This document shows positions 1-64,000 of a DNA stretch of 64,000 bases, in pieces. Both the position numbers and the translations under genes were made by a program. Position 1 is the stretch's first letter. Each line of letters begins with the position of its first letter. Under the pieces are notes generated by a model. It had not been told where the DNA came from. It searched no databases and worked only from the letters and a program-made list of their open reading frames with translations. The stretch comes from a virus (lineage: Duplodnaviria; Caudoviricetes), in IMG/VR virus record IMGVR_UViG_3300025915_000014, positions 18,522 through 82,521 of that record; one strand, given 5' to 3'.

Positions 1-372
1 CGGGCGCGGGTAGGGCGGCGCCGAGGTGGTGGCGTGCGTCGCCGCGGGGGTCTGCGGCGCCTCCGCGGGCGCCAGCACGTACCGCTCCTCGGGTGGGGTG
101 ACGGTGCCCGACCGCGGCAGGTCCGCCGCGACGAACACGACCGCGAGGACGGCGACCACGAAGCCGGTGATCAGGGTTCGGCCCCAACGGATCCGCTGCG
201 GCGGGCGGCGCCGGTGCCGCCCGCGGGGGGTGCGCGGCGGTCGTACCGGCACCCGATGAGCCGGGGCCCGTCGAATGTGGACCGGGGCGAACGTCATCGT
301 GGGGGTGTCCGCGAGCGGATCCCACTCCTGTTCGGCGAGGACGCCCGGCAGGGACACGTGCACGGTCGGCAT
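1..372 (-). CDS. Membrane-anchored hypothetical protein, runs off window edge
   Basis: Manual translation from ATG372 after RBS GGAAGGAGG: MPTVHVSLPG...GRHRRRPPQRIRWGRTLITGFVVAVLAVVFVAAD...; one hydrophobic segment; no stop before base 1. Confidence 0.6.
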   Translation of the reverse strand, partial: MPTVHVSLPGVLAEQEWDPLADTPTMTFAPVHIRRAPAHRVPVRPPRTPRGRHRRRPPQRIRWGRTLITGFVVAVLAVVFVAADLPRSGTVTPPEERYVLAPAEAPQTPAATHATTSAPPYPRP

Positions 373-446
373 CCGGTCCCCCCTCCTTCCCGCCGAAGGT
401 AAACGGCCGGGAAGGTGGATCTCCGGGGGCGCGCCGCAACGAGTTC

Positions 447-470
447 GGCCCCCGCCGGATGGCGGGGGCC
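447..470. terminator. GC hairpin, putative terminator
   Basis: GGCCCCCGCC-GGAT-GGCGGGGGCC just downstream of 486-650 gene. Confidence 0.6.
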
Positions 471-485
471 GTGGGACCGGGGGGC

Positions 486-650
486 TCAGCCGTACATCTC
501 GGCGGCCAGCTCGCGCAGCCGCTCGACGAGGGCGGCGTCGGCCTGGGTGGGCACCCAGGGGAGTACCTGCACCGGCTGCCCGGCGGCGTTGGTGGTGCGC
601 CCGAAGACGCGGAGCTGGGGGGCGGGGGCCTGGGGCGTGGTAGCAACCAT
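486..650 (-). CDS. Small hypothetical protein, leaderless
   Basis: MVATTPQAPAPQLRVFG...; ATG 6 nt after -10 CATACT. Confidence 0.6.
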   Translation of the reverse strand: MVATTPQAPAPQLRVFGRTTNAAGQPVQVLPWVPTQADAALVERLRELAAEMYG

Positions 651-656
651 GCCACC

Positions 657-686
657 AGTATGCGCGCCGGGCGCGCGAGACTGCAA
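657..686 (-). promoter_or_regulatory. Promoter with palindromic operator (662-676) in spacer
   Basis: TTGCAG-18nt-CATACT; spacer holds GCGCGCCCGGCGCGC. Confidence 0.75.
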
Positions 687-687
687 G

Positions 688-885
688 CTAGTCGCCCGGT
701 TCGCGGGCCTTCTCCAACGTCGCCACCCGCTCGGTCAGCTCGGTGATCTGCCGTTGCGCCTGCGTCGCGACCGCCTGCCACTTCGCGGCCTCCAGGTTCG
801 CCGCGCCGACCTGTTGCGCGTGCAGCGCCTGCAAGTACACGAGCAGCTCCTGCCAGTCGAGCTGCATCCCGTTCGGTGCGCTCAC
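688..885 (-). CDS. Small coiled-coil hypothetical protein
   Basis: 65 aa, heptad-like QAQRQITELTERVATLEK; overlaps upstream stop. Confidence 0.65.
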   Translation of the reverse strand: MSAPNGMQLDWQELLVYLQALHAQQVGAANLEAAKWQAVATQAQRQITELTERVATLEKAREPGD

Positions 886-1175
886 AGCACGCCCGCGAGT
901 TGCTTGGCGAACGCCCGGAAGTCCTGCGCGGTGGGCAACGCCTGCTCACCGCGGTAGATGGCGGCCAGCTTCGCCAGATCACTGAACGCCGACTTGAGCA
1001 CGGCCACATCCCCGCTCGTGTAGTTGATCGGGGCCGCGGTCAGGTCCGTGTCCGGGGTGGCGTCCAGGAAGGCCTTGAAGGCGACGATCTGATCGAACAG
1101 GTTGCGCACCCCCACCGCGAGCGCCCCCGACCGGTCGTCGATGTCGGCGCGGGTCTTCGGATACCCGACGGCCAT
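882..1175 (-). CDS. Hypothetical protein downstream of tail fibre
   Basis: MAVGYPKTRADIDDRSG... preceded by AGGAGG RBS. Confidence 0.7.
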   Translation of the reverse strand: MAVGYPKTRADIDDRSGALAVGVRNLFDQIVAFKAFLDATPDTDLTAAPINYTSGDVAVLKSAFSDLAKLAAIYRGEQALPTAQDFRAFAKQLAGVL

Positions 1176-1183
1176 GCTTCCTC

Positions 1184-3529
1184 CTAGGCGATCTTGGCGC
1201 GCTTGCCGGACGCGAACAGCGCATAGACGGAGCCCGCGTCCACGTACAAGGTGGCGCCGGTGGTCGGCGGCGGCGGCGGCGTCGCCAGCTCCGGTATCCA
1301 CTTGGGACCGTTGACCGCCTTGTCGATGCGGTCGTGCACGTCGCTCTGGCCCTGCCACAGCAGCGTCACCAGACCGTCCAGGGAGATGCCGAGCGACTCA
1401 GGTTCCCCGGGCAGGATCGGCCCGATGTTGTGCTGCACCACCTCCGGCACGTCCTCGGCGATCAGCCCGAACTGTGTCGGGGCCTCCCGCGGGCCGCGCT
1501 TGAGGGTGCCGTCGCTGTAGTAGACGGGGCCCTCGTCGCCGATGTTCTTCTGGAAGTAGCACGCCTTGGCGGCGCGCACCGCCTGCCGCGGGTCGAGATC
1601 CTGCGCCGGGGTGATGTTGCGCTTGATCGTCTGGCTGGACGAGGAGACGACCGTGCCGTCATAGACGACCGACCACACCCCGAGGTCCTTGCGCTGGGTC
1701 ACGTTGTTGCCCACGATCCAGAACCGTTCGTTCAGCCCGGACCCGGCGATGTCGGCGAAGGTCACCCCGATGTTGTTGTTGACCGCCGCGAAGTGCGCCT
1801 CGTCGTGCCCGGACCCACCCGAGCGCGAGTTGTTGTAGTAGAGCAACGTATCGCTGATCATGCTCGTGCCGTGCGTGACCATGAACCGGAAGCCCGGGTC
1901 GGAGCCCTGGTCGACGTCGGCCATCATGTCGAACTGGTAGCCGCGGATCCGCCCGGCCGTGGACGAGGCGCCGGACGAGACGAAGATGTCGGTCTTGATC
2001 GTGGCGAAGAGGTTCGTCGGGTCGGCGTAGATGAGCGAGGCGTAGTCCTCGCGGGCGATGCAGATCCCGCGCAGCGTGCCGCTCGACGCGCCGTACATCA
2101 TTATTCCGGCGTAGTTGCCGCTCGACACGATCGAGTCGATCGAGGCGTACTGGGAGCCGGTGCTCGGGTAAAACCGCACGGTGTCCGGGTTGTTGCCGCC
2201 CGGGTTCATCACGATCCGGGTCCCGGACAGCGCGGTCTGGACGCTGCCGATGGCCAGGAAGTCGCCGGTGGCGCTGTTCAGCCACAGCGTCCGGTTGCCG
2301 GAGCCGTCGAAGCCCTGCAAGCCCGCGGTGGGGTGCAGCTCCACGCGGGCCCCGGTCAGGGTTCCGGCGATGACCCGCGATGCCACCACCAGATCGGCTT
2401 GCAGCTTGGAGGCGGTGACCGAGCCCGCGGCTATCTGCCCGGCGGTGACCGAGTTGGCGGCCAGCTCCGCGGTGTTCACCGCCAACGCGAGGATCTCCCG
2501 GGAGGTGACCGCGTCGGCGGCGATGGTCCCGGCGGACACGGCGTCGGCGGCGATCGTCCCGGCCTGCACCGCCCCCGTGGCGATCTTCCCGGCGATCACG
2601 GATCCTGCGGCCAGCTCGGTGGCGCCGATGGAGGTCGCGGCCACCTCGCGGGCGGTCACCGCATCGGCGGCGATCTTCCCGGCACTGACGGAGTCGGTGG
2701 CGAGCGACGTCGACTGCACCGCCCCCGCGATGATCTTCGGGGTGCTGATGGAGCCGTCCGCTATCTGCGTGGTGGTGACCGCCCCGGCCGCGAGCTTCGC
2801 GGTCGTCACCGCGTTGGCCGCGAGCTGCGTGGCCGTCACCGCATTGGCCGCGATCTTCGTGACGTCGATCGCGTTGACCGCCACCTTGGCCGTCGCCACC
2901 GCCCCGTCGGCGATCTTCAACGTGCTGATCGCGCCGTCCAGGATGTCCTGCCCCACCACCTGCGACGGGGTCGCCGGGCCGCCCTGCAAGGAGGTGGTCG
3001 AGGTGGAGCGCGTGCCGGTGCCGGTGTTCGCCGCGGGCTCCGCCGCGTTCGTGGCGATCAGCACCGCGTAGTAGGGGGCGCTGGTGTCCAGCGGCGCCAC
3101 CGGGATGGACCCGGAGTCGGGCAGGGTGCCCTGGAAGTTGGTGGGGCCCGGGATGAAGTTCGCCGTGCCCGAGAGGTACACCTCGACGTTTTTGAAGTTG
3201 GCCGGTCTGTCGGCGGTGGAGAACGTGCCGTTCCACGACACGACGATGCCGGAGTTGATCGGCGCCAGGTCCGGGGTGTTCGGGCGCGGCGGCGGGCTCG
3301 CGTTCTGGTAGGTGAGGCCGGTGGTGCCGTCGTCCTGCACCCCGACGATCCCGGTCAGCACCCCGTTCGCGTCCCGGATCGGCATCGTCCCCATGATCGT
3401 GGTGGAGCCGAGCTGCGCGGTGCGGAGCTGCTCGTACAGCGCCGTGATGTCCCCGTCGATCGAGGCCAGCCGGTCGGCGAGGCGGCGCTCCGCGGGCGAG
3501 GGCAGCACCCGGTAGGCGGGGGTGGTCAT
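1184..3529 (-). CDS. Tail fibre/minor tail protein with 10-aa repeats and C-terminal S74-type intramolecular chaperone domain
   Basis: About 18 decapeptide repeats (IAANAVTATQ/LAAGAVTTTQ); C-terminal SSQTIKRNI...QFGLIAEDV...GISLDGLVTLLWQG. Confidence 0.8.
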   Translation of the reverse strand: MTTPAYRVLPSPAERRLADRLASIDGDITALYEQLRTAQLGSTTIMGTMPIRDANGVLTGIVGVQDDGTTGLTYQNASPPPRPNTPDLAPINSGIVVSWNGTFSTADRPANFKNVEVYLSGTANFIPGPTNFQGTLPDSGSIPVAPLDTSAPYYAVLIATNAAEPAANTGTGTRSTSTTSLQGGPATPSQVVGQDILDGAISTLKIADGAVATAKVAVNAIDVTKIAANAVTATQLAANAVTTAKLAAGAVTTTQIADGSISTPKIIAGAVQSTSLATDSVSAGKIAADAVTAREVAATSIGATELAAGSVIAGKIATGAVQAGTIAADAVSAGTIAADAVTSREILALAVNTAELAANSVTAGQIAAGSVTASKLQADLVVASRVIAGTLTGARVELHPTAGLQGFDGSGNRTLWLNSATGDFLAIGSVQTALSGTRIVMNPGGNNPDTVRFYPSTGSQYASIDSIVSSGNYAGIMMYGASSGTLRGICIAREDYASLIYADPTNLFATIKTDIFVSSGASSTAGRIRGYQFDMMADVDQGSDPGFRFMVTHGTSMISDTLLYYNNSRSGGSGHDEAHFAAVNNNIGVTFADIAGSGLNERFWIVGNNVTQRKDLGVWSVVYDGTVVSSSSQTIKRNITPAQDLDPRQAVRAAKACYFQKNIGDEGPVYYSDGTLKRGPREAPTQFGLIAEDVPEVVQHNIGPILPGEPESLGISLDGLVTLLWQGQSDVHDRIDKAVNGPKWIPELATPPPPPTTGATLYVDAGSVYALFASGKRAKIA

Positions 3530-3555
3530 GCGCTCATCATGGGCACTCGCCGCCG

Positions 3556-6500
3556 CTAGTTCCCGAACCCCGACCGGCGCGTCAGCGTCAACGCCGCCAC
3601 CCCGGTATCCGGGTCGTACTCGATGGTGATGATCCGATGCCACTGGGCGAACGCCCCGTAGTAGGGCAGCCGCACCCGCGGCAGGATCTCATCGCCGCAC
3701 GCGAACGTCCCCCACGGCGCGTTGGGGTGCCGCACGTTCACGGCGATCTGCGCTATCTCCTCGATGGCGGCCAGCCGCAGCGCGACCTCCATCGCGGCCC
3801 GCGACGTCGCCGACTTCGCCGTCATGATCCGCTGGTCGGTGACGACGGTCGGCATCCGCAGCCGGTCCGCGATGGTGGTCCCCGAGTAGCCGATGATCGA
3901 ATCAACGCCGGTGCCCGCCCCCTTCACATACGCCGAATCCGCGTACTGATCGTCGGGTTCCTCGAAGGCGCCAACCTCGAAGATGTTCTCCCCCTGGGTG
4001 AAGTTCAGCGCCGGGCGGCGCACCCCGAGCTGCGGGGACTGGCAGGTGATCCGATGCCACACCACGTTCTTGGTCGCCGGGTCGGCGTAGCCGCACTCCT
4101 CGATGTAGTCGAACGGGGTGTCGGTGCCCAACCTGTCGATGATCTGCCCGATGGCGGGCAGCTCGAAGCCGCGGATGAAGTAGGGCCCGTCGGCGTTGAA
4201 GATGTCCTTGATCGCCTTGTCGCTCTCCGCGGCCACGTACTTGTCCAGGAACGCCTCCTGCAACGCCCGGCCCTGACCCAGCCCGCCCTGGGCGAGGAAG
4301 TCGTTCATCAGGCTCTGATGCCAGGTGTTGACCTCGTCGGGCATCCCCGGCCACGACCAATCGCCGTTGACGAACTCGTTGGTCTTGAGCTTGGCGGAGA
4401 TCTCCGCCGCGGCCCGCGGCCGGTCCGGGAGCTGCGGGGTGCTGGTCGGCGCCACCGGCGGATCCCCGATCAGCACCCCGGACGCCCCGGCCACGGTGAG
4501 CCCGAGGTTGCCGCGCGGGAATGACTGGATGTGCTCCCACAGCTTGCGCACCACGTCGATCGGGTCGACCTGCACCCCGACGTAGTCGGTGACGTACGGG
4601 ATGCGCGCCGCGTACGCGGACGGCCCGACCGCGGTGATGCTCATGGTGCCGTCCTCTTCGGTGGAGGGCGGCATCAGGATTCCCGACGCGCGCACGTCCC
4701 CGCCCTGCTCCACGTGCAGCCAGGTGCCCCACGGCGGCAGCGCCACCAGCAGCTCCCCCAGCTCGGCGTTCTCCGGGGCGATCGAGCCGCTGATGGCGTT
4801 CGGGCCGGACAGCCGGTAGGTGAGCTTGAGCCCGTCGATCGGGAGCTCGCGGTGCACCCACGTGTTGCCGATGATGGTCTGCGCCATCACCCGCACCCCG
4901 CTGGACACGATGATCGGCGGGATGCCGCGCGCCGACGGGGCGGAGCGGGTGCCGATGATCCCGACGGTGATCGGCCGGATGATCAGGCCCACCTTGGCGG
5001 GGGAGAACGCGGTGCCGCCGCCGAACGCCGACCCGACGACCATGCCGACCGCGACGGTGCCCAGCGGCACCACGTGCGACACCGTCACCGGGTTGATCAC
5101 GACACCGACGGCGGGCGGCGCGCCCAGGGTGATCCGGCGTTGCAGATCGAGCGGCTGGATGAGCAGCCCGATCGGGACCGGGATGGTGCCGATGCTGTGC
5201 GACACCAGGACCTTGGCGCCGCCCGCCGCCCCGGAGGGGGCCGCGGTGCCGGTCTTCGGGTTCGCCCGACCGACCGCCTTCGCCCCGCCCGGTGCGCCCC
5301 GCGGCACACCCGCGCCCGTCTTGGTGCTGACGTGCGTGATGACCTTGCCGCCGCCCGGGGCGCCGCGCGCTGCCGCCGTGCCGGTCTTGAGGATCGGCGG
5401 GACGTAGGCCTGGTCGAGCTTGAGGAAGACGATCGTCGCGATGGCGGACCCGGACGATCCGGTGCTGGTGTCGGTCTTGTTGTAGGCGCCCGCCTTCAAG
5501 TAGCAGTTGGTCGGCTCGGTGAAGCTGGCCGCGGTGTAGCTGAACTGGGGCGTGCTGGGCAGGTTCGAGGCCGGGCCGACGCAGCCGTAGATGTTGACGT
5601 TGCCGCCGGTGATCTCGATCCGGGTGGTGATCAGATCGGTGGTGCTGATCGAGGTGAGCAGGTTCCCGACGCTGGGCCCGTTGACGAACAGCCGCACCCG
5701 GGACGGGCTGGCGTCGTAGTCGACGGTGATGTAGATGGGCGGGGTGCCGCCGGTGGCATGGATCTGCCCGATGATCATTACCTTTTGCGGGGCGGATCCG
5801 CCGACAATGCTCGTCGGGTCGTAGTAGGCGGAGACGGTCTGCTGGCGGCTGGTGGTCGCCATGTCCCACGCCGAACGGGTCTGGCTCCCGATGACGCCGT
5901 CCCACTCGCGGAACTCGTCACGGACCCCGGTGGAGCCGCTTGTCGTGGCGCCGTTGACGGGCGCGGTGAGCACCAGCCGGTTCGAGCCGTCCAGGTAGAA
6001 GTAGGTGGGGTCCTGGTAGCTGTTCAGCGCCGGTTGGACGATCTCGTCGGCGTCCGGGTGCGGGGTCGCGATGTCGACCGGGATGGTGAGGCTGTAGTTG
6101 CTGATGCCGAACACCGCGCCCGGCGCCTTGGTCACGACCTTGCCGCCGCCCGGCGCGCCCCGCGCCGCGGACGTGCCCGTCTTGGTGTACGTCGTCCCGG
6201 ACGGCGGCAGGTACGGCACCGCCACCGTGATCGACACCCACTGCTCGGCGGTGCCCAGGCTGACCGCGCCCGGGGTGAACGACGACACCGCGGTATAGCC
6301 GCGCTCCTGCGTGTTCGTCGCCGCCGACTGCGTCGTCGTCGGGTTCTGCGTGGTGACGTTGGAGAACCCCGACGCGGTCCCGAACGACTGCGTGGTCCCC
6401 GTCGACGAGTCGGTGAAGGAGCACAGCACGCACAGGTAGTCCCCGGTGCCGCCGGACGGGCTGATCGCCGTCGGGGTCGTCGACGAGGCCGAGCCGCCGT

Positions 6501-6834
6501 TGGCGTCGGTCTCCTCCGGTGTGTTCCCGCTCTGAATGGAGATCGAGATGTGGGTGGACTGCTCCGCGGTCGAGGTGTTGACCGTGAGCGCGTCGGAGCC
6601 GGTGGCCCGCTTCCACAGCACGGAGCCGGTGTGGTTGGTGGTGGCGCCCTGCGGGATCGAGGCGAGGATCGCCCAGCCGGTGGAGGAGGTGGAGACCGTG
6701 GCCGTCGCGGTGTCGCTGGCGAACGCGACCAGCAGCAGATCACCGGCCACCGTGGTGGGCAGCGTGATCGGGTGCGTGGTCGAGTCGGAGGTCTGCGAGC
6801 CTTGCGCGCGTGCGCGGACGGTGGCCAGGGTCAC
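3556..6834 (-). CDS. Minor tail protein with PL7 polysaccharide (alginate-type) lyase domain
   Basis: RDEFRE, QIH and YLKAGAYNK match the three PL7 motifs; C-terminal half resembles actinophage minor tail proteins; 4 KTGT..GAPGG repeats. Confidence 0.75.
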   Translation of the reverse strand: MTLATVRARAQGSQTSDSTTHPITLPTTVAGDLLLVAFASDTATATVSTSSTGWAILASIPQGATTNHTGSVLWKRATGSDALTVNTSTAEQSTHISISIQSGNTPEETDANGGSASSTTPTAISPSGGTGDYLCVLCSFTDSSTGTTQSFGTASGFSNVTTQNPTTTQSAATNTQERGYTAVSSFTPGAVSLGTAEQWVSITVAVPYLPPSGTTYTKTGTSAARGAPGGGKVVTKAPGAVFGISNYSLTIPVDIATPHPDADEIVQPALNSYQDPTYFYLDGSNRLVLTAPVNGATTSGSTGVRDEFREWDGVIGSQTRSAWDMATTSRQQTVSAYYDPTSIVGGSAPQKVMIIGQIHATGGTPPIYITVDYDASPSRVRLFVNGPSVGNLLTSISTTDLITTRIEITGGNVNIYGCVGPASNLPSTPQFSYTAASFTEPTNCYLKAGAYNKTDTSTGSSGSAIATIVFLKLDQAYVPPILKTGTAAARGAPGGGKVITHVSTKTGAGVPRGAPGGAKAVGRANPKTGTAAPSGAAGGAKVLVSHSIGTIPVPIGLLIQPLDLQRRITLGAPPAVGVVINPVTVSHVVPLGTVAVGMVVGSAFGGGTAFSPAKVGLIIRPITVGIIGTRSAPSARGIPPIIVSSGVRVMAQTIIGNTWVHRELPIDGLKLTYRLSGPNAISGSIAPENAELGELLVALPPWGTWLHVEQGGDVRASGILMPPSTEEDGTMSITAVGPSAYAARIPYVTDYVGVQVDPIDVVRKLWEHIQSFPRGNLGLTVAGASGVLIGDPPVAPTSTPQLPDRPRAAAEISAKLKTNEFVNGDWSWPGMPDEVNTWHQSLMNDFLAQGGLGQGRALQEAFLDKYVAAESDKAIKDIFNADGPYFIRGFELPAIGQIIDRLGTDTPFDYIEECGYADPATKNVVWHRITCQSPQLGVRRPALNFTQGENIFEVGAFEEPDDQYADSAYVKGAGTGVDSIIGYSGTTIADRLRMPTVVTDQRIMTAKSATSRAAMEVALRLAAIEEIAQIAVNVRHPNAPWGTFACGDEILPRVRLPYYGAFAQWHRIITIEYDPDTGVAALTLTRRSGFGN

Positions 6835-6847
6835 GGGGGGCCCGGCC

Positions 6848-7321
6848 CTAGACGGTGGCCTTGTAGACGAACAGACCGGAGGCGTTGACGGTGAGCACGA
6901 GCGTGGTGCCGTCGGTGGTGGCGGCGATGTCGCAGTAGAACAGCGGAAGCCGGGTGGTGTCGGTCGAGCTGCCCGGGGCCGGGTCGTAGAAGAACACCGC
7001 CCGCGCCAAGGTGTTGTTCGCCGCCCCGCCAGCGTTCGTCCAGGTGATCGTCACATCCGAGGAGGCGGACACCTGATCGGCGGTGTTGTCGATCGTCACC
7101 GCCGGGTTCGTGAGCGTCTTGCGCGCGTAGTTGGTGAAGGTGGCCTCGTCCGCGGTGCCCGCCCAGAGCGCGGTCAGGGTGGTGTAGTCCACGACCGCCC
7201 CGTCGGCCGGGTTCCCGGCCGCCTGCATGAGCGCCACCTGGATGTCGGGGGCCCCGCCCGCGGCCTGCTCCCAGTAGTACTGGAGCTTCCCCTTGTAGGC
7301 GTTCGCCGCCACATTCCCCAT
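6848..7321 (-). CDS. Small tail/fibre-associated structural protein
   Basis: 157 aa in tail operon; DEATFTNYARKTL motif shared with 23507-23965. Confidence 0.65.
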   Translation of the reverse strand: MGNVAANAYKGKLQYYWEQAAGGAPDIQVALMQAAGNPADGAVVDYTTLTALWAGTADEATFTNYARKTLTNPAVTIDNTADQVSASSDVTITWTNAGGAANNTLARAVFFYDPAPGSSTDTTRLPLFYCDIAATTDGTTLVLTVNASGLFVYKATV

Positions 7322-7332
7322 GACGCCGCCCC

Positions 7333-8385
7333 CTAGTACGGGTACCGCTTGAAGTTGATGAACAGGTTCAGATAGACCCCGTTCCTGGTCCCGAGGTCCC
7401 CGAGGTGCAGCGCCGGGTTGAGCATGTGCACCTGCGCCTGCCAGGGCTGCACGGTGCCGCGCATGGACGACGGGATGCTCCAGGTGCCGCCGAGCGGGAT
7501 GACGAACTGCTGCGGACCCGGCCCGGCCGCCTGATCCGCGGACACGTTCTCATCCCACATGATCGTCGGCGTGGTGTTGCCGGTGCCGGAGCCGACCCGG
7601 AACCGGAACTCGCCCCAGGTGTCGTTGTTGTACTGCGGGTTGAAGGTTCCGAAGATGTCGCACTCGACCGCCCAGTCGGGGATGGGCACCGAGAACACCC
7701 CGCCCGCGGGCCAGTCGGTGAATGCGGTCGTGTTGTGGCTAAACGTGGTGACCGTCGGGAAATGGATTGAGTTTGTATATATCTGGCTGGCGATCGGCGG
7801 CGGTGACGTGGGGGGCAGCGTGTCGTCGATGATCCGCTTGCCGGAGAGGTCCACCAGGGAGCGCAGGTCGGTGATGTCCGCGGCCTGCACGATCGAGCTG
7901 TTGGTGCGCTTGATCCGCGCCAGGGTGAGCGCCGTCCAGGTGTTGTTCCAGCTCGTGACGTCGGTGATGTTCGTCGGGGTGACGCCCTCGATGACCCGCG
8001 CCTGCCAGTAGGGCCCGCCGACCGGGTCCGCCGGGATCGGCCACGACCCGGTGCCCACCCCGCCCGCGTACGGGTTCTCCACCCGCAGGATCACCAGGTC
8101 CGTACGGGATGCCCCCGGGGTGGGTGTGACCGGCAGGGTGAGCTGCGAGTCGAACTTGTCCGCGTAGGCCTCGAACGCGATAGCCGTCGCCCTGGAGTTG
8201 ATCACGAAGCCGCCGGGGTCGACGGTCACGAACGCGCCCGGGGTGCCGAGCGCGGACACCTTGCACGACGCCGAGGTGATCACGCCCTGCTGTCCGCGGG
8301 CGGCCATCCACGCCTGGAAGCGCGCGGTCTTGGGGCTATGCCGTGCGTCCTGGTCGATGTACCAGGGAACCCCGCCGGTGGTCAT
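7333..8385 (-). CDS. Minor tail protein
   Basis: 350 aa in tail operon; SRTDLVILRVENPY-type baseplate segment. Confidence 0.7.
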   Translation of the reverse strand: MTTGGVPWYIDQDARHSPKTARFQAWMAARGQQGVITSASCKVSALGTPGAFVTVDPGGFVINSRATAIAFEAYADKFDSQLTLPVTPTPGASRTDLVILRVENPYAGGVGTGSWPIPADPVGGPYWQARVIEGVTPTNITDVTSWNNTWTALTLARIKRTNSSIVQAADITDLRSLVDLSGKRIIDDTLPPTSPPPIASQIYTNSIHFPTVTTFSHNTTAFTDWPAGGVFSVPIPDWAVECDIFGTFNPQYNNDTWGEFRFRVGSGTGNTTPTIMWDENVSADQAAGPGPQQFVIPLGGTWSIPSSMRGTVQPWQAQVHMLNPALHLGDLGTRNGVYLNLFINFKRYPY

Positions 8386-8458
8386 GCTCTCACCCCTCCG
8401 ATCACCCGCGCGATCACGATGCCAGACAGACGCCGCCGCGCCGGGACGCCACGCGCGC

Positions 8459-9346
8459 TCACAGCGACGACCTCGCGGTCCGCCAGAACACGTCCACCCG
8501 CGATGTGCCGGTCGAGTCCAACCCGGACAGCAGCACCTCTTGGCCGCCCGGCGACACCCGCATGTCCGCCAGCCACGCGGACGCCCCGGTCAGATACCCG
8601 GCGAGGTTCGCCCCGTCGGACTGCCGCCGCACCCGGCGCGACCACGGCTGCGGATCCACCAGCACCGAGTCCCCCTTGGCGATCTTCAACCCGAGCTGGT
8701 ACCAGAACGCGCCCGGCACCTCCACCCGCGGCTGATCAATCGGCCCGTACACGCGGGTCGCCAACCACGCCGGGCGGTACCCGTCGATCTCGAACCCGCG
8801 GCTGCCCGAGCCGTTCCCGGAGGCGTACAGCGGCCCGATCAGCGGCCCGACCAGCCCGCCCGTGTCGTCGGGCACCAGCGCCGTCGAATCCGAGTACTCC
8901 GCGTCCGAGTAGACGTGCGGGGTGATCGTCTGGAACTGGGCGGCGACCGGGATGAACCCGACGTGCACGTTCTCCAGGGTCGCGGGCGTGCACGCGCGCC
9001 CGCGCCCGAACACCCGCCGCTGCTCCCCCGTGTCGTGCAGCCGGTAGGAGAACACCTGGTAGGCCTGCGGAATCAGGCGCGTGTTGTCACCCATGAACGC
9101 ATCCGTGAGCTGCGCCAGCAGCTCCAGCGCGTCCCCCTCGCCCGCACCCAAAATCTCGAGCTCGATGTTCAGGGTGCGCCCGCCCAGCCGGTCGATGCCC
9201 ATGAGCTGCCCGTCCTCGCGCGGCATCGGCTTGTCCTGCACGAGCAGCTCCGGGTAGGCCAGGTCGAGCTTCGTGATGTCGATGGCGGTGCCGTAGCCGA
9301 ACACGAAGTCATCCACGGCGGCCTGGTCCTCACCCAACGCGGGCAT
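8459..9346 (-). CDS. Distal tail (Dit-like) minor tail protein
   Basis: Directly downstream of tape measure gene; MPREDGQLMGIDRLGGRTLNIELEI pattern. Confidence 0.75.
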   Translation of the reverse strand: MPALGEDQAAVDDFVFGYGTAIDITKLDLAYPELLVQDKPMPREDGQLMGIDRLGGRTLNIELEILGAGEGDALELLAQLTDAFMGDNTRLIPQAYQVFSYRLHDTGEQRRVFGRGRACTPATLENVHVGFIPVAAQFQTITPHVYSDAEYSDSTALVPDDTGGLVGPLIGPLYASGNGSGSRGFEIDGYRPAWLATRVYGPIDQPRVEVPGAFWYQLGLKIAKGDSVLVDPQPWSRRVRRQSDGANLAGYLTGASAWLADMRVSPGGQEVLLSGLDSTGTSRVDVFWRTARSSL

Positions 9347-9349
9347 CGC

Positions 9350-12300
9350 TCACCTCCCGTACCGTCCCGCCATGCGCCGCAGCCGGGCCTGGTGCATGGC
9401 GGTCTGGATGATGCGTTCCGCGGTCGCGTAGGGGGATGTGGTGACGTTCACGGTGAGGCCGGGGTCGCCGCCCATCCCGGCCGCCGCCATCAGCTCACTG
9501 CTGCGGCCGGGCCGGGTCAGCGGCAGCACCATCTCCGGGCCGGACTCGCCGAGCAGCCCGAACGTGGGGCGGGTGATGATGCCGCCGTTGCCGTACCAGC
9601 CGTGGGCGCGGTGGAACGCCAGGGCCGCGTTCGGGTCGCCGTACTTGGTCTTGATGTAGTTGAGGCCCCACGCGGTCTGCCCGGCCACGGTCGGCTCGAT
9701 CGGGCCGTGCAAGGAGGTCATCTTCTGGAACAGCCCGCGGGCGGAGCTGGTCTTGTTGGCCGCGTTCGGGTCCCAGTTCGACTCCAGGCGGATGATCTCG
9801 GCGAGGGAGTTCCATTCGCCGTCGGAGCCCCACCCGTAGCCCGCGGCCAGGCGTTGCACGGTGGCCTGCACCTCACCGCCCGGGATGTTCATCGGCGCCC
9901 CGCCGCCGCCGCCGTCCCCGCCGATGTGCCAGCGCTGGGTGAAGTACGGGTTCGTGGCGCCCCACGCGGCCGGGGTGCCGACCTGCACCCCGTGGCCGTG
10001 CCCGGACGACTCCACGTTGACGCCCAGCAGCGTGCCCGCCATGTGATCGTTCGGCTTGTTCCCGACTTGCAGCCCCGGGCCGAGCCCCGACAGGAACCCC
10101 GCCCACGGCATCGAGGCGGTGGTGCCGCGCCGCGAGTTCGGCGGCCGACCCTGCATCACGTTGAGGATCCCCGAGATGAACCCGGAGCAGTCCCACGACG
10201 GGTTGCCGACCCCGCCCCACTGGTAGGGCTTGCCCTGCTGGGTGCGCGCCCAGTCCAGGGCGGCCTGCGCGTTCGCACCGCCGGAGAAGAGGTCGATGAG
10301 CTGCTTGGAGATGGCGATGACCATCGGCATCGCCGCCGCCGCCACCCGCAGCCCGGCGCCCAGCGACGCCGCCTCCGGGATGTCCTTGAGCGGCTGATAG
10401 CCGCCGAGGAACAACCCGCCCCCGGCGAAGTGCTGCTCGGCGAAGGGCCGCATGACGTCGTTGACGCTGCGCCCGCTCGCGTGCATATCGGAGACGGCGT
10501 GGATGCCGCCCATGGCGGCGGAGGTGTTGGCCTTCTTGATGTAGTCGACCCCGACGGCGCGGGCCCACTCGGGGCGCATGATGGCCTCGCCGCCGGACAG
10601 GTGCAGCACCCCGCCCGTGGGGGAGACGAAGGTGTGCACGTCCCGGCCGGGGGTGAACCCGGGCAGCGTCCCCCCGGTGTCGTAGCCGACGCCGGTCAGC
10701 CCCCCCGGCCCCATCTTGATCACGCCGCCGAGGGCGCCGCCGTGCGCGATGCGAACCAAGTCCGGGCCGCCGATGGCACCGAAGTTGGTCATCTCGCCCA
10801 TCTTCCCGTTGACGGTGATCCACACCGTCTTGTCGGGAAGGCCGGTGATCTGCGCGGCCATGTCCAGCAGCGCCTGCTTGACCGGGCCGTTCGCCTTGTC
10901 CGCGAGGCGTTGCAGCTCGTCCTTCTGCGCCTGCGCCTTCACCCCCGCGCTCGCGTGCGCGCCGCCGAGGTTGTCGAAGTTGGTCTTGGCGTCCAGCAAC
11001 GCCCCGTGCAGGGGCCCGGTCACCTGGGCCGCGAGTTCGCCGAGCTTGTCCTTCTGGAGACCGGCTTGCAGCGTCGCGGTGTTCGACGCCGCCTTGGACA
11101 CGTCGATGCCGTTCGCCATGTCCAGCAGCGCCTGCCGGGTCGGGCCGGTGGCCGCCGCCGCCAGCCGCAGCAGCTCATCCTTCTGCGCCTTCGCGGCCAG
11201 CTCGTCGCCGTTCGCCGCGCCCGCCGCGTCGGCGTCCGCCTTGGCCTTGTCCCCGGCCGCGCGGGCGACGTCGATGTCCGCCTTCTCGACGTCCCGGAAC
11301 GCCCGCTCGGCTTCGGTGGACGCCGCCCCGTGATCGGCGACCGCCTTGGCCGCGGCGTCCTGCGCGTCCTTGAGTCGATCAAGCGAGTCCTTGTAGGCAA
11401 GATCCTTGTCGACGATGTCGTTCTCGGCCCGCCACAGATCGAGAACCCGGTCGGTGTGGGTCTTGGTCGCGTCGGCGACATCCTTCTGCGCCGTCTTGAG
11501 ATCTTCGCTGGCCTTCTGGAGCCGTTGGGAGGCGTCGATGGCCTGCGGCGACTTGTCGCCGTAGTCGCGCACGGCCAGGGTGTAGTTCTCCTGCTCGCGC
11601 CGCACGGTCGCGGTGGCGGCTTGCAGCGGCGGCATCTGGGCGATCTGCGCATCCATCGCCCCGAGCAGGTTCTTGATCGCTTCGGCGTGGGTGTCGGCCG
11701 CGGTGGCGGCGGTGTTGGTCTGCCCGGTGAGGTCGCCGATGCCGCGGCCGACCACCTCTCCTTCGCCGCCCAGCTCCTGCATGACGTTCGTCTGGTTTTG
11801 CAGGGCCGAAGATTCCTTGTCCACCGCCGCGGTCAGCGACAGCGACCCGTCCAGCACCGACTGCGCCAGCGCGTCGGACTTGTCCTTCATCTGGTCGTAC
11901 AAGACCATCAGCCCGACGACCGCGGCCCCGACGATCGGCAGGTACTTCCCGACCGAACCCAGCGCGGAGGTGAGCCGCCCCGAGGCCGTCTCCGACACAC
12001 CGATGCTGGTCGCGAACCGCCCGAGGGTGACCCCGAGCGCGGTCACGGAGGCACCCACCACCTGGAAGCCCTTGAAGGCGAGCACGGCCGCGGTGACGGC
12101 CGGGCCGATCGGCCCGACGTTGTTCACGATGGCGATCGCGGCGGTCACGATGCCCTGCAACGGGGCCTGCAAGGTGTTCGCCTCGTCGGCCAGCGACTTG
12201 AGGGTCTTCCCGGCCAACTCGGTGATCACCGGTATCAGCGGCGCCACCACGGACGCGATATTGGAGAGCGCCGTGGCCGTCGCCTGCAACCCGCCGGTGT

Positions 12301-14158
12301 CCCCCGCGACCTTCAACGCGTTGAGGAGCTGTACCGCCAGCTCCTTCACCCCGGGCAGCAGGTTGTCGATGGTGTCGTTGATCGTCTTGAAGAACGAGGC
12401 CACCCCCGCCTGCCCGACGGGGGTCTTGAGCAGCTTGTCCAGCTCGCCGGTGATCTTCTCGACGTTGCTGAGGAAGTCGCCGCCGGACTGACCGGCCGCC
12501 TTGAAGACGGACACCAGGATGCCGCCGACGTTCCCGGCGATCTTCCCGAGCTGCTCGGTCCTGTCGACCGCAAGCTGCATCCACTGCTGGAGCTGCCCGG
12601 TCTCCCTGGCATGATCCACGAACTCGCGGACCTTGGCGGTGGCGTTCGCGAACCCCTGCGCCAGGCCCGGCAGGAACCCGGACCCGACCGTCGCCAGATC
12701 GGTGAAGACCGCGACCACGTCGGTGACCGCGCTTCCCAGGAACCCGGTGCTCTTGGTGGTGTTGTCGAAGATCGCGGCGATGTCGCGGCCGGTGGACGCC
12801 TTCGCGAAGAAGTCCCCGAGGGACTTCGCGACCCCGTTGAGCGACCCGGCCAGCCCGGTCATCCCGGTGTGCAGCACCGGGAGTTCCGTCGCCCCGAGCC
12901 GCTTGACGGTGTCGGACAGCCCCGCGAACAGGCGTTGCTGCACATCGACTTGCAGCGAGTCCCAGGCGGGTTTGAGCCCGCGCACCGCCAGCACCGTGTC
13001 CCGGGCGCTGGGCGCCAGCTTCGCCATCGCCTGCGCGAGCTGATCCGACGCCTTCGATCCGGTGGTCGCGGTCTGCTGGAGGGCCTGCGCCAACTGCCGC
13101 TGCGCATCCGAGACCTGCCGGGCCCCGTCGACCTGGGCCTGCTTGAGACCCTCCTGCGCGCTCTGCACCGAGCGGTTCGCGTCCTGCACGCCGCGCTGGG
13201 CCTGCACGACCTGCTTGCTGCCTTCGACCCCGGCGGCGTTGGCCTCTTGGGAGGCCTGCTGCACGTCCTTGTAGCGGTCGTGCGCCTCGGCCAACGCCTG
13301 GCTGGCCTCTTTGACCCCGAGCTCGGCCTCCCGTAGATCGAGCCCTTGCAGGCCCTTCGCGTGCGCCTCCGCGAGGTGCTGCTGCGCCCGTTCCAGGGCG
13401 ATCTGCGCGGCCTCCTCCGAGATGGCCGCCCCGGACAGCGACAGCTTGAGATCTTCGAGGTCGGCCTTGGCCTGCTTGCGGGCCTGGTTGAGGTTCTCCT
13501 GCGCGTACTGGGCCTGCCGCTGGGCCTGCGCGAGGGTGTCCTCCGCGCCCGCCACCCGCCGGTTCGCCGTCTCCTGCGCGACCGCCAGACCTTCCTGCGC
13601 GGATCGGATCCGCTCGGCGATCTGGAGGCGCTGCGCCCCGGTCTGCGCCGCGGTGTCCGCCGCCGCCTTGTCCGCGGCACCCATGGCCTTGAAGACCTCG
13701 GGGATGCCGGTCAGGCCGACCTTGAGCGTGGCGGCGACCGCGCCCGCCGCCGCCATCCCACCGGCCGCGACCCCCAGCAGCCCGGACAGGTCGGCGGCGG
13801 CCTGCGCGGCACTGATCAGGGTCGGGGCGAGCGCGACGATCCCCGCGGGCATCCGGAACGCCGCCAGGTTGCCCAACAGGCCGGTGATCTCCCGGAGCCG
13901 GTCACCTGCGGTGGGATCGACGTCGACCTTGGCGGTGGCGCGCTGCCCGTTGATGCGCCGCAACTGCTCCTCGACGGCCGCGAGCCGGGCCTCCGCCGCC
14001 GCGGTCTCGGCATCCACGTCGGCGCGGGCCCGGCGCCCGTCGATCCGATCAAGCCTCTCGGAGAGCCGTTCCAGCGTGCCCGCCAGGCCCTCGATGGCGG
14101 CGGCGGCGCGGGCGGTATTGGCGAGGATGTTGTAGCTCAGGTCGACCGTGCCAGCCAC
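9350..14158 (-). CDS. Tape measure protein with NlpC/P60 and lytic transglycosylase domains
   Basis: 1602 aa Ala-rich coiled coil; GKPYQWGG..WDCSGF..H; IRLESNWDPNAAN..SARGLFQ..YIKTKYG; follows tail chaperones. Confidence 0.92.
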   Translation of the reverse strand: MAGTVDLSYNILANTARAAAAIEGLAGTLERLSERLDRIDGRRARADVDAETAAAEARLAAVEEQLRRINGQRATAKVDVDPTAGDRLREITGLLGNLAAFRMPAGIVALAPTLISAAQAAADLSGLLGVAAGGMAAAGAVAATLKVGLTGIPEVFKAMGAADKAAADTAAQTGAQRLQIAERIRSAQEGLAVAQETANRRVAGAEDTLAQAQRQAQYAQENLNQARKQAKADLEDLKLSLSGAAISEEAAQIALERAQQHLAEAHAKGLQGLDLREAELGVKEASQALAEAHDRYKDVQQASQEANAAGVEGSKQVVQAQRGVQDANRSVQSAQEGLKQAQVDGARQVSDAQRQLAQALQQTATTGSKASDQLAQAMAKLAPSARDTVLAVRGLKPAWDSLQVDVQQRLFAGLSDTVKRLGATELPVLHTGMTGLAGSLNGVAKSLGDFFAKASTGRDIAAIFDNTTKSTGFLGSAVTDVVAVFTDLATVGSGFLPGLAQGFANATAKVREFVDHARETGQLQQWMQLAVDRTEQLGKIAGNVGGILVSVFKAAGQSGGDFLSNVEKITGELDKLLKTPVGQAGVASFFKTINDTIDNLLPGVKELAVQLLNALKVAGDTGGLQATATALSNIASVVAPLIPVITELAGKTLKSLADEANTLQAPLQGIVTAAIAIVNNVGPIGPAVTAAVLAFKGFQVVGASVTALGVTLGRFATSIGVSETASGRLTSALGSVGKYLPIVGAAVVGLMVLYDQMKDKSDALAQSVLDGSLSLTAAVDKESSALQNQTNVMQELGGEGEVVGRGIGDLTGQTNTAATAADTHAEAIKNLLGAMDAQIAQMPPLQAATATVRREQENYTLAVRDYGDKSPQAIDASQRLQKASEDLKTAQKDVADATKTHTDRVLDLWRAENDIVDKDLAYKDSLDRLKDAQDAAAKAVADHGAASTEAERAFRDVEKADIDVARAAGDKAKADADAAGAANGDELAAKAQKDELLRLAAAATGPTRQALLDMANGIDVSKAASNTATLQAGLQKDKLGELAAQVTGPLHGALLDAKTNFDNLGGAHASAGVKAQAQKDELQRLADKANGPVKQALLDMAAQITGLPDKTVWITVNGKMGEMTNFGAIGGPDLVRIAHGGALGGVIKMGPGGLTGVGYDTGGTLPGFTPGRDVHTFVSPTGGVLHLSGGEAIMRPEWARAVGVDYIKKANTSAAMGGIHAVSDMHASGRSVNDVMRPFAEQHFAGGGLFLGGYQPLKDIPEAASLGAGLRVAAAAMPMVIAISKQLIDLFSGGANAQAALDWARTQQGKPYQWGGVGNPSWDCSGFISGILNVMQGRPPNSRRGTTASMPWAGFLSGLGPGLQVGNKPNDHMAGTLLGVNVESSGHGHGVQVGTPAAWGATNPYFTQRWHIGGDGGGGGAPMNIPGGEVQATVQRLAAGYGWGSDGEWNSLAEIIRLESNWDPNAANKTSSARGLFQKMTSLHGPIEPTVAGQTAWGLNYIKTKYGDPNAALAFHRAHGWYGNGGIITRPTFGLLGESGPEMVLPLTRPGRSSELMAAAGMGGDPGLTVNVTTSPYATAERIIQTAMHQARLRRMAGRYGR

Positions 14159-14203
14159 CGCGGGGTCACCTCCTCAACAGAGGCCCCCCGCAGGGCCTGG
14201 GCC

Positions 14204-14419
14204 TTACCGGGCTTGCGTGCGTTCCTCCTCGTCGAAGGCGTCGCATTGTCGGGCGAACTGATCGAACTCGGCGATCCGCATCGCGTCGATCTGCCTCGGG
14301 TCCAGGTGGAACCGGAAGGCGATCGGCATCAGGTACCTCGCGACCCGACGCTCCGGGTCAGACCACGGCCCGAACACCCGGAGCAGTTCCCGCTCTATCC
14401 AGTCGTCGCCTTCTTTCCC
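14204..14419 (-). CDS. Frameshift-extended C-terminus of tail assembly chaperone (gpGT-like)
   Basis: -1 frame after slippery site reads EGDDWIERELLRVFGPWSD...MRIAEFDQFARQCDAFDEEERTQAR. Confidence 0.8.
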   Translation of the reverse strand, partial: GKEGDDWIERELLRVFGPWSDPERRVARYLMPIAFRFHLDPRQIDAMRIAEFDQFARQCDAFDEEERTQAR

Positions 14420-14718
14420 CCCTTGGCCCGAGGAGGGCGCGTGTTGATGTCCGTGACCGGCGGCGGCTCGTCGTCCTTCATCTCCATGTCGGCGATGTTC
14501 ATGTCGTCGAAGTCGCGCCAGTGCACCGCCTCGCCCGCGCGGCGGCGGGCCAGGTAGAGCGTGAAAACCATCGCGTCGACGTCGCCCTCTTTCATGCCGT
14601 TCGCGAAGGTCGCCAGCCCCATCCCGGTGAGCTTCTTCAGCTCCCGCGCCTCGCTCACCAGCAGCGTGTCGCCGTCGTAGGCGTACCACGGCTCGTCCGG
14701 CCCCTGCCTCACCAGCAT
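14395..14718 (-). CDS. Tail assembly chaperone (gpG-like)
   Basis: 107 aa between tail genes and tape measure gene; ends ...RAKGGKKATTG. Confidence 0.85.
   Translation of the reverse strand: MLVRQGPDEPWYAYDGDTLLVSEARELKKLTGMGLATFANGMKEGDVDAMVFTLYLARRRAGEAVHWRDFDDMNIADMEMKDDEPPPVTDINTRPPRAKGGKKATTG
14413..14419 (-). other. Programmed -1 frameshift slippery site GGGAAAG
   Basis: Read in frame as G-GGA-AAG, same heptamer as lambda G/GT. Confidence 0.85.
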
Positions 14719-14720
14719 CG

Positions 14721-15251
14721 TCAGTGCCTTCCTCCGTCGAGTTGCCGGGCGACCTCATCCATCGCCTCCAGGCAGGCGGCCTGGAAGTTCGCCCGATGGC
14801 TGCGCATGATCCGGTAGAACGGCGGCGGCATCTCCTGATGCACCCACGTCCACTCCTCGCGGGTCTCGTCCGCGCGCGCGTACACCGGGTGCCGCCAGCC
14901 CCGCCGGGACTCCCACGCCGCGGGCGCCCACCGCAGATCCTCGGGCAGCCGCCGCCGGTCCACGATGAACGAGATCGACGCCTTGTTCGCCGAGGACAGG
15001 ACCTGGAGCCGCACCGCCCCGGCCACCGCGGCGCGCGCCTGCACGCCCTGGCGGCGGGCCGGGGAGACGTCCGGTAGCGCCATGTAGGCGGCGCGTAGAT
15101 CCGTCACTACCGGGTCGGCGGCGCGGCGCATGGTGCGGCGCATCGCGTTCTGTAGGTCCCGCGCCCCGGCCTCCTTCAACTGCCGCGACAGGTTGCGGAA
15201 GATGTCGCCGCCGATCACCTCCAGCGAGATATCCGCCGTCGCCCGCGCCAT
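14721..15251 (-). CDS. Tail completion protein (HK97 gp10-like)
   Basis: 176 aa basic helical protein next to tail tube gene. Confidence 0.6.
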   Translation of the reverse strand: MARATADISLEVIGGDIFRNLSRQLKEAGARDLQNAMRRTMRRAADPVVTDLRAAYMALPDVSPARRQGVQARAAVAGAVRLQVLSSANKASISFIVDRRRLPEDLRWAPAAWESRRGWRHPVYARADETREEWTWVHQEMPPPFYRIMRSHRANFQAACLEAMDEVARQLDGGRH

Positions 15252-15252
15252 G

Positions 15253-16284
15253 TCAGAAGGTGACGTCGGTGGAGACGAGCCGCACCTGCACGGGCGCGTT
15301 CGTGCCGTCGTAGTAGGCCTCGAAGTCGGTGTTCATGCTCACGATGTCGGGCCCGGACACCTGCGGGGCGGCGGTCTTGAATTTGCACGCGGGCAGCGTG
15401 ATCTCCAGCAGGTCGTTGGACCCGGAGGTGGCGATCGCCGCGCCGGTCAGAATCATCTGCACGGCCGTGGTGACGTTGCCCGAGAAGGCGTCGTACAGCT
15501 CGGTCTTATTGAACTCGGCGGAGAACGACCCGGTGAGCGTCGGGATGGCGTTCTCGATCTGCTGCCCCTTGAGGCCCGCGTTGCCCAATCCGAACCGCTC
15601 GGTCGCCATCGGCGTGGTGCCGTGCACGGTCATTTGGTTGATGATCGTGGTCGGTGCGGTACCGCCCGCGATCGACACCTTGCCCGCGGTGGTGGTGGCG
15701 GTGCCGCCCAACTTGAGCTGCGCCCCGATGAACGAGAACACCCCGACCCCGGCCACGTAGGTGGGCGCGGCCAGCGCGGTCGCGGTGTCCTCGTTGCGCC
15801 CGTTGACGGTCAGGTTCAGCGACGGGATCGCGCCGTCGGACACCGAGAACTCCCACTCGGAGATCTTGCAACCGGAGTAGGTGAACGGCTTCACCGTGGC
15901 GCTCTGCGGCTCCGGGCGGCCCACCTGCACGGTCAGCCCCAACCCGCGGAAGTCGCCCGGCACGTGAACCTGCTCGTAGGCGGGCGCGGTCAACGCGGTC
16001 GGCGCGACGAGCGGCGAGCCGAGGGCGTGCTTCCACAGCAGCCCCATGCCCTTCGTGCCGTACTCCATCTGGAAGCCGCCCGCCACACTCCTGCGGGACT
16101 GGATGGTGCGCGCCGCCCGCTTGTAGCGCTGCCCCGCCCGGATACCGGCGCCATCCACGTAGGACGGTGACATGGCCATCGTCTCGGACAGAAACTCCAG
16201 GAACAGCGTCGGCGTCGCCGACGTCCCCCACGTCGTCTCGACCCCGACGCCCAGTTGTGCGTCCAGGCCCGAACCACTAGGCAT
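15253..16284 (-). CDS. Major tail tube protein
   Basis: MPSGSGLDAQLGVGVETTWG..PTLFLEFLSE..; ends FEAYYDGTNAPVQVRLVSTD. Confidence 0.85.
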   Translation of the reverse strand: MPSGSGLDAQLGVGVETTWGTSATPTLFLEFLSETMAMSPSYVDGAGIRAGQRYKRAARTIQSRRSVAGGFQMEYGTKGMGLLWKHALGSPLVAPTALTAPAYEQVHVPGDFRGLGLTVQVGRPEPQSATVKPFTYSGCKISEWEFSVSDGAIPSLNLTVNGRNEDTATALAAPTYVAGVGVFSFIGAQLKLGGTATTTAGKVSIAGGTAPTTIINQMTVHGTTPMATERFGLGNAGLKGQQIENAIPTLTGSFSAEFNKTELYDAFSGNVTTAVQMILTGAAIATSGSNDLLEITLPACKFKTAAPQVSGPDIVSMNTDFEAYYDGTNAPVQVRLVSTDVTF

Positions 16285-16564
16285 CGCTGGCCTTCCCTCC
16301 GCCGCCCTTGCGGCTGTCGGTCTTCTCTCCGACCGACCAGGACGCCTTCGGCCATGCGCGCACCTGCGGGTCCGGGTCGGCACTCTCGATGTCGGCCCCC
16401 GCAGGCCCGATCAGGTAGCGATCGTCGTTCTCGTCGAGCAGCACGCCGGGCACCGCCACGACGCCATCCGCGGCCACCGCGAATGAGCCGGGCACGCCGC
16501 TCGGCCCGAACACGTCCACATCCGCACCGCTCCGGTTGGTCAGTGTCACGGTCTCCTCGGCCAT
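16277..16564 (-). CDS. Hypothetical virion-operon protein
   Basis: 95 aa, RBS GGAGG, between terminator and tube genes. Confidence 0.65.
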   Translation of the reverse strand: MAEETVTLTNRSGADVDVFGPSGVPGSFAVAADGVVAVPGVLLDENDDRYLIGPAGADIESADPDPQVRAWPKASWSVGEKTDSRKGGGGKASDA

Positions 16565-16572
16565 CGCCCCTC

Positions 16573-17073
16573 CTACACGCGCGTCTCTACGTGGATGTCG
16601 AACTGGATGCGCGGCATGACCCCGCGCTCGTCATCGGTCGGAACGTAACTGGAGAAGGACCGCACGTCCGCGACCCACACCGGTGCGCCCCCCACGGTTC
16701 CGGTGACCATGCCCATCGACGGGTCGGCCTTGATGGTCGCGGTGATGGTGAGCCAGATGTCGTACAGCCGCGCCATCGCCGCGGCCATGGCCTCGCCGTC
16801 GGTCGCCCCGGTCAGGGTGAGGATGCAGCAGCGGACGTCGAACATGTCGTTCTGCGCGCGCTGCCCGAGCGCCGCCCAGTTCTGGGTGTGCTGCACCATC
16901 TCGAAATCCCCGGCCGGGTCTCCGTCATAGCCGACGAACACCGCGTCATCCGGGTCGCCGGAGTAGATCGGTCCCAGGTAGACATCGACCGAGTCGACGT
17001 AGTCGGGGTTCGCGTCCAGGGCGGTGCGCCACAGCTCGATGAGCCGCAGCATGGCCGGGTACGCGCGCGACAT
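16573..17073 (-). CDS. Tail terminator-like protein
   Basis: 166 aa acidic; synteny between adaptor and tail tube. Confidence 0.6.
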   Translation of the reverse strand: MSRAYPAMLRLIELWRTALDANPDYVDSVDVYLGPIYSGDPDDAVFVGYDGDPAGDFEMVQHTQNWAALGQRAQNDMFDVRCCILTLTGATDGEAMAAAMARLYDIWLTITATIKADPSMGMVTGTVGGAPVWVADVRSFSSYVPTDDERGVMPRIQFDIHVETRV

Positions 17074-17913
17074 TCAGCCCACCTGCGGGGCTTTGGGTGT
17101 CAGGAGCTGCACGATCCGGTACGGGATGGCGGTGCGCGCGACACGCACCTCCATGGCCGCCTCGGAGCCGCCCCCGGCGCCGCCGCCGACCCGCGGGCGT
17201 CCGCTCGCGCCCTGCCGGTTGGACCACAGCCATTGCAGCAGGTACTCGATGCCGCCGCGGGTGGACTCGCTGACCACTGCGGGCCCGGCCACGTAGGTGA
17301 CGCGGATCAGCCCCCACATGGCGGCCGGGCGCGCGCAGCGCAGGATGGAGAACTGGTCGGTCCAGATAGCGGGCGGCGCCACCGCCTCGATCACCGTCTG
17401 GTCGGGCTGGAGGCGTTCCATCAGGACCGGGCGGGCCACCGGCACGTTGGTCAGCCGGACCCCCTCATGCCAGCCGTAGGTGCGCAGCACCTCGACGAAC
17501 GTGCGCCGCGCGATGATCTCCCCGGAGATGCCCTCCGCGACCTCGGTGGCGCGGACGATCTCGGTGGAGATGGCCCGGTCGTGGCGGGTGTCGCTGTCGG
17601 GGATGTTCAGGATGTCCTTGCCCTCGGCCAGCGACAGGATCCCGACCGCCCCGGTGAGGCTGGCGTAGAAGCTGCCCTCGTAGGTGACCGCGGGCTGCTC
17701 GAACTGCCAGACGTAGGTGTAGGTGCCGGGCAGCTCGGGGACGTAGTCGAGCTGGTAGTGCCCGGTGACCGCGGGCGGGTTCAGCACGTCCAGGGTGGTG
17801 GTGGTGTCGTCGGGCAGGGTGAGCACGAGGCTGGCGGTGACCGCGTTCATGGGCGCCCCGGTGTCGCTGGTGACCGACGTCCCGAGCCGCACTACCTGGC
17901 CCACGCCGCTCAT
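17074..17913 (-). CDS. Head-to-tail adaptor with N-terminal Ig-like domain
   Basis: LSLAEGKDILNI..D..I..ATEVAE..G; VTYVAG; N-terminal beta-rich GHYQLDYVPELPGTYTYVW. Confidence 0.7.
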   Translation of the reverse strand: MSGVGQVVRLGTSVTSDTGAPMNAVTASLVLTLPDDTTTTLDVLNPPAVTGHYQLDYVPELPGTYTYVWQFEQPAVTYEGSFYASLTGAVGILSLAEGKDILNIPDSDTRHDRAISTEIVRATEVAEGISGEIIARRTFVEVLRTYGWHEGVRLTNVPVARPVLMERLQPDQTVIEAVAPPAIWTDQFSILRCARPAAMWGLIRVTYVAGPAVVSESTRGGIEYLLQWLWSNRQGASGRPRVGGGAGGGSEAAMEVRVARTAIPYRIVQLLTPKAPQVG

Positions 17914-20900
17914 GCGTTCCCCCCGTCCCACCAGTCCGCGTGCGCAACATCGACAGTCTGACCCACGACGCCCGCCGTGCCGGGCTGTGACGCGCCCCCG
18001 GCTGCGCCCGGTGCCTGCGCGCCCATACCGGCCGCGGCGGGCACACGCGCGGGCAGGGCGCCCGCGGCGGGGGCGGTGACGGCGAGCGCCCCAACCCGTC
18101 CGAACTGGACGAACTCGTGCACGACCAGCGCGCCGCCGCAGCCGCCGCGGGCCACCCCGGTGCCGGTGACGCGCCGCGGGTTGACGTGCAGCCCGCCGCC
18201 GGGCGCACCGTCCGCCGCCGCGGTACCGGTACGGGGCCGCACCATCACCCGCGGCCCGGACGCGACCACGGAGGCGACCCCGCCGCCGGTCTTGGTGTGC
18301 ACGGTGTGCGCGACGAAGACCTTGAGCCCGCCCGGGGCGCCCGTCGCCGCCGCGGTCCCGGTGCGCGGCCGGGTCATGCTCTCGGTGCCGCCCGCGCCGC
18401 CGCGGGCCGCCGCGGTCCCGGCCCGGTTCAGGATCGAGCCCGAGCGCCGCCCGTCCGGCGCACCAACCGCGGCGGCCGTCCCGGTCTTGGCGATGACGCC
18501 CGCAGACAGCACCACCCGGGCACCGGAGGGGGCCCCGGCGGCGGCGGCCGTCCCGGTCTTGGTGTGCACCGTCGCCCTGGCGCCACCCGGGGCGGCCTCG
18601 GCTGCGGCGGTGCCCGTCTTGCCGTGCACAGTCGACTTGGCACCGCCGGGGGCGCCCGCGGCGGCGGCCGTGCCGGACTTGAGGGCCGCGCCCGCGGACT
18701 GGACGACCTTGGCGCCGGACCCGACCGCAGCTCCGGCCGCCGTCCCGGCCTTGACGATCACCGCGGCGCTGGTGACCTGCTTGGCGCCGCCGGGCGCGCC
18801 GACCGCGGCGGCCGTGCCCAGTGCAGTGCGCACCGCCGCGGACGTGACGACCTTCGCCCCGCCGGGCGCACCGACCGCAGCGGCGGTGCCCGCCTTGACA
18901 ACAGCCCCCGCGCCCTGCACGGCCTTGGCACCGCCCGCGGCGGCGGCTGCGGCCGCGGTGCCGGTACGTGGCCGCACCATCGACTCGGTCCCGCCCGGAG
19001 CGCCCACTCCGGCCGCGGTGCCCGTCTTGGCGTGCTCAACCGTGCGGGCGCCGCCCGCGGCAGCTCCTGCGGCGCCCGTCCCGGCCTTGGTGATGGTCCC
19101 GGCCGATGTGACCGTCTTGGCGCCGCCCGGGGCCCCGACCCCGGCCGCGGTCCCGGCCTTGGTGATCGTGGTCGCCGACGTGACCGTCTTCGCCCCGTTG
19201 GCTGCGAGCGCACCCGCGGCCGTGCCCGTCTTGGTGACCGTGAGCGCCGACGTGACGGTCTTCGTCCCGCCCGGCACGCCGACCGCGACACCTGCACCGG
19301 CCTTGAGGATCTGCCCGGCCGTCTGGACGACCTTGGCTCCGCCCGGTGCACCCACCCCGGCTGCGGTGCCCGCCTTGGTGACGACGATCGCCGAGGTGAC
19401 GACCTTCGCGCCGTTCGCCGCGCATGCTCCGGCCGCGGTCCCGGTCTTGCGGTGCTCCAGGGTGCGGGCCCCGTTGGCGGCGGCGGCCGTGGCGCCAGTA
19501 CCGGTCTTCTGGTGATCGGCGGTGTGCGTGCCGCCCGGCGCGCCCGCGGTTGCCGCCGTGCCCGTCTTGCGGTGCTCGGTTGTGCGGGCCCCGTTGGCCG
19601 CCGCCGCCGTGGCCGAGGTTCCCGTCTTCTGGTGGTCGACGGTGCGGGCCCCGTTGGCGGCGAGCGCCCCCGCCGCGGTGCCCGCCTTGACGATGGCCCC
19701 GGCCGACTGCACGGCCTTCGGCCCGCCCGGCGCACCGACCCCGGCCGCCGTGCCGGTCTTCGTGTAGACGGCCGCGGAGGTGACGGCCTTCGCGCCACCC
19801 GGGGCGCCCACCCCGGCACCGGCACCCGTCTTGGGATGCTCGACCGCCTTGGCGCCGTTGGCTGCGGCAGCCGACGCCCCCGTGCCGGTCTTCGGGTGCT
19901 CGACCGCCTTGGCACCGTTCGCGGCTGCCGCCGAGGCCCCGGTGCCCGCCTTGGCGTGATCCGTGGTGCGAGCACCATTGGCGGCTGCCGCCGACGCCCC
20001 GGTGCCCGTCTTGCGGTGCTCGATGGCCCTCGCGCCGCCGGGGGCGCCGACACCCGCGCCCGTCCCGGCCTTGGTGACGGACACGGCCTTGGCGCCGTTC
20101 GCCGCCGCCACACCCGCCGCCGTGCCCGTCTTGCGGTGCTCGGCCGCCTTGGCTCCGCCGGGGGCCCCGACCGCTGCGCCGGTGCCCGCCTTGGTGTACG
20201 TCGTCGCCGACGTGACCGTCTTCGGTCCGCCCGGCGCGCCCGTCGGGACCCCGGCGCCGGTCTTGCCGTGCTCCACGACCTTCGGGCCGCCCACCGCGCC
20301 GCCGCCGACGCCGGTACCGGTCTTCGTCGACACCACCGGCGCCACACCCGCGGTGGCGGTCACCAGGGCGGCGACCCCACCGAACTGGCTGGTCGAGCCG
20401 TTGGTCTGGGTGGGTGCTATCGCGCCCGCCCCGGAGGTGAGCCCGTAGCACCACTCGTCGGCGCTCGGGGTGAACACGAACCCCGCCGGGGTGCCGGTGG
20501 CCGTCGGGGTGCCCGCACTGACCGAGCCCCGCCCGAAGTACAGCTCGCCCGCGCCCGCCGCCGTCACGCTCGGCCACGGCAGCGTGGTCGTGGTCGAGCT
20601 CGTCTCGGAGGTGCCCGCCGCGCCGTCCTGCGCCCAGGTGGCGGCCGTGCCGAGGGTGAACTCCTGCGGGAAGTAGCTCAGCACCTTGGCCGACATGTCC
20701 GCCGACCAGGTCGCGGTGACCGTCCCCCCGGTCACGGTGCTGGTCACGGTGCCCAGCCACACCTCATAGCAGCGGCCCCGCGCCGCCGACCCGAACCGGC
20801 CCAGGTTGGTCCAGGTGCAGCCGCCGCCGGACAGCCCGGTGACCGTGGCGGTGGCCGAGTTCGCGCGGATCCCGACCAGCACCGCGTTCCCAATGGCCGT

Positions 20901-22442
20901 AGTCGTGATCGGGAAGGTGAGCGCGGCGGTGGTGTCCGCGACCCCGGCCATGGACCCGACGGGGGTGATCCCTGCGCCGGTGACGACCTTGGCGCCGCCC
21001 ATGCCGCTGCCGCCGCCGCAGCCGCCGGTCTTGATGTAGGTCGCCGTCGCGGTGGGTGGCGGGAGCACCACCTCCGCGGCGATCCACCCGTTGACGGTGA
21101 TCCCGGCCGGGGTGGGGGTGACGGTGCGGGTGCCGGTCGCCCCGGCCGCCGGGATCGTCTCGACGTACACCGCGGACATCGAGTACAGCGCCCCGGCCTG
21201 CACCTGCGTGAGCAGCGTGGCGGTCGGGTAGGCCTCGGCGGTGCCGTTGCAGTCGGTGCCGAACGTACTCAGCAGTAACCCGTTCGCGACGCCGGTGGTC
21301 GTCGGCGCGGTCTGCGCCATCGCCGCGATGCGGGCCTGCACCGTCCACGCCGAGAACACCGCCGGGGTCCCGACGTTGTAGGTGCCCGCCTGCAACGCGA
21401 CCGCGATGCCCGTCCCGTCGGAGGCGGTGGTCGAGTTGAAGGTGAACTGGGAGGCGGCGACCTCGGTGGCGGTCGCGACAATCCCCCACGCCTTGACGCC
21501 CGGCGAGTTGTTCGCCGAGTTCGCGGCCTGCGCGGACAGCTGTCCGAACCCGGACGGCGCGGTCATGCTCGCCGGGACGTCGTCGGCGTCACCGTACTGG
21601 AGCACCAGCAGGTAGTCCCCGACCGCCAGCCCGGCCGGTTTCGGGACGGTGAACGACGGCTGCCCGGCCGCGGACTTGCTGCCGACCGCGTAGGAGCGGA
21701 TGACGGGCATGACGCGGTCGTCGAACGTCCCCGGCCACGGCTTGGGCTGACTGGTCGGTCCGAGGAACAGGCCCGGCGGGAAGAACGACTGCGGCGCCGG
21801 GTTCGGGGCCGCGGCGGGCAGCACCTCGACGGCGACCAAGCCCCAGTCGTCGTTGGTGAAGGTGTAGGACATCGTGACGGTGCCGCCGGTGGACGGCGAC
21901 GTGGACCCGCAGCCGTTCCCGGCACCCGAGTTGGAGTCCCCGGACTTCTGCCAGCGCAGGGTCTGCCCGGATCCGGTGGCGGTGTAGGTGGTGACCGCGC
22001 CCGACGCCATGGCGTCGATCACCAGGCCGCCGCTGGTCGTCCCGGTCACCGCCAGCGACGACGACGCCTGCACGGCACCGAAGTTCTTGAATACGGTCCC
22101 CAGCGCCCCGCCGCCGGTGACCGACACCGAGCCAGCGTTCATGGTCTTGCCGCTGGACGCCGGAGTGAGCACCACCGTGGACGCGCCCGCCGGTGGGTTG
22201 TTCAGCACGAACAGCGCCGCGAAACCACTCGTGCTGTTGGCCGAGTTCTGACGGCCCAGCAGCGTCATCGCCACGCCGCCATAGGTGGCCGTCGGGTCCG
22301 CCACGGGTGTTCCGCCGACCGCGCACGCCACGAGCACGTGGCTACAGCCCGCGCCCGCGGTGTGCGTCCAGCTCAGCGAGTTGCCGGAGAGGACGCCCGC
22401 ACCTGCCGAGCTAGGGCCGACAGCATCGAAGAGGACGGCCAT
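17910..22442 (-). CDS. Giant Gly/Ala/Thr repeat protein, putative virion fibre
   Basis: 1510 aa; about 3 beta-rich N-terminal domains then about 34 repeats of 20 or 24 aa. Confidence 0.75.
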   Translation of the reverse strand: MAVLFDAVGPSSAGAGVLSGNSLSWTHTAGAGCSHVLVACAVGGTPVADPTATYGGVAMTLLGRQNSANSTSGFAALFVLNNPPAGASTVVLTPASSGKTMNAGSVSVTGGGALGTVFKNFGAVQASSSLAVTGTTSGGLVIDAMASGAVTTYTATGSGQTLRWQKSGDSNSGAGNGCGSTSPSTGGTVTMSYTFTNDDWGLVAVEVLPAAAPNPAPQSFFPPGLFLGPTSQPKPWPGTFDDRVMPVIRSYAVGSKSAAGQPSFTVPKPAGLAVGDYLLVLQYGDADDVPASMTAPSGFGQLSAQAANSANNSPGVKAWGIVATATEVAASQFTFNSTTASDGTGIAVALQAGTYNVGTPAVFSAWTVQARIAAMAQTAPTTTGVANGLLLSTFGTDCNGTAEAYPTATLLTQVQAGALYSMSAVYVETIPAAGATGTRTVTPTPAGITVNGWIAAEVVLPPPTATATYIKTGGCGGGSGMGGAKVVTGAGITPVGSMAGVADTTAALTFPITTTAIGNAVLVGIRANSATATVTGLSGGGCTWTNLGRFGSAARGRCYEVWLGTVTSTVTGGTVTATWSADMSAKVLSYFPQEFTLGTAATWAQDGAAGTSETSSTTTTLPWPSVTAAGAGELYFGRGSVSAGTPTATGTPAGFVFTPSADEWCYGLTSGAGAIAPTQTNGSTSQFGGVAALVTATAGVAPVVSTKTGTGVGGGAVGGPKVVEHGKTGAGVPTGAPGGPKTVTSATTYTKAGTGAAVGAPGGAKAAEHRKTGTAAGVAAANGAKAVSVTKAGTGAGVGAPGGARAIEHRKTGTGASAAAANGARTTDHAKAGTGASAAAANGAKAVEHPKTGTGASAAAANGAKAVEHPKTGAGAGVGAPGGAKAVTSAAVYTKTGTAAGVGAPGGPKAVQSAGAIVKAGTAAGALAANGARTVDHQKTGTSATAAAANGARTTEHRKTGTAATAGAPGGTHTADHQKTGTGATAAAANGARTLEHRKTGTAAGACAANGAKVVTSAIVVTKAGTAAGVGAPGGAKVVQTAGQILKAGAGVAVGVPGGTKTVTSALTVTKTGTAAGALAANGAKTVTSATTITKAGTAAGVGAPGGAKTVTSAGTITKAGTGAAGAAAGGARTVEHAKTGTAAGVGAPGGTESMVRPRTGTAAAAAAAGGAKAVQGAGAVVKAGTAAAVGAPGGAKVVTSAAVRTALGTAAAVGAPGGAKQVTSAAVIVKAGTAAGAAVGSGAKVVQSAGAALKSGTAAAAGAPGGAKSTVHGKTGTAAAEAAPGGARATVHTKTGTAAAAGAPSGARVVLSAGVIAKTGTAAAVGAPDGRRSGSILNRAGTAAARGGAGGTESMTRPRTGTAAATGAPGGLKVFVAHTVHTKTGGGVASVVASGPRVMVRPRTGTAAADGAPGGGLHVNPRRVTGTGVARGGCGGALVVHEFVQFGRVGALAVTAPAAGALPARVPAAAGMGAQAPGAAGGASQPGTAGVVGQTVDVAHADWWDGGNA
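18120..20330 (-). repeat. Coding tandem repeat array (60/72-nt units)
   Basis: Consensus xK(T/A)GTAAxxGAPGGA(K/R)xxx(H or TSAxxx). Confidence 0.85.
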
Positions 22443-22462
22443 CGCTCAGCCCCCGCCCGGAT

Positions 22463-22999
22463 CTAGTTGACCAGGCGGACGTCCAGGTAGTGGCACAGCC
22501 AACTACCGGTGGTGACGCTGGGCGTGACGCCGATCCGGACCGTGTTGTTGATCGTCGAGTCGAAGGTGAGCACCGTCGGCGCGGTCGCCGGAGCCAGGTC
22601 CGTCAACCCGGTGGTGATGTTGGATATCTCGAAACAGCCCAGGATCGACGCGGCGGTACCGGCGCCCTGCGCGCGCATCGACGCGTTGCCCTCCAGCCGC
22701 CAGGTGCGGTTGGTCTGCGACGCCTGCACGGCTATCGCGGCGGTGACCGCGATGGCCTGCCCGGCGGCGATGGCACCGGTGCCCAGGTACACCCCCATCA
22801 CGAGGGTGCCGGGGGTGGCGGTGGAGGTGAAGCGGCCGAACGCGACGACCTCCATCCGGGTGGCGATCAGCAGCTGGTTGCTGCTCAGCACGATCGGCGG
22901 CGGTGGGGAGATGTCCCCGAGTGCGGCGGTGCCGGTGTACGCGGTGCCGTCCGCGATGCCGAACGGCGCAACCGCCGACACCCACGACTGGTTGCCCAT
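22463..22999 (-). CDS. Hypothetical beta-rich structural protein
   Basis: 178 aa Thr/Ala-rich, directly upstream of giant repeat gene. Confidence 0.7.
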   Translation of the reverse strand: MGNQSWVSAVAPFGIADGTAYTGTAALGDISPPPPIVLSSNQLLIATRMEVVAFGRFTSTATPGTLVMGVYLGTGAIAAGQAIAVTAAIAVQASQTNRTWRLEGNASMRAQGAGTAASILGCFEISNITTGLTDLAPATAPTVLTFDSTINNTVRIGVTPSVTTGSWLCHYLDVRLVN

Positions 23000-23188
23000 C
23001 TATGCCACCGTGAAGGCGTCGATCAACCAGACGATGGTGACCAGGGCCAGGCCGAGCGCCACGAAGTGCACCCGGGTGTTCCAGCCGCCCGCACCGTCCG
23101 GGCGGGCGGTGCCCGCGTAGGCGCCCAGCAGGAAGCACACCAGCGCCGCGATCAGCAGCACGATCTTGATGATCTGGCCGGTGCCCAT
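23000..23188 (-). CDS. Small two-TM membrane protein (holin-like candidate)
   Basis: IIKIVLLIAALVCFLLGAYA and VHFVALGLALVTIVWLI. Confidence 0.55.
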   Translation of the reverse strand: MGTGQIIKIVLLIAALVCFLLGAYAGTARPDGAGGWNTRVHFVALGLALVTIVWLIDAFTVA

Positions 23189-23198
23189 GGCACCCCCC

Positions 23199-23510
23199 TC
23201 AGTCGGTGATCCCGGGTACGTGCAGGCGCCCGCGCGTGTGGGGGATCTCGTCGCGGACCTGGTCCGGGTTCGCCCCCGGGTAGGCGTCCTCCGGGGTGTC
23301 CCACTCCGCCCAGCCCGCCGACCGGCGGATCAGGTTCGCCCGCCGCCAGCAGTTCCGGCAGCACGGCAGCCCCTCCCAGACGGGCACCGAGTGCGCGTTC
23401 CCGACGAACCGGTGCCCGCAGCCGCCGCAGCGCAGCGTCGCCCACAGCGGCGCCCGGCGCCCCGGATGGATACCCGGGGCGCGCAGGGTGTGCCCGCCGA
23501 GCTGGGTCAA
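23199..23510 (-). CDS. Cys-rich (CxxC..CxxC) hypothetical protein
   Basis: RCGGCGH...PCCRNCW; stop/start overlap with neighbour. Confidence 0.6.
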   Translation of the reverse strand: MTQLGGHTLRAPGIHPGRRAPLWATLRCGGCGHRFVGNAHSVPVWEGLPCCRNCWRRANLIRRSAGWAEWDTPEDAYPGANPDQVRDEIPHTRGRLHVPGITD

Positions 23511-23965
23511 GGCAGCAGCCCGAACGTCGGCGTCACCTTGATCACGTCACCGATCGCCATCGTCGCGACCGCGGTGACGTCGTCGAAGTTGGCGTAGAAG
23601 ATCCCCTTCTCGGAGCCGTGCCCGGAGATGTCACACAGCCCGAAGAAGTTGATCGCCGTCGCGTAGGACGCGCCCGCCGCCGCGAACGACACCTGCGCCG
23701 CCCCGGTCTGGCGGCCACCCGCGGCGTTCCCGGACCCGGCGGCCTGCGCCGCCCACGACGCCGCCGCGATCGACACCCGCGCGTAGGAGGTGTAACCGGC
23801 CTCGGCGACACCCGTGTAGGTGCCCAACACCGCGGTCTGCGCCGGGACCGTGGACGCGGTCGCCCCGGTGCACAGCAGCAGATAGGTGGTGGTGACGTTC
23901 GTCCCGCCGCGCGGGAAGATCCCCAGGATGAGGTCCAGGCCCTCGTTCGGAATGACCTCAGCCAT
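23507..23965 (-). CDS. Small fibre-associated structural protein, paralog-like of 6848-7321
   Basis: MAEVIPNEGLDLIL...EAGYTSYARVSI...GDVIKVTP. Confidence 0.65.
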   Translation of the reverse strand: MAEVIPNEGLDLILGIFPRGGTNVTTTYLLLCTGATASTVPAQTAVLGTYTGVAEAGYTSYARVSIAAASWAAQAAGSGNAAGGRQTGAAQVSFAAAGASYATAINFFGLCDISGHGSEKGIFYANFDDVTAVATMAIGDVIKVTPTFGLLP

Positions 23966-24185
23966 CGACCCGCTCCCAGTCCCTCGACAGTTCGACTTCG
24001 GTGAGCCCGGCCGCGACCCCCATGCCCGAGCCGTCGTCCCACTCCAGGACCAACGTCCCGTAGTGCGCGGCGTCCTGATCGTTCGGATCGACCTGCCGCA
24101 CGAACGCCACCGCATCGGGCGGGAAGATCGCGTACTGGGTCACGCCGCTGGTGTTGCGGTAGCGGTCGCCCTCTTTCACGCTCAT
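23958..24185 (-). CDS. Hypothetical protein
   Basis: MSVKEGDRYRNTSG..., ATGA overlap with Rpf gene stop. Confidence 0.55.
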   Translation of the reverse strand: MSVKEGDRYRNTSGVTQYAIFPPDAVAFVRQVDPNDQDAAHYGTLVLEWDDGSGMGVAAGLTEVELSRDWERVDG

Positions 24186-24850
24186 CGGATCGTCAGCCTC
24201 TCCCCGGGGAAGATCAGGTTGGGACAGCCGGAGCGGTAGCCGTGAAGCTGCGCTACCCGGATGTGGTGTGCCCGCGCGATGGAGGACAGCGTGTCCCCGG
24301 CCTTCACGCGGATCGAGGCGTGCGACAGCGCGACGGGTGCGCGCCGTGGCGCCGTGCGGGCGGCCACCACGGCGCGCGGCTTCGGCTTGACGGCGACGAC
24401 CGGGGCGGGCTTGGACGCGGCGACCCCGCGAACCTGTACCGGGCCCCCCGCCCGTGCCGACCAGCAGGGCTGCGTGGCGAGCCAGGGTTGGGTGCCGCGC
24501 GCATCCAGCAGCAGCCCGGCCCGCTGGATCTGCTCCGCGGCGGTCGCGTTCAGCGGGTTCCCCGACCCGCCCACCGACCGCCACGTCGGCAGATCGAATT
24601 GGAACAACCCGAAGTGCGTGCCGTTGGACGCCTGCGGGTTGCCGCCCGACTCGCAGTGCGCGATGGCTCCCAGCACCGCGCGGTCCGCGACGGCCGCGGA
24701 CGCCACATCGGTGAACGCCAGGCTGCCCGGCACCGCGAGCAGCGCCCCCCCGGCCAGCGCCACGCGCATGCGGGGACGGCCCGGCGGTGGCGGCGCCCGA
24801 TGCCGCCCGACGACGGCGCGGTGCCGCCCCTCGTAGGTCCGGTCGGTCAT
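24182..24850 (-). CDS. rpf: Resuscitation-promoting factor (Rpf) transglycosylase with signal peptide and LysM
   Basis: IAHCESGGNP...GLFQFDLPTWRSVGG...AAEQIQRAGLL...GTQPW...C; LysM VKAGDTLSSIA...PNLIFPGERL. Confidence 0.9.
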   Translation of the reverse strand: MTDRTYEGRHRAVVGRHRAPPPPGRPRMRVALAGGALLAVPGSLAFTDVASAAVADRAVLGAIAHCESGGNPQASNGTHFGLFQFDLPTWRSVGGSGNPLNATAAEQIQRAGLLLDARGTQPWLATQPCWSARAGGPVQVRGVAASKPAPVVAVKPKPRAVVAARTAPRRAPVALSHASIRVKAGDTLSSIARAHHIRVAQLHGYRSGCPNLIFPGERLTIR

Positions 24851-25257
24851 GTCACCTGTCCCGATCCGGGGCCCGAGCGGAGCAGGAACACCGCGCCGAT
24901 GGTGCCGCCGGTGGTGGCGCCGGTGGTGTTGATGACCGCCCGCAGCCACCGCCGGGGCAGCGTGTCGAGCGCCAGCCGGTAGGTGGCGTTGCCCTGCGGG
25001 GTGCCCAGCGCCGGGATGGATCCCTGGGTCTGCCCCGCGTAGGGCTGCCAGTTGGTCGAGCCGTCGTCGGAGTCCTGCACGGTGATCGCATTGGATCCGT
25101 CGGTGACCGCCCCGGCGGACACGACGAGCATCCCCACCCGGAACGGGCCACCCCCGGCGACGGTGTCCACCGGGGTGCCGTTGACCACGCCGTTCGCCCG
25201 TACCGCGGGCGGCAGCGTCAGCCGGGCCCCGGTGTCGTCGTACATCGAGTCGCGCAC
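24847..25257 (-). CDS. Putative capsid decoration/cement protein
   Basis: Beta-rich ITVQDSDDGSTNW..RWLRAVI pattern, shortly after capsid gene. Confidence 0.55.
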   Translation of the reverse strand: MRDSMYDDTGARLTLPPAVRANGVVNGTPVDTVAGGGPFRVGMLVVSAGAVTDGSNAITVQDSDDGSTNWQPYAGQTQGSIPALGTPQGNATYRLALDTLPRRWLRAVINTTGATTGGTIGAVFLLRSGPGSGQVT

Positions 25258-25258
25258 G

Positions 25259-25609
25259 TCAGACCTCGCTCGCGCTGGTGGCGGCCGGGGCCGCCGCCGG
25301 TGTGGGTGGAGGAGCGGCCCCGGCCCCCGACTTGCTGCGCGGCGGTGTCGCCCGCGCCATGCTGCGCCGCTCACCAGGCGCGGCCGTGGCCGTCTCGCTG
25401 GCCCCCGCGTAGGAGGCCAGCGGACGGCGGATGACGGACGAGTCACGCACCAGCAACGGCCGGAACATGTCCGGGAAGCGGACCACGATCTCATCGGTGG
25501 CCGGGAAGACGTCCCCCGGCCCGACCGCGTAGGGCACCAGCCCGTCACGGTCCAACGAGCAGGAGAAAGCCTGCTTGGCCTGCATCATCACCGGCGCCTC
25601 GCCCGCCAT
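25259..25609 (-). CDS. Hypothetical protein, head cluster
   Basis: 116 aa ORF in operon. Confidence 0.55.
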   Translation of the reverse strand: MAGEAPVMMQAKQAFSCSLDRDGLVPYAVGPGDVFPATDEIVVRFPDMFRPLLVRDSSVIRRPLASYAGASETATAAPGERRSMARATPPRSKSGAGAAPPPTPAAAPAATSASEV

Positions 25610-25624
25610 CCGCCTAGATCACCA

Positions 25625-26014
25625 TCACTCGTCTTCGTCGCCGCGACCGAGCTGCCCGGTCGAGCGCATGCCAACCGGTTCCCCCGGTCCGCGCGCGGTC
25701 GCCTCCTCGAACTCTGCGGAGTTGTCCTCGGCGTGCTCGGCGAAGTGCCCGACCTCCGGGCCCGCGAACTGCTGCGGCTTGAGCGGTCCCGGCGCCTGCG
25801 GGCGCTGGTCCCCGGTGCGGTTGTCCAGCCGCGGGTCCACCCCGAGCGCCTCCAGCTCGGCCGCCGCCTCGGGCGTGGTGCCCGCCGCGCGCCGCTTGGC
25901 GTCCAGTGCGGCACCCGATAGCGCGCCGCCGGACTTGCCGCTCGACTTCGAGGTCGCCGGGGTGCTCGCCGGAGGCTTGGTCGTGCCCGTGCTGCTGGTG
26001 CTGCTTTCGCTCAT
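25625..26014 (-). CDS. Hypothetical low-complexity protein after major capsid gene
   Basis: 129 aa, RBS AGGAGG. Confidence 0.6.
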   Translation of the reverse strand: MSESSTSSTGTTKPPASTPATSKSSGKSGGALSGAALDAKRRAAGTTPEAAAELEALGVDPRLDNRTGDQRPQAPGPLKPQQFAGPEVGHFAEHAEDNSAEFEEATARGPGEPVGMRSTGQLGRGDEDE

Positions 26015-26022
26015 CAGTCCTC

Positions 26023-27756
26023 CTAGGCCTTGAGCATGCGGAAACCGGCGTCGTTGATCGAGTCGGCGCCGTGGCGGACGTACGCGAGCCAGCCGCGCTG
26101 CCCGGTGGGACGACCGAACCCGGCCCCAGCAGTGGTCTGCTGGAACAGGTGAGGGATGAACTCCATCGTCATGCCGATGCGGTCGGCGATGACGTAGTTG
26201 GAGAAGTCACCGAAGATCATGACGTAGTCGGTGCCCGCGGCGATGGTGCCGTCCATGTCCTCGGCCTCATATGCGGGCCGGTTGAGCAGCCGCTGCGGCC
26301 GGTCCCCGGCCAGCGCACCCCACAGCTCGTAGGTGGTGCCGAACGCGCGGATCATGTTGTAGATGAGGTTGTTCGCCAGCCAGGAGGCGTTGCGCCGGTA
26401 CCGGGCAGGCAGCGAACCGTGGATCTTGTAGACGTCGGCGAGGGCGAGCGCGGTATCCGAGGCCGTGGTGACCTCGCTCGCGCCGCCGGTCAGCGCGGCC
26501 ACGATCCCCGTCGGCATCGCCACGCCAGAGCCGATGGCGAACGCCGAAGACTCCAGAATGTCCTTGCCCTCGGCCATCAGCATCGCCACATCGGCGGTCA
26601 CGTTCGCCGCGTCCTGGATCGCCTCCAGGGAGATCGGCACGAAGCCCTGCGCCTTGTAGATCGGGATATTCGGGCTCGCGAACGTGGTGGAGTCGTCGGA
26701 GACCTGGCTGGCCTCCGCGTCGTAGCTCCACGCCACTGCACCCGAGGAGATCCCGTTCCACACGTCGCCGATCGCGACGACCTGCCGGGCCGCCTGCCGG
26801 ATCTCGTTCACTGATCCATTCGCTGTAAGCACCACGGTTGGATCAAGCTGGAACGGCACCAAATATCCACCGGCCGAGTCGGTCAGGGACATCGCGCGGG
26901 TCTGCCGGGCCACATGCGACACCGTCGCCATGGCCTCGCGCTCGGCGACGGACAGGTTCGCGACCCGGTCGCCGCCCTTGAAGACCTTGCACCAACCCCG
27001 CAGGTAATCGGGCTGGCTCAGGGCCAGCATGAAGCGGGCCAGGTTGCCGTCCTCGTCATCCCACCGCTCGATGATCTGCGTGGAGGCCTGCCGCACGGCG
27101 TCGGTGGTGCCCGGCAGTCGCTCGCACGCGGACAGCGCGCGGGAGTGCCACTCACGGGACACCGCATCCGGGTCCCGCCCGAACGTGCGGACCTCGTCAA
27201 AAGCCCACGGGTTGCGGTAGCGGTGATCCTCGATCGAGTCCGGCTCCATGATGACGTCGCGGTCGTACCCGACCGAGGCGTCGTGGTTGCCGCGCCCGGG
27301 GCGGCGGTCGAACGCGCCGCGCTCCGCCCGCAGGTACCCGGAGGCGTTCAGCCCGTCGGTGGTCTGCCGCACCGCGGCCAGGGCGGCATCCCGCTCCAGG
27401 CGGCGGCGGTGCCCATCGACCTCACCGAACTCGGTCTCCAGCTCACGGAAGTAGGCGTCATCCTGCTCGCTGGGTGTATCGAGCTCGGCGATGGCCGCCA
27501 TCTGCGTGCGCAGATCATGCAGCCGGTTGATCGCCTGGCTATGGGTGAGGGTCGGCCCGCGGCGCTGCCCATCGCCGTCCCGGTCCGGGTCGGCATTGCC
27601 GCCGCCCGCCGGGGGCGCCGGGGCGTCCACGGTGCGGTCGCCGCCAGCGATCGGGTAGATGGGTGCACCGTTGCTCCGGTAGCCGAGCACGGTGCCGGGT
27701 GCGTTCCTGATGTAGCCGGTGCCGATCGCGGTCCGGCCCTTGTCCTCCGCCGTCAT
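26023..27756 (-). CDS. Major capsid protein (HK97 fold)
   Basis: SAGGYLVPFQL..., IFGDFSNYVIADRIG..GQRGWLAYVRHG..AFRML; follows protease. Confidence 0.93.
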   Translation of the reverse strand: MTAEDKGRTAIGTGYIRNAPGTVLGYRSNGAPIYPIAGGDRTVDAPAPPAGGGNADPDRDGDGQRRGPTLTHSQAINRLHDLRTQMAAIAELDTPSEQDDAYFRELETEFGEVDGHRRRLERDAALAAVRQTTDGLNASGYLRAERGAFDRRPGRGNHDASVGYDRDVIMEPDSIEDHRYRNPWAFDEVRTFGRDPDAVSREWHSRALSACERLPGTTDAVRQASTQIIERWDDEDGNLARFMLALSQPDYLRGWCKVFKGGDRVANLSVAEREAMATVSHVARQTRAMSLTDSAGGYLVPFQLDPTVVLTANGSVNEIRQAARQVVAIGDVWNGISSGAVAWSYDAEASQVSDDSTTFASPNIPIYKAQGFVPISLEAIQDAANVTADVAMLMAEGKDILESSAFAIGSGVAMPTGIVAALTGGASEVTTASDTALALADVYKIHGSLPARYRRNASWLANNLIYNMIRAFGTTYELWGALAGDRPQRLLNRPAYEAEDMDGTIAAGTDYVMIFGDFSNYVIADRIGMTMEFIPHLFQQTTAGAGFGRPTGQRGWLAYVRHGADSINDAGFRMLKA

Positions 27757-27802
27757 CGGCGTCTCTCCCGCGTACTAGGAGGGCACCCCCTCCGCGGAAG
27801 CG

Positions 27803-28978
27803 CTAGGGGGATGTGGGCAAGGCCAGGGTTCGATCGAGCACGCACCGGTAGCGGCTGCGCAGGTCGTCGCGTCGCTCATAGGGATTGGCCGGACGACGCT
27901 CGCCCGTTCCCGTGGCCTGATCGCGAGTGCTGCCCGGCCGGTCTGCGGTGCGGTCCGGCTCGGCGCCCCGTGGGGGAGTGGCGTCCGAGTGGTCCGCGGC
28001 CGGTGGTCCGGTGGTCGGCGGCTCGTGCGTGTGGACGGCCGTAGCGTGGTCCACGCGGGAATTATGCACCGGTTCGATCAGCGAGCCAGCCATGCGGGCC
28101 AGCTCGGCGCGTCCCAGCGGCGCGAACCGGTCCGCCGGGTGCTGCGGCGGCGGGGTGCCGACCCCGGTAGCGCGGGCCAGCTCCGCATCGAGCAGCGCGA
28201 TGACGTGCCCGGCGTCGCGCTGCTGCGCGAGCGCCGCCAAGTCGATGATCATGCGGGAGCCGTCGGTGCTGCGCGCGCCCACATCGGTGTCCTTGTAGGC
28301 GGGCCAGACGACGGGCCCGGCCTCGGTGACGCGCACCTCGATCAGGTCGCGGCGCAGCGGGAACTGGTCTTCGGAGCCCTCCTCCCAGAACAGCAGATTG
28401 AACAGCTCGTGATCGTCCTTGATCTCCCGGCCGGTGGCGTCCCACCACTTCTCCTTCATCACCGAGAACCGGAAGCTCATCCCGGACACGTCGCCGCCGC
28501 GGATGGCCTGCGCGAACGGGGCGACCAACCAGTTGTCGGTCATCCGCCCGCGCGACCACGACCCGACCTCGTCCTCCTTCGCCTCCGTCCACCGCCCCAG
28601 CGGCAGCGACCCGAGCAGCGGATGGCGGCCGTGGTCGAACTGCATCTTGGGGGTGCCCTCGCGCAATGTCTTCTTGGTCGCACCAGGAAGCACTTGCTCG
28701 GTGAAATCTCCCTCCCAGCTCTTGATCTCGGTGAGGCTGTTGAAGACCGTCCAGTGCCCCTCGATGGTCAGCCCGTCGTTGACCTCACCGTCCGCGGCCG
28801 GGGTCATCCGCACCTGCTGATCGACGGTGCGGGACAGATCGGTGCGCACCGGGCGCCCGGCCAGCAGGGACCGCAGCGCATGGTCCGGGCAGCCGTCCAT
28901 CACCAACTCTGGATCACGTCCAGTCTGGCGGAGCCGGTCGGTCAGCTCGGTCACGGACATCAGCGCTGTGGTCATCAC
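27803..28978 (-). CDS. HK97-family prohead protease
   Basis: FTEQVLPGA..FDHG..GMSFRF..EAGPVVWPAY. Confidence 0.9.
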   Translation of the reverse strand: MMTTALMSVTELTDRLRQTGRDPELVMDGCPDHALRSLLAGRPVRTDLSRTVDQQVRMTPAADGEVNDGLTIEGHWTVFNSLTEIKSWEGDFTEQVLPGATKKTLREGTPKMQFDHGRHPLLGSLPLGRWTEAKEDEVGSWSRGRMTDNWLVAPFAQAIRGGDVSGMSFRFSVMKEKWWDATGREIKDDHELFNLLFWEEGSEDQFPLRRDLIEVRVTEAGPVVWPAYKDTDVGARSTDGSRMIIDLAALAQQRDAGHVIALLDAELARATGVGTPPPQHPADRFAPLGRAELARMAGSLIEPVHNSRVDHATAVHTHEPPTTGPPAADHSDATPPRGAEPDRTADRPGSTRDQATGTGERRPANPYERRDDLRSRYRCVLDRTLALPTSP

Positions 28979-30525
28979 GACCCCTTCCCGTTAAGCGCCA
29001 GGCGCGGATGCGGGTGCATACCGGAGACGTGCAGCAGCCGGTCGACGCCGTCGAGCGTGCCGGTCTCGGGCAGCGTCTCCTCCGCGTGCTCGCCGGTGGG
29101 GGCGGCGTCCTTCGTGGCGGGCTTGCCGCCGTTGGTTGCGGGCTTCGGCGCCGGGGTGGGCGCGGTCGGCGGCGGCCCCCCGATCGGCTGGAGCTGCACC
29201 GAGACCAGGCCGGTGGGGACCAGCAGCGTGGCGTCCTCCGCGACCGCGGCCTCCACCGCGCTCTCCGGGGTGAACCCCGCCGTGATGTAGATATTGATGA
29301 TGGAGGCGCGGGCCTGCTCGACCGCCGCGCGGGCCTGCGCCTCGTCCCGCAGGAACGCGACCTCCCGGGTGTCGTACCAGAGCTTCGCGTCATTCCCCGG
29401 CGGCGGCACCAGCGGTTGCAGCGACCCGCACACATTCCCCCACAGGCTCGCCATGGTGATGTCCCCGAAGCGGCGCATGGCCTGCGCATAGTTGGAGTAC
29501 GTCGCCTGGGACAGGCCCTCGGAGAGACCGACGATGACCGGGGGCACCCCGGCGCGGGCCGCCATCCGGGTCTCCCCGCGGCCCTGGATCTTCTCGAAGT
29601 CGATCTGGTGGAGCTGCGCGCCGATCACCTTCACGTCCGCGCCGCCGCCCAGGTACAGCGTCTTGTAGGCGTTCTCCACGCCGCGATGGTCGAGATCCAT
29701 GGCCGCTTTGAACTCGCGGAACTGTCCCGGGGTGACCGCATCCGACAGCGCGACGGAGATGTTCGGGGTGGCCGCGTTCTCGAAGAACTTCGTCTTGTGC
29801 CGCTCCATCGCCTTGTCGTTGACGATCTCCCGGACGACCGCGGTCAGCCAGGACTGCCCGCGGTAGGTCGCGAGCGGGTCGGGGTCGGGCGCGAAGTGCG
29901 CCACCTCCGACACATCCAGCAGCGCGATGTCCTCCGGCGCGCACAGCTCGATGCCGCCGTCGTGATACGTGTAGCCGACCCGCCGCCAGCCCAGCCGCCC
30001 GCCCGTCGGGTGCTCGATCGGCATCAGCATGATCTGCACCCAGTCGGGGCGCAGCCGCAGCAGCTCCGGGCCGAGCGGTCCGATGCTGCGGGTGATGTAG
30101 GAGTTCCCGGCCAGGTCGACGTCCTGCATCATCCGCATCAGCAGGTCTTGGGTGGTGCCGCCCGGCCACGGGTTCTCCAGCAGCGCCAGGTTCGGCATCC
30201 CGAACAGCCCGGAGCCGCGGCCGTTGCGCTGCCGCTGGAACGCGAACCCGACCAGGGAGAACGCCAGCACCCGCACCCCGGTGATCGCCGCGATGGCGCC
30301 GTCGCCGTCGTAGAGCTGCCGGGCGTAGCCCTCGAACGAGTGCAGCACCCGCTCCGCCGGTTCCTTCTGCCACTGCACCTGCCCGGGGGAGAACCCCCAG
30401 TTGTAGGCGGCGTCGCTGTAGAGGTTCCCCAGGGTGAGCGCGAAGTCGTCGACGGTCGTGATGTCGCGTTCCGGCTCGGGCGCGGGCCGCAGCCGCGACA
30501 CCATCTCCGCAACGAGGGAGGGCAT
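28975..30525 (-). CDS. Portal protein
   Basis: LLENPWPG..DLAGNSY..LRPDWV..FFENAATP..GVPPVIVG; after terminase. Confidence 0.92.
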   Translation of the reverse strand: MPSLVAEMVSRLRPAPEPERDITTVDDFALTLGNLYSDAAYNWGFSPGQVQWQKEPAERVLHSFEGYARQLYDGDGAIAAITGVRVLAFSLVGFAFQRQRNGRGSGLFGMPNLALLENPWPGGTTQDLLMRMMQDVDLAGNSYITRSIGPLGPELLRLRPDWVQIMLMPIEHPTGGRLGWRRVGYTYHDGGIELCAPEDIALLDVSEVAHFAPDPDPLATYRGQSWLTAVVREIVNDKAMERHKTKFFENAATPNISVALSDAVTPGQFREFKAAMDLDHRGVENAYKTLYLGGGADVKVIGAQLHQIDFEKIQGRGETRMAARAGVPPVIVGLSEGLSQATYSNYAQAMRRFGDITMASLWGNVCGSLQPLVPPPGNDAKLWYDTREVAFLRDEAQARAAVEQARASIINIYITAGFTPESAVEAAVAEDATLLVPTGLVSVQLQPIGGPPPTAPTPAPKPATNGGKPATKDAAPTGEHAEETLPETGTLDGVDRLLHVSGMHPHPRLALNGKGS

Positions 30526-30770
30526 CAGCCCGCCCGCTCGTCAGGCGTCCGCGCCTGCTGCACCCACGGCGGGCGGCGCGGCTTCTCCCCGGCGTCGGGT
30601 CGTTGGACATCGATGCCCAACGCGGCCACGGCCATCACCAGCACCCCCAGCACGATCACGCCCCAGCCCACGCCGAACACCAGCGCGACCCCGCACCCGG
30701 TGATAGTCGCACCCAACAGCACTGCAACCACGGCAACGGCGCGCGGTGAGATCAGCCGTACTCCGCCCAT
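30525..30770 (-). CDS. Small membrane protein between terminase and portal
   Basis: Two hydrophobic stretches. Confidence 0.6.
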   Translation of the reverse strand: MGGVRLISPRAVAVVAVLLGATITGCGVALVFGVGWGVIVLGVLVMAVAALGIDVQRPDAGEKPRRPPWVQQARTPDERAG

Positions 30771-32458
30771 GCCTGCCCACCCTGCTCGATGCCGTGCAGT
30801 CGGAAACCGTGCAGCGCGAGGGTAACGGCGATCAACGTCGTGATGTCCGCAGTCGAGGAGCGCTGGTCCCACGCCCACGATTCCGACAGCGGCCGGGTGC
30901 CCGCCTCGCGCACCGCGTCGTTGAGCGGCTGCTGTCCACAGTGGCGGAGCCGGTCGGCCTCCACCGAGACGTCCGCGACGATCTCCCCGCACGACGCCGC
31001 GTACTCCCGCGCCGACACCTCGCGCAGCCCGCCGTACGCCGAGCGGCGCGCCTTCCACCGCGGCAGCGGACCCGAATCCTCATCCTCCGGGTCCGGCGAG
31101 ACCAGGTCCGCGATGAGCGCCCCGGCCGGGGACGCCGGGTTCAGCAGCACCACGCACACGTGATACCGCGCGCACAGATCGAGGATCCGCGGCACCACCC
31201 ACGCCGTCCCCCCACCCGGACGATGGTCGGTGACCTTGATGTGGAACCGGCCGTCCTCCTCACGCCGCCCCGCGGACGCGATGGCCGCCGTCCGCCCATC
31301 CAGGGACACCTCGACCCCGAGCGCGATGCACGTCCCCGGCCGCGAACCGGGGTCGCCGATCGCGACCCACCGGTCGTAGTCGATGCGGTTGGCATCCGCG
31401 TCCAGGTCCGGCCAGAACCCGATCCCCAAACGTTCGACCAGGAACGTGCGCAGCCCCATCGCCCGGAACTCGCGACGGATGCGGCGCTCCTTGAGCCGGA
31501 ACCCGACCCCGGCGTTCGCCGCGCACCACTGCTGCGGATCCCCGGCCAGGGCCCGCACCTCCTCCACCGACCGATCCAACGCCTGGGAGATCTTGTCCTC
31601 GTCGGCCTGCCATTCCAGCCAGGCCAGCCCGCCCCGGTCCTCATCGACCTCCGCGCCCGGCGGCGCCGGGGCCTCAGAGATCTCCGCGAGCGCGCGGGCC
31701 CGCACCCGCGCCAGCGTCACCCCCCACTGGTGCACGTCCTTGTCGACCGCCGAGCTGGTGTACCAGAGCTGCGGGTTCGGCACCGCGCTCAGCGTCGGCA
31801 ACTGTGCGCCGACCACGGTCTCCGGCAGGTTGAAGGCCTCATCCCAGATCACCAGGTCGGCGGTGAAGCCACGCCCGGAACCGGTGGTGCGCGCCACGAA
31901 CCGCAGGCGGCACACCTTCCCGCCGGTGCGCTGCCAGGCCGCCGGGCCCGAGATGATGACCCGCGTCGGTTTGAGCTCGATGCCCTCGTTGCCGTGCGCG
32001 GACTGGAAGCCGTTGGAGGCGACGCGGCGCAGCATCCAGCCGCAGCCCTCGATCCGGTTCTTGATCCGCCGGTAGGCCTCGGTGCTGGTTTTGAACTCGT
32101 GCGCGGAGTGGAGGATCAGCTCCTCCTCGAACAGGTAGAGCCCGCCCAGCTCCCGGGCTTCGAGGATGGCGCCCTTCCCGTTCTGGCGGCTGATCAGCAG
32201 CCCGACCTCGAACGCCGACCATTCCCAGTCGTCCTCATCCTCCGGGGACGGCTGCTCCCACAGCGCGCACTCCAGGGTGAACTCCTGCCAGGGGTCGAGG
32301 AACAACCCGGCGCCCGCGCAGAGGTCCACCACCTCCGGGCCGGAGGTGCGGAGCCGGTCAGTCTCCGGCGGGAGCAGGAGGCGTTGCGGACGCTGTAGCC
32401 CGAAGCGCTGCGGCCCGCGCGGCCTCGCGCCCCTTCGCTCGACGGTCGGCAAGCTCAT
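30752..32458 (-). CDS. terL: Terminase large subunit
   Basis: LDPWQ; ISRQNGKG Walker A; LVIWDEA Walker B; C-terminal nuclease region. Confidence 0.93.
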   Translation of the reverse strand: MSLPTVERRGARPRGPQRFGLQRPQRLLLPPETDRLRTSGPEVVDLCAGAGLFLDPWQEFTLECALWEQPSPEDEDDWEWSAFEVGLLISRQNGKGAILEARELGGLYLFEEELILHSAHEFKTSTEAYRRIKNRIEGCGWMLRRVASNGFQSAHGNEGIELKPTRVIISGPAAWQRTGGKVCRLRFVARTTGSGRGFTADLVIWDEAFNLPETVVGAQLPTLSAVPNPQLWYTSSAVDKDVHQWGVTLARVRARALAEISEAPAPPGAEVDEDRGGLAWLEWQADEDKISQALDRSVEEVRALAGDPQQWCAANAGVGFRLKERRIRREFRAMGLRTFLVERLGIGFWPDLDADANRIDYDRWVAIGDPGSRPGTCIALGVEVSLDGRTAAIASAGRREEDGRFHIKVTDHRPGGGTAWVVPRILDLCARYHVCVVLLNPASPAGALIADLVSPDPEDEDSGPLPRWKARRSAYGGLREVSAREYAASCGEIVADVSVEADRLRHCGQQPLNDAVREAGTRPLSESWAWDQRSSTADITTLIAVTLALHGFRLHGIEQGGQAWAEYG

Positions 32459-32888
32459 CGGCCACGTCCTCCGGGCCCTCATCGATCTGCGCCGCCGCGG
32501 CCCGCGTGTTCAATCCGTGCAGGTCACGCTGCCCGGCCATCGCACGCAGCACGATCACCGCCGCAGCCTCCGAGCCCTGGATGGCCCGAAGCAACCACGT
32601 CTGGATGAGCCGCTCGAACCGGTCGTCCATCAGCGCGCGTCGCTCGGTGACGGTAAGGGGATCCTCCCGGTCGGTGCCACGGACACGCTGGGCATGCGCC
32701 AGGTACGCGGCGCGGGCGGCGGAGGCGTTCGAGTACAGCGTCGGCGCCACCCCGGTCGGGTCCGGCATCCGCGCGATCTGATCGAAGTTCAGCCCGCCCT
32801 GCGTCTTGAGCACGTAGGCGCGCTCCTGGCATTCCTCGGTCTGCCCCCGGCTGCGGCGGTGCCGCCGCGGGCGCGCCTCACCCCCCAT
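32358..32888 (-). CDS. Probable terminase small subunit
   Basis: Immediately upstream of TerL; HTH-like GLNFDQIA..YSNASAA; DELADRR tail. Confidence 0.65.
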   Translation of the reverse strand: MGGEARPRRHRRSRGQTEECQERAYVLKTQGGLNFDQIARMPDPTGVAPTLYSNASAARAAYLAHAQRVRGTDREDPLTVTERRALMDDRFERLIQTWLLRAIQGSEAAAVIVLRAMAGQRDLHGLNTRAAAAQIDEGPEDVADELADRRAKGREAARAAALRATASATPPAPAGD

Positions 32889-33093
32889 GGCCGTTGCCCT
32901 TGATCTCCCGCTGCTCCAGTACGGCCACCCCCGACACCCCCGAGACGATGGTGAAGGCCACGCCGGGGAAGCGGGCCTGCAACCCCTCCACGATCTTGAT
33001 CCGCTCGGCGTCGGACCAGCGGTCATCCGGGCAGGTCAGCAGCACCCGATCCCCCGGTCGCACCTGCATGGCGTGGAAGACGCGCTCCATCAT
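32878..33093 (-). CDS. Hypothetical protein
   Basis: ATGA overlap; MMERVFHAMQVRPGDRVLL. Confidence 0.55.
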   Translation of the reverse strand: MMERVFHAMQVRPGDRVLLTCPDDRWSDAERIKIVEGLQARFPGVAFTIVSGVSGVAVLEQREIKGNGHGG

Positions 33094-33437
33094 GGCGGCC
33101 ACTTCAGACTGCTCGGGAGTCGGGAGGCGCCGTTCGCCGCCGCCAACTCCTGGTGCGCCGCCGTCGCGAGCTGCTCGGCGACCTCGCGGACGGTCGCCCG
33201 CACCGTGGACTCGGTGACCTCATTCAGCGGCAGCACCTTGGCCAGCCCGATGTTGCGCCCGAGGTGCGCGAGCGACGGGATCGCCAGGTAGACGAGCACT
33301 GCGAGGTGGGGATCCGGCACGATCGGATGCGCGCAGATCGACGCGGCGAACTGGCAGCGGGTCTCCGGCAGCGCCGAGCCCAGCTCATCGGCCGCCCAGA
33401 TCAGCAGCGCCCCCGGCAGCGCCTCGTGATCAACCAT
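33090..33437 (-). CDS. Hypothetical protein
   Basis: 115 aa ORF heading the late operon. Confidence 0.5.
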   Translation of the reverse strand: MVDHEALPGALLIWAADELGSALPETRCQFAASICAHPIVPDPHLAVLVYLAIPSLAHLGRNIGLAKVLPLNEVTESTVRATVREVAEQLATAAHQELAAANGASRLPSSLKWPP

Positions 33438-33550
33438 GGTGGCCGCCTGCGAACCCGCCGAGCCCCGCGTGTCCTGCCTGCCCCCGCGCCCGTATCAACA
33501 GATCGCCCCCGCCCGCATCGGCCCCGCGCCCATGCTGGCACGCTGCGCGC

Positions 33551-33769
33551 ATGACGACGCCATCGCGCGCCGCGTTGCTCTGGGAGATCGAGCGGCTGCG
33601 CCGGGACCGGAACACGTGGGAGCTGGTCGCGCTGGCCGGGCTGATCACGAAGCTGGATGCGGCGACGGCGGCGCGGGTCGGTGATCGCATGCGGGAGATC
33701 GTGTTCGGAAAGGTGGGGGGCGATCCGCGCGCCGCTACTAGCACCGGGCTGGCGCTGCGCCCGGACTAG
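33551..33769 (+). CDS. Hypothetical protein
   Basis: 72 aa helical ORF. Confidence 0.5.
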   Translation: MTTPSRAALLWEIERLRRDRNTWELVALAGLITKLDAATAARVGDRMREIVFGKVGGDPRAATSTGLALRPD

Positions 33770-33794
33770 AACCCGCGCCGGGCGCGCGTACCTT
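33766..33794 (+). promoter_or_regulatory. Promoter with near-palindromic operator (33773-33787)
   Basis: CCGCGCCGGGCGCGC then TACCTT, 7 nt, GTG of 33802. Confidence 0.65.
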
Positions 33795-33801
33795 CCTCGT
33801 C

Positions 33802-34287
33802 GTGATCCCCGTCCGGTTGACGATCGAGGACTACGACCGCGCCGTCGCCGTCGGGATGCGCCGCATGGTCACCAGCCAACGGCGCGGCGACAACCACGCC
33901 TCCACCTACCAGCGCACCTGGCTGGAACGCACCCGGGAGGAAACCATCGGGGCCTGCGGGGAGCTGGCGTTCTGCAAGGCCTACGACATCGCCTGGCCCG
34001 AATCCGTCGACACCTTCCACCACATCCCCGACGTCGCCGGGGTCGAGATCCGGGCCTGCCACCGCGACGGCGCCTGCCTCATCATCCGCGACAACGACGA
34101 CGACGACCGCTGGTACTACCTGATCACCGGCGAGCCCCCGGAGATGATGATCCGCGGCTGCATCCGCGGGCGGGACGCGAAGCGGGATGCGTGGGTGCGT
34201 GATCCGCATGGGCATCGCCGCGCATGGTTCGTGCCGCAAGAAGCGCTGCATGCCGTGGCCGCGCGCAACGGGGGCCGGGAGCAGTGA
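33802..34287 (+). CDS. Possible PD-(D/E)xK nuclease-like protein
   Basis: GACGELAF...PDVAGVEIR pattern. Confidence 0.45.
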   Translation: MIPVRLTIEDYDRAVAVGMRRMVTSQRRGDNHASTYQRTWLERTREETIGACGELAFCKAYDIAWPESVDTFHHIPDVAGVEIRACHRDGACLIIRDNDDDDRWYYLITGEPPEMMIRGCIRGRDAKRDAWVRDPHGHRRAWFVPQEALHAVAARNGGREQ

Positions 34288-34538
34288 TCGACGCCGATCA
34301 GGAGTGTCCGCGCTGCGGCGACCCCGGGCCGCCGCACACCGTGACGGTCGCGCTCAACCCCGACGCGCCGATCTGGGACACGTTCCGGGTGACGCTCTGG
34401 CAGTGCCGGGTGTGCCTGCATCGCTACTCGCGGGCCGCGGTCATCGCCGCCCGCCGCCGCGAGGCCATCGCCGCCGGGCCCCCGTTCGTGTCCGCGCGTG
34501 CGGTACGCACCGCCCGGCCCTCGCCGCGCTACCTGTAG
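34284..34538 (+). CDS. Zn-ribbon protein
   Basis: CPRC...CRVC; GTGA overlap. Confidence 0.55.
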   Translation: MIDADQECPRCGDPGPPHTVTVALNPDAPIWDTFRVTLWQCRVCLHRYSRAAVIAARRREAIAAGPPFVSARAVRTARPSPRYL

Positions 34539-34599
34539 AGCCTGCGCGAGGGACGGAGGGCGGGTCCGCACATACCACCGCGAGAGGCGGAGGGCGGAC

Positions 34600-34715
34600 C
34601 CTGGGTATCGCGCGGCCGATTCCCGGCGTCCGGGGGGGGAACTTACGGCGAGGGTCGGGTCGCCCCCCTCCCCCCCCGCTCGATCGGACCCTCCCCCCCC
34701 AGGGAGGGCCTTTGA
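34600..34715. other. Candidate packaging (cos/pac) region
   Basis: Non-coding G/C homopolymer tracts between packaging HNH and terminase genes; position-based inference. Confidence 0.35.
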
Positions 34716-34769
34716 CCTGCGACTATACCATCCTGTAGATCCACTTGTGATCGTTCCACTGTGGACTGG

Positions 34770-35096
34770 CTAGGGATCTTCGTCTGTGATCCACATGGTC
34801 ATGTCTGGGCCACCATCCCAGAACGGCTTGGTTCCTTTCTGGATGTTGTGGATCAGATGAGCAGGTTCGAGATTCTCATCTGCATAAGGATCACCACCAT
34901 TAGCTATAGCTGATGTGTGATCAACGGAGAAGGACCAAGGATCTGGATGCTTGATCGTCAGGTCTATGGGAGCAGCGCATAGCGTGCAGATCATGGGACG
35001 TCGCGCTCGCACACGTGCGACAGCACAACGCCAACGATGTCCGCTGCGTACTGGTGGGTCAGGGGACGCACGCACCATGGGACACCACATCCACAT
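34770..35096 (-). CDS. HNH endonuclease (packaging-associated, gp74-like); start uncertain
   Basis: CTLC..PID..SVDH..GG..NLEPAHLIHNIQKG. Confidence 0.8.
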   Translation of the reverse strand: MWMWCPMVRASPDPPVRSGHRWRCAVARVRARRPMICTLCAAPIDLTIKHPDPWSFSVDHTSAIANGGDPYADENLEPAHLIHNIQKGTKPFWDGGPDMTMWITDEDP

Positions 35097-35170
35097 GTCG
35101 GGTAGGTGATCTAGCTGCTAGAGCGTATGTGCGTGGGTGGGGTGGCTGCGTGCGTGTGCGTGGGTACGTG

Positions 35171-35270
35171 CGTGTGGGCGTGTGTGTGCGTGTGTGGGCG
35201 TGGTAGCGCTGGGCTATAGGGCTGGCGCTAGTGGCTGCGCTACACCCACACACGCCCACACACGCCCAAC
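35171..35270. repeat. Imperfect inverted repeat of GT-rich arms
   Basis: Left arm CGTGTGGGCGTGTGTGTGCGTGTGTGGGCGTGGTAGCGC vs right arm GCGCTACACCCACACACGCCCACACACGCCCAACG. Confidence 0.7.
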
Positions 35271-35455
35271 GTCCCTATGCGCTGGTACGGCACGCCTGCA
35301 CCCGACACCACGCACCCAGCACCCAGCACCCATGCCCATGCACCCTGGACGCTTGGGCAGGCAGGGGTGCAGGCGAGGGGACTGCCTGGCGTACCGAAGG
35401 AGGGCGGCCGTCAAGGCGGGCCCTTGGTGTGCTGGCCCTTGGTGCTGGGCCCGGT

Positions 35456-35561
35456 AGATACACCGGCCCGCTACTTGAGTAGCGCTACTTCTATCGCCCC
35501 GCGGAGATACACGGGCCCGCGGCTGATGGGGAGGGGGAGATACACGCCCCCGGAGATACAC
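35456..35561 (+). repeat. Four direct repeats AGATACAC
   Basis: Copies at 35456, 35505, 35538, 35554; last three GGAGATACACG. Confidence 0.8.
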
Positions 35562-35583
35562 GCCTGCCGGGCCCACGTCGACT

Positions 35584-35612
35584 GGCGCGCCGGGCGCGCA
35601 CCCGGCTAAACT
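35584..35612 (+). promoter_or_regulatory. Promoter with palindromic operator (35585-35599) over -35
   Basis: GCGCGCCGGGCGCGC then ACCCGGC-TAAACT upstream of 35665. Confidence 0.6.
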
Positions 35613-35664
35613 GGGCGTCTACCAGGGGAAACGCCCCCGGACGAAGATCCATCGGAGATCCACT

Positions 35665-36000
35665 ATGAGCGCCAAGTCCCTCGCCGCCAAGGCCACCGTC
35701 CCCACCGTCATCCTCGGCGGTGCGGGCCTCTACCTGATCCACTACATCATCGGGCAGGTGCACTGGGCCGTCGGGCACATGATGGCCCTCATGATCATAC
35801 TGTCGATGCTGGCCGGGGTGGTGATCGTCGTCCGCCGGGCCCGCACCGCCATCCGCGACCTGCACACCGAGGAGGCGCCGCCGCGCGAGCCGCTGCCGCG
35901 ACCCAACCCGGCCATCGACTACGCGCGCATCGTCGAGGAGTGGACGCCGAGCAACATCGACGCCGAGTACGAGCGGGTGATGAAGGCGGCCCGCCGCTGA
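35665..36000 (+). CDS. Two-TM membrane protein
   Basis: TVILGGAGLYLIHYII; MMALMIILSMLAGVVIVV. Confidence 0.7.
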   Translation: MSAKSLAAKATVPTVILGGAGLYLIHYIIGQVHWAVGHMMALMIILSMLAGVVIVVRRARTAIRDLHTEEAPPREPLPRPNPAIDYARIVEEWTPSNIDAEYERVMKAARR

Positions 36001-36014
36001 CCACCGACTCGCAG

Positions 36015-36047
36015 GGGGCCCGGCCGCACGCCACGCGGCCGGGCCCC
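36015..36047. terminator. Hairpin terminator
   Basis: 13-bp stem GGGGCCCGGCCGC/GCGGCCGGGCCCC after 36000. Confidence 0.65.
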
Positions 36048-36083
36048 TTCGGTTCCAGGGTACGAGCCGCGACCATCGCAGGC

Positions 36084-36239
36084 GTGAGGCTCCTGCGCTG
36101 GCTCGGCCGCACCGTGCTGGCGGTGATCTGGCTGGCCGCGTGGTTCGTCTTCCTGACGATCTTCTTCCTGGCGTGGGAGCTGCTGCCCATCTGGTGGCCG
36201 CACGTCCTGCCCTACATCCAGCCGCTGCTACCGCGGTAG
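36084..36239 (+). CDS. Small membrane protein
   Basis: TVLAVIWLAAWFVFLTIFFLAW. Confidence 0.55.
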   Translation: MRLLRWLGRTVLAVIWLAAWFVFLTIFFLAWELLPIWWPHVLPYIQPLLPR

Positions 36240-36296
36240 GCCTTGCTACGGTGGGCGCGCATGCCCACCGCAGGGAGGCAGGGATGGAGGCGGCCG

Positions 36297-36569
36297 ATGC
36301 TGGACGTGTCCGCGTACACCGGGGCGATCTCGATGGGCGCCTGCTACGAAGCCGAGACCGGCGCCACCCTCTCCGTGGAGATTTTCGAGGCCGACCAGCG
36401 GATCCGTGTCGACGCGCAGGTGCTGGGCACGATCCTCTCCGCGGGATCGCCTTGGGCCTCCTTGTCCGCGCGGCTGCTGCGGCTCGACGACGGCACCCGC
36501 ACCGTGATCTACAAGCTCGACGGTTTCGACGAGGAGTCCGGCACCTTCTACTTCTCGTGGGTGGACTGA
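36297..36569 (+). CDS. Hypothetical protein
   Basis: GGAGG RBS, MLDVSAYTG... Confidence 0.55.
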   Translation: MLDVSAYTGAISMGACYEAETGATLSVEIFEADQRIRVDAQVLGTILSAGSPWASLSARLLRLDDGTRTVIYKLDGFDEESGTFYFSWVD

Positions 36570-37057
36570 TGGCTGAGTACGGCCCGGTATGGCGCGTGTA
36601 TCTCGATCACCTGTGGGACAAGTTCGCCTCGACCCCGCACGACCCCACCGGGGAGGAGCTGGCGGTCTCGCTGGCGGAGGTGCGGAAGCTGGAGTTGATC
36701 GTCCCGGCGACCGCGGAGGTGATCGCCGACTCCGAGATGCGGTGGCGCGAACAAACCGCGGCGGAGCGCGCGGACTACGCGGTGCGCGCGGCCGAGCGGC
36801 GCGGGCTGCTGCGGCACCGTCTCGCCCGCCATGAGGAGATCGTCGAAGCGGGCGGCATCGTCGGGAAGGTCGCGGCGATGCACGGCCCCCACTTCGGGTA
36901 CGCCACCGACCATCCGCCGGTGACACCGCGGTACACCACCCCGCACTGCGAGGGCTGCGAGTTCGCCGGGTACGAGGCGGAGGCCCCGGACTGGCCGTGC
37001 GAAACGTGGTGCGTGATCGAGGAGGCGACCCGGGCCCGTGATCCTGGCGTCGTGTAA
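36569..37057 (+). CDS. Hypothetical protein with H..CxxC..WPCxT motif
   Basis: MHGP..HCEGC..DWPCETW. Confidence 0.6.
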   Translation: MAEYGPVWRVYLDHLWDKFASTPHDPTGEELAVSLAEVRKLELIVPATAEVIADSEMRWREQTAAERADYAVRAAERRGLLRHRLARHEEIVEAGGIVGKVAAMHGPHFGYATDHPPVTPRYTTPHCEGCEFAGYEAEAPDWPCETWCVIEEATRARDPGVV

Positions 37058-37227
37058 CGGTGCGCCCGCCGCGCTCGGGCTGGGTCTGTTCCTCGTCGTG
37101 CTGGCGTTGTCGATGCTCGCCTGGATCGTGCTCGACGAGGCCGGGATCGGGTGCGCCGTGCTGCTGCTGCTGATCCTGTTTGTGTTCGTGCATGGCGTGC
37201 TCGGATGCTGACCGCGAGGAGGCCGTG

Positions 37228-37365
37228 ATGTTGGTCGGTTGGGTCGTCGAGGTGCAGCCCGGGTGGGAGGTCCACGTTGCCGCCGAGTTCGACGATGACG
37301 ATGACGCCCTGTCGTTCGCGACCCGCGTCCGGGCGATCTTGGACGCGCTTCGCGAGGAGGAGTGA
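37228..37365 (+). CDS. Small acidic protein
   Basis: RBS GAGGAGG. Confidence 0.5.
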   Translation: MLVGWVVEVQPGWEVHVAAEFDDDDDALSFATRVRAILDALREEE

Positions 37366-37469
37366 TGCCGGGTTGGGTGTGGCTGCTGATCGGGATCGTG
37401 CTCGGCGGGGTCGGGGTGATGATCTGGGGCTTCGTCTGGGTGCTGCGCAACAACCCGTGGGGGCAGTGA
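37365..37469 (+). CDS. 34-aa membrane peptide
   Basis: MPGWVWLLIGIVLGGVGVMIWGFVWVLRNNPWGQ; TGATG overlaps both sides. Confidence 0.5.
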   Translation: MPGWVWLLIGIVLGGVGVMIWGFVWVLRNNPWGQ

Positions 37470-37645
37470 TGAGCCGCCGCTTCCCCCACCAGATGATCTG
37501 CCCCGACTGTGATCTGCTGGTGTTCGGCAACCGGCACACCGGCATGCTGCGGGCCCACCGGCGGCAGGCCATCGACGCCGGGCGACCGCACGCGGCGTGC
37601 GTGAAGCGCGAGCGGCTGGTCCGCAACTTCCGGCGCGGCCGATGA
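37469..37645 (+). CDS. Small Cys/His protein
   Basis: CPDC..H..C. Confidence 0.5.
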   Translation: MSRRFPHQMICPDCDLLVFGNRHTGMLRAHRRQAIDAGRPHAACVKRERLVRNFRRGR

Positions 37646-37691
37646 CCCGCCGGATCCGCCGGGTGGCGTGGCGCCGGGAGTGGATCACCCG

Positions 37692-37874
37692 ATGATCGTC
37701 GAGGAGTGGAAGATCACACTGATGGACGGCACGACCGAGGAGGTCACTGGTGAGCTGCGGATCAATGACGGTGTCCTGTGGATCACAGACCGGAACCCGG
37801 GTTACAACATCATCCATGGTCAGGTGGCCTATCCGCTCACGTCGGTGGTGAAGTGGGAAAAGATCACCCGATGA
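37692..37874 (+). CDS. Small beta-rich hypothetical protein
   Basis: MIVEEWKITLMDGTTEEVTG. Confidence 0.55.
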   Translation: MIVEEWKITLMDGTTEEVTGELRINDGVLWITDRNPGYNIIHGQVAYPLTSVVKWEKITR

Positions 37875-38051
37875 TTTCTAGTGGATCTGGCAGCAGGTTG
37901 GATCGGCACATGGCCGAGGCACATCACCGGTGACCGGGCTCGCCGTGTTCTCCGTCGGCATCGCCGCCGTCGCGCTCGTGTTCATCTGGTACCGCGACGA
38001 GCTGATCTCCACCGCGCGGACCGCCGCCCGCATGATCCGAAGGAGACGAGG

Positions 38052-38486
38052 ATGAGCCGCCGCCAGGCCAGCATCGCGTTGCGCCGCCCCTGCCTGCTGT
38101 CGGTGGAGACGTCGCACCCCCGCTACGCCGAGCGCGACCCATCCGGATACAAGATCGTGCTCACCGTCGACACGGGCTACGGCTGAATTGAGAACGACTA
38201 CGGCGGGCCGGTCTGGCACGTCTCGGTTTCGGCCCGTGTGCCCTACGTGGGCCGCACGATGTGCGAGGGGCGGGCGCTGGCCGCGCTCCTCGGGTTGGGC
38301 GCCGTGCGGGCCGGTGAGTGGCGCGAGTGGACGGGCGTTGCGTTCCACATCCGCCGCCGGTTGGCCGTGGGGGAGGCCCGCGGGCTGGAGATCCGCGATA
38401 TCCGCGGCACCGACGAAGCGCGGCGGCGGGCCCTCGCGATGGGCCCCCTGATGTTCGAGATGGCGAAGCGGATCGGAGAGGTGTGA
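38052..38486 (+). pseudogene. 144-codon frame interrupted by in-frame TGA at 38184-38186
   Basis: ...VDTGYG*IENDYGGPVWHVSVS...GEWREWTGVAFHIRRRL continues in frame. Confidence 0.55.
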
Positions 38487-38575
38487 GCCTCCTCAAGGCG
38501 TGCGCGTTGATCGCCGTGTGGGCGGTGTGCGTGGTGGTGTTGGTCGGCGCCCTGGTGTTGGCCGCGGTGCGGTAG
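38483..38575 (+). CDS. Small membrane peptide
   Basis: GTGA overlap; hydrophobic. Confidence 0.45.
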   Translation: MSLLKACALIAVWAVCVVVLVGALVLAAVR

Positions 38576-38583
38576 AAGACGCG

Positions 38584-38609
38584 GCAGCCCCCGCCGTGGC
38601 GGGGGCTGC
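38584..38609. terminator. Hairpin between convergent genes
   Basis: GCAGCCCCCGCC-GT-GGCGGGGGCTGC. Confidence 0.7.
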
Positions 38610-38619
38610 GCGGGCCCGG

Positions 38620-38994
38620 TCAGAAGGCGGCCAGGAAGGCGGCTGGGTCGAGGAACCGCTTGAAGGTGCGCAGGGTGTCCAGGGCGGCGCGGCGGGTCTG
38701 CTCCTGTACGGCCATGTCGACCAGGGCGGAGCCGCGGGAGGTGTCGCTGAGCACGCGGGCCAGGGCGTCGCCCAGGGCCTCGGCCCCACCCTTGCGGGCG
38801 ACCCGCAGGAACCGGAGGGTGGCCTCGGCCTGCAAGCCGTCCTCGGCGCTCCACCGCAGGAAGTCGCTGACGGGGCGGGCGGCGAAGGAGTCGCGGGCGG
38901 CGTCGAGGGTGCGCTGGGTGGTGCGCTCGGTGAAGTCCACGGTGAGGGCGAAGTCGTCGGTGGTGGTGGGGGCGGTGGCGGCGGTCGTTGTCAT
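38620..38994 (-). CDS. Hypothetical helical protein, leaderless
   Basis: 124 aa, ATG 6 nt after -10. Confidence 0.7.
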   Translation of the reverse strand: MTTTAATAPTTTDDFALTVDFTERTTQRTLDAARDSFAARPVSDFLRWSAEDGLQAEATLRFLRVARKGGAEALGDALARVLSDTSRGSALVDMAVQEQTRRAALDTLRTFKRFLDPAAFLAAF

Positions 38995-39000
38995 ACCTCA

Positions 39001-39029
39001 ACGTTGCGCGCCGGGCGCGCAGACTTCAA
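39001..39029 (-). promoter_or_regulatory. Promoter with operator (39006-39020)
   Basis: TTGAAG-17nt-CAACGT-6nt-ATG. Confidence 0.8.
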
Positions 39030-39068
39030 GATGTTCGAGCAAGATTCTTCTCGCCCCCCGACAACACG

Positions 39069-39104
39069 GGCCGGGCCCTCGTCGCGTCTAACGAGGGCCC
39101 GGCC
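39069..39104. terminator. Hairpin terminator
   Basis: 13-bp stem GGCCGGGCCCTCG/CGAGGGCCCGGCC. Confidence 0.6.
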
Positions 39105-39141
39105 GCGGGGTGCCTACCACTAGGCAGGTGCAGGCTACCCG

Positions 39142-39351
39142 TCAGATGCCGGTCAGCAGGTCGGTGGTCATCCAGGACTCCGCCGGGCGGCCGAAGTGCT
39201 GCTCGGTCCACTCGACGAACGCCTGCCCGGTCTTGGTCGCGCGCACCTGCCCGGTCCGGCCGCTGATGTTGTGGGTGACCCGCTGGCCAACGGTGGGGGT
39301 CCAGATCGGTCCGTGTCCGGGGCAGGCGGTGGGGGTGGCGGTTGCGCTCAT
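39142..39351 (-). CDS. Small SH3/KOW-like protein, leaderless
   Basis: VGQRVTHNISGRTGQV..AFVEW. Confidence 0.6.
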   Translation of the reverse strand: MSATATPTACPGHGPIWTPTVGQRVTHNISGRTGQVRATKTGQAFVEWTEQHFGRPAESWMTTDLLTGI

Positions 39352-39357
39352 GACAAC

Positions 39358-39386
39358 AGCTTGCGCGCCGGGCGCGCGCGCTTCAA
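39358..39386 (-). promoter_or_regulatory. Promoter with operator (39363-39377)
   Basis: TTGAAG-17nt-CAAGCT-6nt-ATG. Confidence 0.8.
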
Positions 39387-39406
39387 GGAGTTCCGAGCAA
39401 GATTCT

Positions 39407-39592
39407 TCATTCCTCGGTGGGCTGCTCCTCGCCCTCGATGACGAGGGCCTGGATCCAGGCGGGCAGCTCCTCGAACGTGTCGCACCCGTCCGCCTCGTTG
39501 CCCAGCCGTTCCCGCTTCGCCAGCGGCAGCCGCCCGACGGGGAGCATGTGCAGCGCGAACGCGATGCGTGCCGACAACTCGGGGGTCATCAC
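39407..39592 (-). CDS. Small acidic protein, candidate immunity partner
   Basis: Start overlaps stop of ART-like gene. Confidence 0.55.
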   Translation of the reverse strand: MMTPELSARIAFALHMLPVGRLPLAKRERLGNEADGCDTFEELPAWIQALVIEGEEQPTEE

Positions 39593-40344
39593 GCCGCCTC
39601 CTGCACAACCAGCGCGGTCCGATTGAAGACCACGTAGTACTTATCGAGGTTCAGCGCGTCATAGCCGAGCAGCGTCGCCACCTTCCCCGGATCATCGCCC
39701 ACCATCGCCTTGACCTCGTCGGGCAGATCCTTGGTCGCCGCCCGCAGGTCCGCGTACTCGGCGATGCGCGCATCCGGTTTGAGCGCCATGGACAGCACGC
39801 CGCTCTCGTCGCTGTGGGCGTACTCGATCGCATTCGACTTCTCGACGTCGGTGTAGATGCCGTTGCCGAACAGGCCCAGCCCGGCGAACGCCTCGTCGCC
39901 GCTGCGGAAGCCCTCGGCGAACTCCGCGCCCGTGGTGCCCGCGTCGGCGTGCAGTCCGCGGTACACCCGGATGTGATCGTCGCCGAGCGCGTTGAAGTCG
40001 GCGGCGGACACCACGGTCGGCTTCCCGTCGAAGCCCTGCTGGCGCCACATCTCGGCGAGGCGGGGATCGCTGCGGTTCTCCTCGCGCGGATGCTCCATGA
40101 CCTTTGCGATGTCGGCGCCGGTCCAGTGTGCGGCGCTGGTCCGCCCGGCCGCGTGGTAGTGCCCGCCGACACCGCTGAAGCCGACGTCGGTCCACTGCCC
40201 GTGCGGATCACGCGGCTGGTGGGGATTGAACTCGGGCCTACCGCGGCCGATGGGGCGGTCGCTGATCGCCGCGTACTGGGCGCGGATGCGTTCCCGACGC
40301 GCCCACAGTGCCCGCAGGTCCGCCAAGGTTGCCGGGGTTGTCAT
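39589..40344 (-). CDS. Putative ADP-ribosyltransferase-fold protein
   Basis: FNPHQPRDPHGQW N-terminal motif; VYRG..FGNGIYT..AIEYA..GYDAL..VVFNRTAL. Confidence 0.55.
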   Translation of the reverse strand: MTTPATLADLRALWARRERIRAQYAAISDRPIGRGRPEFNPHQPRDPHGQWTDVGFSGVGGHYHAAGRTSAAHWTGADIAKVMEHPREENRSDPRLAEMWRQQGFDGKPTVVSAADFNALGDDHIRVYRGLHADAGTTGAEFAEGFRSGDEAFAGLGLFGNGIYTDVEKSNAIEYAHSDESGVLSMALKPDARIAEYADLRAATKDLPDEVKAMVGDDPGKVATLLGYDALNLDKYYVVFNRTALVVQEAA

Positions 40345-40366
40345 CGCCGCCGTCCTCCCCACTCAG

Positions 40367-41941
40367 TCACTCGATGTCGAGCGCTCCCTCATCGTCATCC
40401 CCGGCCGGATCCGGCAGGTCGATCTGCTCATCGAGCTGGTTACGGGCCGCCGCCGCCCGACCATCCCCCTTCACGAAGATCAGCACCGTCTGGTGGGTGT
40501 GCACCGCCTTCCGCGACGCCGTGAACTGCCGGTTCGCCGCCATCGCCGCCGAGCCCACCATGTTGACCAAGATGTGCTCGGCGTAGAAGTCCAGCCCCAG
40601 CTTCCCCATGACCCCGATGGTGTCCGGTACGAAGCCGTAGTAGGCGCCGTGCCCCCGCCTCGACCTGACCTCCCCGACCGTGAGCACCGCGAACGAATCA
40701 TCGGCGAGCATCGCCACCGCCGCCGCGAGACACGCCCGGAAGCCCTTGAGGAACGCCGGATACGCCATCGTCGACAGGTCCGCCGGATCGTCCGAGTACA
40801 CCTCCAGGTCCGCGTACGGCGGGCACGTGAACAGCAGGTCCGCGCGCGGCGGCGCCGGGTCGAAGTTGCCGCGCAGATCCCGCGAGTCCCCGCCCACCCA
40901 GACCGGCGGCGGCGCGTCCCCCGCCAGATGACCACCGGCGCCGATGGTCGCCCATTGGGCGTGGTTGGCCTCCACCTGCTCCGCGCGCAGCTCGCCCCCG
41001 AAGTAGCGGCGGCCCAGCGCGGCGGCCACCACCCCGCGCACGCTGCCGCCCGCGAACGGGTCGATGACCACCCCGCCGGGCGGGCAGTACCAGCGGTACA
41101 CCAGCTCGCACAACACCGGGTCGAAGATGCTGGTGCCCGACGTGATCGCCGAATCCGGGGCGTCGTAGTAGCGGCGCACATACTCCGCCGTCCCCAGCTC
41201 CCGCCCGAGCTCGGCCTCCTTCGCGGTCTTCTTGTCGTAGAAGTCGGGGTCGCGGCGCTCCGCGGAGTTGAAGACGATGCCGCGCCCGTCCTCGGTGCCC
41301 CGCCCCACCTCGGATGTGATGCCCAGCGCCAGCCACGACTTCTTCCGGGCCTGCCAGTAGCCCTGCCGGGTGTCGAGCACCGTGAACGGCGGCACCCCGA
41401 ACCGCTCCTGAAGGTTCACCGGCTCCGCCCGCGGTGAGCCCGTGCCGTCGCCCCAGTCCTCGCCGCCGAGCCGTTCCAGCTCCGCGGACAGGTCCGCGAG
41501 ATCGTCGGTGGTATAGCCGATGATGTCCACCAGCTCGGCGTCCGCCTTCGCCACCGCCTCCAGGATGGCGACCAGCCCGCCCGGGTCGTCCCAGCCCCCG
41601 ATCTCCGACAGCCGGTTGAGCGCCACCAGGGCGGCTTCGGCGTCCACATCCGAGCGGGACGCCCAGCCGCGGGTGACCGGCCAGTACCAGTCCTCCCCGC
41701 GTAGCTCGACACCCTCCGGCGGGGACTGGCCCGCCTCCATCATCGCGATCAGCCCGTCGAGGCGGCCGTGCCCGGCGACCAACCTGCCGGTGCGCTCGTC
41801 CAGCACGCCGGGGTCCATGAAGCCGAACCGGTCCATGGCGCGCTCGATGCGGTCGCCGTCGTGGCCCTTCGGGTTGCGGGGCGCCCGCACCATCGACTTG
41901 ATCGACATGTATTCGGTGCGGAGCAGCAGCGGGGTCGACAT
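40367..41941 (-). CDS. ParB-like N-terminal domain fused to DNA amino-methyltransferase
   Basis: RNPKGH..FGFMDP..VAGHGRL; DPFAGGSVRG (motif I); FTCPPY (motif IV). Confidence 0.85.
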   Translation of the reverse strand: MSTPLLLRTEYMSIKSMVRAPRNPKGHDGDRIERAMDRFGFMDPGVLDERTGRLVAGHGRLDGLIAMMEAGQSPPEGVELRGEDWYWPVTRGWASRSDVDAEAALVALNRLSEIGGWDDPGGLVAILEAVAKADAELVDIIGYTTDDLADLSAELERLGGEDWGDGTGSPRAEPVNLQERFGVPPFTVLDTRQGYWQARKKSWLALGITSEVGRGTEDGRGIVFNSAERRDPDFYDKKTAKEAELGRELGTAEYVRRYYDAPDSAITSGTSIFDPVLCELVYRWYCPPGGVVIDPFAGGSVRGVVAAALGRRYFGGELRAEQVEANHAQWATIGAGGHLAGDAPPPVWVGGDSRDLRGNFDPAPPRADLLFTCPPYADLEVYSDDPADLSTMAYPAFLKGFRACLAAAVAMLADDSFAVLTVGEVRSRRGHGAYYGFVPDTIGVMGKLGLDFYAEHILVNMVGSAAMAANRQFTASRKAVHTHQTVLIFVKGDGRAAAARNQLDEQIDLPDPAGDDDEGALDIE

Positions 41942-42019
41942 CCGCCCACCTCAGCACGCCCCCGGATACACACCGGTAGCCGCGGCCCGGCGTGTCTCCC
42001 CGGGTGCGACCATGCGGCC

Positions 42020-42181
42020 GTGCCGTTCTACTCCAAGGCCCAGTGGCGCTGGGCCTTCGCGAACCACAAGAGCTGGGCGCACAAGTCCGCCCACCACACC
42101 AAGGGCGGCCCCAAGGTGCGCTACCGGCGGCTGCCGCGACGTTCGGCCCGCAGCGGCGGCCGTGGCCGACGTCGCCGCTAG
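42020..42181 (+). CDS. Small basic protein
   Basis: VPFYSKAQWRWAFAN..., Arg-rich tail. Confidence 0.55.
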   Translation: MPFYSKAQWRWAFANHKSWAHKSAHHTKGGPKVRYRRLPRRSARSGGRGRRRR

Positions 42182-42323
42182 CCGTGCGCACCGGCCTGGA
42201 CGAACCCCCCGCCCGACAGCGGGCGCTCGACCGTTTGCTGCCCGCCCCGCTGATGCTCGGGTTCCTGATCTTCGCGTTGCGCGTCGTCGACCTGGTGATC
42301 AAAGCCCGGGTTACCCTCCGCGC

Positions 42324-42866
42324 GTGCCGTTCGACCCACCCGCCGCCCCCATTGCGGTCGCCCGGGTCGACGACACCACCTGGCGATTGCTGAGCCCTAT
42401 CACCTACTACGGCAGCAGCGAGGCGTGGTCTGTCCCGTCTGGATTCCTCACCGACTTCGCCTCCGCCCCGCGAGTCACCGCGTGGCTCGTGCCCCGGACC
42501 GGCGCCTACACCGCCGCGGCGGTCGTGCACGACTGGCTCTGCTCCGTCGCGGTCGTCGAGGGCTGGATCTCCCCGTCCGATGCCGACGGGGTGTTCAGGC
42601 GGATCCTCGGCGAGCAAGGTGTCCGCCCCGTTCTGCGCTGGTGCATGTGGAGCGGAGTCAGATGGGGAGCGCTGCTCAATCGCACCCGCCGCCCGGGCTG
42701 GTGGCACGACGCCCCGAAGGTGATCCTGGTGTCGCTGGTGGCGGCACCGCTGCTCCTCCCCGCCGGGATCGGGGTCGGGTTCGGCTGGCTCTGCTACCGG
42801 ATCGCTGAGTGGTTGGGGTCGGCGATCGCGGAGTTCCGGCAGGACAAGGAGGACCGGCATGGCTAA
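42324..42866 (+). CDS. DUF1353-like protein
   Basis: GFLTDFASAPR..AAVVHDWLC..ADGVF..VRWG. Confidence 0.75.
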   Translation: MPFDPPAAPIAVARVDDTTWRLLSPITYYGSSEAWSVPSGFLTDFASAPRVTAWLVPRTGAYTAAAVVHDWLCSVAVVEGWISPSDADGVFRRILGEQGVRPVLRWCMWSGVRWGALLNRTRRPGWWHDAPKVILVSLVAAPLLLPAGIGVGFGWLCYRIAEWLGSAIAEFRQDKEDRHG

Positions 42867-43026
42867 GCCGCGGTTAGGCAGCGGGAAGCGGTTCGCCGCG
42901 CTGCGCCGGAAGGGTCTCAGCCCGGCATTGGCTGCGCACATCGGCCGGAAGAAGCACGGGGCCGCGAAGATGGCGAAGATGTCCGCGGCCGGGCGGAAGC
43001 GGGCCGCGCGGCGCCGCAAGGGGTAG
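42859..43026 (+). CDS. Small Lys/Arg-rich protein
   Basis: MAKPRLGSGKRFAAL..IGRKKHG; RBS AGGAGG. Confidence 0.65.
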   Translation: MAKPRLGSGKRFAALRRKGLSPALAAHIGRKKHGAAKMAKMSAAGRKRAARRRKG

Positions 43027-43091
43027 CGCTCGCTGCTCGGGGCGCGCGTCGTAACCTCCGGCGTGGCCTGCATGCCGCAAAGATCCTTCGC

Positions 43092-43289
43092 ATGGGCGAG
43101 GAGATCCGGTGGATGACCATTCCGGACATTGCGAGGTGCTGTCGCGTCTCGCCGAGAACGGTGGAGGGTTGGCGGCTCCGCGGCAAGGGCCCGCCGTTCT
43201 TCCGGGTCGTGGGGCGCGTGGTGTGCGACCGTCGGGACTTCGAGATATGGCTGGAGGGGTGCCGACGACGCGACGACGACGCTGAGTAA
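43092..43289 (+). CDS. Excisionase/AlpA-like HTH DNA-binding protein
   Basis: MTIPDIARCCRVSPRTVEGWRLRGKGPPFFRVVGRV. Confidence 0.8.
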   Translation: MGEEIRWMTIPDIARCCRVSPRTVEGWRLRGKGPPFFRVVGRVVCDRRDFEIWLEGCRRRDDDAE

Positions 43290-43309
43290 CACCGACGTTG
43301 GACGGAGCT

Positions 43310-43443
43310 GCGTAGTGCCGCGTAGCGCTGCGTAGTGATTATCAACAACTAGCTTTCACCGGCTATAACCAGACCGCACCCGATGTCACCGAGCGTCACG
43401 ATCCCCGGAGCGGGTCGGCGTAGCGGCGCGTATCGCCGCGTAG
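43310..43443 (+). repeat. Two triplets of GCGTA(G/T) at exact 10-bp period
   Basis: Copies at 43310/43320/43330 and 43418/43428/43438. Confidence 0.8.
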
Positions 43444-43513
43444 CTGACCTGCGACATTGTCGGTGGGGGGGTGTAGCGTCCGGGTTCGCGATCACCAGCC
43501 GTAACTGTTCGAG

Positions 43514-43542
43514 CGACCCGGGGGCCGGAATCCCCCGGGTCG
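43514..43542. other. Perfect 11-bp stem-loop
   Basis: CGACCCGGGGG-CCGGAAT-CCCCCGGGTCG. Confidence 0.6.
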
Positions 43543-43566
43543 TCACCCGAAACATTGGAGGGACCA

Positions 43567-44388
43567 ATGTCCTTGAAGAGCGTAGATGACCCTGATCCTG
43601 GGAGCATTCAGAAGCAAGCCCAGACCGCCCACCAGCTACGCGCCGCCCGACAGCTACGCGCCACCCCGCAGCGGGCCACTCGTCGCCGCTGCCCGAAGTG
43701 CGGCGTATTCCTGGCGCTCACCCAGCACGGCCGGATGTGGGAGCACCCGCGGCCCATCGGGAGCTGCCCCGGACGCGAATCTGTCGACCACGCGCACCGC
43801 AAGGACATGATCCAAGATGCCGCGCGGGCAGTCGGCGGATGCCAGGCCGAGCAGGAGGTGCAAGATCGGGTCGCCAACCGATGGCAAGGCGACGTCGTGG
43901 TCATGCGCCCGGACGGACGGCTCATCGATTTCGAGCCGCAGGTCTCGGATATCACCGCCCGCGACGCGGACGACCGTCGGCGGCGCATCGAGAGTTCGCG
44001 GGTCGAGCTGTGCTGGGTGATCTCGCGAGAGTGGTCGGGGTTGGCCGGGCATCCCCGCGTACTCACCGACGAGACTCCGCCGTACGTGGTGCGCAAGCAC
44101 GTCGATCTGTTCGACGGGAAGTGGTGGGGCCACGAGCCGAAGTGTGATCTTTCCGGGTTCGTGGCCCGCCTCTGCCTCGACGAGCTGCGGTGGCTGGACA
44201 ATCGGCCGTTCGGGATGGGCCCTGCGTGGGTGTCCGCGGCGGACATGATGCGCGCGCTACAGCTCGCAACCCTGGACGCGGGCATGGCTACGCAGCTCCA
44301 ACTCGATCTGGGCTTAGGTCCGTCATGGGCGGAGGTCTACGAGCTGCACTACGAGTGGATGGAGCACGAGCGACGGAAGGATCGCTAG
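43567..44388 (+). CDS. CoiA-like PD-(D/E)xK nuclease with Zn-finger
   Basis: CPKC..H..C; EQEV..WQGDV..DFEPQVS..R..CWV; RBS GGAGG. Confidence 0.55.
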   Translation: MSLKSVDDPDPGSIQKQAQTAHQLRAARQLRATPQRATRRRCPKCGVFLALTQHGRMWEHPRPIGSCPGRESVDHAHRKDMIQDAARAVGGCQAEQEVQDRVANRWQGDVVVMRPDGRLIDFEPQVSDITARDADDRRRRIESSRVELCWVISREWSGLAGHPRVLTDETPPYVVRKHVDLFDGKWWGHEPKCDLSGFVARLCLDELRWLDNRPFGMGPAWVSAADMMRALQLATLDAGMATQLQLDLGLGPSWAEVYELHYEWMEHERRKDR

Positions 44389-44446
44389 GCCGCGCGGCCT
44401 AGCGGGTTGCGCGGTAGGGGGTGGAGCGCCCCCTGGTACAGACGGC

Positions 44447-44476
44447 GCAGCCCCCGCCGTGGGGGGCGGGGGCTGC
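44447..44476. terminator. Hairpin between convergent genes
   Basis: GCAGCCCCCGCC-GTGGGG-GGCGGGGGCTGC, same stem as 38584. Confidence 0.7.
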
Positions 44477-44490
44477 GGTCGGTCATCCGG

Positions 44491-45006
44491 TCACTTCTTC
44501 GCGGCGGTCCAGTCGATGCCGACGATCTGGGCGTACTTGCCGACGTCGGACTTCTTGATCACGAGCAGGGTGTGCCCGGTGACGCCGACCATGCGGTAGC
44601 CCGCGTCGCCGATTTCGCCGTCCGGGGTCTTGGTGATCAGTACGTAGCCGGAGGCGTAGCCGGTCCCGTCGGCCTGGTAGGTGCCCGGGGTGATCGTGTA
44701 GGCGCCGCCGGGCTTGGCGGTGATCTCGTAGGTGCCCTCCGTGTAGACGCCGCTCGGGGCCGGGTCCGCGGGTGCCGGTGCAGGTGCGGGCGCGGGGGCC
44801 GGGGCGGGCGCCGGGTCCAGGACCACGCCGTGGCCGTCGGGGTCGCCCGGCTGCGGGCTGAATGCTCCGGGTGCCGGGGCCGGGGCGGGTGCGGCGACGG
44901 CCGCGGGGGTGGGGGTGGAGGCTCCGGCGGCTCCGGTGCCGCAGCCTGCGACGAAGGTGACGAGGAAGGCGGCGCCGAGCAGGCCGCCCTTGACGATCTT
45001 GTTCAT
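44491..45006 (-). CDS. Lipoprotein with Pro-Ala linker
   Basis: MNKIVKGGLLGAAFLVTFVAG-C lipobox; (PA)n; GTY repeats. Confidence 0.8.
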   Translation of the reverse strand: MNKIVKGGLLGAAFLVTFVAGCGTGAAGASTPTPAAVAAPAPAPAPGAFSPQPGDPDGHGVVLDPAPAPAPAPAPAPAPADPAPSGVYTEGTYEITAKPGGAYTITPGTYQADGTGYASGYVLITKTPDGEIGDAGYRMVGVTGHTLLVIKKSDVGKYAQIVGIDWTAAKK

Positions 45007-45066
45007 GGTGTCTCCTGTGGTGGGTGCGTGGCCGGGGCTGTTCCCCGGCGTGGTTCACGTGCCCCC

Positions 45067-45096
45067 AGGAGTACGCGCCCGGCGCGCATCTCTGCC
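45067..45096 (-). promoter_or_regulatory. Operator-containing putative promoter (45073-45087)
   Basis: TGGCAG..GCGCGCCGGGCGCG-TACTCC upstream of lipoprotein gene; -10 imperfect. Confidence 0.55.
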
Positions 45097-45150
45097 AGCA
45101 GTCAGGCTCCCTTGTCGCCCGCTCGGCCGCTGCATCGGTACCGTCCACCC

Positions 45151-45507
45151 GTGCGCACCCCGGGCGAATGGCTGGACGGCTTCCTCGCCCTGCCCGCCAG
45201 CGTCCGCACCGTGTCCGCCCAACTCGAAGCACTCGCCGCCCAATTGCGTGAAATGGAGCAGAGGATGACCGCCGCCGAGTCCGCCGCCTGGGACAAGTTC
45301 TCCGCCGACCTCGCCTCCGTCCGTGACGGCTGGGCCGCCAAGGACGCGCAGATAGCGGTGCTGCAAGCCGCGCTCGCCGACGCGGGCACGCAGGCGCAGG
45401 CGCAGGTCGCCGCCGCTCTGGAGCAGGACGCCGCCTTCGACGCCGTGAAGATCACGCAGGCGGATGCGGCGCTCGCGTCACTGCTGGGATCCGCGCCCCC
45501 CGCGTGA
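45151..45507 (+). CDS. Coiled-coil protein, leaderless
   Basis: TACCGT-6nt-GTG; heptad-rich. Confidence 0.65.
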   Translation: MRTPGEWLDGFLALPASVRTVSAQLEALAAQLREMEQRMTAAESAAWDKFSADLASVRDGWAAKDAQIAVLQAALADAGTQAQAQVAAALEQDAAFDAVKITQADAALASLLGSAPPA

Positions 45508-45842
45508 ACGCGACCGCGTGCCGCCTGCTCGTGCACGCGCGCGCGGGCGGCGGCGAACCGCAGGACCGCCGCTGCGAGCGCTGCGGCTCCGCCGAGCCCG
45601 GCTCCTGCCAGCACCGGGTCAAGCGCTCCCACTTCGGCGAATGGTCCGCGCCCAACATCGTCTGGCTGTGCGGGTCCGGCACCACCGGCTGCCACGGCTG
45701 GGCGGAGAACTACCCGCGGGAAGCGGAGCCCGGCGGGTGGGCGCTGCCCTCCGGTGCCGACCCGGCCGCGGTGCCGATCGAGCACCACACATGGGGCCGG
45801 GTGCTGCTCACCGAGGACGGGATGTACGAGCTAACGGCCTAG
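45504..45842 (+). CDS. HNH-type endonuclease
   Basis: CERC..QHR..RS..NIVWLCGSGTTGCHGW. Confidence 0.7.
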   Translation: MNATACRLLVHARAGGGEPQDRRCERCGSAEPGSCQHRVKRSHFGEWSAPNIVWLCGSGTTGCHGWAENYPREAEPGGWALPSGADPAAVPIEHHTWGRVLLTEDGMYELTA

Positions 45843-45907
45843 GTAGAACACCGCCACGCACACCAGCACCCCCAGCGACAGGAACGCGATGAACACCCGC
45901 GGCGCGG

Positions 45908-46279
45908 TCACGGCCGGGGCCACGGCGGCTGCGGCTGCTTGCCGCGCCCGTCCTTCCAGATCGCGGCGTACCCGGACGCCACCATCTCCTCCTGCGCGGT
46001 CCCCCCGACCGGCAGGAAGATCACCCCGAGGATCCGGCCCGCGTACTTGTCCCACCCGTGGCTGTCGACGTGCACCTGCGCGCCGACCGGCAGCAGCCCC
46101 GCCAGGTGGTCGCGGGCCTCCGGGCCGCCCGGATCCCTCAGCTCGCGCGCCGCGACGCCGACCAGCCGCACCAGCACTCCCCGGGACCAGATGCCCATGC
46201 CGTGGTCGATGTCGACCTTGACGGTGTCCCCGTCGTGCACATCGAGCACCGTGCACAGCGGGTAGCTCCAGACGGTCAC
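45908..46279 (-). CDS. Thermonuclease (SNase-like)
   Basis: VHDGDT..VRLVG..DKYAGR..GYA. Confidence 0.8.
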   Translation of the reverse strand: MTVWSYPLCTVLDVHDGDTVKVDIDHGMGIWSRGVLVRLVGVAARELRDPGGPEARDHLAGLLPVGAQVHVDSHGWDKYAGRILGVIFLPVGGTAQEEMVASGYAAIWKDGRGKQPQPPWPRP

Positions 46280-46295
46280 GGCAGGTCGCGGGTGA

Positions 46296-47738
46296 TCACG
46301 GTTCCGCCCGCTTCGCCAGCCCGGCGAAGACGAACAGGTCATCGAACTCGAACCGGCCGGGCGTACCGGCCTCGGGCGCGGCCGGGGTGAAGCCGCGCTG
46401 CCCCCGCAGGATCGAGTTCCGGTCGATCTGGAGCAGCCGCACGAACACGTCGGCGACGATCCTGCCGCCGACTGGGCCGAGGGTCTTGCCGTCGGTGTCG
46501 CGGGAGGATTCGGCGAGGATGTAGTACCAGAGCGGCGTGCCTGCATCGAACGGGGCGGCCAGGTGTAGATCGGCCGGGGCGATCGGCGGGATGCCCATGG
46601 CCTTGGCGACGTCCTGCCCGTCGGCCATCGAGTAGAACTTGGCCCGCACCATGTTGCGGAAGGCGAGCACGTTGGACCCGGATGCCTCCGCCCCCGGGAT
46701 GGGCAGCACGAACAGTGAGCTACTGATCAGCGTGTCGATCTTGCGGGACTGGTTGACGTGGCTGACCGGGGTCAGGTTGTCCGGGCGGGACAGCTCGTGC
46801 ACGAAGTTGCCCCAGTCGATCTGCCTACCACTCGGGAGCTGCCTGCCCCCGCGGAGATCCGGCGCGGTCGCGGAGAACACCTGGATCTTGCCGGTGGTCG
46901 TGGTGAGCTCGTAGGCCCTCCTGACCATGCTGTGACCGAACCGGTAGGCGGCGACCGAGAACTCGACGGGGGTCATCGGCCGGTTCGGGTTGCCCGGCTT
47001 GTAGAAGCGCTTGAGCTGCCCGTTCAGGGTCTGGTCGGTGACGTCCTGCCCGACGAAGTGCGGCAGGACCTCCTTGAGCACGATCGTCTGGTAGAGGTCG
47101 ATGGTGCGCCGCTGCGCCTCGGCGAAGGACAGCCCCCGGTCGATCTCCTTGTTGTGGACCAGCAGGAACGCGGTGTGAATCTGGCTGATCACCTCGTTCT
47201 CGTCGTTGCGCGGCTCCACCAAGATCGCCGACCCGTCGGCGTTGCGGGGCAGGTCGACCACCCCGTTGGGGTTGGGGTTTTGCACCTTGAAGTGCTTACC
47301 GTCGGCCTCGTAGAGCTGCGGGGACACGCTCGGGCCGCCCCCGTAGACCGAGTCCAAATCGAAGCGGAACGTGCGCCCGTTGGGCAGCGTGGTCGGGTCC
47401 ACCGGCGCCGTCGGGGACGGGCTGGAATCCGACGTGAGGTCATGGTCGATGAACTGCCCGAAGTACGTGTAGATCGACGTCATCTCGGGGTCTTGGTTGT
47501 TCTCGCTGTCCGCGTTCGGGTCGAGCTGGGTCTGCGCGAGATCCGCGAGATCCTGCACGGACGGCGAGGTGAAGCCCTGCAAGCCCGGGAAGATGAACCC
47601 GAAGTGCGACTGCCGGGCCTGGCCCTCCTGTCCGGGCACGTGCCGGGCCGGGGCGGCGTCGGCCGGGGTGGCGACGCTCAACCCGACTGCGGCTAGCACG
47701 GCGGCGGACAGGGCTACTAGACGGTGGCGGCGCCTCAT
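46296..47738 (-). CDS. Secreted heme peroxidase (peroxidase-cyclooxygenase superfamily)
   Basis: Signal peptide ..TPADA; GQFIDHDL, RNDEN, AYRFGHS, RNMVR, TPLWYYILAE; RBS GAGGAGG. Confidence 0.9.
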   Translation of the reverse strand: MRRRHRLVALSAAVLAAVGLSVATPADAAPARHVPGQEGQARQSHFGFIFPGLQGFTSPSVQDLADLAQTQLDPNADSENNQDPEMTSIYTYFGQFIDHDLTSDSSPSPTAPVDPTTLPNGRTFRFDLDSVYGGGPSVSPQLYEADGKHFKVQNPNPNGVVDLPRNADGSAILVEPRNDENEVISQIHTAFLLVHNKEIDRGLSFAEAQRRTIDLYQTIVLKEVLPHFVGQDVTDQTLNGQLKRFYKPGNPNRPMTPVEFSVAAYRFGHSMVRRAYELTTTTGKIQVFSATAPDLRGGRQLPSGRQIDWGNFVHELSRPDNLTPVSHVNQSRKIDTLISSSLFVLPIPGAEASGSNVLAFRNMVRAKFYSMADGQDVAKAMGIPPIAPADLHLAAPFDAGTPLWYYILAESSRDTDGKTLGPVGGRIVADVFVRLLQIDRNSILRGQRGFTPAAPEAGTPGRFEFDDLFVFAGLAKRAEP

Positions 47739-47834
47739 CGGGGCCCCCTCCTCAAGGTTGGGCGGCGCATGCTTCGGGCGGTGGTGCGCGTGGCCGTGGG
47801 GGAGCCGCGGGGGCCCAGCGTGCGCCCGGGGCGC

Positions 47835-47902
47835 GACACGCCGAAGCGCGACACGCCGTGACACGCCGAGCGCGGGACACGCCGTACGAATGCGACACCC
47901 CG
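47835..47902 (+). repeat. Five direct repeats GACAC(G/C)CCG
   Basis: Copies at 47835, 47850, 47860, 47876, 47894. Confidence 0.8.
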
Positions 47903-48129
47903 ATGCGCGGTTCCGGCGGCCGGAAGGCGGATTGCGCGCTTCGTCGGGGTGCGTACGGTGGGCCGGGTGTCCGCCCCCACAGCGATACCGCGCTAGGCCG
48001 TGGGGGGGTTCACGGGATTCGCCAGCCCTGAGTTGACGCTCCCCCCGACCCAACCGACCGGGCCCACCCTCATCGTCGAGGGTGGGCCCGGTGTCTGCGG
48101 GGTGGCGCGCGCTTGCGGCCCCGGGGTCA

Positions 48130-48354
48130 TCACGACCCGTCCACCTCTGATACGTCGTTGATCTCCCAGTCCTTGCCGACGTTGACGGCCCGGCTGATGA
48201 CGTCCGGCCCGAACGCCGTGATCGTGTTCGCCACGACCGGGTACCGCGGCAGCAGCTTGTCCGCGGTCTCTCGGGCGGTGTCCTCGTTGTCGGCGGCGAC
48301 TCGGAGGGTGACATACACGTGGCCGATGAACTCGACATCCCAGACCGGCATCAC
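48130..48354 (-). CDS. Hypothetical protein
   Basis: 74 aa, RBS GGAGG. Confidence 0.55.
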   Translation of the reverse strand: MMPVWDVEFIGHVYVTLRVAADNEDTARETADKLLPRYPVVANTITAFGPDVISRAVNVGKDWEINDVSEVDGS

Positions 48355-48428
48355 GCCTCCGCTCGCTCGGGGACGCGCAGCTCATACCAGAGGTTGCCGT
48401 GCACGGTGATCTTCCAGTGGTCGCCCAT
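48351..48428 (-). CDS. 25-aa leaderless peptide
   Basis: MGDHWKITVHGNLWYELRVPERAEA after TAAGCT; stop overlaps next start. Confidence 0.4.
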   Translation of the reverse strand: MGDHWKITVHGNLWYELRVPERAEA

Positions 48429-48435
48429 GCGCGCC

Positions 48436-48457
48436 AGCTTATACGCGCCCGGCGCGC
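48436..48457 (-). promoter_or_regulatory. Operator (48443-48457) adjoining -10 TATAAGCT
   Basis: GCGCGCCGGGCGCG-TATAAGCT. Confidence 0.65.
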
Positions 48458-48474
48458 ATGGCCGTGGCGGGGGT

Positions 48475-48753
48475 TCAGGCCGCCGGGTGCCGCCCCGACA
48501 CATCCTCGCCGCCGCCGTACAACGAACCCGCCCGCAGCAGGTCCAGCGCATCACCGACGATGCCCTTCGCCTCCCAGGCAGGCATCGCCGCATTCGAGGG
48601 GATGAAAAGCACCGTGCCCCCGTCCGAGGCATTGCGGGTGGCCGCCAGCACCACCCAGCTCACAACGACCTCGCCGGGGTCCACGAGCGCTCCGGCCGCG
48701 CGCCGGACATGTTCGTCCAGGGCGGCGGCCGGGTGGGGGTGACGCCCGTCCAT
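48475..48753 (-). CDS. Hypothetical protein
   Basis: 92 aa; VVSWVVLAA..MPAWEAKGIV. Confidence 0.55.
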   Translation of the reverse strand: MDGRHPHPAAALDEHVRRAAGALVDPGEVVVSWVVLAATRNASDGGTVLFIPSNAAMPAWEAKGIVGDALDLLRAGSLYGGGEDVSGRHPAA

Positions 48754-48792
48754 GGTCGAGAGTGTGGCAGCTCCCCCCGACGCCCGCGCGCA

Positions 48793-49398
48793 TCAATCGT
48801 GCTTGACCCGGTCGTTATCTCGCAGGATCAGCCAGGTCCGGCGCGGCACCGGCACCCGGTAGCACGGCGGGCCCCGATACCCGTCCGCGCGCGCATCCCC
48901 GAACTCCTCCAGCCGGGCGCACAGCCGCGCCGCCCGCTCCGCCCCCAGGATCAGATCCAGCGATGCCCGGAACGCCACGAACGCGGGCGGGAACCCGGCC
49001 GCGGAGCCGCCGCGGCGCCGGGTGGTGCCCGCGTAGCAGACCAGCAGCCGGTACCGGTTGCGGATCACCAGCGACCGGCCGCCCGGGGACAGCGTCCACG
49101 GCGACGCGATGCAACCGAACGGCTTGTCGGGCGTGACATGCAGGGAGCACAACCCACGCCCGTCTTTGAAAGTGCAGCAGCCATCGGTGACCAGCAGGTT
49201 GCGCCGCACCAGCCCGCCGCGGGCCTCGATCGCCGCCCGCTCGCTGGGATGAATCGTGATCATGGTGCCGCCCGGCCGGGACGGCGCATCGCAGCAGCGG
49301 CTATGACAGGTGTCGCGGATGTAGGCGGGGTCGCAGCCGTGGAACCGCTGCCACGCCGTGCGCGGATTCACCGCCACCACCACATCCGGGCCGCTCAC
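48793..49398 (-). CDS. YkgJ-like cysteine-cluster (Zn or Fe-S) protein
   Basis: C..CHSRCC..CCTF..LCSLH..KPFGC. Confidence 0.6.
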   Translation of the reverse strand: MSGPDVVVAVNPRTAWQRFHGCDPAYIRDTCHSRCCDAPSRPGGTMITIHPSERAAIEARGGLVRRNLLVTDGCCTFKDGRGLCSLHVTPDKPFGCIASPWTLSPGGRSLVIRNRYRLLVCYAGTTRRRGGSAAGFPPAFVAFRASLDLILGAERAARLCARLEEFGDARADGYRGPPCYRVPVPRRTWLILRDNDRVKHD

Positions 49399-49592
49399 AT
49401 CCGCACCCGCACCATCTGCGCCGGGGCGCACGCATCCACCAACTCGAGAATCCCGCCGGGCACGCACTCGTCGATGGCCTCAATGACGTCCTCGTCGTGG
49501 CCGCAGCACCAGCACCGCATCACCGGCTCGGCCCACTTGACCTCGCATGCGGCGCAGTACCAGACGAGCAGTTGGCGGCGCACGAAGGTCAC
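49395..49592 (-). CDS. Zn-ribbon protein
   Basis: CAAC..CWCC; GTGA overlaps. Confidence 0.5.
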   Translation of the reverse strand: MTFVRRQLLVWYCAACEVKWAEPVMRCWCCGHDEDVIEAIDECVPGGILELVDACAPAQMVRVRM

Positions 49593-49789
49593 GGCAGCTT
49601 GCCGCAGTGCGGGCACGGCATTGCCCGCGCCGCCCCTTGGTGCAGCGAGTCGATGACCATGGTCTTGGTGAGTTCCATCGCCTCCGCGGAGGAGAAGCCG
49701 CCCTCGATGAAGCCGATGTAGAGCTCGTGGAGCTGTGCCATGCCCATGCTCATGCTGGTGAACGGGTCGGCGGGTGGTGGTTGGGACAC
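49589..49789 (-). CDS. Hypothetical protein
   Basis: LHELYIGFIEGGFSSAEAMEL; CPHC. Confidence 0.6.
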   Translation of the reverse strand: MSQPPPADPFTSMSMGMAQLHELYIGFIEGGFSSAEAMELTKTMVIDSLHQGAARAMPCPHCGKLP

Positions 49790-49809
49790 GTGACTCCTGG
49801 TGTGGTGGG

Positions 49810-50085
49810 TTACTTACTGGGCTTGGGGCCGGGCTTCTTTCCCCGGCCCTTCTTGCGGCCGTCCTTCGGGGTGCCCTTGGAGGGCTTGCCGCCCCGCTCG
49901 TCGTCCTTGAGGTGGTGCGGCTTGTCCGGGACGGTGGCCGGGCTCGGCTTGCCGCCCCGCCCGGCCCAGGCCTGCATCGGGTGCGGCGGGACGTCGCCCA
50001 GGGTGATCGGCGTGTCGGGGGCGCGGGCCTCGGGGTCACCCGCTGGCATCCACTGGAACATGCCCTGCGCGTCGGTGTCGGTCAC
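49810..50085 (-). CDS. Lys/Pro/Gly-rich hypothetical protein
   Basis: GGKPSKGTPKDGR. Confidence 0.55.
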   Translation of the reverse strand: MTDTDAQGMFQWMPAGDPEARAPDTPITLGDVPPHPMQAWAGRGGKPSPATVPDKPHHLKDDERGGKPSKGTPKDGRKKGRGKKPGPKPSK

Positions 50086-50324
50086 GATGCCGCCTCCTTC
50101 GGTTCCTCCCGGGTCAGGATGTCGCGGGCCAGGCGGCGCATCAGCTCCGACCCGCCGTAGCGCCACCCCATCTCGGCCCAGGCGTTCAGCTCCCGCGCCA
50201 GCACCTGCCCGGCCGGGCCCGGATACACCCGCCGGGCCCGCGCGGCGGCGTTGCGCATCAGCAGCACGAGATCCAGCTCCGGGCCCGGCTGCGGGCCCTT
50301 GGAGACATGGACCGCGAAGCTCAT
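50082..50324 (-). CDS. Hypothetical protein
   Basis: ARRVYPGPAGQVLAREL; overlapping operon. Confidence 0.6.
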   Translation of the reverse strand: MSFAVHVSKGPQPGPELDLVLLMRNAAARARRVYPGPAGQVLARELNAWAEMGWRYGGSELMRRLARDILTREEPKEAAS

Positions 50325-50557
50325 CCGTAGCTGTCCAGGTAGGTGGTGGCGGCGTCCGCGGCGGCGGTCAGCACCGGCCCATCATCGGCGGGGTGCGCGA
50401 GCTGCCGGGGCTCGTCGGTGCTCCAGAACCGCCCGTACGGGTCACCCTGGTTGAGCATGTCGGCCAGGGTGACCCCGGGCTGCACCGTCGGGTCCGGGCT
50501 CCAGCCCCGCCGCAGCGCGGAGCCGATGACGTCGGCCTGGTCCAGGGGGGCGGACAC
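50321..50557 (-). CDS. Hypothetical protein
   Basis: 78 aa, ATGA overlap. Confidence 0.5.
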   Translation of the reverse strand: MSAPLDQADVIGSALRRGWSPDPTVQPGVTLADMLNQGDPYGRFWSTDEPRQLAHPADDGPVLTAAADAATTYLDSYG

Positions 50558-50614
50558 CGCGTCACCATAAGTGCGCGGCGACCCCCCTCCTGATACACGA
50601 CACGCCGAACGAGT

Positions 50615-51019
50615 TCACGCCCTCCACCCGGCGCCGACGATGAACGGGCGCAGCGCGGCGAGCGCCGCGCAGGTGGCGTGCTCGCACATGTCCTCGGGGC
50701 AGGCGTACTCCCAGGGCGCCCCCGTCTCGCCGAGCGCCTTGGACACCTCCCGCACCAGCTCGACCGGGATGTCGTCGGTGACCGGCACGCCCCACTGCGG
50801 CATCGGGGCGCGCACCAGCAGCCGCACCCGCTCCACGTTGTAGGTCACCCGGTCGAGGTCGTCACCAGCCCAGGACAGGGCCGCGCTGATCTCGTCGTCG
50901 GTCTGCCCGCCGAGCGCGTCCCGCACGGCGTCGCGGGCCCGGGTGGCGTGCACGAGCAGCCCCACCACGACGGCCTGCGCGGTGTCGAGGCGCTCAGCCG
51001 CGCTGCTGGGCATGCTCAT
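50615..51019 (-). CDS. Hypothetical protein
   Basis: 134 aa, ATGA overlap. Confidence 0.55.
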   Translation of the reverse strand: MSMPSSAAERLDTAQAVVVGLLVHATRARDAVRDALGGQTDDEISAALSWAGDDLDRVTYNVERVRLLVRAPMPQWGVPVTDDIPVELVREVSKALGETGAPWEYACPEDMCEHATCAALAALRPFIVGAGWRA

Positions 51020-51372
51020 TCGGGGTTCCCCCGTTCGGCAGGTACCGGGTCCGCGTGGGTGACGTCGGGTGGCGGGGTGAGGGCCCGCCGCCACGCCGCC
51101 TCCAACTCGGCGTAGCTGGGCCACCCGCACTCGGAGCCGAAGCTGCCGAATCCGTGGCGCACCGCCCCGGCGATCGAGACGATGTCCAGGTCGCGAAGCC
51201 CGGTGTCGAAGTAGCCGAACACCTGCCCCAGCACGCACCGGGACGCCGAGTGCATCGCCAGCAGGTCCAGGTCGATATCCGCGCGCCAGTCCCGCTCGGC
51301 CTCAAAGTAAGCGTCGAGCACGATCACGCCGAACGCGACCGCCTCATCCGCGGTGAGTGGCTTCTCTTTCAT
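51016..51372 (-). CDS. Hypothetical protein
   Basis: DWRADIDLDLL..CVLGQVFG..HGF; RBS AGGAG. Confidence 0.6.
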   Translation of the reverse strand: MKEKPLTADEAVAFGVIVLDAYFEAERDWRADIDLDLLAMHSASRCVLGQVFGYFDTGLRDLDIVSIAGAVRHGFGSFGSECGWPSYAELEAAWRRALTPPPDVTHADPVPAERGNPE

Positions 51373-51398
51373 GGGGGGGCTCCTTCTCCTGTGGTGGG

Positions 51399-52004
51399 TC
51401 ATGGCCTAATGCCGAGTGTTGCGGAGGCGGTGGTCCAGTCACGCGCAAATGCGGCCTGCGCCGCGCCCAGCGGCACGGTCGAGCGCGGTTTGCACACCGC
51501 GGCCAACACGCGCGCCTCGACACGGTCTTTCGTGTTGCGGATCCCTCCCCCCGGAATGTCGGATCGTGCCAGCCAGATGTTGGTGGCGTCATTCGAGCCG
51601 CCCAACACGCCCGGCACCAGTTGATCGGCCTGCACGGCGGTGGAGGCGGAGCCCGGAATGCCGTACGCGCGCATTCCGCTCACGCGGAACTGGATGTCCG
51701 GGGGTGGCCGGTGCGCGGTGGCGAAGCCGTGCGCGCACACCTCGGTCGGGTCGGTGGCGCCCACCGAGCCGGGGGTGCAGATCGGGTCCGGGCGCGGGCC
51801 GCGGGCCTGGCAGCTCCCCGGCGGCCCGTAGCGGCCGGTGAACCGCGGCGGGTCGGTGTAGGGCACCAGCAGCACCCCGGCCGGGGTGAAGCCGAGCGGG
51901 CCGCCCGCGGCGGGCGCGGGCAGCAGCGCCACCGCGGACGGGTCGGTGGCGCTGCCGCAGGCGGCGCACAGGATCAGGGCGAGACCGAGGAGGAGCCCCC
52001 TCAC
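51399..52004 (-). CDS. Lipoprotein/secreted protein with degenerate HNH-like segment
   Basis: LLLGLALILCAA-C; PDPICTPG; ADQLVPGVLGGSNDATNIW..KDRVE. Confidence 0.55.
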   Translation of the reverse strand: MRGLLLGLALILCAACGSATDPSAVALLPAPAAGGPLGFTPAGVLLVPYTDPPRFTGRYGPPGSCQARGPRPDPICTPGSVGATDPTEVCAHGFATAHRPPPDIQFRVSGMRAYGIPGSASTAVQADQLVPGVLGGSNDATNIWLARSDIPGGGIRNTKDRVEARVLAAVCKPRSTVPLGAAQAAFARDWTTASATLGIRP

Positions 52005-52285
52005 TCGTCGACCCGCTCGAACTCGACCATCCACGCGGTCATCGGCCGGTCCGGCTTCCCGTCCCCGCGGGTGCCGTGCGCGAGCCGGTAGGTGGCGAAC
52101 GCCTCCGCGGGCTCGAACCGGCGGGCCCGCGCCCGGTCCGGGGTGGTGACCAGGTGGGCGCTCATCTCCTCCCCGTTGGGTCCGCGGCCCGGCCGGGTCG
52201 GGTCGTACTCCACCACCCACTGCCCGTCGATCGGCGTCGGGATACCGCTGACGGTGACCAGCAGTTGGATGATCACAGCGCTCAT
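52001..52285 (-). CDS. Hypothetical protein
   Basis: 94 aa, overlapping operon. Confidence 0.55.
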   Translation of the reverse strand: MSAVIIQLLVTVSGIPTPIDGQWVVEYDPTRPGRGPNGEEMSAHLVTTPDRARARRFEPAEAFATYRLAHGTRGDGKPDRPMTAWMVEFERVDE

Positions 52286-53283
52286 CGGGACAGCCTCTCC
52301 AGCTTGTCGGTGACGACCAGCGGGGTGCCCGCCGGTCCACGAATGTGCGCGCCGATGGTCCGCTTCTCGGGGTGCAGCAACCCGTCCTCCCCCTTGCACC
52401 AGTAGGTGCGGCGGTGCTGCTTGACGGGCACCCGGTGATCCAACGGGGTGCCGGTGCCGGGGTGCCGGACGGGTTCGGCCGGGCGCCGCAGCGTGATCAC
52501 GGTGATGTCGCCCTGCATGTGCTGGCGCCGCGCCCACCGCCCGGTACCCCGGTCCGGGTAGGCGATCTCCTGATCGGTGGCGCCGCGCACGTGCACGGTC
52601 TCGGTGAGCAGCTGCCACACCGCGACGTGCATGCGGCGCGGGTTGGACACCGTCCCGATGACGGGCGGGTCCGCCCCGTACTTGTCCTCCAGTTGCTGGC
52701 GCTCCTGCGGGTAGGTCGGGCGGTCCACATCCCCCAGGCGTTGATCATGGTGCAGGAAGATGGAGTGCACCGGCCACCACCGGCCCAACACCGACGCCTT
52801 GTCCGGGTACTCGCGCAGCGTGATCCGGGAGACCTCGTCCGGTTCGCGGCGCACGTCGTTCCAGGTGGTGCACAGCCAACCGCCGCGCCGGACCCCGGTC
52901 CGGGGGTCGCGGCTGAGCGCGCGCCCCCAGGTGAGGGCGTGGCAGAGCTGGATGCGGCCGCGGATCTCCGGGACCGTGAGCGGGGTCTCGAACAGCACGA
53001 ACCCGGACGGGTGCGGTGGCTCCACATCGGTCGGGCAGTGCAGCAGTGGCGGCAGCCGCTCGGTGTCCTGGATGCGGTACGCGACCGCCGCCGTCATGTG
53101 CGCCGTGATCAGGTAGGCGCGGCCGAAGCGGACGTGCGCCATGCACAGTTGGCTGACGTGGTCCCGCTCGTCGGCGGAGACCACGTCCTGCTCCACGGCG
53201 GTGGCTTGGAGCTGGACCCCGGCGGGCCCGGCCAGCTCGTCCAGCAACGACGCCTGGAGGCGCAGCACCTCCGCGGGCCTCAT
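52282..53283 (-). CDS. Hypothetical phage protein
   Basis: 333 aa; ends VKQHRRTYW..HIRGPAGTP. Confidence 0.65.
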   Translation of the reverse strand: MRPAEVLRLQASLLDELAGPAGVQLQATAVEQDVVSADERDHVSQLCMAHVRFGRAYLITAHMTAAVAYRIQDTERLPPLLHCPTDVEPPHPSGFVLFETPLTVPEIRGRIQLCHALTWGRALSRDPRTGVRRGGWLCTTWNDVRREPDEVSRITLREYPDKASVLGRWWPVHSIFLHHDQRLGDVDRPTYPQERQQLEDKYGADPPVIGTVSNPRRMHVAVWQLLTETVHVRGATDQEIAYPDRGTGRWARRQHMQGDITVITLRRPAEPVRHPGTGTPLDHRVPVKQHRRTYWCKGEDGLLHPEKRTIGAHIRGPAGTPLVVTDKLERLSR

Positions 53284-53486
53284 GACCGGCCCCCCTCGAC
53301 AAGCCGCACCGGCAGGCCGGGGTACCACCGCATGGCCCGCAGGTCGCCGCGGGCCAGCCCGGTCAGGCACCAGCAGACGGGCTCATGGCAGCCCAACCCG
53401 TCGTCGTCGATCACCTGCATCATCAGGCGAGAGAGGCCGTGCTCGGCGTCGGGCAGCGGGTCGCCCGGCTTCCAGGCGTCCGTCAT
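53280..53486 (-). CDS. Hypothetical protein
   Basis: ATGA overlap. Confidence 0.5.
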   Translation of the reverse strand: MTDAWKPGDPLPDAEHGLSRLMMQVIDDDGLGCHEPVCWCLTGLARGDLRAMRWYPGLPVRLVEGGRS

Positions 53487-53791
53487 GACGGGCCCCCGCT
53501 CTGTGCGTCGTGGATCAGCTCGGCGTCCGCGACCCGCACCACGACCCGCCCGCGCCAGTGCGACGGGGTGCCGTAGACCGCGCGGAGCGCCATCTCGGCG
53601 TCGTGCTTGGTGCGCCACACCTGCGGGCCGGGATGGGCGAGCCCGCCGTAGGTGGTGCCCCAGCCCTGATCCGGGCCGAACCACCAGGAGGTGAGCGCCC
53701 GCCCGGACGGGGCGACGTAGGTGTGCGCGACCACCCAGCCCTTGGCGCCCCGGTAGTAGGCCACCCCGCCGTACCGCGACGGCTTGGTCAT
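53483..53791 (-). CDS. Hypothetical protein
   Basis: ATGA overlap. Confidence 0.5.
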   Translation of the reverse strand: MTKPSRYGGVAYYRGAKGWVVAHTYVAPSGRALTSWWFGPDQGWGTTYGGLAHPGPQVWRTKHDAEMALRAVYGTPSHWRGRVVVRVADAELIHDAQSGGPS

Positions 53792-53964
53792 GACGTCCAC
53801 CGCCGGGCGCGCTGCTCGGCCGCGATGACCTCGGACAGGTCGTCGACGGCGTCGGCGAGGTCGCTCAGCTCGCCGTCGAGCATGTCCCGCAGGATCGCCC
53901 GCGCGGCGGGCTTGTCGTCGGACATCACGGCGAGCAGCGCGTTGGTCTCCACGAACTGGGTCAT
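53788..53964 (-). CDS. Hypothetical protein
   Basis: 58 aa, ATGA overlaps both sides. Confidence 0.5.
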   Translation of the reverse strand: MTQFVETNALLAVMSDDKPAARAILRDMLDGELSDLADAVDDLSEVIAAEQRARRWTS

Positions 53965-54149
53965 GACCCGCCCCCGTGGGTGCGGATGCTGTCGATCGAC
54001 ACCCAGGATGTGACCACGATGCGCACGTAGTACATCCCGTCCAGGTTCGGGCCGCGGACGATCTCCACGGTCTGCCCGGAGACCGGGCCCAAGTCCTCGT
54101 CGTACTTGATCTGCACCCGATCCCCCGGGCGGTAGGCAGGCTCAGACAT
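53961..54149 (-). CDS. Small SH3-like protein
   Basis: YRPGDRVQI..TVEIV..YYVRI. Confidence 0.5.
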   Translation of the reverse strand: MSEPAYRPGDRVQIKYDEDLGPVSGQTVEIVRGPNLDGMYYVRIVVTSWVSIDSIRTHGGGS

Positions 54150-54606
54150 CACGCGCCTCCTCGGGGAGGGCGAAGAACGCGGACGGGCGGGCCCGCCGCA
54201 CCTCCGCCACACCGTGCCGCTCCCGGGCCCGCGCCAGCTCCCGCGGGTGGATGTACGCCACCCGGATACCGGCGTAGCCGGTGGTCTCGACGACCCCGGC
54301 CGCCCACACCCGCGCCGACAGGCTGAACAGCACCTCGGTACCGCGGGCCGGGTTCTCCAGCCGCTCGGTGGTCGCCGAGCGCGGCGCGCCCTGGTGGCTG
54401 TAGGCGTCGCAGAGCCGGGCGAGCCGCCCCCGGTCGGCGAGCTGGGTGGTGATGGTCGGCGGGGTGTAGTCGCCGCGGCGGGAGGCCGGGACGACGGGGA
54501 TGAGGGTTGGGTTGGGCGGCGGCGTGCAGAGGTGGCAGTAGTAGACGGGTCCGATGTGCCACACCCCGTCCGGGGTGTGGTGCTCGCTGGTGCGTGGGGC
54601 GGTCAT
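54142..54606 (-). CDS. Hypothetical protein
   Basis: 154 aa in operon. Confidence 0.5.
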   Translation of the reverse strand: MTAPRTSEHHTPDGVWHIGPVYYCHLCTPPPNPTLIPVVPASRRGDYTPPTITTQLADRGRLARLCDAYSHQGAPRSATTERLENPARGTEVLFSLSARVWAAGVVETTGYAGIRVAYIHPRELARARERHGVAEVRRARPSAFFALPEEARDV

Positions 54607-54821
54607 CGGACGGTCCAGCCGTTGTCGTAGTCGTGCAGGTTCATCGGGAACCGGTAGCCGCGCCGCTGCCCGCCCATCTGGTGCATCAGGGCGTAGCGGA
54701 CCGGGACGCCGGTCTCGTCCTTCACCTCGGAGATGTTGATGATGCGAAGCCACTCGGGGCGGCCCTCGTTGGTGCGGAGCACGTCGCCGGGCTCCAGCTC
54801 GGCCAGCCGCTTGATTGTCAT
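54603..54821 (-). CDS. Hypothetical protein
   Basis: ELEPGDVL; RBS AGGA. Confidence 0.55.
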   Translation of the reverse strand: MTIKRLAELEPGDVLRTNEGRPEWLRIINISEVKDETGVPVRYALMHQMGGQRRGYRFPMNLHDYDNGWTVR

Positions 54822-54851
54822 GACGGGTCCTTCTGCGTGGTGGGTTGTGGA

Positions 54852-55265
54852 TCAGGCGTGCACGTTGCGGTGGATCTTGCAGGTGGCGCAGCGGCGGCCG
54901 GGCCCGGTGAAGCCGGTGCAGGCGGGCAGCTCGGGGGCGGCGGCGCGCTCGACGAGCGCGGGGTCGATGTAGACCGTGTCTCCGCCGGTGGCGGTGATCG
55001 CTACCCGCAGGTAGGCGCGGCGGAAGCGGCGGCCGTGGCCGTAGCCGAACTCGGCGATGCGCTCGAAGGTGCCGCGGTGCTCGCCGTCGTCGGCGAGGTA
55101 GGTCAGGTCCGCCCCCCGCGCGATGCCGGGCAGCCCGGCTTCGGCGGTGAGGTGGATGCGGCGCTCGGTGGCGGCCTCGGCGGCGGCGGCGAGGTCGAGT
55201 TCGACCAGGGCGGCGATGCGGCTGCGGCGGTCGGTGCCGTCGATTGTCCAGCGGGCGGAAGTCAT
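54852..55265 (-). CDS. Hypothetical protein with C-terminal Cys cluster, leaderless
   Basis: CTGF..CATC..H; ATG 6 nt after CATACT. Confidence 0.65.
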   Translation of the reverse strand: MTSARWTIDGTDRRSRIAALVELDLAAAAEAATERRIHLTAEAGLPGIARGADLTYLADDGEHRGTFERIAEFGYGHGRRFRRAYLRVAITATGGDTVYIDPALVERAAAPELPACTGFTGPGRRCATCKIHRNVHA

Positions 55266-55271
55266 ACTCCC

Positions 55272-55300
55272 AGTATGCGCGCCCGGCGCGCGTGGTGCAA
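55272..55300 (-). promoter_or_regulatory. Promoter with operator (55277-55291)
   Basis: TTGCAC-17nt-CATACT-6nt-ATG. Confidence 0.8.
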
Positions 55301-55305
55301 GCCGG

Positions 55306-55818
55306 TTAGGCGTCGGGGTCCTTGCGGTGCCGCCGCTTGATCTTCCGCTGGACGTGCTCCTCCAGAGCGGCCCGCTCCTCCAGCTCGGCCTCCGCATCCG
55401 CCTTCGCGATCGCATCCGCGCGGCGCTGCTCGACCTGCTCCAGCCACACCCCCTTGGCGTCCCGCTGGCGGCCCCCGGTCTCCAGTAGCACCCCGCCGCC
55501 GTACTGCACCGACCGGGAGAGCACTTCCTTGGTCCGCCAGTCGAGCACCTCGTAGCGCCAGCGGGTGCAGTCACACCAGTAGTGCACCTCCCGCGCGTCC
55601 ACCCCCGTGCCCCAGTTGCTGGCGGCCGGGACGACGACCGGATCGTTGAGCAGGAACCCGAGATGCCGCCCGCCCGCGGCGCACAGCAGCGCCCACGGCG
55701 TCATGTCCTCGTAGCTCTTGACCCGCACCGTGGGCGTGTGCGCGAGGATCGCCTGCCCGCGCTGCTCGATGGCGGTGACGGGGCGGGCTGATCCGGCGGG
55801 CTTGTTCGCTCCGGTCAA
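55306..55818 (-). CDS. Hypothetical protein downstream of whiB
   Basis: TTG start after GAGAGGG; C..H..CDC; charged C-terminus. Confidence 0.55.
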   Translation of the reverse strand: MTGANKPAGSARPVTAIEQRGQAILAHTPTVRVKSYEDMTPWALLCAAGGRHLGFLLNDPVVVPAASNWGTGVDAREVHYWCDCTRWRYEVLDWRTKEVLSRSVQYGGGVLLETGGRQRDAKGVWLEQVEQRRADAIAKADAEAELEERAALEEHVQRKIKRRHRKDPDA

Positions 55819-55870
55819 CGAAGCACCCTCTCTTGTGGTTGGGACGGGCCCGCCCCGGCGTAAACCGGGT

Positions 55871-56122
55871 TTACGCGGTGCGGGCCCTGGTGCGGGCGTT
55901 GCGGCGCTTGAGGGCGCGGCGCTCGTCCTCGGCCATGCCGCCCCACACACCCGCGTCCTGCCCCGTCTCCAGGGCGAACGTCAGGCACTCGGAGACGACC
56001 GGGCAGCGACGGCAGACCGTCTTCGCCTCGGCGATCTGCTCCAGCGCCGGGCCGGACGTGCCGACCGGGAAGAAGAGCTCCGGGTCCTCATCGCGGCAGA
56101 GCGCGCGGTGACGCCAGTCCAT
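55871..56122 (-). CDS. whiB1: WhiB1/WblE-like Fe-S transcription factor
   Basis: MDWRHRALCRDEDPELFFPVG..CRRCPV..C..GVWGG..ERRALKRR; 4 Cys; RBS GGGAGG. Confidence 0.93.
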   Translation of the reverse strand: MDWRHRALCRDEDPELFFPVGTSGPALEQIAEAKTVCRRCPVVSECLTFALETGQDAGVWGGMAEDERRALKRRNARTRARTA

Positions 56123-56174
56123 GATGGGCCTCCCTTGGTGGGCGGGGTTAGCGGTTTACGTGGTGGGAGTGCCA

Positions 56175-56203
56175 ACGGTACGCGCCCGGCGCGCATAGCG
56201 CCA
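56175..56203 (-). promoter_or_regulatory. whiB promoter with operator (56180-56194)
   Basis: TGGCGC-17nt-TACCGT; spacer carries GCGCGCCGGGCGCG. Confidence 0.7.
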
Positions 56204-56207
56204 GGGT

Positions 56208-56834
56208 TTAGTCCTGGTGGTGTCGGCCGCGGTGCCGCCCCCCCGCCGTCGAGGTCGGATCCGACGACGCGGCCTCGGGCACCGCGGCATCGGGCGAGGT
56301 GAGTGTGGACTCGCCCGGGTCCGTCGTCGCGTCAGTTGTCGGCGTGTCCTCGGTGGACGTCGGGTCCGAGGTCGGCGCGGATGTCGGTACTGACGTCGGG
56401 GCTGACGTCAGTACCGACGACTGCGGCATCGACGACGGCGTCGGGAGCACCGCGGCCAACGGCGGCGCCACCACCACGGGCAGCGGGCGCACCCGCGGTG
56501 GCGTCGGAACCGCGCCCCCGTCACGCGGCACCGACGGCACCCCCCGCGCGGGCGCAGCACCGGTTGCGGCCGGGCGCGACCTCCGCGCGATCATCGTCCC
56601 CGGCGGCGGAATGGCGGCGGGCCGCGCCGGAGACACGGCAACCGTAGTCGCGGTGATCGGCGCCGCCGTCGCCGGATAGCCGTGCAGCCCCCGCCGCAAC
56701 GGCTCGAACATCGGCAGCGGCCCGACCACCGCCGATACCACCACGCCCAGGATCAGCACCAGCCCCGCGACGGCCGCGAGCGAAACCCGGATCAAGTCCC
56801 GGGGCAGCCCCAACGGCCCCTCCAACGTGTCCAT
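56208..56834 (-). CDS. Membrane-anchored Pro/Thr-rich protein
   Basis: One TM then low-complexity PT/ST tail. Confidence 0.55.
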   Translation of the reverse strand: MDTLEGPLGLPRDLIRVSLAAVAGLVLILGVVVSAVVGPLPMFEPLRRGLHGYPATAAPITATTVAVSPARPAAIPPPGTMIARRSRPAATGAAPARGVPSVPRDGGAVPTPPRVRPLPVVVAPPLAAVLPTPSSMPQSSVLTSAPTSVPTSAPTSDPTSTEDTPTTDATTDPGESTLTSPDAAVPEAASSDPTSTAGGRHRGRHHQD

Positions 56835-56921
56835 GCCCGCGCCCCCCGCCGCCCCGCTGTGTTCATCGTCGCCGCGGGCGCACGCGCTACCTACCGGGCT
56901 AAGGGGCTACCCTGCACGGTC

Positions 56922-57155
56922 ATGGCCGCCGTCATCGAAGTCACCGCCGCCGCGTACGTCGTGGCCGCGCTCGACGCGCTCGGAGACGCCGACCGGTACG
57001 GCGACGACACCTGCGCCCATCTGCGGGCCGCGCTCGCCCAGGACCCGATCGAGCCGGGCACCCTCGCCCGCGCCGCCCGCGTCGTCGACATCACGATCGC
57101 CAGCGCGCAACGCGCCAAGGCCCTGATCCGGGACGCGCAGCGGGAGGCCTGTTAG
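56922..57155 (+). CDS. Hypothetical helical protein
   Basis: TACCCT-8nt-ATG. Confidence 0.55.
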   Translation: MAAVIEVTAAAYVVAALDALGDADRYGDDTCAHLRAALAQDPIEPGTLARAARVVDITIASAQRAKALIRDAQREAC

Positions 57156-57214
57156 GTGACGTCGGTCACATTGTCCGGAATCCGGGTGGTTCCCGGGCCT
57201 TAGGAATGTGTGGC

Positions 57215-57394
57215 CTAGACGCGCCGCCACCACGGGATCCCCGCAGCCCGGTCGGCCTGCTCCGCCCGGCGCAGCCCGGCACGCTGCTGACGCCGCCACT
57301 TGCCGCCCTCACCCCGCGCCTCCGCGGCCCGCTCCTGGGCGCGCAGCGCCCGGTTCTCCGCGGCTGTCGCGTACCGCACCCGCCCCTTGGTCAT
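57215..57394 (-). CDS. Small basic protein
   Basis: 59 aa, ATGA overlap with upstream gene. Confidence 0.45.
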   Translation of the reverse strand: MTKGRVRYATAAENRALRAQERAAEARGEGGKWRRQQRAGLRRAEQADRAAGIPWWRRV

Positions 57395-57546
57395 CGCTGC
57401 CTCCGCTGTTCGCGCTTGCGTTTGCGTCCGGCGGCCAGCATCCGGCGGGCCTGCGCGGCCGGAACGTGGTTGTCAGGGCAGCCGCACGAGCGGCGCGTCT
57501 TGGTGGAGTCGTAGCCGCAGACCGGGCACTTGCCCCACAGCGTCAT
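57391..57546 (-). CDS. Small Zn-finger protein
   Basis: CPVC..CGC; start overlaps GntR stop. Confidence 0.5.
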   Translation of the reverse strand: MTLWGKCPVCGYDSTKTRRSCGCPDNHVPAAQARRMLAAGRKRKREQRRQR

Positions 57547-58418
57547 GGCGTCCACCCGTCCGTCAGGTGGGTCTCGAAGCGCAGCTTGAGCCCGGCCCCC
57601 AGGCGCACCACCACCGACGCCTCCAGCGGGCGCAGCCGTGCCGCCGTCACCATCTGGTGCGGGATCCGGTAGCCGGTGAAGATCCGCAGGATGTCCCATA
57701 CCGGGCCCGGCGTGGACAGCTCCAGCGCGTCCCGCTCGGCGACGGACGCTGTGCGGGTCGCCGCCTCCTCGATCACATCGGCGATGCGGTAGCCGATCGA
57801 GCGCAGCTCGCCCACGGTGCCGCACGGCCACGGCTGCATCGTCGGGTCCTCCACCGGGGTGCCGCGCACCAGGTCGTACGGCATCACCGAACGCTGCAAC
57901 TGCTTGGGCACCCCATCCACCAGCTTGACCATGTCCCGGATGAGCACGAGCGCGCCCTCCGGCAGGTCCAGCCGGGCCGCGTCCACCGCGTCCGCCTCCG
58001 CGACGGTGTAGACGGCGCGCACCCGGTACTGCCGCGCCCAGTCGGTGACGCCGTGCTCCTCGGCGAACGCCGACCACAGCGGCGGCGGCGTCCCCTCCGG
58101 TAGCCGGTCCAGGAGATCCTGCGCTCGCTGGTAGCGGGCCGTAGACAGGTGCACCACCTCCACCGGGGGCGCCACCTTGGTCGCGTACCCGGCCGCCTTC
58201 ACCACCAGCCCTTCGTGCACCAGCTCGGCGAGCGCCGCGGTCACCACGTTCTTGCTCAGCCCGGCCTGCTCGGCGAGATCCGCCTCGGACGGCAACGCCT
58301 CATCCGGGCGCAGCTCCCCCGCCCCGATCGCCTCACGAATGATCATGGCGAGCTGTCGGTACAGCGCCGGACGCTCCGGATGCCGGGAGATCGAGCGCTC
58401 ATCGAGATGCAGCGGCAT
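57543..58418 (-). CDS. GntR-family repressor with UTRA-like domain (KorA/KorSA/TraR type)
   Basis: LYRQLAMIIREAIGAGELRPDEALPSEADLAEQAGLSKNVVTAALAELVHEGLV..G; divergent from FtsK operon. Confidence 0.88.
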   Translation of the reverse strand: MPLHLDERSISRHPERPALYRQLAMIIREAIGAGELRPDEALPSEADLAEQAGLSKNVVTAALAELVHEGLVVKAAGYATKVAPPVEVVHLSTARYQRAQDLLDRLPEGTPPPLWSAFAEEHGVTDWARQYRVRAVYTVAEADAVDAARLDLPEGALVLIRDMVKLVDGVPKQLQRSVMPYDLVRGTPVEDPTMQPWPCGTVGELRSIGYRIADVIEEAATRTASVAERDALELSTPGPVWDILRIFTGYRIPHQMVTAARLRPLEASVVVRLGAGLKLRFETHLTDGWTP

Positions 58419-58488
58419 GCACGGATCGTAGCCCTGCACCCCTAACGGGTTACCGGGCTAGGCCCATAGGCCTGTACCCTCCGACAGC

Positions 58489-58641
58489 ATGACCGCGACC
58501 GCCCCCCTGCTGGCGCTCGCCCTTGCGGGGGAGGCCGCCCCGTGTGCGCCCCGACGCGCCGCCTCCCCCGCGCCCCGTCCGTCTGCTCCCACCACACCGA
58601 CGGCGTGCCCGGCCCCGACCGGCGCGCCGCCGGGCCCGTGA
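58489..58641 (+). CDS. Possible 50-aa Pro/Ala-rich first gene of transfer operon
   Basis: TACCCT-8nt-ATG. Confidence 0.35.
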   Translation: MTATAPLLALALAGEAAPCAPRRAASPAPRPSAPTTPTACPAPTGAPPGP

Positions 58642-58653
58642 CGGGAGCCGGTG

Positions 58654-59133
58654 GTGAGCCGCCGCCGCCACTCCCCGGGGGCCGACCTCGGGGTCGGGCT
58701 GGCGCTGTTGCTGGGCGGGATCGGGTTCCTGTTGGTGGGGCTGTTTAACGGGTGGGGTCCGGCGTGGCACTTCGTGGGTGGGGTGGCGGCGATGACCGGG
58801 GCCGGGCGGTCGTATCGGGCGGGTCGGCGGGTGCAGGAGCGGCGGCGGCGGAGCGGGCCCAAGCCGGTGCCGCGCAGCCATCGGTGGTCGGAGGCGTTGC
58901 CGTGGGCGTCGGAAATGTATGGGACCCCCCGGACGAGGCGGACCGGGCAGGGCGGGTCGTCGTCGGGTCCGCCGTGTAGCGCGGCGTGCCGTGCCTCGAC
59001 CGCGCCGCGGTCGTCGTGTAAGTGCTCATGCGGGGGGGCGACGCACGGCACCGCGGCGCGGAACGGGGGGACGCGCACCAACGGCTCGGGGAACGGGTCG
59101 GGGACGCGCACCAAGCGGAAGCCGCCGCCGTGA
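58654..59133 (+). CDS. Two-TM protein with C-terminal CxxxC..CxCxCGGxxHG motif
   Basis: Hydrophobic N-terminus; CSAACRASTAPRSSCKCSCGGATHG; stop overlaps FtsK start. Confidence 0.65.
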   Translation: MSRRRHSPGADLGVGLALLLGGIGFLLVGLFNGWGPAWHFVGGVAAMTGAGRSYRAGRRVQERRRRSGPKPVPRSHRWSEALPWASEMYGTPRTRRTGQGGSSSGPPCSAACRASTAPRSSCKCSCGGATHGTAARNGGTRTNGSGNGSGTRTKRKPPP

Positions 59134-60848
59134 TCGCCGTGCTGATCGTGCTCGTGCTGCGGTTCGTGTCCGGCCGCGAGCTCGACGGGCATCGCCGCAC
59201 CAACTCCACCTGGCGGTTGCCCGCGGGCGGGCCGCAGGCGGTGCTGGTCCGCGGCGGGCGGACGTCGTGGTGGGTGCATCAGTCGCTGCGCTACCGGGCC
59301 GGGGTCCGGCTCGGCGTCACGTCGGTGGTGTTCGGGTTCGGGTGGGGCATGCTGCACGACCCCGCGGCGACCACGCTGATCTCCCAGGTGGCGGTCGGGG
59401 TGGCGGTGATGGCCGGGCTGCGGACGCTGGCCTACCGGGTTGCGGAACGGGCGCAGCATCGGCGGCTGGCGCGGCTGCACCGCGCGCTGGCCCCGCAGGT
59501 CGGGTGGCCGGTCGCCGGGCGCCGCCCGGGGTCGTGGCTGAAGGTGCCGTGGGACTTCCTCGACGACCCGGACGCGCAGATCACCGTGAAGCTGCCCGCC
59601 GGGTACATCCACGCCGGGAAGAAGGCGGAGGAGGTGGAGCGAACCGTCGCCGCCGTGTTGGGGCTGCCCGACCCGGAGTTCGCCGATGACTACGAGCGCC
59701 GCTCCCCGCTGCTCATCGTCGGGCGGGCGTCGCCGCCGCCGCTGCTGCTGCCCTTGAGCGAGGTAGGTGGGTTGCTGGGGGAGACCGCCGACGGGGTGCC
59801 GCTGCTCGGGGTGGCCGCCCGGGATGAGCCGGTGACGGTGAACCTCGACTCGGAGTCCCCGCATGTGGCGATCTCCGCGGGCACCGGGGGCGGTAAGTCG
59901 GTGCTGATGATGAGCATGGCGGCGCAGGAGTTGCGCCGCGGCGCCCATCTGCTGATCTTCGACATCAAGCGGACGAGCCATTTGTGGGCGGCCGGGTTGC
60001 CCGGAGTCTTGTACTGCCGCACCCCGGAGCAGATCCACAACGCGTTGATGGCGTTGAGCGATGAGGTGGATCGCCGGTACGCGCTGATCGAGGCGGCGGC
60101 GGACCTGTCGGGCACGGTGGATCCGTTGATCGTGGGGCCGCGGTTGTTGATCCTCGGCGAGGAGCTGAACGCGACCATGCAGGCGCTGCACTCCTACTGG
60201 ATGCAGATCCGGCCGAAGGGGGCGCCGGGGCAGTCCCCGGCGTTGCTGGCGTGGGGGAAGTTGCTCTACATGGGCCGGGCCGGGCGGATGCACGTGCTCG
60301 GGGTGGCGCAGCGGTTGTCGGCGCGGGCCGGGGGCGGTGGGGACGCGCGCGAGAACTTCGGCACCCGGATTCTGGCGCGGGCGACGGCGTCGTCGTGGCG
60401 GATGCTGGCCCCGGAGATCCTGCCGCCGCCGCCGCCGTCGCAGATCCCGGGTCGGTTGCATGTGGTGGCGTCCGGGGCGGCGACGGAGACGCAGGCGATC
60501 CTGTGGACCCCGGCGGAGGCGCGGGCGTGGGCGTGCCCGGTCTGGTCGGAGGATGGGACCGAACCTAGGACGGAACCGGGGACAACGACCCGGGACAGCG
60601 CGCGTGAGCAGGCGATTCTCTACGGTGTCCCGACCCGGCTGGCGTTGCCCGCCGCGGCGGTCCTGGTGACGTTGCGGGAGGCGGCCCGCGATGGCGGGTT
60701 GTCGCACTCGTTCACCGTGGAGGCGTTGCGGAAGCGCGCCCAGCGGGATCCGGGGTTCCCGCCGAAGCGCGGCACCCGGTGGGGGCGCGGCGGCGCCTCA
60801 AACGTCTACGACGTGGCGGAGCTGCGGGCGTGGGCGGCGGCGCTGTGA
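59130..60848 (+). CDS. TraB/Tra-like FtsK/SpoIIIE DNA translocase
   Basis: N-terminal TMs; Walker A AGTGGGKS; LILGEELN; GRAGRMHVLGVAQRL; RENFGTRIL; C-terminal wHTH-like ALRKRAQRDPGFP..YDVAELRAW. Confidence 0.85.
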   Translation: MIAVLIVLVLRFVSGRELDGHRRTNSTWRLPAGGPQAVLVRGGRTSWWVHQSLRYRAGVRLGVTSVVFGFGWGMLHDPAATTLISQVAVGVAVMAGLRTLAYRVAERAQHRRLARLHRALAPQVGWPVAGRRPGSWLKVPWDFLDDPDAQITVKLPAGYIHAGKKAEEVERTVAAVLGLPDPEFADDYERRSPLLIVGRASPPPLLLPLSEVGGLLGETADGVPLLGVAARDEPVTVNLDSESPHVAISAGTGGGKSVLMMSMAAQELRRGAHLLIFDIKRTSHLWAAGLPGVLYCRTPEQIHNALMALSDEVDRRYALIEAAADLSGTVDPLIVGPRLLILGEELNATMQALHSYWMQIRPKGAPGQSPALLAWGKLLYMGRAGRMHVLGVAQRLSARAGGGGDARENFGTRILARATASSWRMLAPEILPPPPPSQIPGRLHVVASGAATETQAILWTPAEARAWACPVWSEDGTEPRTEPGTTTRDSAREQAILYGVPTRLALPAAAVLVTLREAARDGGLSHSFTVEALRKRAQRDPGFPPKRGTRWGRGGASNVYDVAELRAWAAAL

Positions 60849-61333
60849 ACGGCTCCCAAGTGTTGCTGCTGTCGCTGTTGGGCGCCGGGCTGTATGTGGG
60901 GGCGCGCGGCACGTGGAAGCGGCGGCGGAAGCGGCGGAGCCGGTTCGTGTTGGGCCGGTGGCTGCGGCGCGGGCCGGGCACCTGCTACCGGTTCCGGGTG
61001 CGGCATCCCCGCTCCGGGCGGGTGGTGAACGGCTACGTGGGACAGACCCGCCGCCCGGTGCAGGTCCGCATCGACGAGCACCTGCTCGGTACCGCGACCG
61101 CGGCCCCGAAGGTGTGGGCGGACACGGTCGTGTCCTGGGACGTGCTGTGGACCGGCACATGCACCCAAGGCGGGCTGAACTGGCGCGAACGCTGGTACAT
61201 CGTGTCGCGGCGCCCGCTCTACAACGTGCAGTGGAACACCGCGAACCGGCGGCGGATTCTGCCGTCGCGGGCGGCGCGGCAGCGGATCCGGCGGTCCCAG
61301 ACGGGCCGGAACGGGTGGCGGTGGGTGCCGTGA
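60845..61333 (+). CDS. Membrane-anchored GIY-YIG nuclease-like protein
   Basis: N-terminal TM; CYRF..YVGQT..RIDEH..ERWYI..PLYN. Confidence 0.7.
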   Translation: MNGSQVLLLSLLGAGLYVGARGTWKRRRKRRSRFVLGRWLRRGPGTCYRFRVRHPRSGRVVNGYVGQTRRPVQVRIDEHLLGTATAAPKVWADTVVSWDVLWTGTCTQGGLNWRERWYIVSRRPLYNVQWNTANRRRILPSRAARQRIRRSQTGRNGWRWVP

Positions 61334-61518
61334 CGGTGTCGCTGGTGAAGGGCGACGGCGCTGAGGTCAAGGAGCCGCTGCGGGCGCGGGCGGCGGCGGC
61401 GGTCGAGGACTGGGTCAACGCGATCCCGTGCATCGGTGACCTGTTCCCGGTGCAGTTCTGGTTGATCTGCGGGCCGCCGCTGCTGGTGCTGATCTTCACG
61501 TTGTGGACGCGGCCGTGA
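61330..61518 (+). CDS. Small membrane protein (Spd-like position)
   Basis: C-terminal hydrophobic helix; GTGA overlap. Confidence 0.55.
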   Translation: MTVSLVKGDGAEVKEPLRARAAAAVEDWVNAIPCIGDLFPVQFWLICGPPLLVLIFTLWTRP

Positions 61519-61548
61519 TGCGCGCCGAGTGTGTCGCCCAATCGGTGG

Positions 61549-61577
61549 TACTGCCGTGCGCGCCAGGCGCGCATACT
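61549..61577 (+). promoter_or_regulatory. Promoter with operator (61558-61572)
   Basis: GCGCGCCAGGCGCG-CATACT-6nt-ATG. Confidence 0.75.
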
Positions 61578-61583
61578 TGGGTC

Positions 61584-62009
61584 ATGGCCGCAACCAGCAC
61601 CCCGGACCCCAGCCCCACCCGCGAGGGCGTGACCGTGGTCCCCGGCGTCCACGTCGGCCGCGACGACATCGTCACGCTGCCCCCCCGCGGCGGCAGGCTG
61701 CGGAGCTGGCGCCGCTACGACCTCGCCTACAACCGGGATCAGATGGTCATCTGGTCGGCCACGCCGCGCGGCATCGCCCGCAGCACCGTCGCCGGGCCCG
61801 AGCAGGCCGCCGTCTACATCCGCTCCACCGTGCACGACGACGAGCGCTACCACCGCGGCCCCACCGCGCTCGCCGTGTTCTGGCTGGCCGACGACCCCAC
61901 CGAGCGCTACGGCCACGGCTCCCGCGAAGAGGTCGCGCTGATCACCGGGATGTCCGAGATCGTCAAGGGTCTCGTCGCCCGCCCCACCGCCATCCCCGAG
62001 GAGCTGTGA
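61584..62009 (+). CDS. Hypothetical protein, leaderless
   Basis: 141 aa. Confidence 0.65.
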   Translation: MAATSTPDPSPTREGVTVVPGVHVGRDDIVTLPPRGGRLRSWRRYDLAYNRDQMVIWSATPRGIARSTVAGPEQAAVYIRSTVHDDERYHRGPTALAVFWLADDPTERYGHGSREEVALITGMSEIVKGLVARPTAIPEEL

Positions 62010-62218
62010 TGAGCACCCCCACCTACGAGCTGGTCATGCTCGGCGAGCCCGAGCCCTGCGAGCGCTGCGGCGCCCTCGTGCAGGCCCACCGCCGCGTCAT
62101 CGACGGCGCCATGCGCGTCTCGGACATGCGCGCCATCGACGGGGTGCTGCGCGTCATGCCCGGCGGGCACACCCCCGACTGGTGCACCGACATCCGCGAC
62201 GGGCGGATCCGGCGATGA
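62009..62218 (+). CDS. Small Cys protein
   Basis: CERC..H..C; TGATG overlap. Confidence 0.55.
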   Translation: MSTPTYELVMLGEPEPCERCGALVQAHRRVIDGAMRVSDMRAIDGVLRVMPGGHTPDWCTDIRDGRIRR

Positions 62219-62379
62219 GCCATCACTGCCACGTCCCGGCCCGGACGAAGAAGAACCCGTGGGTCTGCCCGGTCTGCCGCTCACCGTGGACGATCACGCC
62301 GCGGGCCACGGCCGCGAAGTCCCGCCGCGAGAACATCCGCGTCAACGGCCACCAGCCGTGGTTCTTCGGGCGGCCGTGA
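62215..62379 (+). CDS. Small Zn-finger protein
   Basis: HHC..CPVC. Confidence 0.5.
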   Translation: MSHHCHVPARTKKNPWVCPVCRSPWTITPRATAAKSRRENIRVNGHQPWFFGRP

Positions 62380-62528
62380 TGCCGCTGCCGATCCTGGTCC
62401 TGATCTTCTTCGGGCCCGCCGTGTACTTCCTCGCGACCTTCCCGCTGCCGGTCGCGGTCGTGCTCTCCGTGGTCTGCGCCCTGTTCACCCACCGGCTGCT
62501 GACCAGCGTGCTCGGCCCCTGGCACTGA
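62379..62528 (+). CDS. Small membrane protein
   Basis: Hydrophobic 49 aa. Confidence 0.55.
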   Translation: MPLPILVLIFFGPAVYFLATFPLPVAVVLSVVCALFTHRLLTSVLGPWH

Positions 62529-62539
62529 GGAGAGATCCG

Positions 62540-62737
62540 ATGAAGAACGTCGCCATTCGCTACCTGCGCCCCGCCGAGTTCTGGGCCTGCTTTGCCGGTC
62601 TATGGCTGGTGTTGCTGGTCGCCATGGCCCAGCTCGACGGGCTGCCCCGGGTAGTGGTCTGCGGCGGCCTCACCGTCGGCTGGCTGTGCCTGATGGTCGA
62701 GCGCTTCCGCAACTGGCAGGCGCACCGCCGCCGCTGA
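62540..62737 (+). CDS. Small two-TM protein
   Basis: RBS GAGGAG; two hydrophobic segments. Confidence 0.6.
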   Translation: MKNVAIRYLRPAEFWACFAGLWLVLLVAMAQLDGLPRVVVCGGLTVGWLCLMVERFRNWQAHRRR

Positions 62738-62809
62738 ACCTGACCACCCCGGCCCCCACCACATCAGGGCCCCGAGCAGCACCACCCCACCACAGAGAAG
62801 GAGCCCGCC

Positions 62810-62938
62810 ATGGGCGACAGCATCGAGCGCAAGGCCGAACGGATCCGGATGGAGAACAAGGCGAAGGCGGCGAACACGACCGGCAAGAAGGTCGCCGCGG
62901 TCGTGCGGGTCGTCGCGAAGAAGACGACCGGCAAGTGA
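62810..62938 (+). CDS. Small basic protein
   Basis: RBS AAGGAG; 42 aa. Confidence 0.5.
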   Translation: MGDSIERKAERIRMENKAKAANTTGKKVAAVVRVVAKKTTGK

Positions 62939-63040
62939 TCAAAGGGAGGTGGTAGCACCCTGACGGACGGTGACGGCCCCGCCCCCGGCGCCCCCACAGC
63001 GCCCACGGGTCGCGGGGCCGTCGCCGCGCCAGCACGGTAA

Positions 63041-63067
63041 CCGGCCCCGAGGCTGCCTCGGGGCCGG
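63041..63067. terminator. Hairpin between convergent genes
   Basis: CCGGCCCCGAGG-CTG-CCTCGGGGCCGG. Confidence 0.65.
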
Positions 63068-63089
63068 ACGCGCGGGTGTATCCGCGGGA

Positions 63090-63323
63090 TCAGACGGCCA
63101 GCCGCGCCGCCCGCAGGTAGGCCTGCCGGGCGGCGTCGGCGCGCTTGGCGGCGGCGGTCATCTGCTTGCGCTCGCGCTCGTCGGTGATGATGTTGTTGCA
63201 GTGCTGCCACATGGCGGCCCGGTCGCGCAGCACGATGGCCTGCCCGCCGAAGGCGCCGAGGGCGTCGCAGACGATCCAGGCACCGTCGGCGCATTCGTGG
63301 CGGGTGAAGCGGTCATCGTCCAT
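63090..63323 (-). CDS. Hypothetical protein, leaderless
   Basis: ATG 7 nt after CAACGT. Confidence 0.6.
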   Translation of the reverse strand: MDDDRFTRHECADGAWIVCDALGAFGGQAIVLRDRAAMWQHCNNIITDERERKQMTAAAKRADAARQAYLRAARLAV

Positions 63324-63330
63324 ACCGTCC

Positions 63331-63359
63331 ACGTTGCGCGCCCGGCGCGCACCCTGCAA
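63331..63359 (-). promoter_or_regulatory. Promoter with operator (63336-63350)
   Basis: TTGCAG-17nt-CAACGT. Confidence 0.8.
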
Positions 63360-63368
63360 GGGCTGGTG

Positions 63369-63785
63369 CTACTCCTCGTCGGCCACGTAGCCCTCGTCGC
63401 GCATCCACGCATGCAGCCGGGCCAGTCCCGCCTCGACGTCGTACGGGGCGCACTCCGGGCGTCCACACCCCGGCGTCGGGCCCCCCGGGGTGTAGGGCTG
63501 GCACTCCGGGCGCCCGCACGGCGGGGTCACGTAGGGCGGCTCCCAGGTCAGCCGCAGGTGGCATACCGGGCACGCCGTGTCCGGGCGTGGGCCGCGCACG
63601 GCCGCGCAGCGCGCGCACCACACCTGCGCGGCCTCGCGGGCGGCGTCGTCGGCGAACGGCGCGGTCACCTCGTAGCCGATCAGGCCGCCGCGGTCGCGGA
63701 CGATCCGCACCTGCTCGGCCGGGATCGGGGTCAGGTCGACGATCTTCCCGGCGGCGTCCCGGTGGATCTCGAAGAACTCGCTCAC
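63369..63785 (-). CDS. Cys-rich hypothetical protein
   Basis: CARC..CPVC; two CGRPEC repeats. Confidence 0.55.
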   Translation of the reverse strand: MSEFFEIHRDAAGKIVDLTPIPAEQVRIVRDRGGLIGYEVTAPFADDAAREAAQVWCARCAAVRGPRPDTACPVCHLRLTWEPPYVTPPCGRPECQPYTPGGPTPGCGRPECAPYDVEAGLARLHAWMRDEGYVADEE

Positions 63786-63988
63786 GGCTCGATGCCCGTC
63801 GTCCCGGCGAAGCTCGGCCACTGCTCCTCCTCGTCGTCGTCCGCGGCGATGTCGCCGCGTAGCAGCCACTCCTCGAACACGACGGCGCGGTCGAGCACCC
63901 CGGAGTGCGTGGTCCCGCGCGCGGATAGGGAACGGGCGGCGGCGTCGAGCGCGGCGATCCGCGCGTGCAGGAGGTCGCGGTCCATCAC
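63782..63988 (-). CDS. Hypothetical protein
   Basis: 68 aa. Confidence 0.5.
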   Translation of the reverse strand: MMDRDLLHARIAALDAAARSLSARGTTHSGVLDRAVVFEEWLLRGDIAADDDEEEQWPSFAGTTGIEP

Positions 63989-64000
63989 TGCCCCCGGCGC

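Follow-up and report, generated by a model that had tools for sequence, protein, structure and literature searches.

A 15-bp palindrome, embedded in a dispersed set of promoters, recurs far above chance in an uncultured soil actinobacterial phage, as an earlier note on this DNA had proposed. We think it reasonably likely that the copies are host sigma-A-type promoters, each with an embedded operator for one and the same dimeric regulator, which would repress about 15 transcription units. This regulator is probably a repressor and probably encoded by the phage itself, since its sites are so invariant and are not enriched in actinomycete chromosomes. Most of the units are small accessory genes, specific to a lineage and ending in terminator hairpins of their own; whiB, a lipoprotein gene and a peroxidase unit are also among them.

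The palindrome is confined to intergenic DNA

The window, that is the whole stretch of 64,000 nucleotides that was analysed, runs from base 18522 to base 82521 of a virus record 82,521 bp long (G000). It holds seven perfect and four one-mismatch copies, all of which the earlier note had located correctly, and no further copy with at most one mismatch:

662-676, minus strand: perfect; -35 TTGCAG (686-681), -10 CATACT (662-657), ATG at 650; predicted leaderless 54-aa gene (486-650)
33773-33787, plus strand: one mismatch (first base C); -10 TACCTT 1 nt after the palindrome, then 7 nt and GTG at 33802; 161-aa gene (33802-34287)
35585-35599, plus strand: perfect, lying over the -35 and spacer of a TAAACT promoter (35607-35612); leader of about 50 nt; membrane-protein gene (35665-36000)
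39006-39020, minus strand: perfect; -35 TTGAAG (39029-39024), -10 CAACGT, ATG at 38994; 124-aa gene (38620-38994), then a terminator-like hairpin
39363-39377, minus strand: perfect; -35 TTGAAG (39386-39381), -10 CAAGCT, ATG at 39351; 69-aa gene (39142-39351)
45073-45087, minus strand: one mismatch (T at the promoter-proximal end); TGGCAG-type -35, imperfect -10 TACTCC; leader with ribosome site, ATG at 45006; lipoprotein gene (44491-45006)
48443-48457, minus strand: one mismatch (end T); -10 TAAGCT 2 nt after the palindrome, then 7 nt and ATG at 48428; ORF 48351-48428, followed by ORF 48130-48354
55277-55291, minus strand: perfect; -35 TTGCAC (55300-55295), -10 CATACT, ATG at 55265; 137-aa gene (54852-55265)
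56180-56194, minus strand: one mismatch, the end T completing -10 TACCGT; leader with a CCCACCACG motif and ribosome site; WhiB1-like gene (55871-56122)
61558-61572, plus strand: perfect (central A); -10 CATACT, ATG at 61584; 141-aa gene (61584-62009), within a GntR/TraB-like module
63336-63350, minus strand: perfect; -35 TTGCAG (63359-63354), -10 CAACGT, then 7 nt and ATG at 63323; 77-aa gene (63090-63323)

In 100 dinucleotide-preserving shuffles, perfect copies averaged 0.04 with a maximum of 1, compared with the 7 observed. With the additional copies outside the window at genome positions 103, 842 (one mismatch), 13183 and 13779, the whole 82.5 kb contains 10 perfect and 5 one-mismatch copies; by our own gene calls all 15 are intergenic, and intergenic DNA makes up 11.5% of this genome. 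A 97-kb relative (G001), whose terminase is 72% identical, carries 11 perfect and 5 one-mismatch copies with an identical core. Both genomes are estimated to be 91% complete, and copy totals are 15 in the first and 15-16 in the second. Across the two, with intergenic shares of 11.5-12.6%, all 21 perfect copies are intergenic, as is every copy with at most one mismatch except one at position 82165 of G001, likely a chance copy. Site quality is bimodal: copies with 2-3 mismatches lie mostly in coding sequence, for which reason we read them as background. Such background and the chance copy aside, the motif is absent from coding DNA, and the most frequent intergenic words in both genomes are 10-mers of the palindrome.

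Nor is the motif equally common in host-type chromosomes, where it stands at background frequency. Among the 405 actinomycete genomes scanned, which may not include the phage's host, four Pseudonocardiaceae-type genomes gave 1-7 copies per 7-11 Mb, equal to a reversed-pattern control, and the 17-mer was found in 6 of the 401 Actinomycetia genomes, once each, compared with 5 for the control; among the six is one unpublished genome (G015).

Promoter geometry and the extended dyad

Geometry and base counts were taken from 30 sites of the two genomes. The palindrome has a 7-1-7 layout, and across these sites its dyad extends to AT-GCGCGCCNGGCGCGC-AT, that is, 2 nt past the core on either side (A at -2 in 16, T at -1 in 20, A at +15 in 23 and T at +16 in 15 of the 30), which fits a dimeric DNA-binding protein. 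Its arms are identical in 28 of the 30 sites, and the central base has no strand preference (in promoter orientation, C in 12 and G in 15 sites).

In the usual layout, the palindrome starts 3 nt after a T(T/A)GC -35, and a CANNNT -10 has the last C of the palindrome as its first base. A hexamer begins on this last base in 12 of the 30 sites, compared with 0.13% at random; at this canonical offset, 23 of the 30 sites have A as the second base of the -10 and 18 have T as the sixth, and the first is mostly C. Positions -9 to -6 most often read T, T/A, G and C, each of these in about half of the sites; the -35-like box that results stands out clearly in G000 (TTGCAG, TTGAAG, TTGCAC) and less so in G001 (TAGCTA, TAGCCG). 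The spacer between the boxes is 17 nt long, or 18 at site 662. Leaderless geometry, defined as (T/C)ANNNT followed after 5-8 nt by the ATG or GTG of an ORF of at least 40 codons, is found at 18 of the 30 sites and at 3.6% of random positions; the remaining sites have a shifted -10 or a leader with a ribosome site. Six sites of the window (662, 39006, 39363, 55277, 61558 and 63336) combine a -35 (TTGCAG, TTGAAG, TTGCAC or TACTGC), a spacing of 17-18 nt, CANNNT and, 6-7 nt on, an ATG. The arrangement that the earlier note had described, with the palindrome between a -35 and a (C/T)ANNNT hexamer and the gene start 6-7 nt on, is therefore borne out, as is its observation that the copy at 35585 overlaps the -35. 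A strict scan with an E. coli-type consensus found no promoter in 44001-64000, so our promoter calls depend on a looser actinobacterial one.

The -10 is offset from the palindrome by 0, 2, 6, 9 or 19 nt at different sites, and starts diverge on both sides of some palindromes (9204 and 12321 in G001, genome position 13183 in G000), which suits an operator better than a sequence that RNA polymerase contacts. At four sites the first -10 base is switched from C to T, and there the dyad is broken. The earlier note had taken the end mismatch of three copies for the T of the -10; this holds at 56180, where a full TANNNT results, and fails at 45073, where the hexamer is TACTCC, and at 48443, where the -10 sits 2 nt further on.

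In the start-site map of Mycobacterium tuberculosis, the -10 is TANNNT, 7-12 nt before the start site, and leaderless mRNAs are frequent (PMC3898074). The sites here resemble such actinobacterial sigma-A leaderless promoters (PMC3898074) in the placement of the -10, with a TANNNT-like hexamer about 6-7 nt before the predicted start, and would probably also do so in a weak or variable -35 and in a start at the start codon. They differ in the first base of the -10, which is T in those promoters and mostly C here, because in most copies this base is also the end of the palindrome.

Predicted transcription units behind the sites

The targets named in the earlier note, whiB1 and the lipoprotein gene, lie behind the copies at 56180 and 45073, both of which have leaders with ribosome sites. 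Its claim that many units end in a hairpin of their own also stood up, as in about 9 of the 13 that were tested the stop codon is directly followed by a GC-rich stem-loop of 10-14 bp. The ORFs of the 48443 unit stand upstream of a peroxidase gene, and the 662 unit precedes the lysis cassette, between it and the tail genes, in a segment that is replaced relative to G001. Neither the recombination/replication operon nor the structural operon has the motif at its head. Rfam and tRNA scans of the window gave no match, and the copy at 35585 borders a 1.1-kb non-coding region with iterons.

Some of the promoters are simply copies of each other. The promoter at 39363 is a near-duplicate of that at 39006, upstream AAGAATCTT palindrome included, and the one at 63336 matches the promoter at genome position 103, outside the window, over about 45-65 nt; part of the similarity among sites is therefore due to shared descent. 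Terminal inverted repeats were rejected for the latter, end-proximal pair, as a match of this length is that of a promoter duplicate.

Conservation among related phages

The identical core recurs in about eight related metagenome fragments (L310, L313, L329, L337, L352, L380, L394 and L413), with proteins of only 40-80% identity and with diverging flanks around the core; beyond the core, their dyad reads like that of the 30 sites. The C-to-T variant at the palindrome end before whiB is kept in three lineages (G000; G001, with TATCGT; L313, with TACTCT). More distant relatives, with capsids 51-77% identical and including a complete 51-kb provirus, contained no copy, and a capsid profile run against GTDB genomes found no prophage relative. 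Megablast of 24 kb returned no close cultured relative, the best terminase match being 36% identical, and a 49-nt promoter query gave noise. In IMG/VR, a strict composite pattern had 0 matches, the 15-mer mostly single chance copies among the matches listed, and the 17-mer multiple copies in G001 only.

Search for a binding protein

No DNA-binding protein common to G000 and G001 and able to explain the palindrome was found by Pfam and PHROGs searches (about 100 proteins), by comparison of the two genomes or in two AlphaFold models. The earlier note had put forward the HTH_17 protein (43092) and the GntR protein (57543), neither of which has a homologue in G001, which uses the identical motif; the same holds for an XRE-like protein encoded outside the window, so all three are unlikely binders. 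A sigma70-region-4-like HTH protein of G001 lacks a counterpart in G000. The sole recognised transcription factor common to both genomes is the WhiB1-like protein. It is of the WhiB1/WblE type, and its 95% identity is that of a family well conserved in general, in which cellular homologues are up to 89-90% identical. We know of no case of palindrome binding by WhiB1-like proteins, and WhiB is unsupported as the binder, as the palindrome is absent from other WhiB1-carrying virus contigs and from host whiB1 promoters.

Two orphan proteins, encoded at genome positions 11632-11970 and 13228-13581, are also common to both genomes. Database searches found a single relative of the second protein and no relative of the first. 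AlphaFold, in poor models, predicts a helical hairpin for the first and an unconfident Cys-rich region with one long helix for the second; a DNA-binding fold was seen in neither model. A phiC31-type repressor gene, or any other repressor gene, is not recognisable in the phage. An N4-like virion RNA polymerase with hairpin promoters was considered for a 1475-aa protein of the structural operon and rejected, the protein having no Pfam match and nothing else suggesting a phage polymerase.

Proposed mechanism and alternative readings

We infer from sequence that the promoters are active, that a protein binds them and in which direction it regulates. In this mechanism, the module would be a host sigma-A (HrdB)-type promoter with a T(T/A)GC.. 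-35, a 17-nt spacer and a (C/T)ANNNT -10, the spacer being almost wholly filled by the palindrome (19 bp with its AT flanks). Transcription would begin 6-7 nt past the -10; at most units this position coincides with the A or G that opens the start codon, and would yield a leaderless mRNA; other units would have a short leader with a ribosome site. One dimeric, sequence-specific protein would occupy the palindrome, at positions about -29 to -11, and compete with RNA polymerase, such that all of the units would be repressed at once. That they form an 'early' regulon, as the earlier note had it, is suggested by their position only.

But could the regulator come from the host? The motif is identical in phages that share hardly any early genes and, WhiB apart, no recognisable DNA-binding regulator, for which a host factor would be an economical explanation: it would bind the palindrome, and the phage clade would have copied the host operator so that its accessory units follow a host signal. 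Phages do copy host operators, LexA boxes being an example. We nevertheless consider this unlikely. There is no excess over the control in the four Pseudonocardiaceae-type and 401 Actinomycetia genomes, even if these may not include the true host; host whiB1 promoters carry Crp-type sites and not the palindrome; and the phage sites are nearly invariant, unlike the sites of host regulons, which are usually degenerate.

That no dedicated protein is involved appears improbable. The GC-rich dyad would then be an intrinsic promoter feature, such as a rigid or cruciform-prone spacer or a supercoiling sensor, or would have been inherited with a duplicating promoter cassette. The register with the -35 and -10, fixed in 12 of the 30 sites, and the clear promoter duplicates (39006/39363 and genome 103/window 63336) would suit this reading. 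However, the core is invariant while its surroundings diverge across lineages with 40-80% protein identity, the symmetric AT flank on the upstream side has no role for the polymerase, the offset to the -10 varies, and alternating CG runs of only 6 bp are short for Z-DNA. Run length and variable placement likewise leave unsupported the methylation or supercoiling switch that the earlier note had offered beside a repressor.

Several observations point to exchange of the units. The first gene after a site is common to G000 and G001 in only 5 of 30 cases, compared with 122 of 288 among all genes (Fisher p = 0.003); the stretch of DNA homology around whiB stops within the palindrome; a replaced segment contains the 662 unit; and whiB stands alone between two sites in G001 and L313 and with an extra gene in G000. 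We still regard it as highly improbable that the palindromes are mainly recombination or cassette-exchange sites, acting as short shared homology or as a recombinase target for swapping accessory genes, as the same pattern is expected if accessory genes merely travel with their own promoters, no integrase or transposase was found among the approximately 100 proteins scanned, and the exact register with -10 and start codon would go unexplained. Finally, we give next to no credence to an element that acts as RNA, as a read-through hairpin, terminator or processing mark: a 6-bp GC stem with a 3-nt loop can form (about -11 kcal/mol, to -17.7 where the AT flanks extend it) between co-directional genes, but an intrinsic (rho-independent) terminator is rejected, as A(A/T)NCT follows in place of a U-run and the terminator scan does not list the palindrome. 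Nor do the arms show compensatory variation; 3 of 5 folds are no more stable than shuffled sequence, and the stop codons already have terminator hairpins of their own behind them, longer ones and distinct from the palindrome.

The promoter-operator reading could be extended to make the palindrome both the control and the exchange point of an accessory platform. The soil actinophage clade would pool interchangeable cassettes of one or two genes (promoter-operator, leaderless gene, terminator) under one regulator of an unrecognised family, the invariant 19-bp site doubling as homology for swapping; we think this distinctly unlikely.

Whatever its binder, the motif maps about 15 transcription units in an uncultured phage in which nearly all genes are of unknown function. 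It marks genuine small ORFs and their starts, several automatic gene starts being corrected by the leaderless ones, and it provides a 19-bp probe for fishing out the regulator. A full operator within a 17-nt spacer, with one base in common with the -10, makes a trade-off between operator symmetry and promoter strength visible, because the C-to-T variants have the better -10 at the cost of the dyad. The module is a possible compact regulated promoter part for high-GC actinomycetes.

Comparison with known systems

Finally, we would like to place the palindrome beside other repeated sites. In MerR-type spacer operators, the dyad lies between -35 and -10 boxes 19-20 bp apart, a spacing that excludes the promoters described here. 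The Streptomyces phage phiC31 reportedly carries conserved inverted repeats (CIRs) of about 17 bp that are bound by the c-gene repressor. As there, many near-identical inverted repeats are confined to intergenic, promoter-proximal DNA in both G000 and G001. The CIRs are the operators of one repressor, whereas the repeat here is a putative operator and the phage has no recognisable repressor gene; the sequences differ, and the repeat here fills a sigma-A-like spacer and has one base in common with the -10.

The stoperators of Cluster A mycobacteriophages are asymmetric 13-bp sites bound by a monomer of L5 gp71 in an orientation-dependent manner, dozens of near-identical copies in short intergenic gaps silencing many units (PMC9283540, PMC6550527). 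The dispersed, near-identical sites are alike, but the one here is a perfect dyad that overlaps promoters, and its balanced central base (C 12, G 15) excludes an asymmetric, oriented site of the L5 type. The 17-bp repeat of Cluster O mycobacteriophages, TGTTCGGNNNCCGAACA, has more than 30 copies, about a third of them inside genes, and a 3-bp centre (PMC4351075). It is likewise an invariant 7-bp inverted repeat in many copies, of unknown function, in genomes with leaderless SigA-like promoters (PMC4351075). It differs in sequence and layout (7-3-7 versus 7-1-7) and is not found in promoter spacers, while no true copy here lies inside a gene, and identity of the two was rejected.

The sps palindrome of Streptomyces conjugative plasmids, 12 bp long and in or beside spdA, is bound by SpdA2 and affects plasmid stability (PMC4170104). 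Here, too, a short GC-rich palindrome is kept among divergent actinomycete mobile elements, in that case bound by a small element-encoded protein (PMC4170104). But sps acts on plasmid stability and not on promoters, and membership was rejected, as the palindrome differs and the Cys-rich candidate at genome 13228-13581 had no match among PLSDB plasmids. The phage also carries a plasmid-type TraB/GntR module. The kind of circuit is thus familiar in phages, from phiC31, L5 and Cluster O; the sequence is new.

Palindrome copies and promoter geometry

The palindrome, with 14 defined positions and a central base, occurs in the window in seven perfect copies, against 0.04 expected, and in four copies with one mismatch, all exactly where the earlier note had placed them. 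The rest of the phage genome (G000) adds three perfect copies and one with a single mismatch. All 15 copies are intergenic; two had overlapped gene calls because the automatic starts were wrong, the true start being an in-frame ATG 11-12 nt past the palindrome. Matches with two or three mismatches follow a background distribution, mostly within coding DNA; the real sites are therefore essentially invariant. Palindrome-derived words are the commonest intergenic 10-mers in G000.

We aligned 30 sites, 15 from G000 and 15 from its 97-kb relative G001, each oriented to the nearest gene start. The 14 defined positions are almost invariant, and the dyad extends outward, with A at -2 in 16/30 sites, T at -1 in 20/30, A at +15 in 23/30 and T at +16 in 15/30; the full site is AT-GCGCGCC-N-GGCGCGC-AT. 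Either C or G stands at the centre, and across the 30 sites neither is favoured by transcription direction. A -35-like T(T/A)GC.. box usually lies three bases upstream of the palindrome, leaving a spacer of 17 nt, and the palindrome's last C together with ANNNT forms the -10 box (CAAGCT, CATACT, CAACGT). At 18 of the 30, an ATG or GTG that begins an ORF of at least 40 codons stands 5-8 nt past a (T/C)ANNNT hexamer, compared with 3.6% of 6000 random positions, and at 12 of the 30 the hexamer starts exactly on the palindrome's last base (0.13% of the random positions). For one of these 18, G001 24680, conserved downstream sequence in the metagenome locus L313 makes a leader more probable. In Mycobacterium tuberculosis, a TANNNT box stands 7-12 nt before the start site, the -35 is weak and a quarter of genes are leaderless (PMC3898074); judged by sequence, the geometry seen here is that of actinobacterial leaderless transcripts.

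At the other sites, the -10 box begins 2, 6, 9 or 19 nt past the palindrome, which then lies over the spacer or the -35; an alternative arrangement is a leader with a ribosome site, as at whiB, the lipoprotein gene and the 35665 gene. Several palindromes have gene starts on both sides (genome 13183; G001 9204 and 12321). The promoter-proximal C is replaced by T at four sites, which at whiB gives a full TANNNT, and the same variant precedes whiB in G001 and L313; such variants look like a trade-off of operator symmetry against -10 quality. A GC-rich hairpin of 10-14 bp directly follows the stop codon in about 9 of 13 units tested, which makes 'stand-alone cassettes', the description in the earlier note, a fair one.

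Further elements lie around these promoters and units:

Terminator-like hairpins, near-identical, after the stops of two different cassettes (GCAGCCCCCGCC, 4-5 nt loop, GGCGGGGGCTGC): window 38576-38620 and 44440-44490
AT-rich palindrome AAGAATCTT, within about 20 conserved nt, upstream of and close to the -35 of three promoters: window 39040-39060 and 39395-39415; G001 ~8830-8850
Motif CCCACCACGAA, about 10-25 nt past the -10 box and before the ribosome site in leader-bearing units: window 56150-56165; genome 13825; G001 9240, 10835, 12690 and 24215; loci L310, L313, L380 and L413
Conserved leader GTGCAG(G/T)TTGCAACC, containing the palindrome GGTTGCAACC, found in two relatives after the palindromic promoter that lies downstream of whiB: G001 24700-24740; L313 ~1930-1965
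Non-coding region of 1.1 kb: window 34539-35664; G001 equivalent ~36830-37810

Words related to the hairpins are among the enriched intergenic 10-mers. The AT-rich palindrome could be a second operator or an UP-like element. CCCACCACGAA, which also occurs in an unrelated WhiB-carrying contig (L244), may be a shared 5'-UTR element or merely common ribosome-site context. The 1.1-kb region is a candidate for a replication origin or a packaging site. It contains a GT-rich inverted repeat of 27 nt (35175-35201 / 35242-35268) and a block of 207 nt (window 34837-35042) with 73% identity between G000 and G001. Four direct copies of (G/T)AGATACAC(G/C) stand just ahead of the palindrome at 35585, and the same GGAGATACACGC repeats flank a G001 palindrome copy.

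The phage and its relatives

G000, an IMG/VR record, comprises 82,521 bp at 71.7% G+C, with a CheckV completeness of 91%, and the window spans its bases 18522-82521. It has no close cultured relative: Megablast of 24 kb gave no match, and the terminase reaches no more than 36% identity to its counterparts in Rhodococcus, Gordonia and Mycobacterium phages. A codon-usage log-odds model called 134 genes, leaving 11.5% of the DNA intergenic. Pfam and PHROGs searches of about 100 proteins found a long virion operon on the minus strand (terminase, portal, S78 protease, HK97-type capsid, tape measure), then a lysis cassette containing holin and GH25 genes, and a separate arm encoding RecT, YqaJ, RusA and a replication initiator; no integrase was found among these proteins. 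The remaining arms carry mostly small genes without recognised function, together with WhiB, an HTH_17 protein, an N6/N4 methylase, DUF397, DUF6011, a GntR-UTRA regulator beside an FtsK/TraB-like ATPase, and a protein with an animal haem peroxidase domain. Several individual loci stand out:

Window 17910-22337 (minus strand): 1475-aa ORF within the virion operon, without a Pfam match; the 1600-aa G001 counterpart aligns over only about 550 residues, at 45% identity
Window 46296-47699 (minus strand): 467-aa protein whose animal haem peroxidase domain scores E = 5e-17 in Pfam; its G001 counterpart is 80% identical and the one in L310 73%, with a palindrome copy nearby each time; an unusual cargo for a phage
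Window 55871-56122 (minus strand): WhiB of the WhiB1/WblE type, 95% identical between G000 and G001
Window 57543-60848: GntR-UTRA regulator and, facing away from it, an FtsK/HerA-type ATPase, arranged as TraR/KorA and TraB are in Streptomyces conjugative plasmids; G001 has a DUF2637 protein instead

The last pair are transfer or spread genes of the plasmid type inside a virion-encoding genome.

How far does the motif extend beyond G000? G001, whose terminase and capsid are 72% and 86% identical to those of G000, contains 11 perfect and five one-mismatch copies, all intergenic except one likely chance copy. The genes common to both encode virion, lysis and recombination functions at 45-86% identity, and very few come from the accessory arms. 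In the non-structural arms, ORFs present in both phages lie at genome 11632-11970, 12164-12385 and 13228-13581 and at window 48475-48753, 50082-50557 and 53483-53800, in addition to whiB. A metagenome scan with the palindrome plus ATAC gave mostly single matches, about as many as a rough chance expectation. Eight of the matched fragments (L310, L313, L329, L337, L352, L380, L394, L413) encode G000/G001 homologues at 40-80% identity, and each has the promoter layout described above around one or two perfect copies; L332 is a near-identical copy of G000. Among the matches listed in IMG/VR scans, G001 alone besides G000 had multiple copies. No copy is present in more distant relatives whose capsids are 51-77% identical, among them a complete provirus of 51 kb. 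Judged from this pattern of presence and absence, the motif is a conserved trait of one phage clade, and it stays identical across the clade while flanks and proteins diverge.

Units served by the palindrome

The palindrome is absent from the heads of the structural and recombination operons. The units served are mostly accessory, since the first gene after the site is common to G000 and G001 in only 5/30 cases, compared with 122/288 genes overall (p = 0.003). The conserved site may also be a junction for cassette exchange, as DNA homology around whiB ends inside the palindrome and the unit at the 662 copy lies within a replaced segment, but accessory genes moving with their own promoters predict the same picture.

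Operator, promoter element or host regulon

The sequence comparisons best support the reading of a sigma-A-type promoter into which an operator for a predicted dimeric regulator is built. Four features favour a protein site over an element read by polymerase or a hairpin acting as RNA: symmetry also reaches outward upstream, a side on which polymerase has no requirement; sites differ in their distance to the -10 box; the sequence is invariant, its arms without compensatory changes; and no U-run follows the hairpin. With an operator, repression would be the likelier sign of regulation, because a protein sitting at about -29 to -11 would keep RNA polymerase out.

A host regulon behind the palindrome is unlikely, as far as four Pseudonocardiaceae-type and 401 Actinomycetia genomes can stand in for that of the phage's own host. 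The closest cellular homologues of the phage WhiB (85-90%) are in Pseudonocardiaceae (Lentzea 89%, Streptoalloteichus 88%, Pseudonocardia, Saccharopolyspora), a hint at this host group, and the DUF397 and TraB/GntR genes would fit a mycelial actinomycete. In the four Pseudonocardiaceae-type genomes, the count of 1-7 copies per 7-11 Mb does not exceed that of a reversed-pattern control, in contrast to 10 perfect copies in the 82.5 kb of G000. Of the 401 Actinomycetia genomes, 6 contain the 17-mer with T/A flanks, one copy apiece, versus 5 for the control (one of the 6 is the unpublished G015, which no other result here draws on), and host whiB1 promoters have Crp-type sites instead.

But which protein would bind the site? 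The HTH_17 (43092) and GntR (57543) proteins proposed in the earlier note have no G001 homologue even at permissive thresholds, which speaks against both, and the same search rejected the XRE-like protein (genome 11211-11591). Where the XRE-like gene and the first gene read rightward diverge, a gap of 40 bp (genome 11592-11631, outside the window; locus L131) holds a different imperfect dyad (TACCGCCCG...GGGCGGGTA), which may be the XRE-like protein's own operator and so a separate switch beside the palindrome system. In G001, a 102-aa protein with a sub-threshold sigma-70-region-4 HTH is a candidate; its own gene lies behind a canonical palindrome copy in the densest cluster of sites, and no homologue was found in G000. 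Among recognised transcription factors, only WhiB is present in all of G000, G001 and L313. It binds sigma region 4 and has no known dyad recognition, and the palindrome was not found in other WhiB1-carrying virus contigs. Two orphan proteins common to G000 and G001 (genome 11632-11970 and 13228-13581) adjoin the divergent control region. In searches of 5.8 billion proteins the first had no relative and the second a single one; their AlphaFold models give a helical hairpin for the first and a poorly predicted Cys5His2 region for the second.

Relation to known systems

The palindrome system is real, tidy and of use for annotation, and would not surprise a specialist. The conserved inverted repeats of phiC31 are among its closest precedents. 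So are the Cluster A mycobacteriophage stoperators (PMC9283540, PMC6550527) and, in Cluster O phages, an invariant 17-bp dyad (PMC4351075). Although not sequence-related to the phage system, the SpdA2/sps pair of Streptomyces plasmids illustrates that small element-encoded proteins can recognise short GC-rich palindromes (PMC4170104).

Follow-up and report, generated by a model that had tools for sequence, protein, structure and literature searches.

A TraB-type DNA translocase cassette in the genome of a tailed actinophage and its possible role in DNA transfer

Can a tailed phage that carries a DNA pump of the plasmid type spread without virus particles? By analogy with actinomycete plasmids it may, and a gene cassette in an uncultivated tailed phage raises this question. 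The IMG/VR virus record of this phage (82.5 kb) is about 91% complete and is not a complete genome; the window referred to below is the 64-kb stretch of it that was analyzed. The hosts are filamentous soil actinomycetes. The genome carries a full siphovirus-type set of virion genes (HK97-type capsid, prohead protease, portal, tail tube and tape measure) together with lysis genes (holin and GH25 lysin). The idea of a phage with plasmid-type transfer is not new. pZL12, a characterized Streptomyces plasmid-phage with a tra locus, has provided an experimental precedent since 2010 (PMC3583192, PMC4487206), and a role for the SpdB2 homologues of actinophages in the spread of phage DNA has been put forward by Thoma et al. 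2015 (PMC4447253).

Organization of the cassette and its place in the phage genome

The genes were fixed by GC3 frame analysis and translations. A GntR/UTRA regulator gene is divergent from an operon whose start and stop codons overlap, and which encodes in this order a 2-TM Cys-rich protein (ORF A), a TraB/FtsK-like ATPase, a TM protein with a GIY-YIG nuclease domain (ORF C) and a small TM protein (ORF D). Gene calls, Pfam matches and GTGA overlaps thus bear out the preliminary description of a repressor gene divergent from a translationally coupled operon. The five genes that it named all stand, but it omitted three others: a conserved ORF of 50 codons (58489-58641, plus strand), which may precede ORF A, and two small genes for basic proteins of 59 and 51 aa (57215-57394 and 57391-57546, minus strand), located 3′ of the GntR gene on the same strand. 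The latter two were called on a second assembly (L005), in which positions 8086-8417 correspond to 57215-57546 of the window.

The regulator (57543-58439, minus strand) combines a winged helix-turn-helix (wHTH) domain with a UTRA domain, as in GntR/HutC-type proteins (Pfam GntR 2.4e-13, UTRA 4.9e-7). Its HTH shares 35% identity with KorA of pIJ101 (E 2e-6), and the protein shares 28% identity over 218 aa with the GntR protein pZL12.80 (E 3e-11) and 83% with its counterpart in a relative, L003. By gene arrangement and sequence, a GntR-type regulator gene of the Kor/TraR kind is found divergent from tra, and its product is a candidate Kor/TraR-like repressor. The divergent control region (58440-58650) holds the 50-codon ORF and an imperfect palindrome (inverted repeat I4, 58429-58460); it is 86% identical to that of L003, with an in-frame indel of 3 nt.

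A 15-bp palindrome, GCGCGCCNGGCGCGC, recurs throughout the phage, with 11 copies in the window against 1.1 expected. This supports the earlier view that phage-type operator-promoters flank the cassette: one (56180-56194; repeat family D1/D5) lies to its left, and another (61558-61572) directly follows ORF D. The operon was correctly described as ending at 61518, but plus-strand genes go on beyond it behind this new operator-promoter, which opens the next phage transcription unit with ORF E (61584-62009) as its first gene. The GntR/ORF A intergenic region has no copy of the palindrome, and the GntR-type regulator of the cassette is separate from the phage-wide operator regulon. The extent of this regulon suggests a global repressor.

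The cassette lies within phage DNA with no scar setting it apart, as had been noticed before: no att-like repeats were found around it, and the same module keeps its place in the second assembly and in three diverged phage contigs. The second assembly is identical where compared and extends 8 kb beyond the record on the right side. No fewer than four further phage-type contigs carry the module, at 67-88% protein identity and with varying neighbors, such as tail-fibre and holin genes in L004, or ThyX, WhiB and helicase genes in L097, which resembles lytic-type phages. The predicted membrane DNA pump, probably under the control of a repressor, is a conserved part of the phage's own genome.

The preliminary description had also proposed a hybrid of phage and AICE or plasmid. 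The gene content does not support this: a six-frame search of the 82.5 kb of the incomplete record (PF00589, PF07508, PF00239, PF01656) revealed no tyrosine integrase, serine integrase or ParA, and the genes recorded in the 8-kb extension of the second assembly include neither an integrase nor ParA. Since the genome is not closed, this absence is not proof. PHROGs matches included a replication-initiation protein and one that is excisionase-like. 'ParB-like' matches, not assigned to a particular gene, were also obtained and may belong to the DNA methylase. Lysogeny genes were not found in the six-frame search, so that any further route of transmission for a resident element is conjectural.

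The TraB-like ATPase and the repeats in its linker

The central gene (59130-60848, plus strand) starts at a GTG codon overlapping the stop codon of ORF A (GTGA) and encodes a TraB/Tra-like dsDNA translocase of 572 aa. Membrane helices at the N-terminus are followed by one FtsK-type motor, then by a linker of variable sequence and, at the C-terminus, by a predicted winged helix. Pfam matched FtsK_SpoIIIE (4.9e-6; PF01580, 26.6 bits with a cut-off of 24) and DUF87 (1.4e-6). The Walker A motif GTGGGKS and the hhhhEE motif are invariant in 24 relatives. Hydrophobic segments occupy residues 1-19 and 79-97, and the AF2 model (pLDDT 78) shows long N-terminal helices. Residues 510-572, conserved across the family, are predicted to form a strand-helix-helix-strand-strand-helix unit (pLDDT about 70-89); this unit gave no sequence match in the PDB, and its modeled fold is that of a winged-helix DNA-recognition domain. 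TraB is predicted to be an FtsK/TraB motor of the hexamer type that is anchored in the membrane and ends in a winged helix.

The motor is closest to TcpA of the Clostridium perfringens plasmid pCW3 and to FtsK (PDB 6o1w, 6t8g), both in PDB profile searches (TcpA 3e-10, FtsK 8e-6) and in Foldseek (2.8e-16 and 2.9e-14), where EssC/EccC came after them and HerA-type ATPases further down. TcpA, however, works with a relaxase and the Tcp secretion apparatus, neither of which occurs in the present phage. EccC has three tandem ATPase domains, and FtsK, a chromosomal protein, differs at its N-terminus and has a long linker as well as a gamma domain that reads KOPS. An assignment to chromosomal FtsK or type VII EccC/EssC is not supported: the protein has 572 aa and a single ATPase domain, EssC/EccC rank below TcpA and FtsK, and every close relative is carried by a plasmid, a small contig or a phage contig.

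With Tra proteins of actinomycete plasmids the ATPase shares 37-42% identity extending over the TM region, the motor and the wHTH domain. Together with the tree and the architecture, this identity upholds the assignment to the TraB/Tra type made in the preliminary description. The nearest relatives include the 'Tra protein' of pFRL6 (NC_023286) and pRL2-11-type genes, and the family is restricted to mycelial actinomycetes. This degree of kinship is reached only with plasmid genes annotated as Tra, and a literature search found no transfer experiments for the pFRL6/pRL2-11-type subfamily. Against Tra of pIJ101, BLASTP returned nothing, while hhalign gave 94.7% over 155 motor columns with similarity limited to the motor; for pZL12.71c, hhalign gave 53%, again in the motor only. 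In the tree the phage proteins form a monophyletic clade on a long branch, with sequences from Micromonosporaceae, Streptosporangiaceae and metagenomes and separate from the pRL2-11-type plasmid proteins. This grouping means that a Streptomyces host is not shown, and the label of a 'Streptomyces'-type cassette has to be dropped because the clade falls outside the Streptomyces plasmid clade.

Inside the linker between motor and wHTH domain, the gene carries direct repeats with a period of 12 bp (60553-60600, plus strand; units GGGACCGAACCT / AGGACGGAACCG / GGGACAACGACC / CGGGACAGCG). Lag-12 self-identity peaks gene-wide at the homologous spot of the linker in all five phage-clade genes, with 21/36 in the gene studied here and 25-33/36 in its relatives; at no position in the 64-kb window does it reach 29 or more of 36. 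The array of this phage is degenerate and weak (TRF score 37, not exceptional by TRF), and the peptide repeats encoded vary among the phage-clade genes. Plasmid homologues have out-of-frame 8-bp repeats at the same place of the linker (GGACCCAG six times, GCCTCACA eight to nine times and GGTACACA five times). In the classical systems, clt consists of direct 8-bp repeats in cis that are recognized by TraB (PMC4447253, PMC4170104). The linker array is, as judged from sequence, a candidate clt-like site; a slippage-prone, disordered linker could yield such repeats without any function.

Partner genes of the translocase

ORF A (58651-59133, plus strand) encodes a small membrane protein that begins with a hydrophobic hairpin and ends in a Cys-rich tail, whose Cys/His cluster (C-x3-C ... 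C-x-C-x-C ... H) is conserved. It belongs to no Pfam or NCBIfam family, is 54-74% identical in four phage contigs (alignment A5) and was seen only beside phage-clade TraB.

ORF C (60845-61333, plus strand) overlaps traB by GTGA and combines a TM helix with a GIY-YIG-like domain. The GIY-YIG core is a beta-beta-alpha-beta-alpha fold with catalytic Tyr, Tyr, Arg, Glu and Asn residues. The Pfam GIY-YIG match was below threshold (E 0.12). The AF2 model has a pLDDT of 85.6 (about 98 in the core), and its best nine Foldseek matches are all GIY-YIG domains of UvrC (probability up to 0.99, E 0.045-0.23). Furthermore, across 40 homologues the residues Y48, Y64, G66, R75, E115 and N127 vary little or not at all. 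Conserved residues, predicted fold and UvrC matches together confirm that the gene after traB had been rightly assigned, and ORF C is predicted to be a membrane-tethered GIY-YIG-type nuclease. In other lineages (P0077, P0107, P0166) a GIY-YIG domain is fused to TraB itself.

ORF D (61336-61518, plus strand), established by the frame plot and its translation, codes for 60 aa with a C-terminal TM helix; a small TM protein does close the operon, as first described. No homologue was found in the other loci compared. Plasmid transfer loci contain no counterparts of ORFs A, C and D, which are therefore not the classical spd set. The membrane genes downstream of traB are not recognizable as spd genes, ORF C being the predicted nuclease and ORF D having no homologues in the loci compared. 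An SpdB2-like candidate is located elsewhere, about 7 kb downstream of the cassette and outside the window: a DUF2637 protein with four TM helices, a topology that agrees with published SpdB2, and with no similarity to SpdB of pIJ101. Its family adjoins TraB in L004, L097, L006 and pFRL6. New here are the TraB-GIY-YIG fusions elsewhere and the finding that a DUF2637 four-TM protein accompanies the module.

The cassette shares with pSVH1 and pIJ101 (TraB-clt-Spd-TraR/KorA; PMC4447253, PMC4170104) a single FtsK-like motor with a C-terminal DNA-recognition domain, direct repeats that may correspond to the loading site of those plasmids, a GntR gene divergent from tra and coupled small membrane genes. 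With pIJ101 Tra, however, only the ATPase core is similar in sequence, and the classical system has no nuclease partner. Plasmid loci of the pFRL6/pRL2-11 type resemble it in the linker repeat array and the DUF2637 gene alongside; they lack ORFs A, C and D, and pFRL6 has an extra TcpC-like gene.

Possible functions of the cassette

There is, in our judgment, about an even chance that the cassette represents the one-protein system by which actinomycete plasmids transfer dsDNA, in a form that resides in a phage. This reading draws on the architecture and fold of TraB, on nearest relatives that are plasmid-borne Tra proteins confined to mycelial actinomycetes, on clt-like arrays at the same place across the family, on a divergent GntR gene as in pIJ101 and pZL12, and on a module conserved in phage contigs with DUF2637 beside TraB and with TraB-GIY-YIG fusions. 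Once GntR repression is lifted, TraB would assemble at the membrane or septal wall, load on phage DNA at the linker repeats and move the double-stranded DNA to the neighboring hyphal compartment or a contacting hypha; the DUF2637 protein might assist, and the GIY-YIG partner might provide a DNA end or act on an existing one. The phage would benefit in that an infection, or a resident prophage, could spread along and between mycelia without virions. Since integrase and partition genes were not found, spreading during infection is somewhat likelier than mating of a stable plasmid-prophage. Against transfer, sequence similarity to experimentally proven TraB proteins is confined to the motor, and a translocase paired with a nuclease also fits a defence role. 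The degenerate state of the repeats in this phage, the plasmid loci devoid of ORFs A, C and D, and the dissimilarity of the DUF2637 protein to pIJ101 SpdB likewise count against it.

A bolder form of the transfer reading, which we regard as rather improbable, makes the pump and the membrane-tethered nuclease an obligate pair: the nuclease would create or trim a DNA end from which the ring-shaped motor could export a covalently closed or concatemeric genome, and phages of mycelial actinomycetes, lytic-type ones included, would pass from compartment to compartment through a DUF2637 channel independently of virions. If true, the pair would supply an enzymatic step that is missing from the model in which one protein is enough for actinomycete conjugation and, with DUF2637, would be a new mode of phage spread.

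The same pairing could instead form an exclusion or defence module, in which translocase and tethered nuclease destroy or expel incoming phage or plasmid DNA and protect the infected or lysogenic hypha. The obligate coupling of ATPase and nuclease, gene fusions included, resembles HerA-type ATPase-effector defence pairs; HerA-type ATPases do appear lower in the Foldseek list, the regulation is autonomous and moron-like, and plasmid transfer loci lack ORFs A, C and D. However, the predicted sequence-specific wHTH domain, together with repeats carried by the element itself, suggests that the motor loads on self DNA, and the closest relatives are plasmid Tra proteins; we consider this role unlikely. 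Less probable still is some other intracellular handling of DNA, such as clearing or positioning phage or host DNA at closing septa (phage genomes into spore compartments, for example), or a recent cargo with no role for the phage. Several cultured Streptomyces phages do have FtsK-like genes of no known role, which have been considered in connection with host development (PMC13587820; bioRxiv 10.1101/2024.02.16.580700), and phage Dagobah keeps the ATPase core only (309 aa). The TM anchor, wHTH domain and repeat array nevertheless point to directed transport of specific DNA, and a long-branched, monophyletic clade, syntenic across diverged phages, indicates that the module is not recent cargo.

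It is also unlikely, in our estimate, that the phage is a phage-plasmid that mates, i.e. an extrachromosomal prophage that TraB conjugates from the lysogen into a recipient mycelium, with virions as a second route; this is the strict form of the idea in the preliminary description. A cassette regulator outside the phage operator regulon is what one would expect of genes expressed in the prophage state, and the replication-initiation and excisionase-like proteins and the global repressor suggested by the regulon point the same way. Against this stand the integrase and ParA genes not found in the sequences searched and relatives such as L097 that resemble lytic-type phages. The precedent, for which such mating was shown, is pZL12/phage ZL12 (GQ919031; Zhong et al. 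2010, cited in PMC3583192 and PMC4487206). Like the present phage, it is a replicon of roughly 90 kb that encodes virions, comes from a mycelial actinomycete and carries a GntR regulator of the HutC type as well as an FtsK-like tra gene and genes adjoining it. It differs in having ParA, ParB and an integrase, which were not found here. Its TraA (pZL12.71c) is only distantly related to the phage TraB and is not its orthologue, ZL12 is not among the 20 matches listed when the capsid protein was compared with the phage collection by tblastn, and the pZL12 annotation, judged by itself, names no GIY-YIG partner. The acquisitions of tra by pZL12 and by this phage therefore look independent.

The cassette and its residence in a phage genome

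The IMG/VR record is a single sequence of 82,521 bp (the window being its bases 18522-82521) with a G+C content of about 71%; it is labeled 'linear', its CheckV completeness is about 91%, and no terminal repeats were found in it. It carries virion genes (tail proteins, tape measure, tail tube, HK97-type capsid, prohead protease, portal), recombination and lysis genes (RecE/RecT-type recombinases, holin, GH25 endolysin), and genes for a DNA methylase, several WhiB-like regulators and a haem peroxidase. The capsid protein is 55% identical to those of Gordonia phages. An independent second assembly of the same phage (ENA ERZ27264420, k141_3415609, 72,431 bp; here L005) is 99.8% identical across the last 14.9 kb of the record and extends 8 kb past its right end, where further operator-promoter copies are present. 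No overlap with the left end of the record was found for the end of the second assembly (L015) or for the JGI contig L016. Since the 8-kb extension stops short of that left end, the genome measures at least 90.5 kb and is not closed. Two further reading frames were observed: a 1475-aa ORF at 17910-22337, among the tail genes, which lies in DNA of up to 79% G+C and consists of tandem repeats of 60, 72 and 120 bp, and, some 1 kb past the window's right edge (L005:14951-15550), a gene for a 199-aa protein whose last 60 residues match RNA polymerase beta' (rpoC ~227-289, E 4e-8).

The gene boundaries of the cassette were set by third-position GC analysis and by translation, and both agree with the preliminary description of a GntR/UTRA regulator divergent from a translationally coupled operon. 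The regulator gene occupies 57543-58439 on the minus strand. In the product of ORF A (58651-59133) a hydrophobic hairpin is accompanied by conserved, clustered Cys and His residues; the genes of the TraB-like ATPase (59130-60848; hereafter TraB) and of ORF C (60845-61333) each begin in a GTGA start/stop overlap, and ORF D follows at 61336-61518. Between the regulator and ORF A lies a 50-codon Ala/Pro-rich ORF (58489-58641), conserved with an in-frame indel in L003, a diverged phage-type contig; it may be the first gene of the operon, and its product may serve as a leader peptide or be a small protein that is exported. The control regions of the two phages are 86% identical, in-frame indel included. 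Simple scans for sigma-70 promoters and for terminators gave no match in the cassette. The window holds 11 copies of the phage-wide operator-promoter palindrome GCGCGCCNGGCGCGC (15 bp), where 1.1 would be expected; as had been noticed before, copies at 56180 and 61558 flank the cassette, and none lies inside it. This distribution places the cassette between phage transcription units and predicts that it is under its own regulator.

The cassette is part of the phage genome. Its junctions are identical in the two assemblies, and the module is kept among phage genes in three diverged contigs: L003, whose TraB is 81% identical, retains the order WhiB ... GntR, ORF A, TraB; L004 (67%) has DUF2637, ORF A, TraB and ORF C beside tail-fibre and holin genes; and L097 has a TraB-nuclease fusion and a DUF2637 gene beside ThyX, WhiB and helicase genes. 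A search for att-like direct repeats around the cassette returned the operator-promoters only. We therefore rejected a separate element with att ends, in keeping with the first reading of the sequence. Nothing in the phage collection matched the cassette at the DNA level, and an IMG/VR pattern scan with TraB was likewise negative.

The TraB-like ATPase and its predicted partners

Pfam placed TraB slightly above threshold in both FtsK_SpoIIIE and DUF87. A profile built from 24 relatives matched in the PDB the pCW3 coupling protein TcpA (3e-10), FtsK (8e-6), TrwB and EccC. In the AlphaFold model (pLDDT 78) long N-terminal membrane helices are followed by a single motor domain, which a disordered linker (residues 472-509) joins to a C-terminal domain of the order strand-helix-helix-strand-strand-helix. 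Foldseek ranked TcpA (2.8e-16) and FtsK (2.9e-14) at the top, and EssC/EccC far lower. Among named genes, those most similar to TraB in sequence come from plasmids (37-42% identity) and include that of pFRL6's 'Tra protein', the 'pRL2-11' genes found on many Streptomyces plasmids and one gene of a Planobispora plasmid. In contigs representing one genome per species we found 131 relatives; the best 80 of these are all from Actinomycetota and nearly all from mycelial genera (Streptomyces, Actinomadura, Actinoallomurus, Streptosporangium, Planobispora, Actinoplanes, Micromonospora), with a few MAGs (e.g. Leucobacter, Kribbellaceae). None of the 80 exceeds 50% identity over the best aligned segment, and the near-full-length matches lie at 37-42%.

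A FastTree analysis of 109 rows, quick and with long branches, was used only for the unity and wider placement of the phage clade. It grouped the seven phage-clade TraB proteins together (support 100) on a long stem, nested in a 19-row group (support 99) with proteins from Micromonosporaceae, a Streptosporangiaceae MAG and metagenomes. TraB did not cluster with chromosomal FtsK or type VII ATPases, the outcome that would have refuted the first reading; the 19-row group lies outside the large Streptomyces plasmid clade, which leaves the Streptomyces-type assignment first given to the cassette without support. BLASTP found no match between pIJ101 Tra and TraB, hhalign aligned the two over the motor only (94.7%), and pZL12.71c reached 53% with hhalign. 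Judged by sequence, kinship with the experimentally proven TraB proteins appears weak.

ORF A and ORF C were seen only beside phage-clade TraB genes. The profile search with ORF C matched 257 cluster representatives, several of the matches being C-terminal domains of proteins of 587-817 aa. One of these, P0077, aligned over its whole length with the TraB family (hhalign 100%, E 2.5e-61) and carries the ORF C domain at its end; natural fusions of an entire TraB-family protein with the GIY-YIG domain of ORF C were found in P0077, P0107, P0166 and at L097:333-2429, where a DUF2637 gene follows the fusion. On another contig an ORF C homologue stands directly after a TraB-like ATPase of a different subfamily. 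In the ORF C model the core reaches a pLDDT of about 98 and is arranged beta-beta-alpha-beta-alpha; Foldseek's nine top matches to the model are UvrC GIY-YIG domains, and Tyr48, Tyr64, Arg75, Glu115 and Asn127 are conserved among 40 ORF C homologues. The fold, the conserved residues and the fusions with TraB point to ORF C as a predicted membrane-tethered nuclease of GIY-YIG type that would work together with TraB. The ORF C profile (alignment A4) also gave weak repeated streptavidin matches in the PDB (residues 56-128, best single-copy E 0.006), which we attributed to chance in view of the GIY-YIG fold predicted for ORF C.

Beyond the window, 7 kb downstream of the cassette (L005:18875-19633), a gene encodes a DUF2637 protein of 252 aa with four TM helices. 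In L004 the second gene upstream of TraB has a product 36% identical to this protein, and DUF2637 genes adjoin TraB in L097, in L006 (a further TraB locus) and in pFRL6. The four TM helices would fit the topology published for SpdB2 (PMC4447253); no sequence similarity to SpdB of pIJ101 was found.

Repeats in the TraB linker and elsewhere

According to published work, clt loci contain direct 8-bp repeats that TraB recognises (PMC4447253, PMC4170104). In the plasmid homologues, the DNA encoding the linker contains exact repeats, often out of frame: GGACCCAG six times in pFRL6, GCCTCACA eight to nine times in L020, GGTACACA five times in L024, ACTCCCAG five times in L035, and GTGACACAG four times in both L026 and L040. 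A conserved core, CACCWGGGGAAACAGGG, is flanked on both sides by these repeats, and exact out-of-frame 8-bp repeats surround it in seven plasmid tra genes (L020, L024, L035, L008, L026, L040, L022). An 8-bp period in a coding region cannot encode peptide repeats, which argues that the plasmid repeats act at the DNA level. The arrangement around the core looks like a family-wide clt architecture. In pSVH1, the clt lies in the 3' end of traB, with the TRS GACCCGGA.

All five phage-clade genes carry, at the homologous position, three to four units with a 12-bp period: GGGAC(C/G)GAACC in the window phage and L003, GGGACSAAC in L012, and three copies of TTGGGACAGACT in L004 and of TGGCAGAACCT in L011. 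The encoded peptides vary (GTEP, GTNA, AEPM, GTDF). Counting 8-mers with one mismatch in linker versus motor was too noisy at 71% GC, and exact repeats and lag-12 self-identity were used instead. In each phage-clade gene the lag-12 score has its gene-wide peak at the linker repeats, with 21/36 in the window phage and 25, 33, 30 and 31 in its relatives; across the 64-kb window a score of 26 is attained at only 19 positions, and one of 29 nowhere. The window phage's own array (60553-60600) is degenerate and its TRF score ordinary. Slippage in a disordered linker is an alternative source of such repeats; we judge the chances about balanced that the linker of the window phage contains a functional clt.

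Two other arrays were considered as clt and set aside, as they could not be tied to TraB. One consists of GACACGCC(G), in four exact copies and one degenerate copy within 70 bp (47835-47900), just upstream of the haem peroxidase gene, and may represent binding sites of some regulator. The other comprises four copies of GAGATACAC (35456-35560) in a 1.1-kb non-coding stretch (34540-35660) of lower GC than its flanks, which separates the terminase-side genes from the rightward early ones. GT/CA-rich arrays are mirrored on its two sides, the 8-mer AGATACAC is expected 0.5 times genome-wide, and a phage operator lies within it at 35585; the stretch is a candidate origin or packaging site.

Possible functions of the cassette

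We propose that the cassette would move phage DNA from one hyphal compartment or cell to another without virions, the likeliest of the functions considered, with about an even chance of being right. Strict phage-plasmid mating calls for comparison with pZL12 (GQ919031), a Streptomyces plasmid-phage of 90 kb that encodes ParA, ParB, an integrase and a GntR regulator and carries an FtsK-like gene flanked or followed by two associated genes. In our phage, six-frame searches of 82.5 kb returned no tyrosine integrase, serine recombinase or ParA, and none is recorded for the 8-kb extension. PHROGs gave matches to a replication-initiation protein, an excisionase-like protein and ParB-like proteins, the ParB-like ones possibly reflecting the DNA methylase. 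On a genome that is not closed, these negative six-frame searches leave the label 'AICE/plasmid hybrid' of the preliminary description without support, while its cassette and the residence of this in a phage both stand. We regard strict mating as unlikely. The pairing of a translocase with a predicted nuclease could also serve defence or exclusion, which seems scarcely more probable than mating, and some other handling of DNA is more doubtful than either.

The idea that phage DNA moves through hyphae has antecedents. pZL12, characterised as a Streptomyces plasmid-phage with a tra locus (PMC3583192, PMC4487206), already shows that such a locus can work in a phage, and Thoma et al. 2015 proposed that SpdB2 homologues of actinophages aid the spreading of phage DNA (PMC4447253). 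FtsK-like genes have been noted, without a role, in cultured Streptomyces phages (PMC13587820; bioRxiv 10.1101/2024.02.16.580700). The pZL12 precedent and the uncultivated state of our phage weaken the case, and what is new is a variant rather than a kind: a distinct phage TraB clade, a clt-like linker array and a partner nuclease that other loci encode as a fusion with TraB. Should the module indeed move phage DNA through hyphae, multicellular bacteria would be open to infection by more than particle adsorption. This would alter the view of plaque size, burst, receptor-loss resistance and gene flow among soil actinomycetes, which are the chief producers of antibiotics. The coupling of the TraB motor to a GIY-YIG nuclease also offers a testable lead on how a ring motor handles circular double-stranded DNA, to our knowledge an unsolved point of Streptomyces-type conjugation.

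Among cultured phages, neither ORF C nor the DUF2637 protein had a tblastn match in the phage collection. With TraB, the same search of 50,697 phage records found only Streptomyces phage Dagobah (MT711977, L002:2547-3476), in which a gene annotated as encoding a hypothetical protein specifies 309 aa with 37% identity to the TraB motor; it encodes the ATPase only, without TM region or winged helix.
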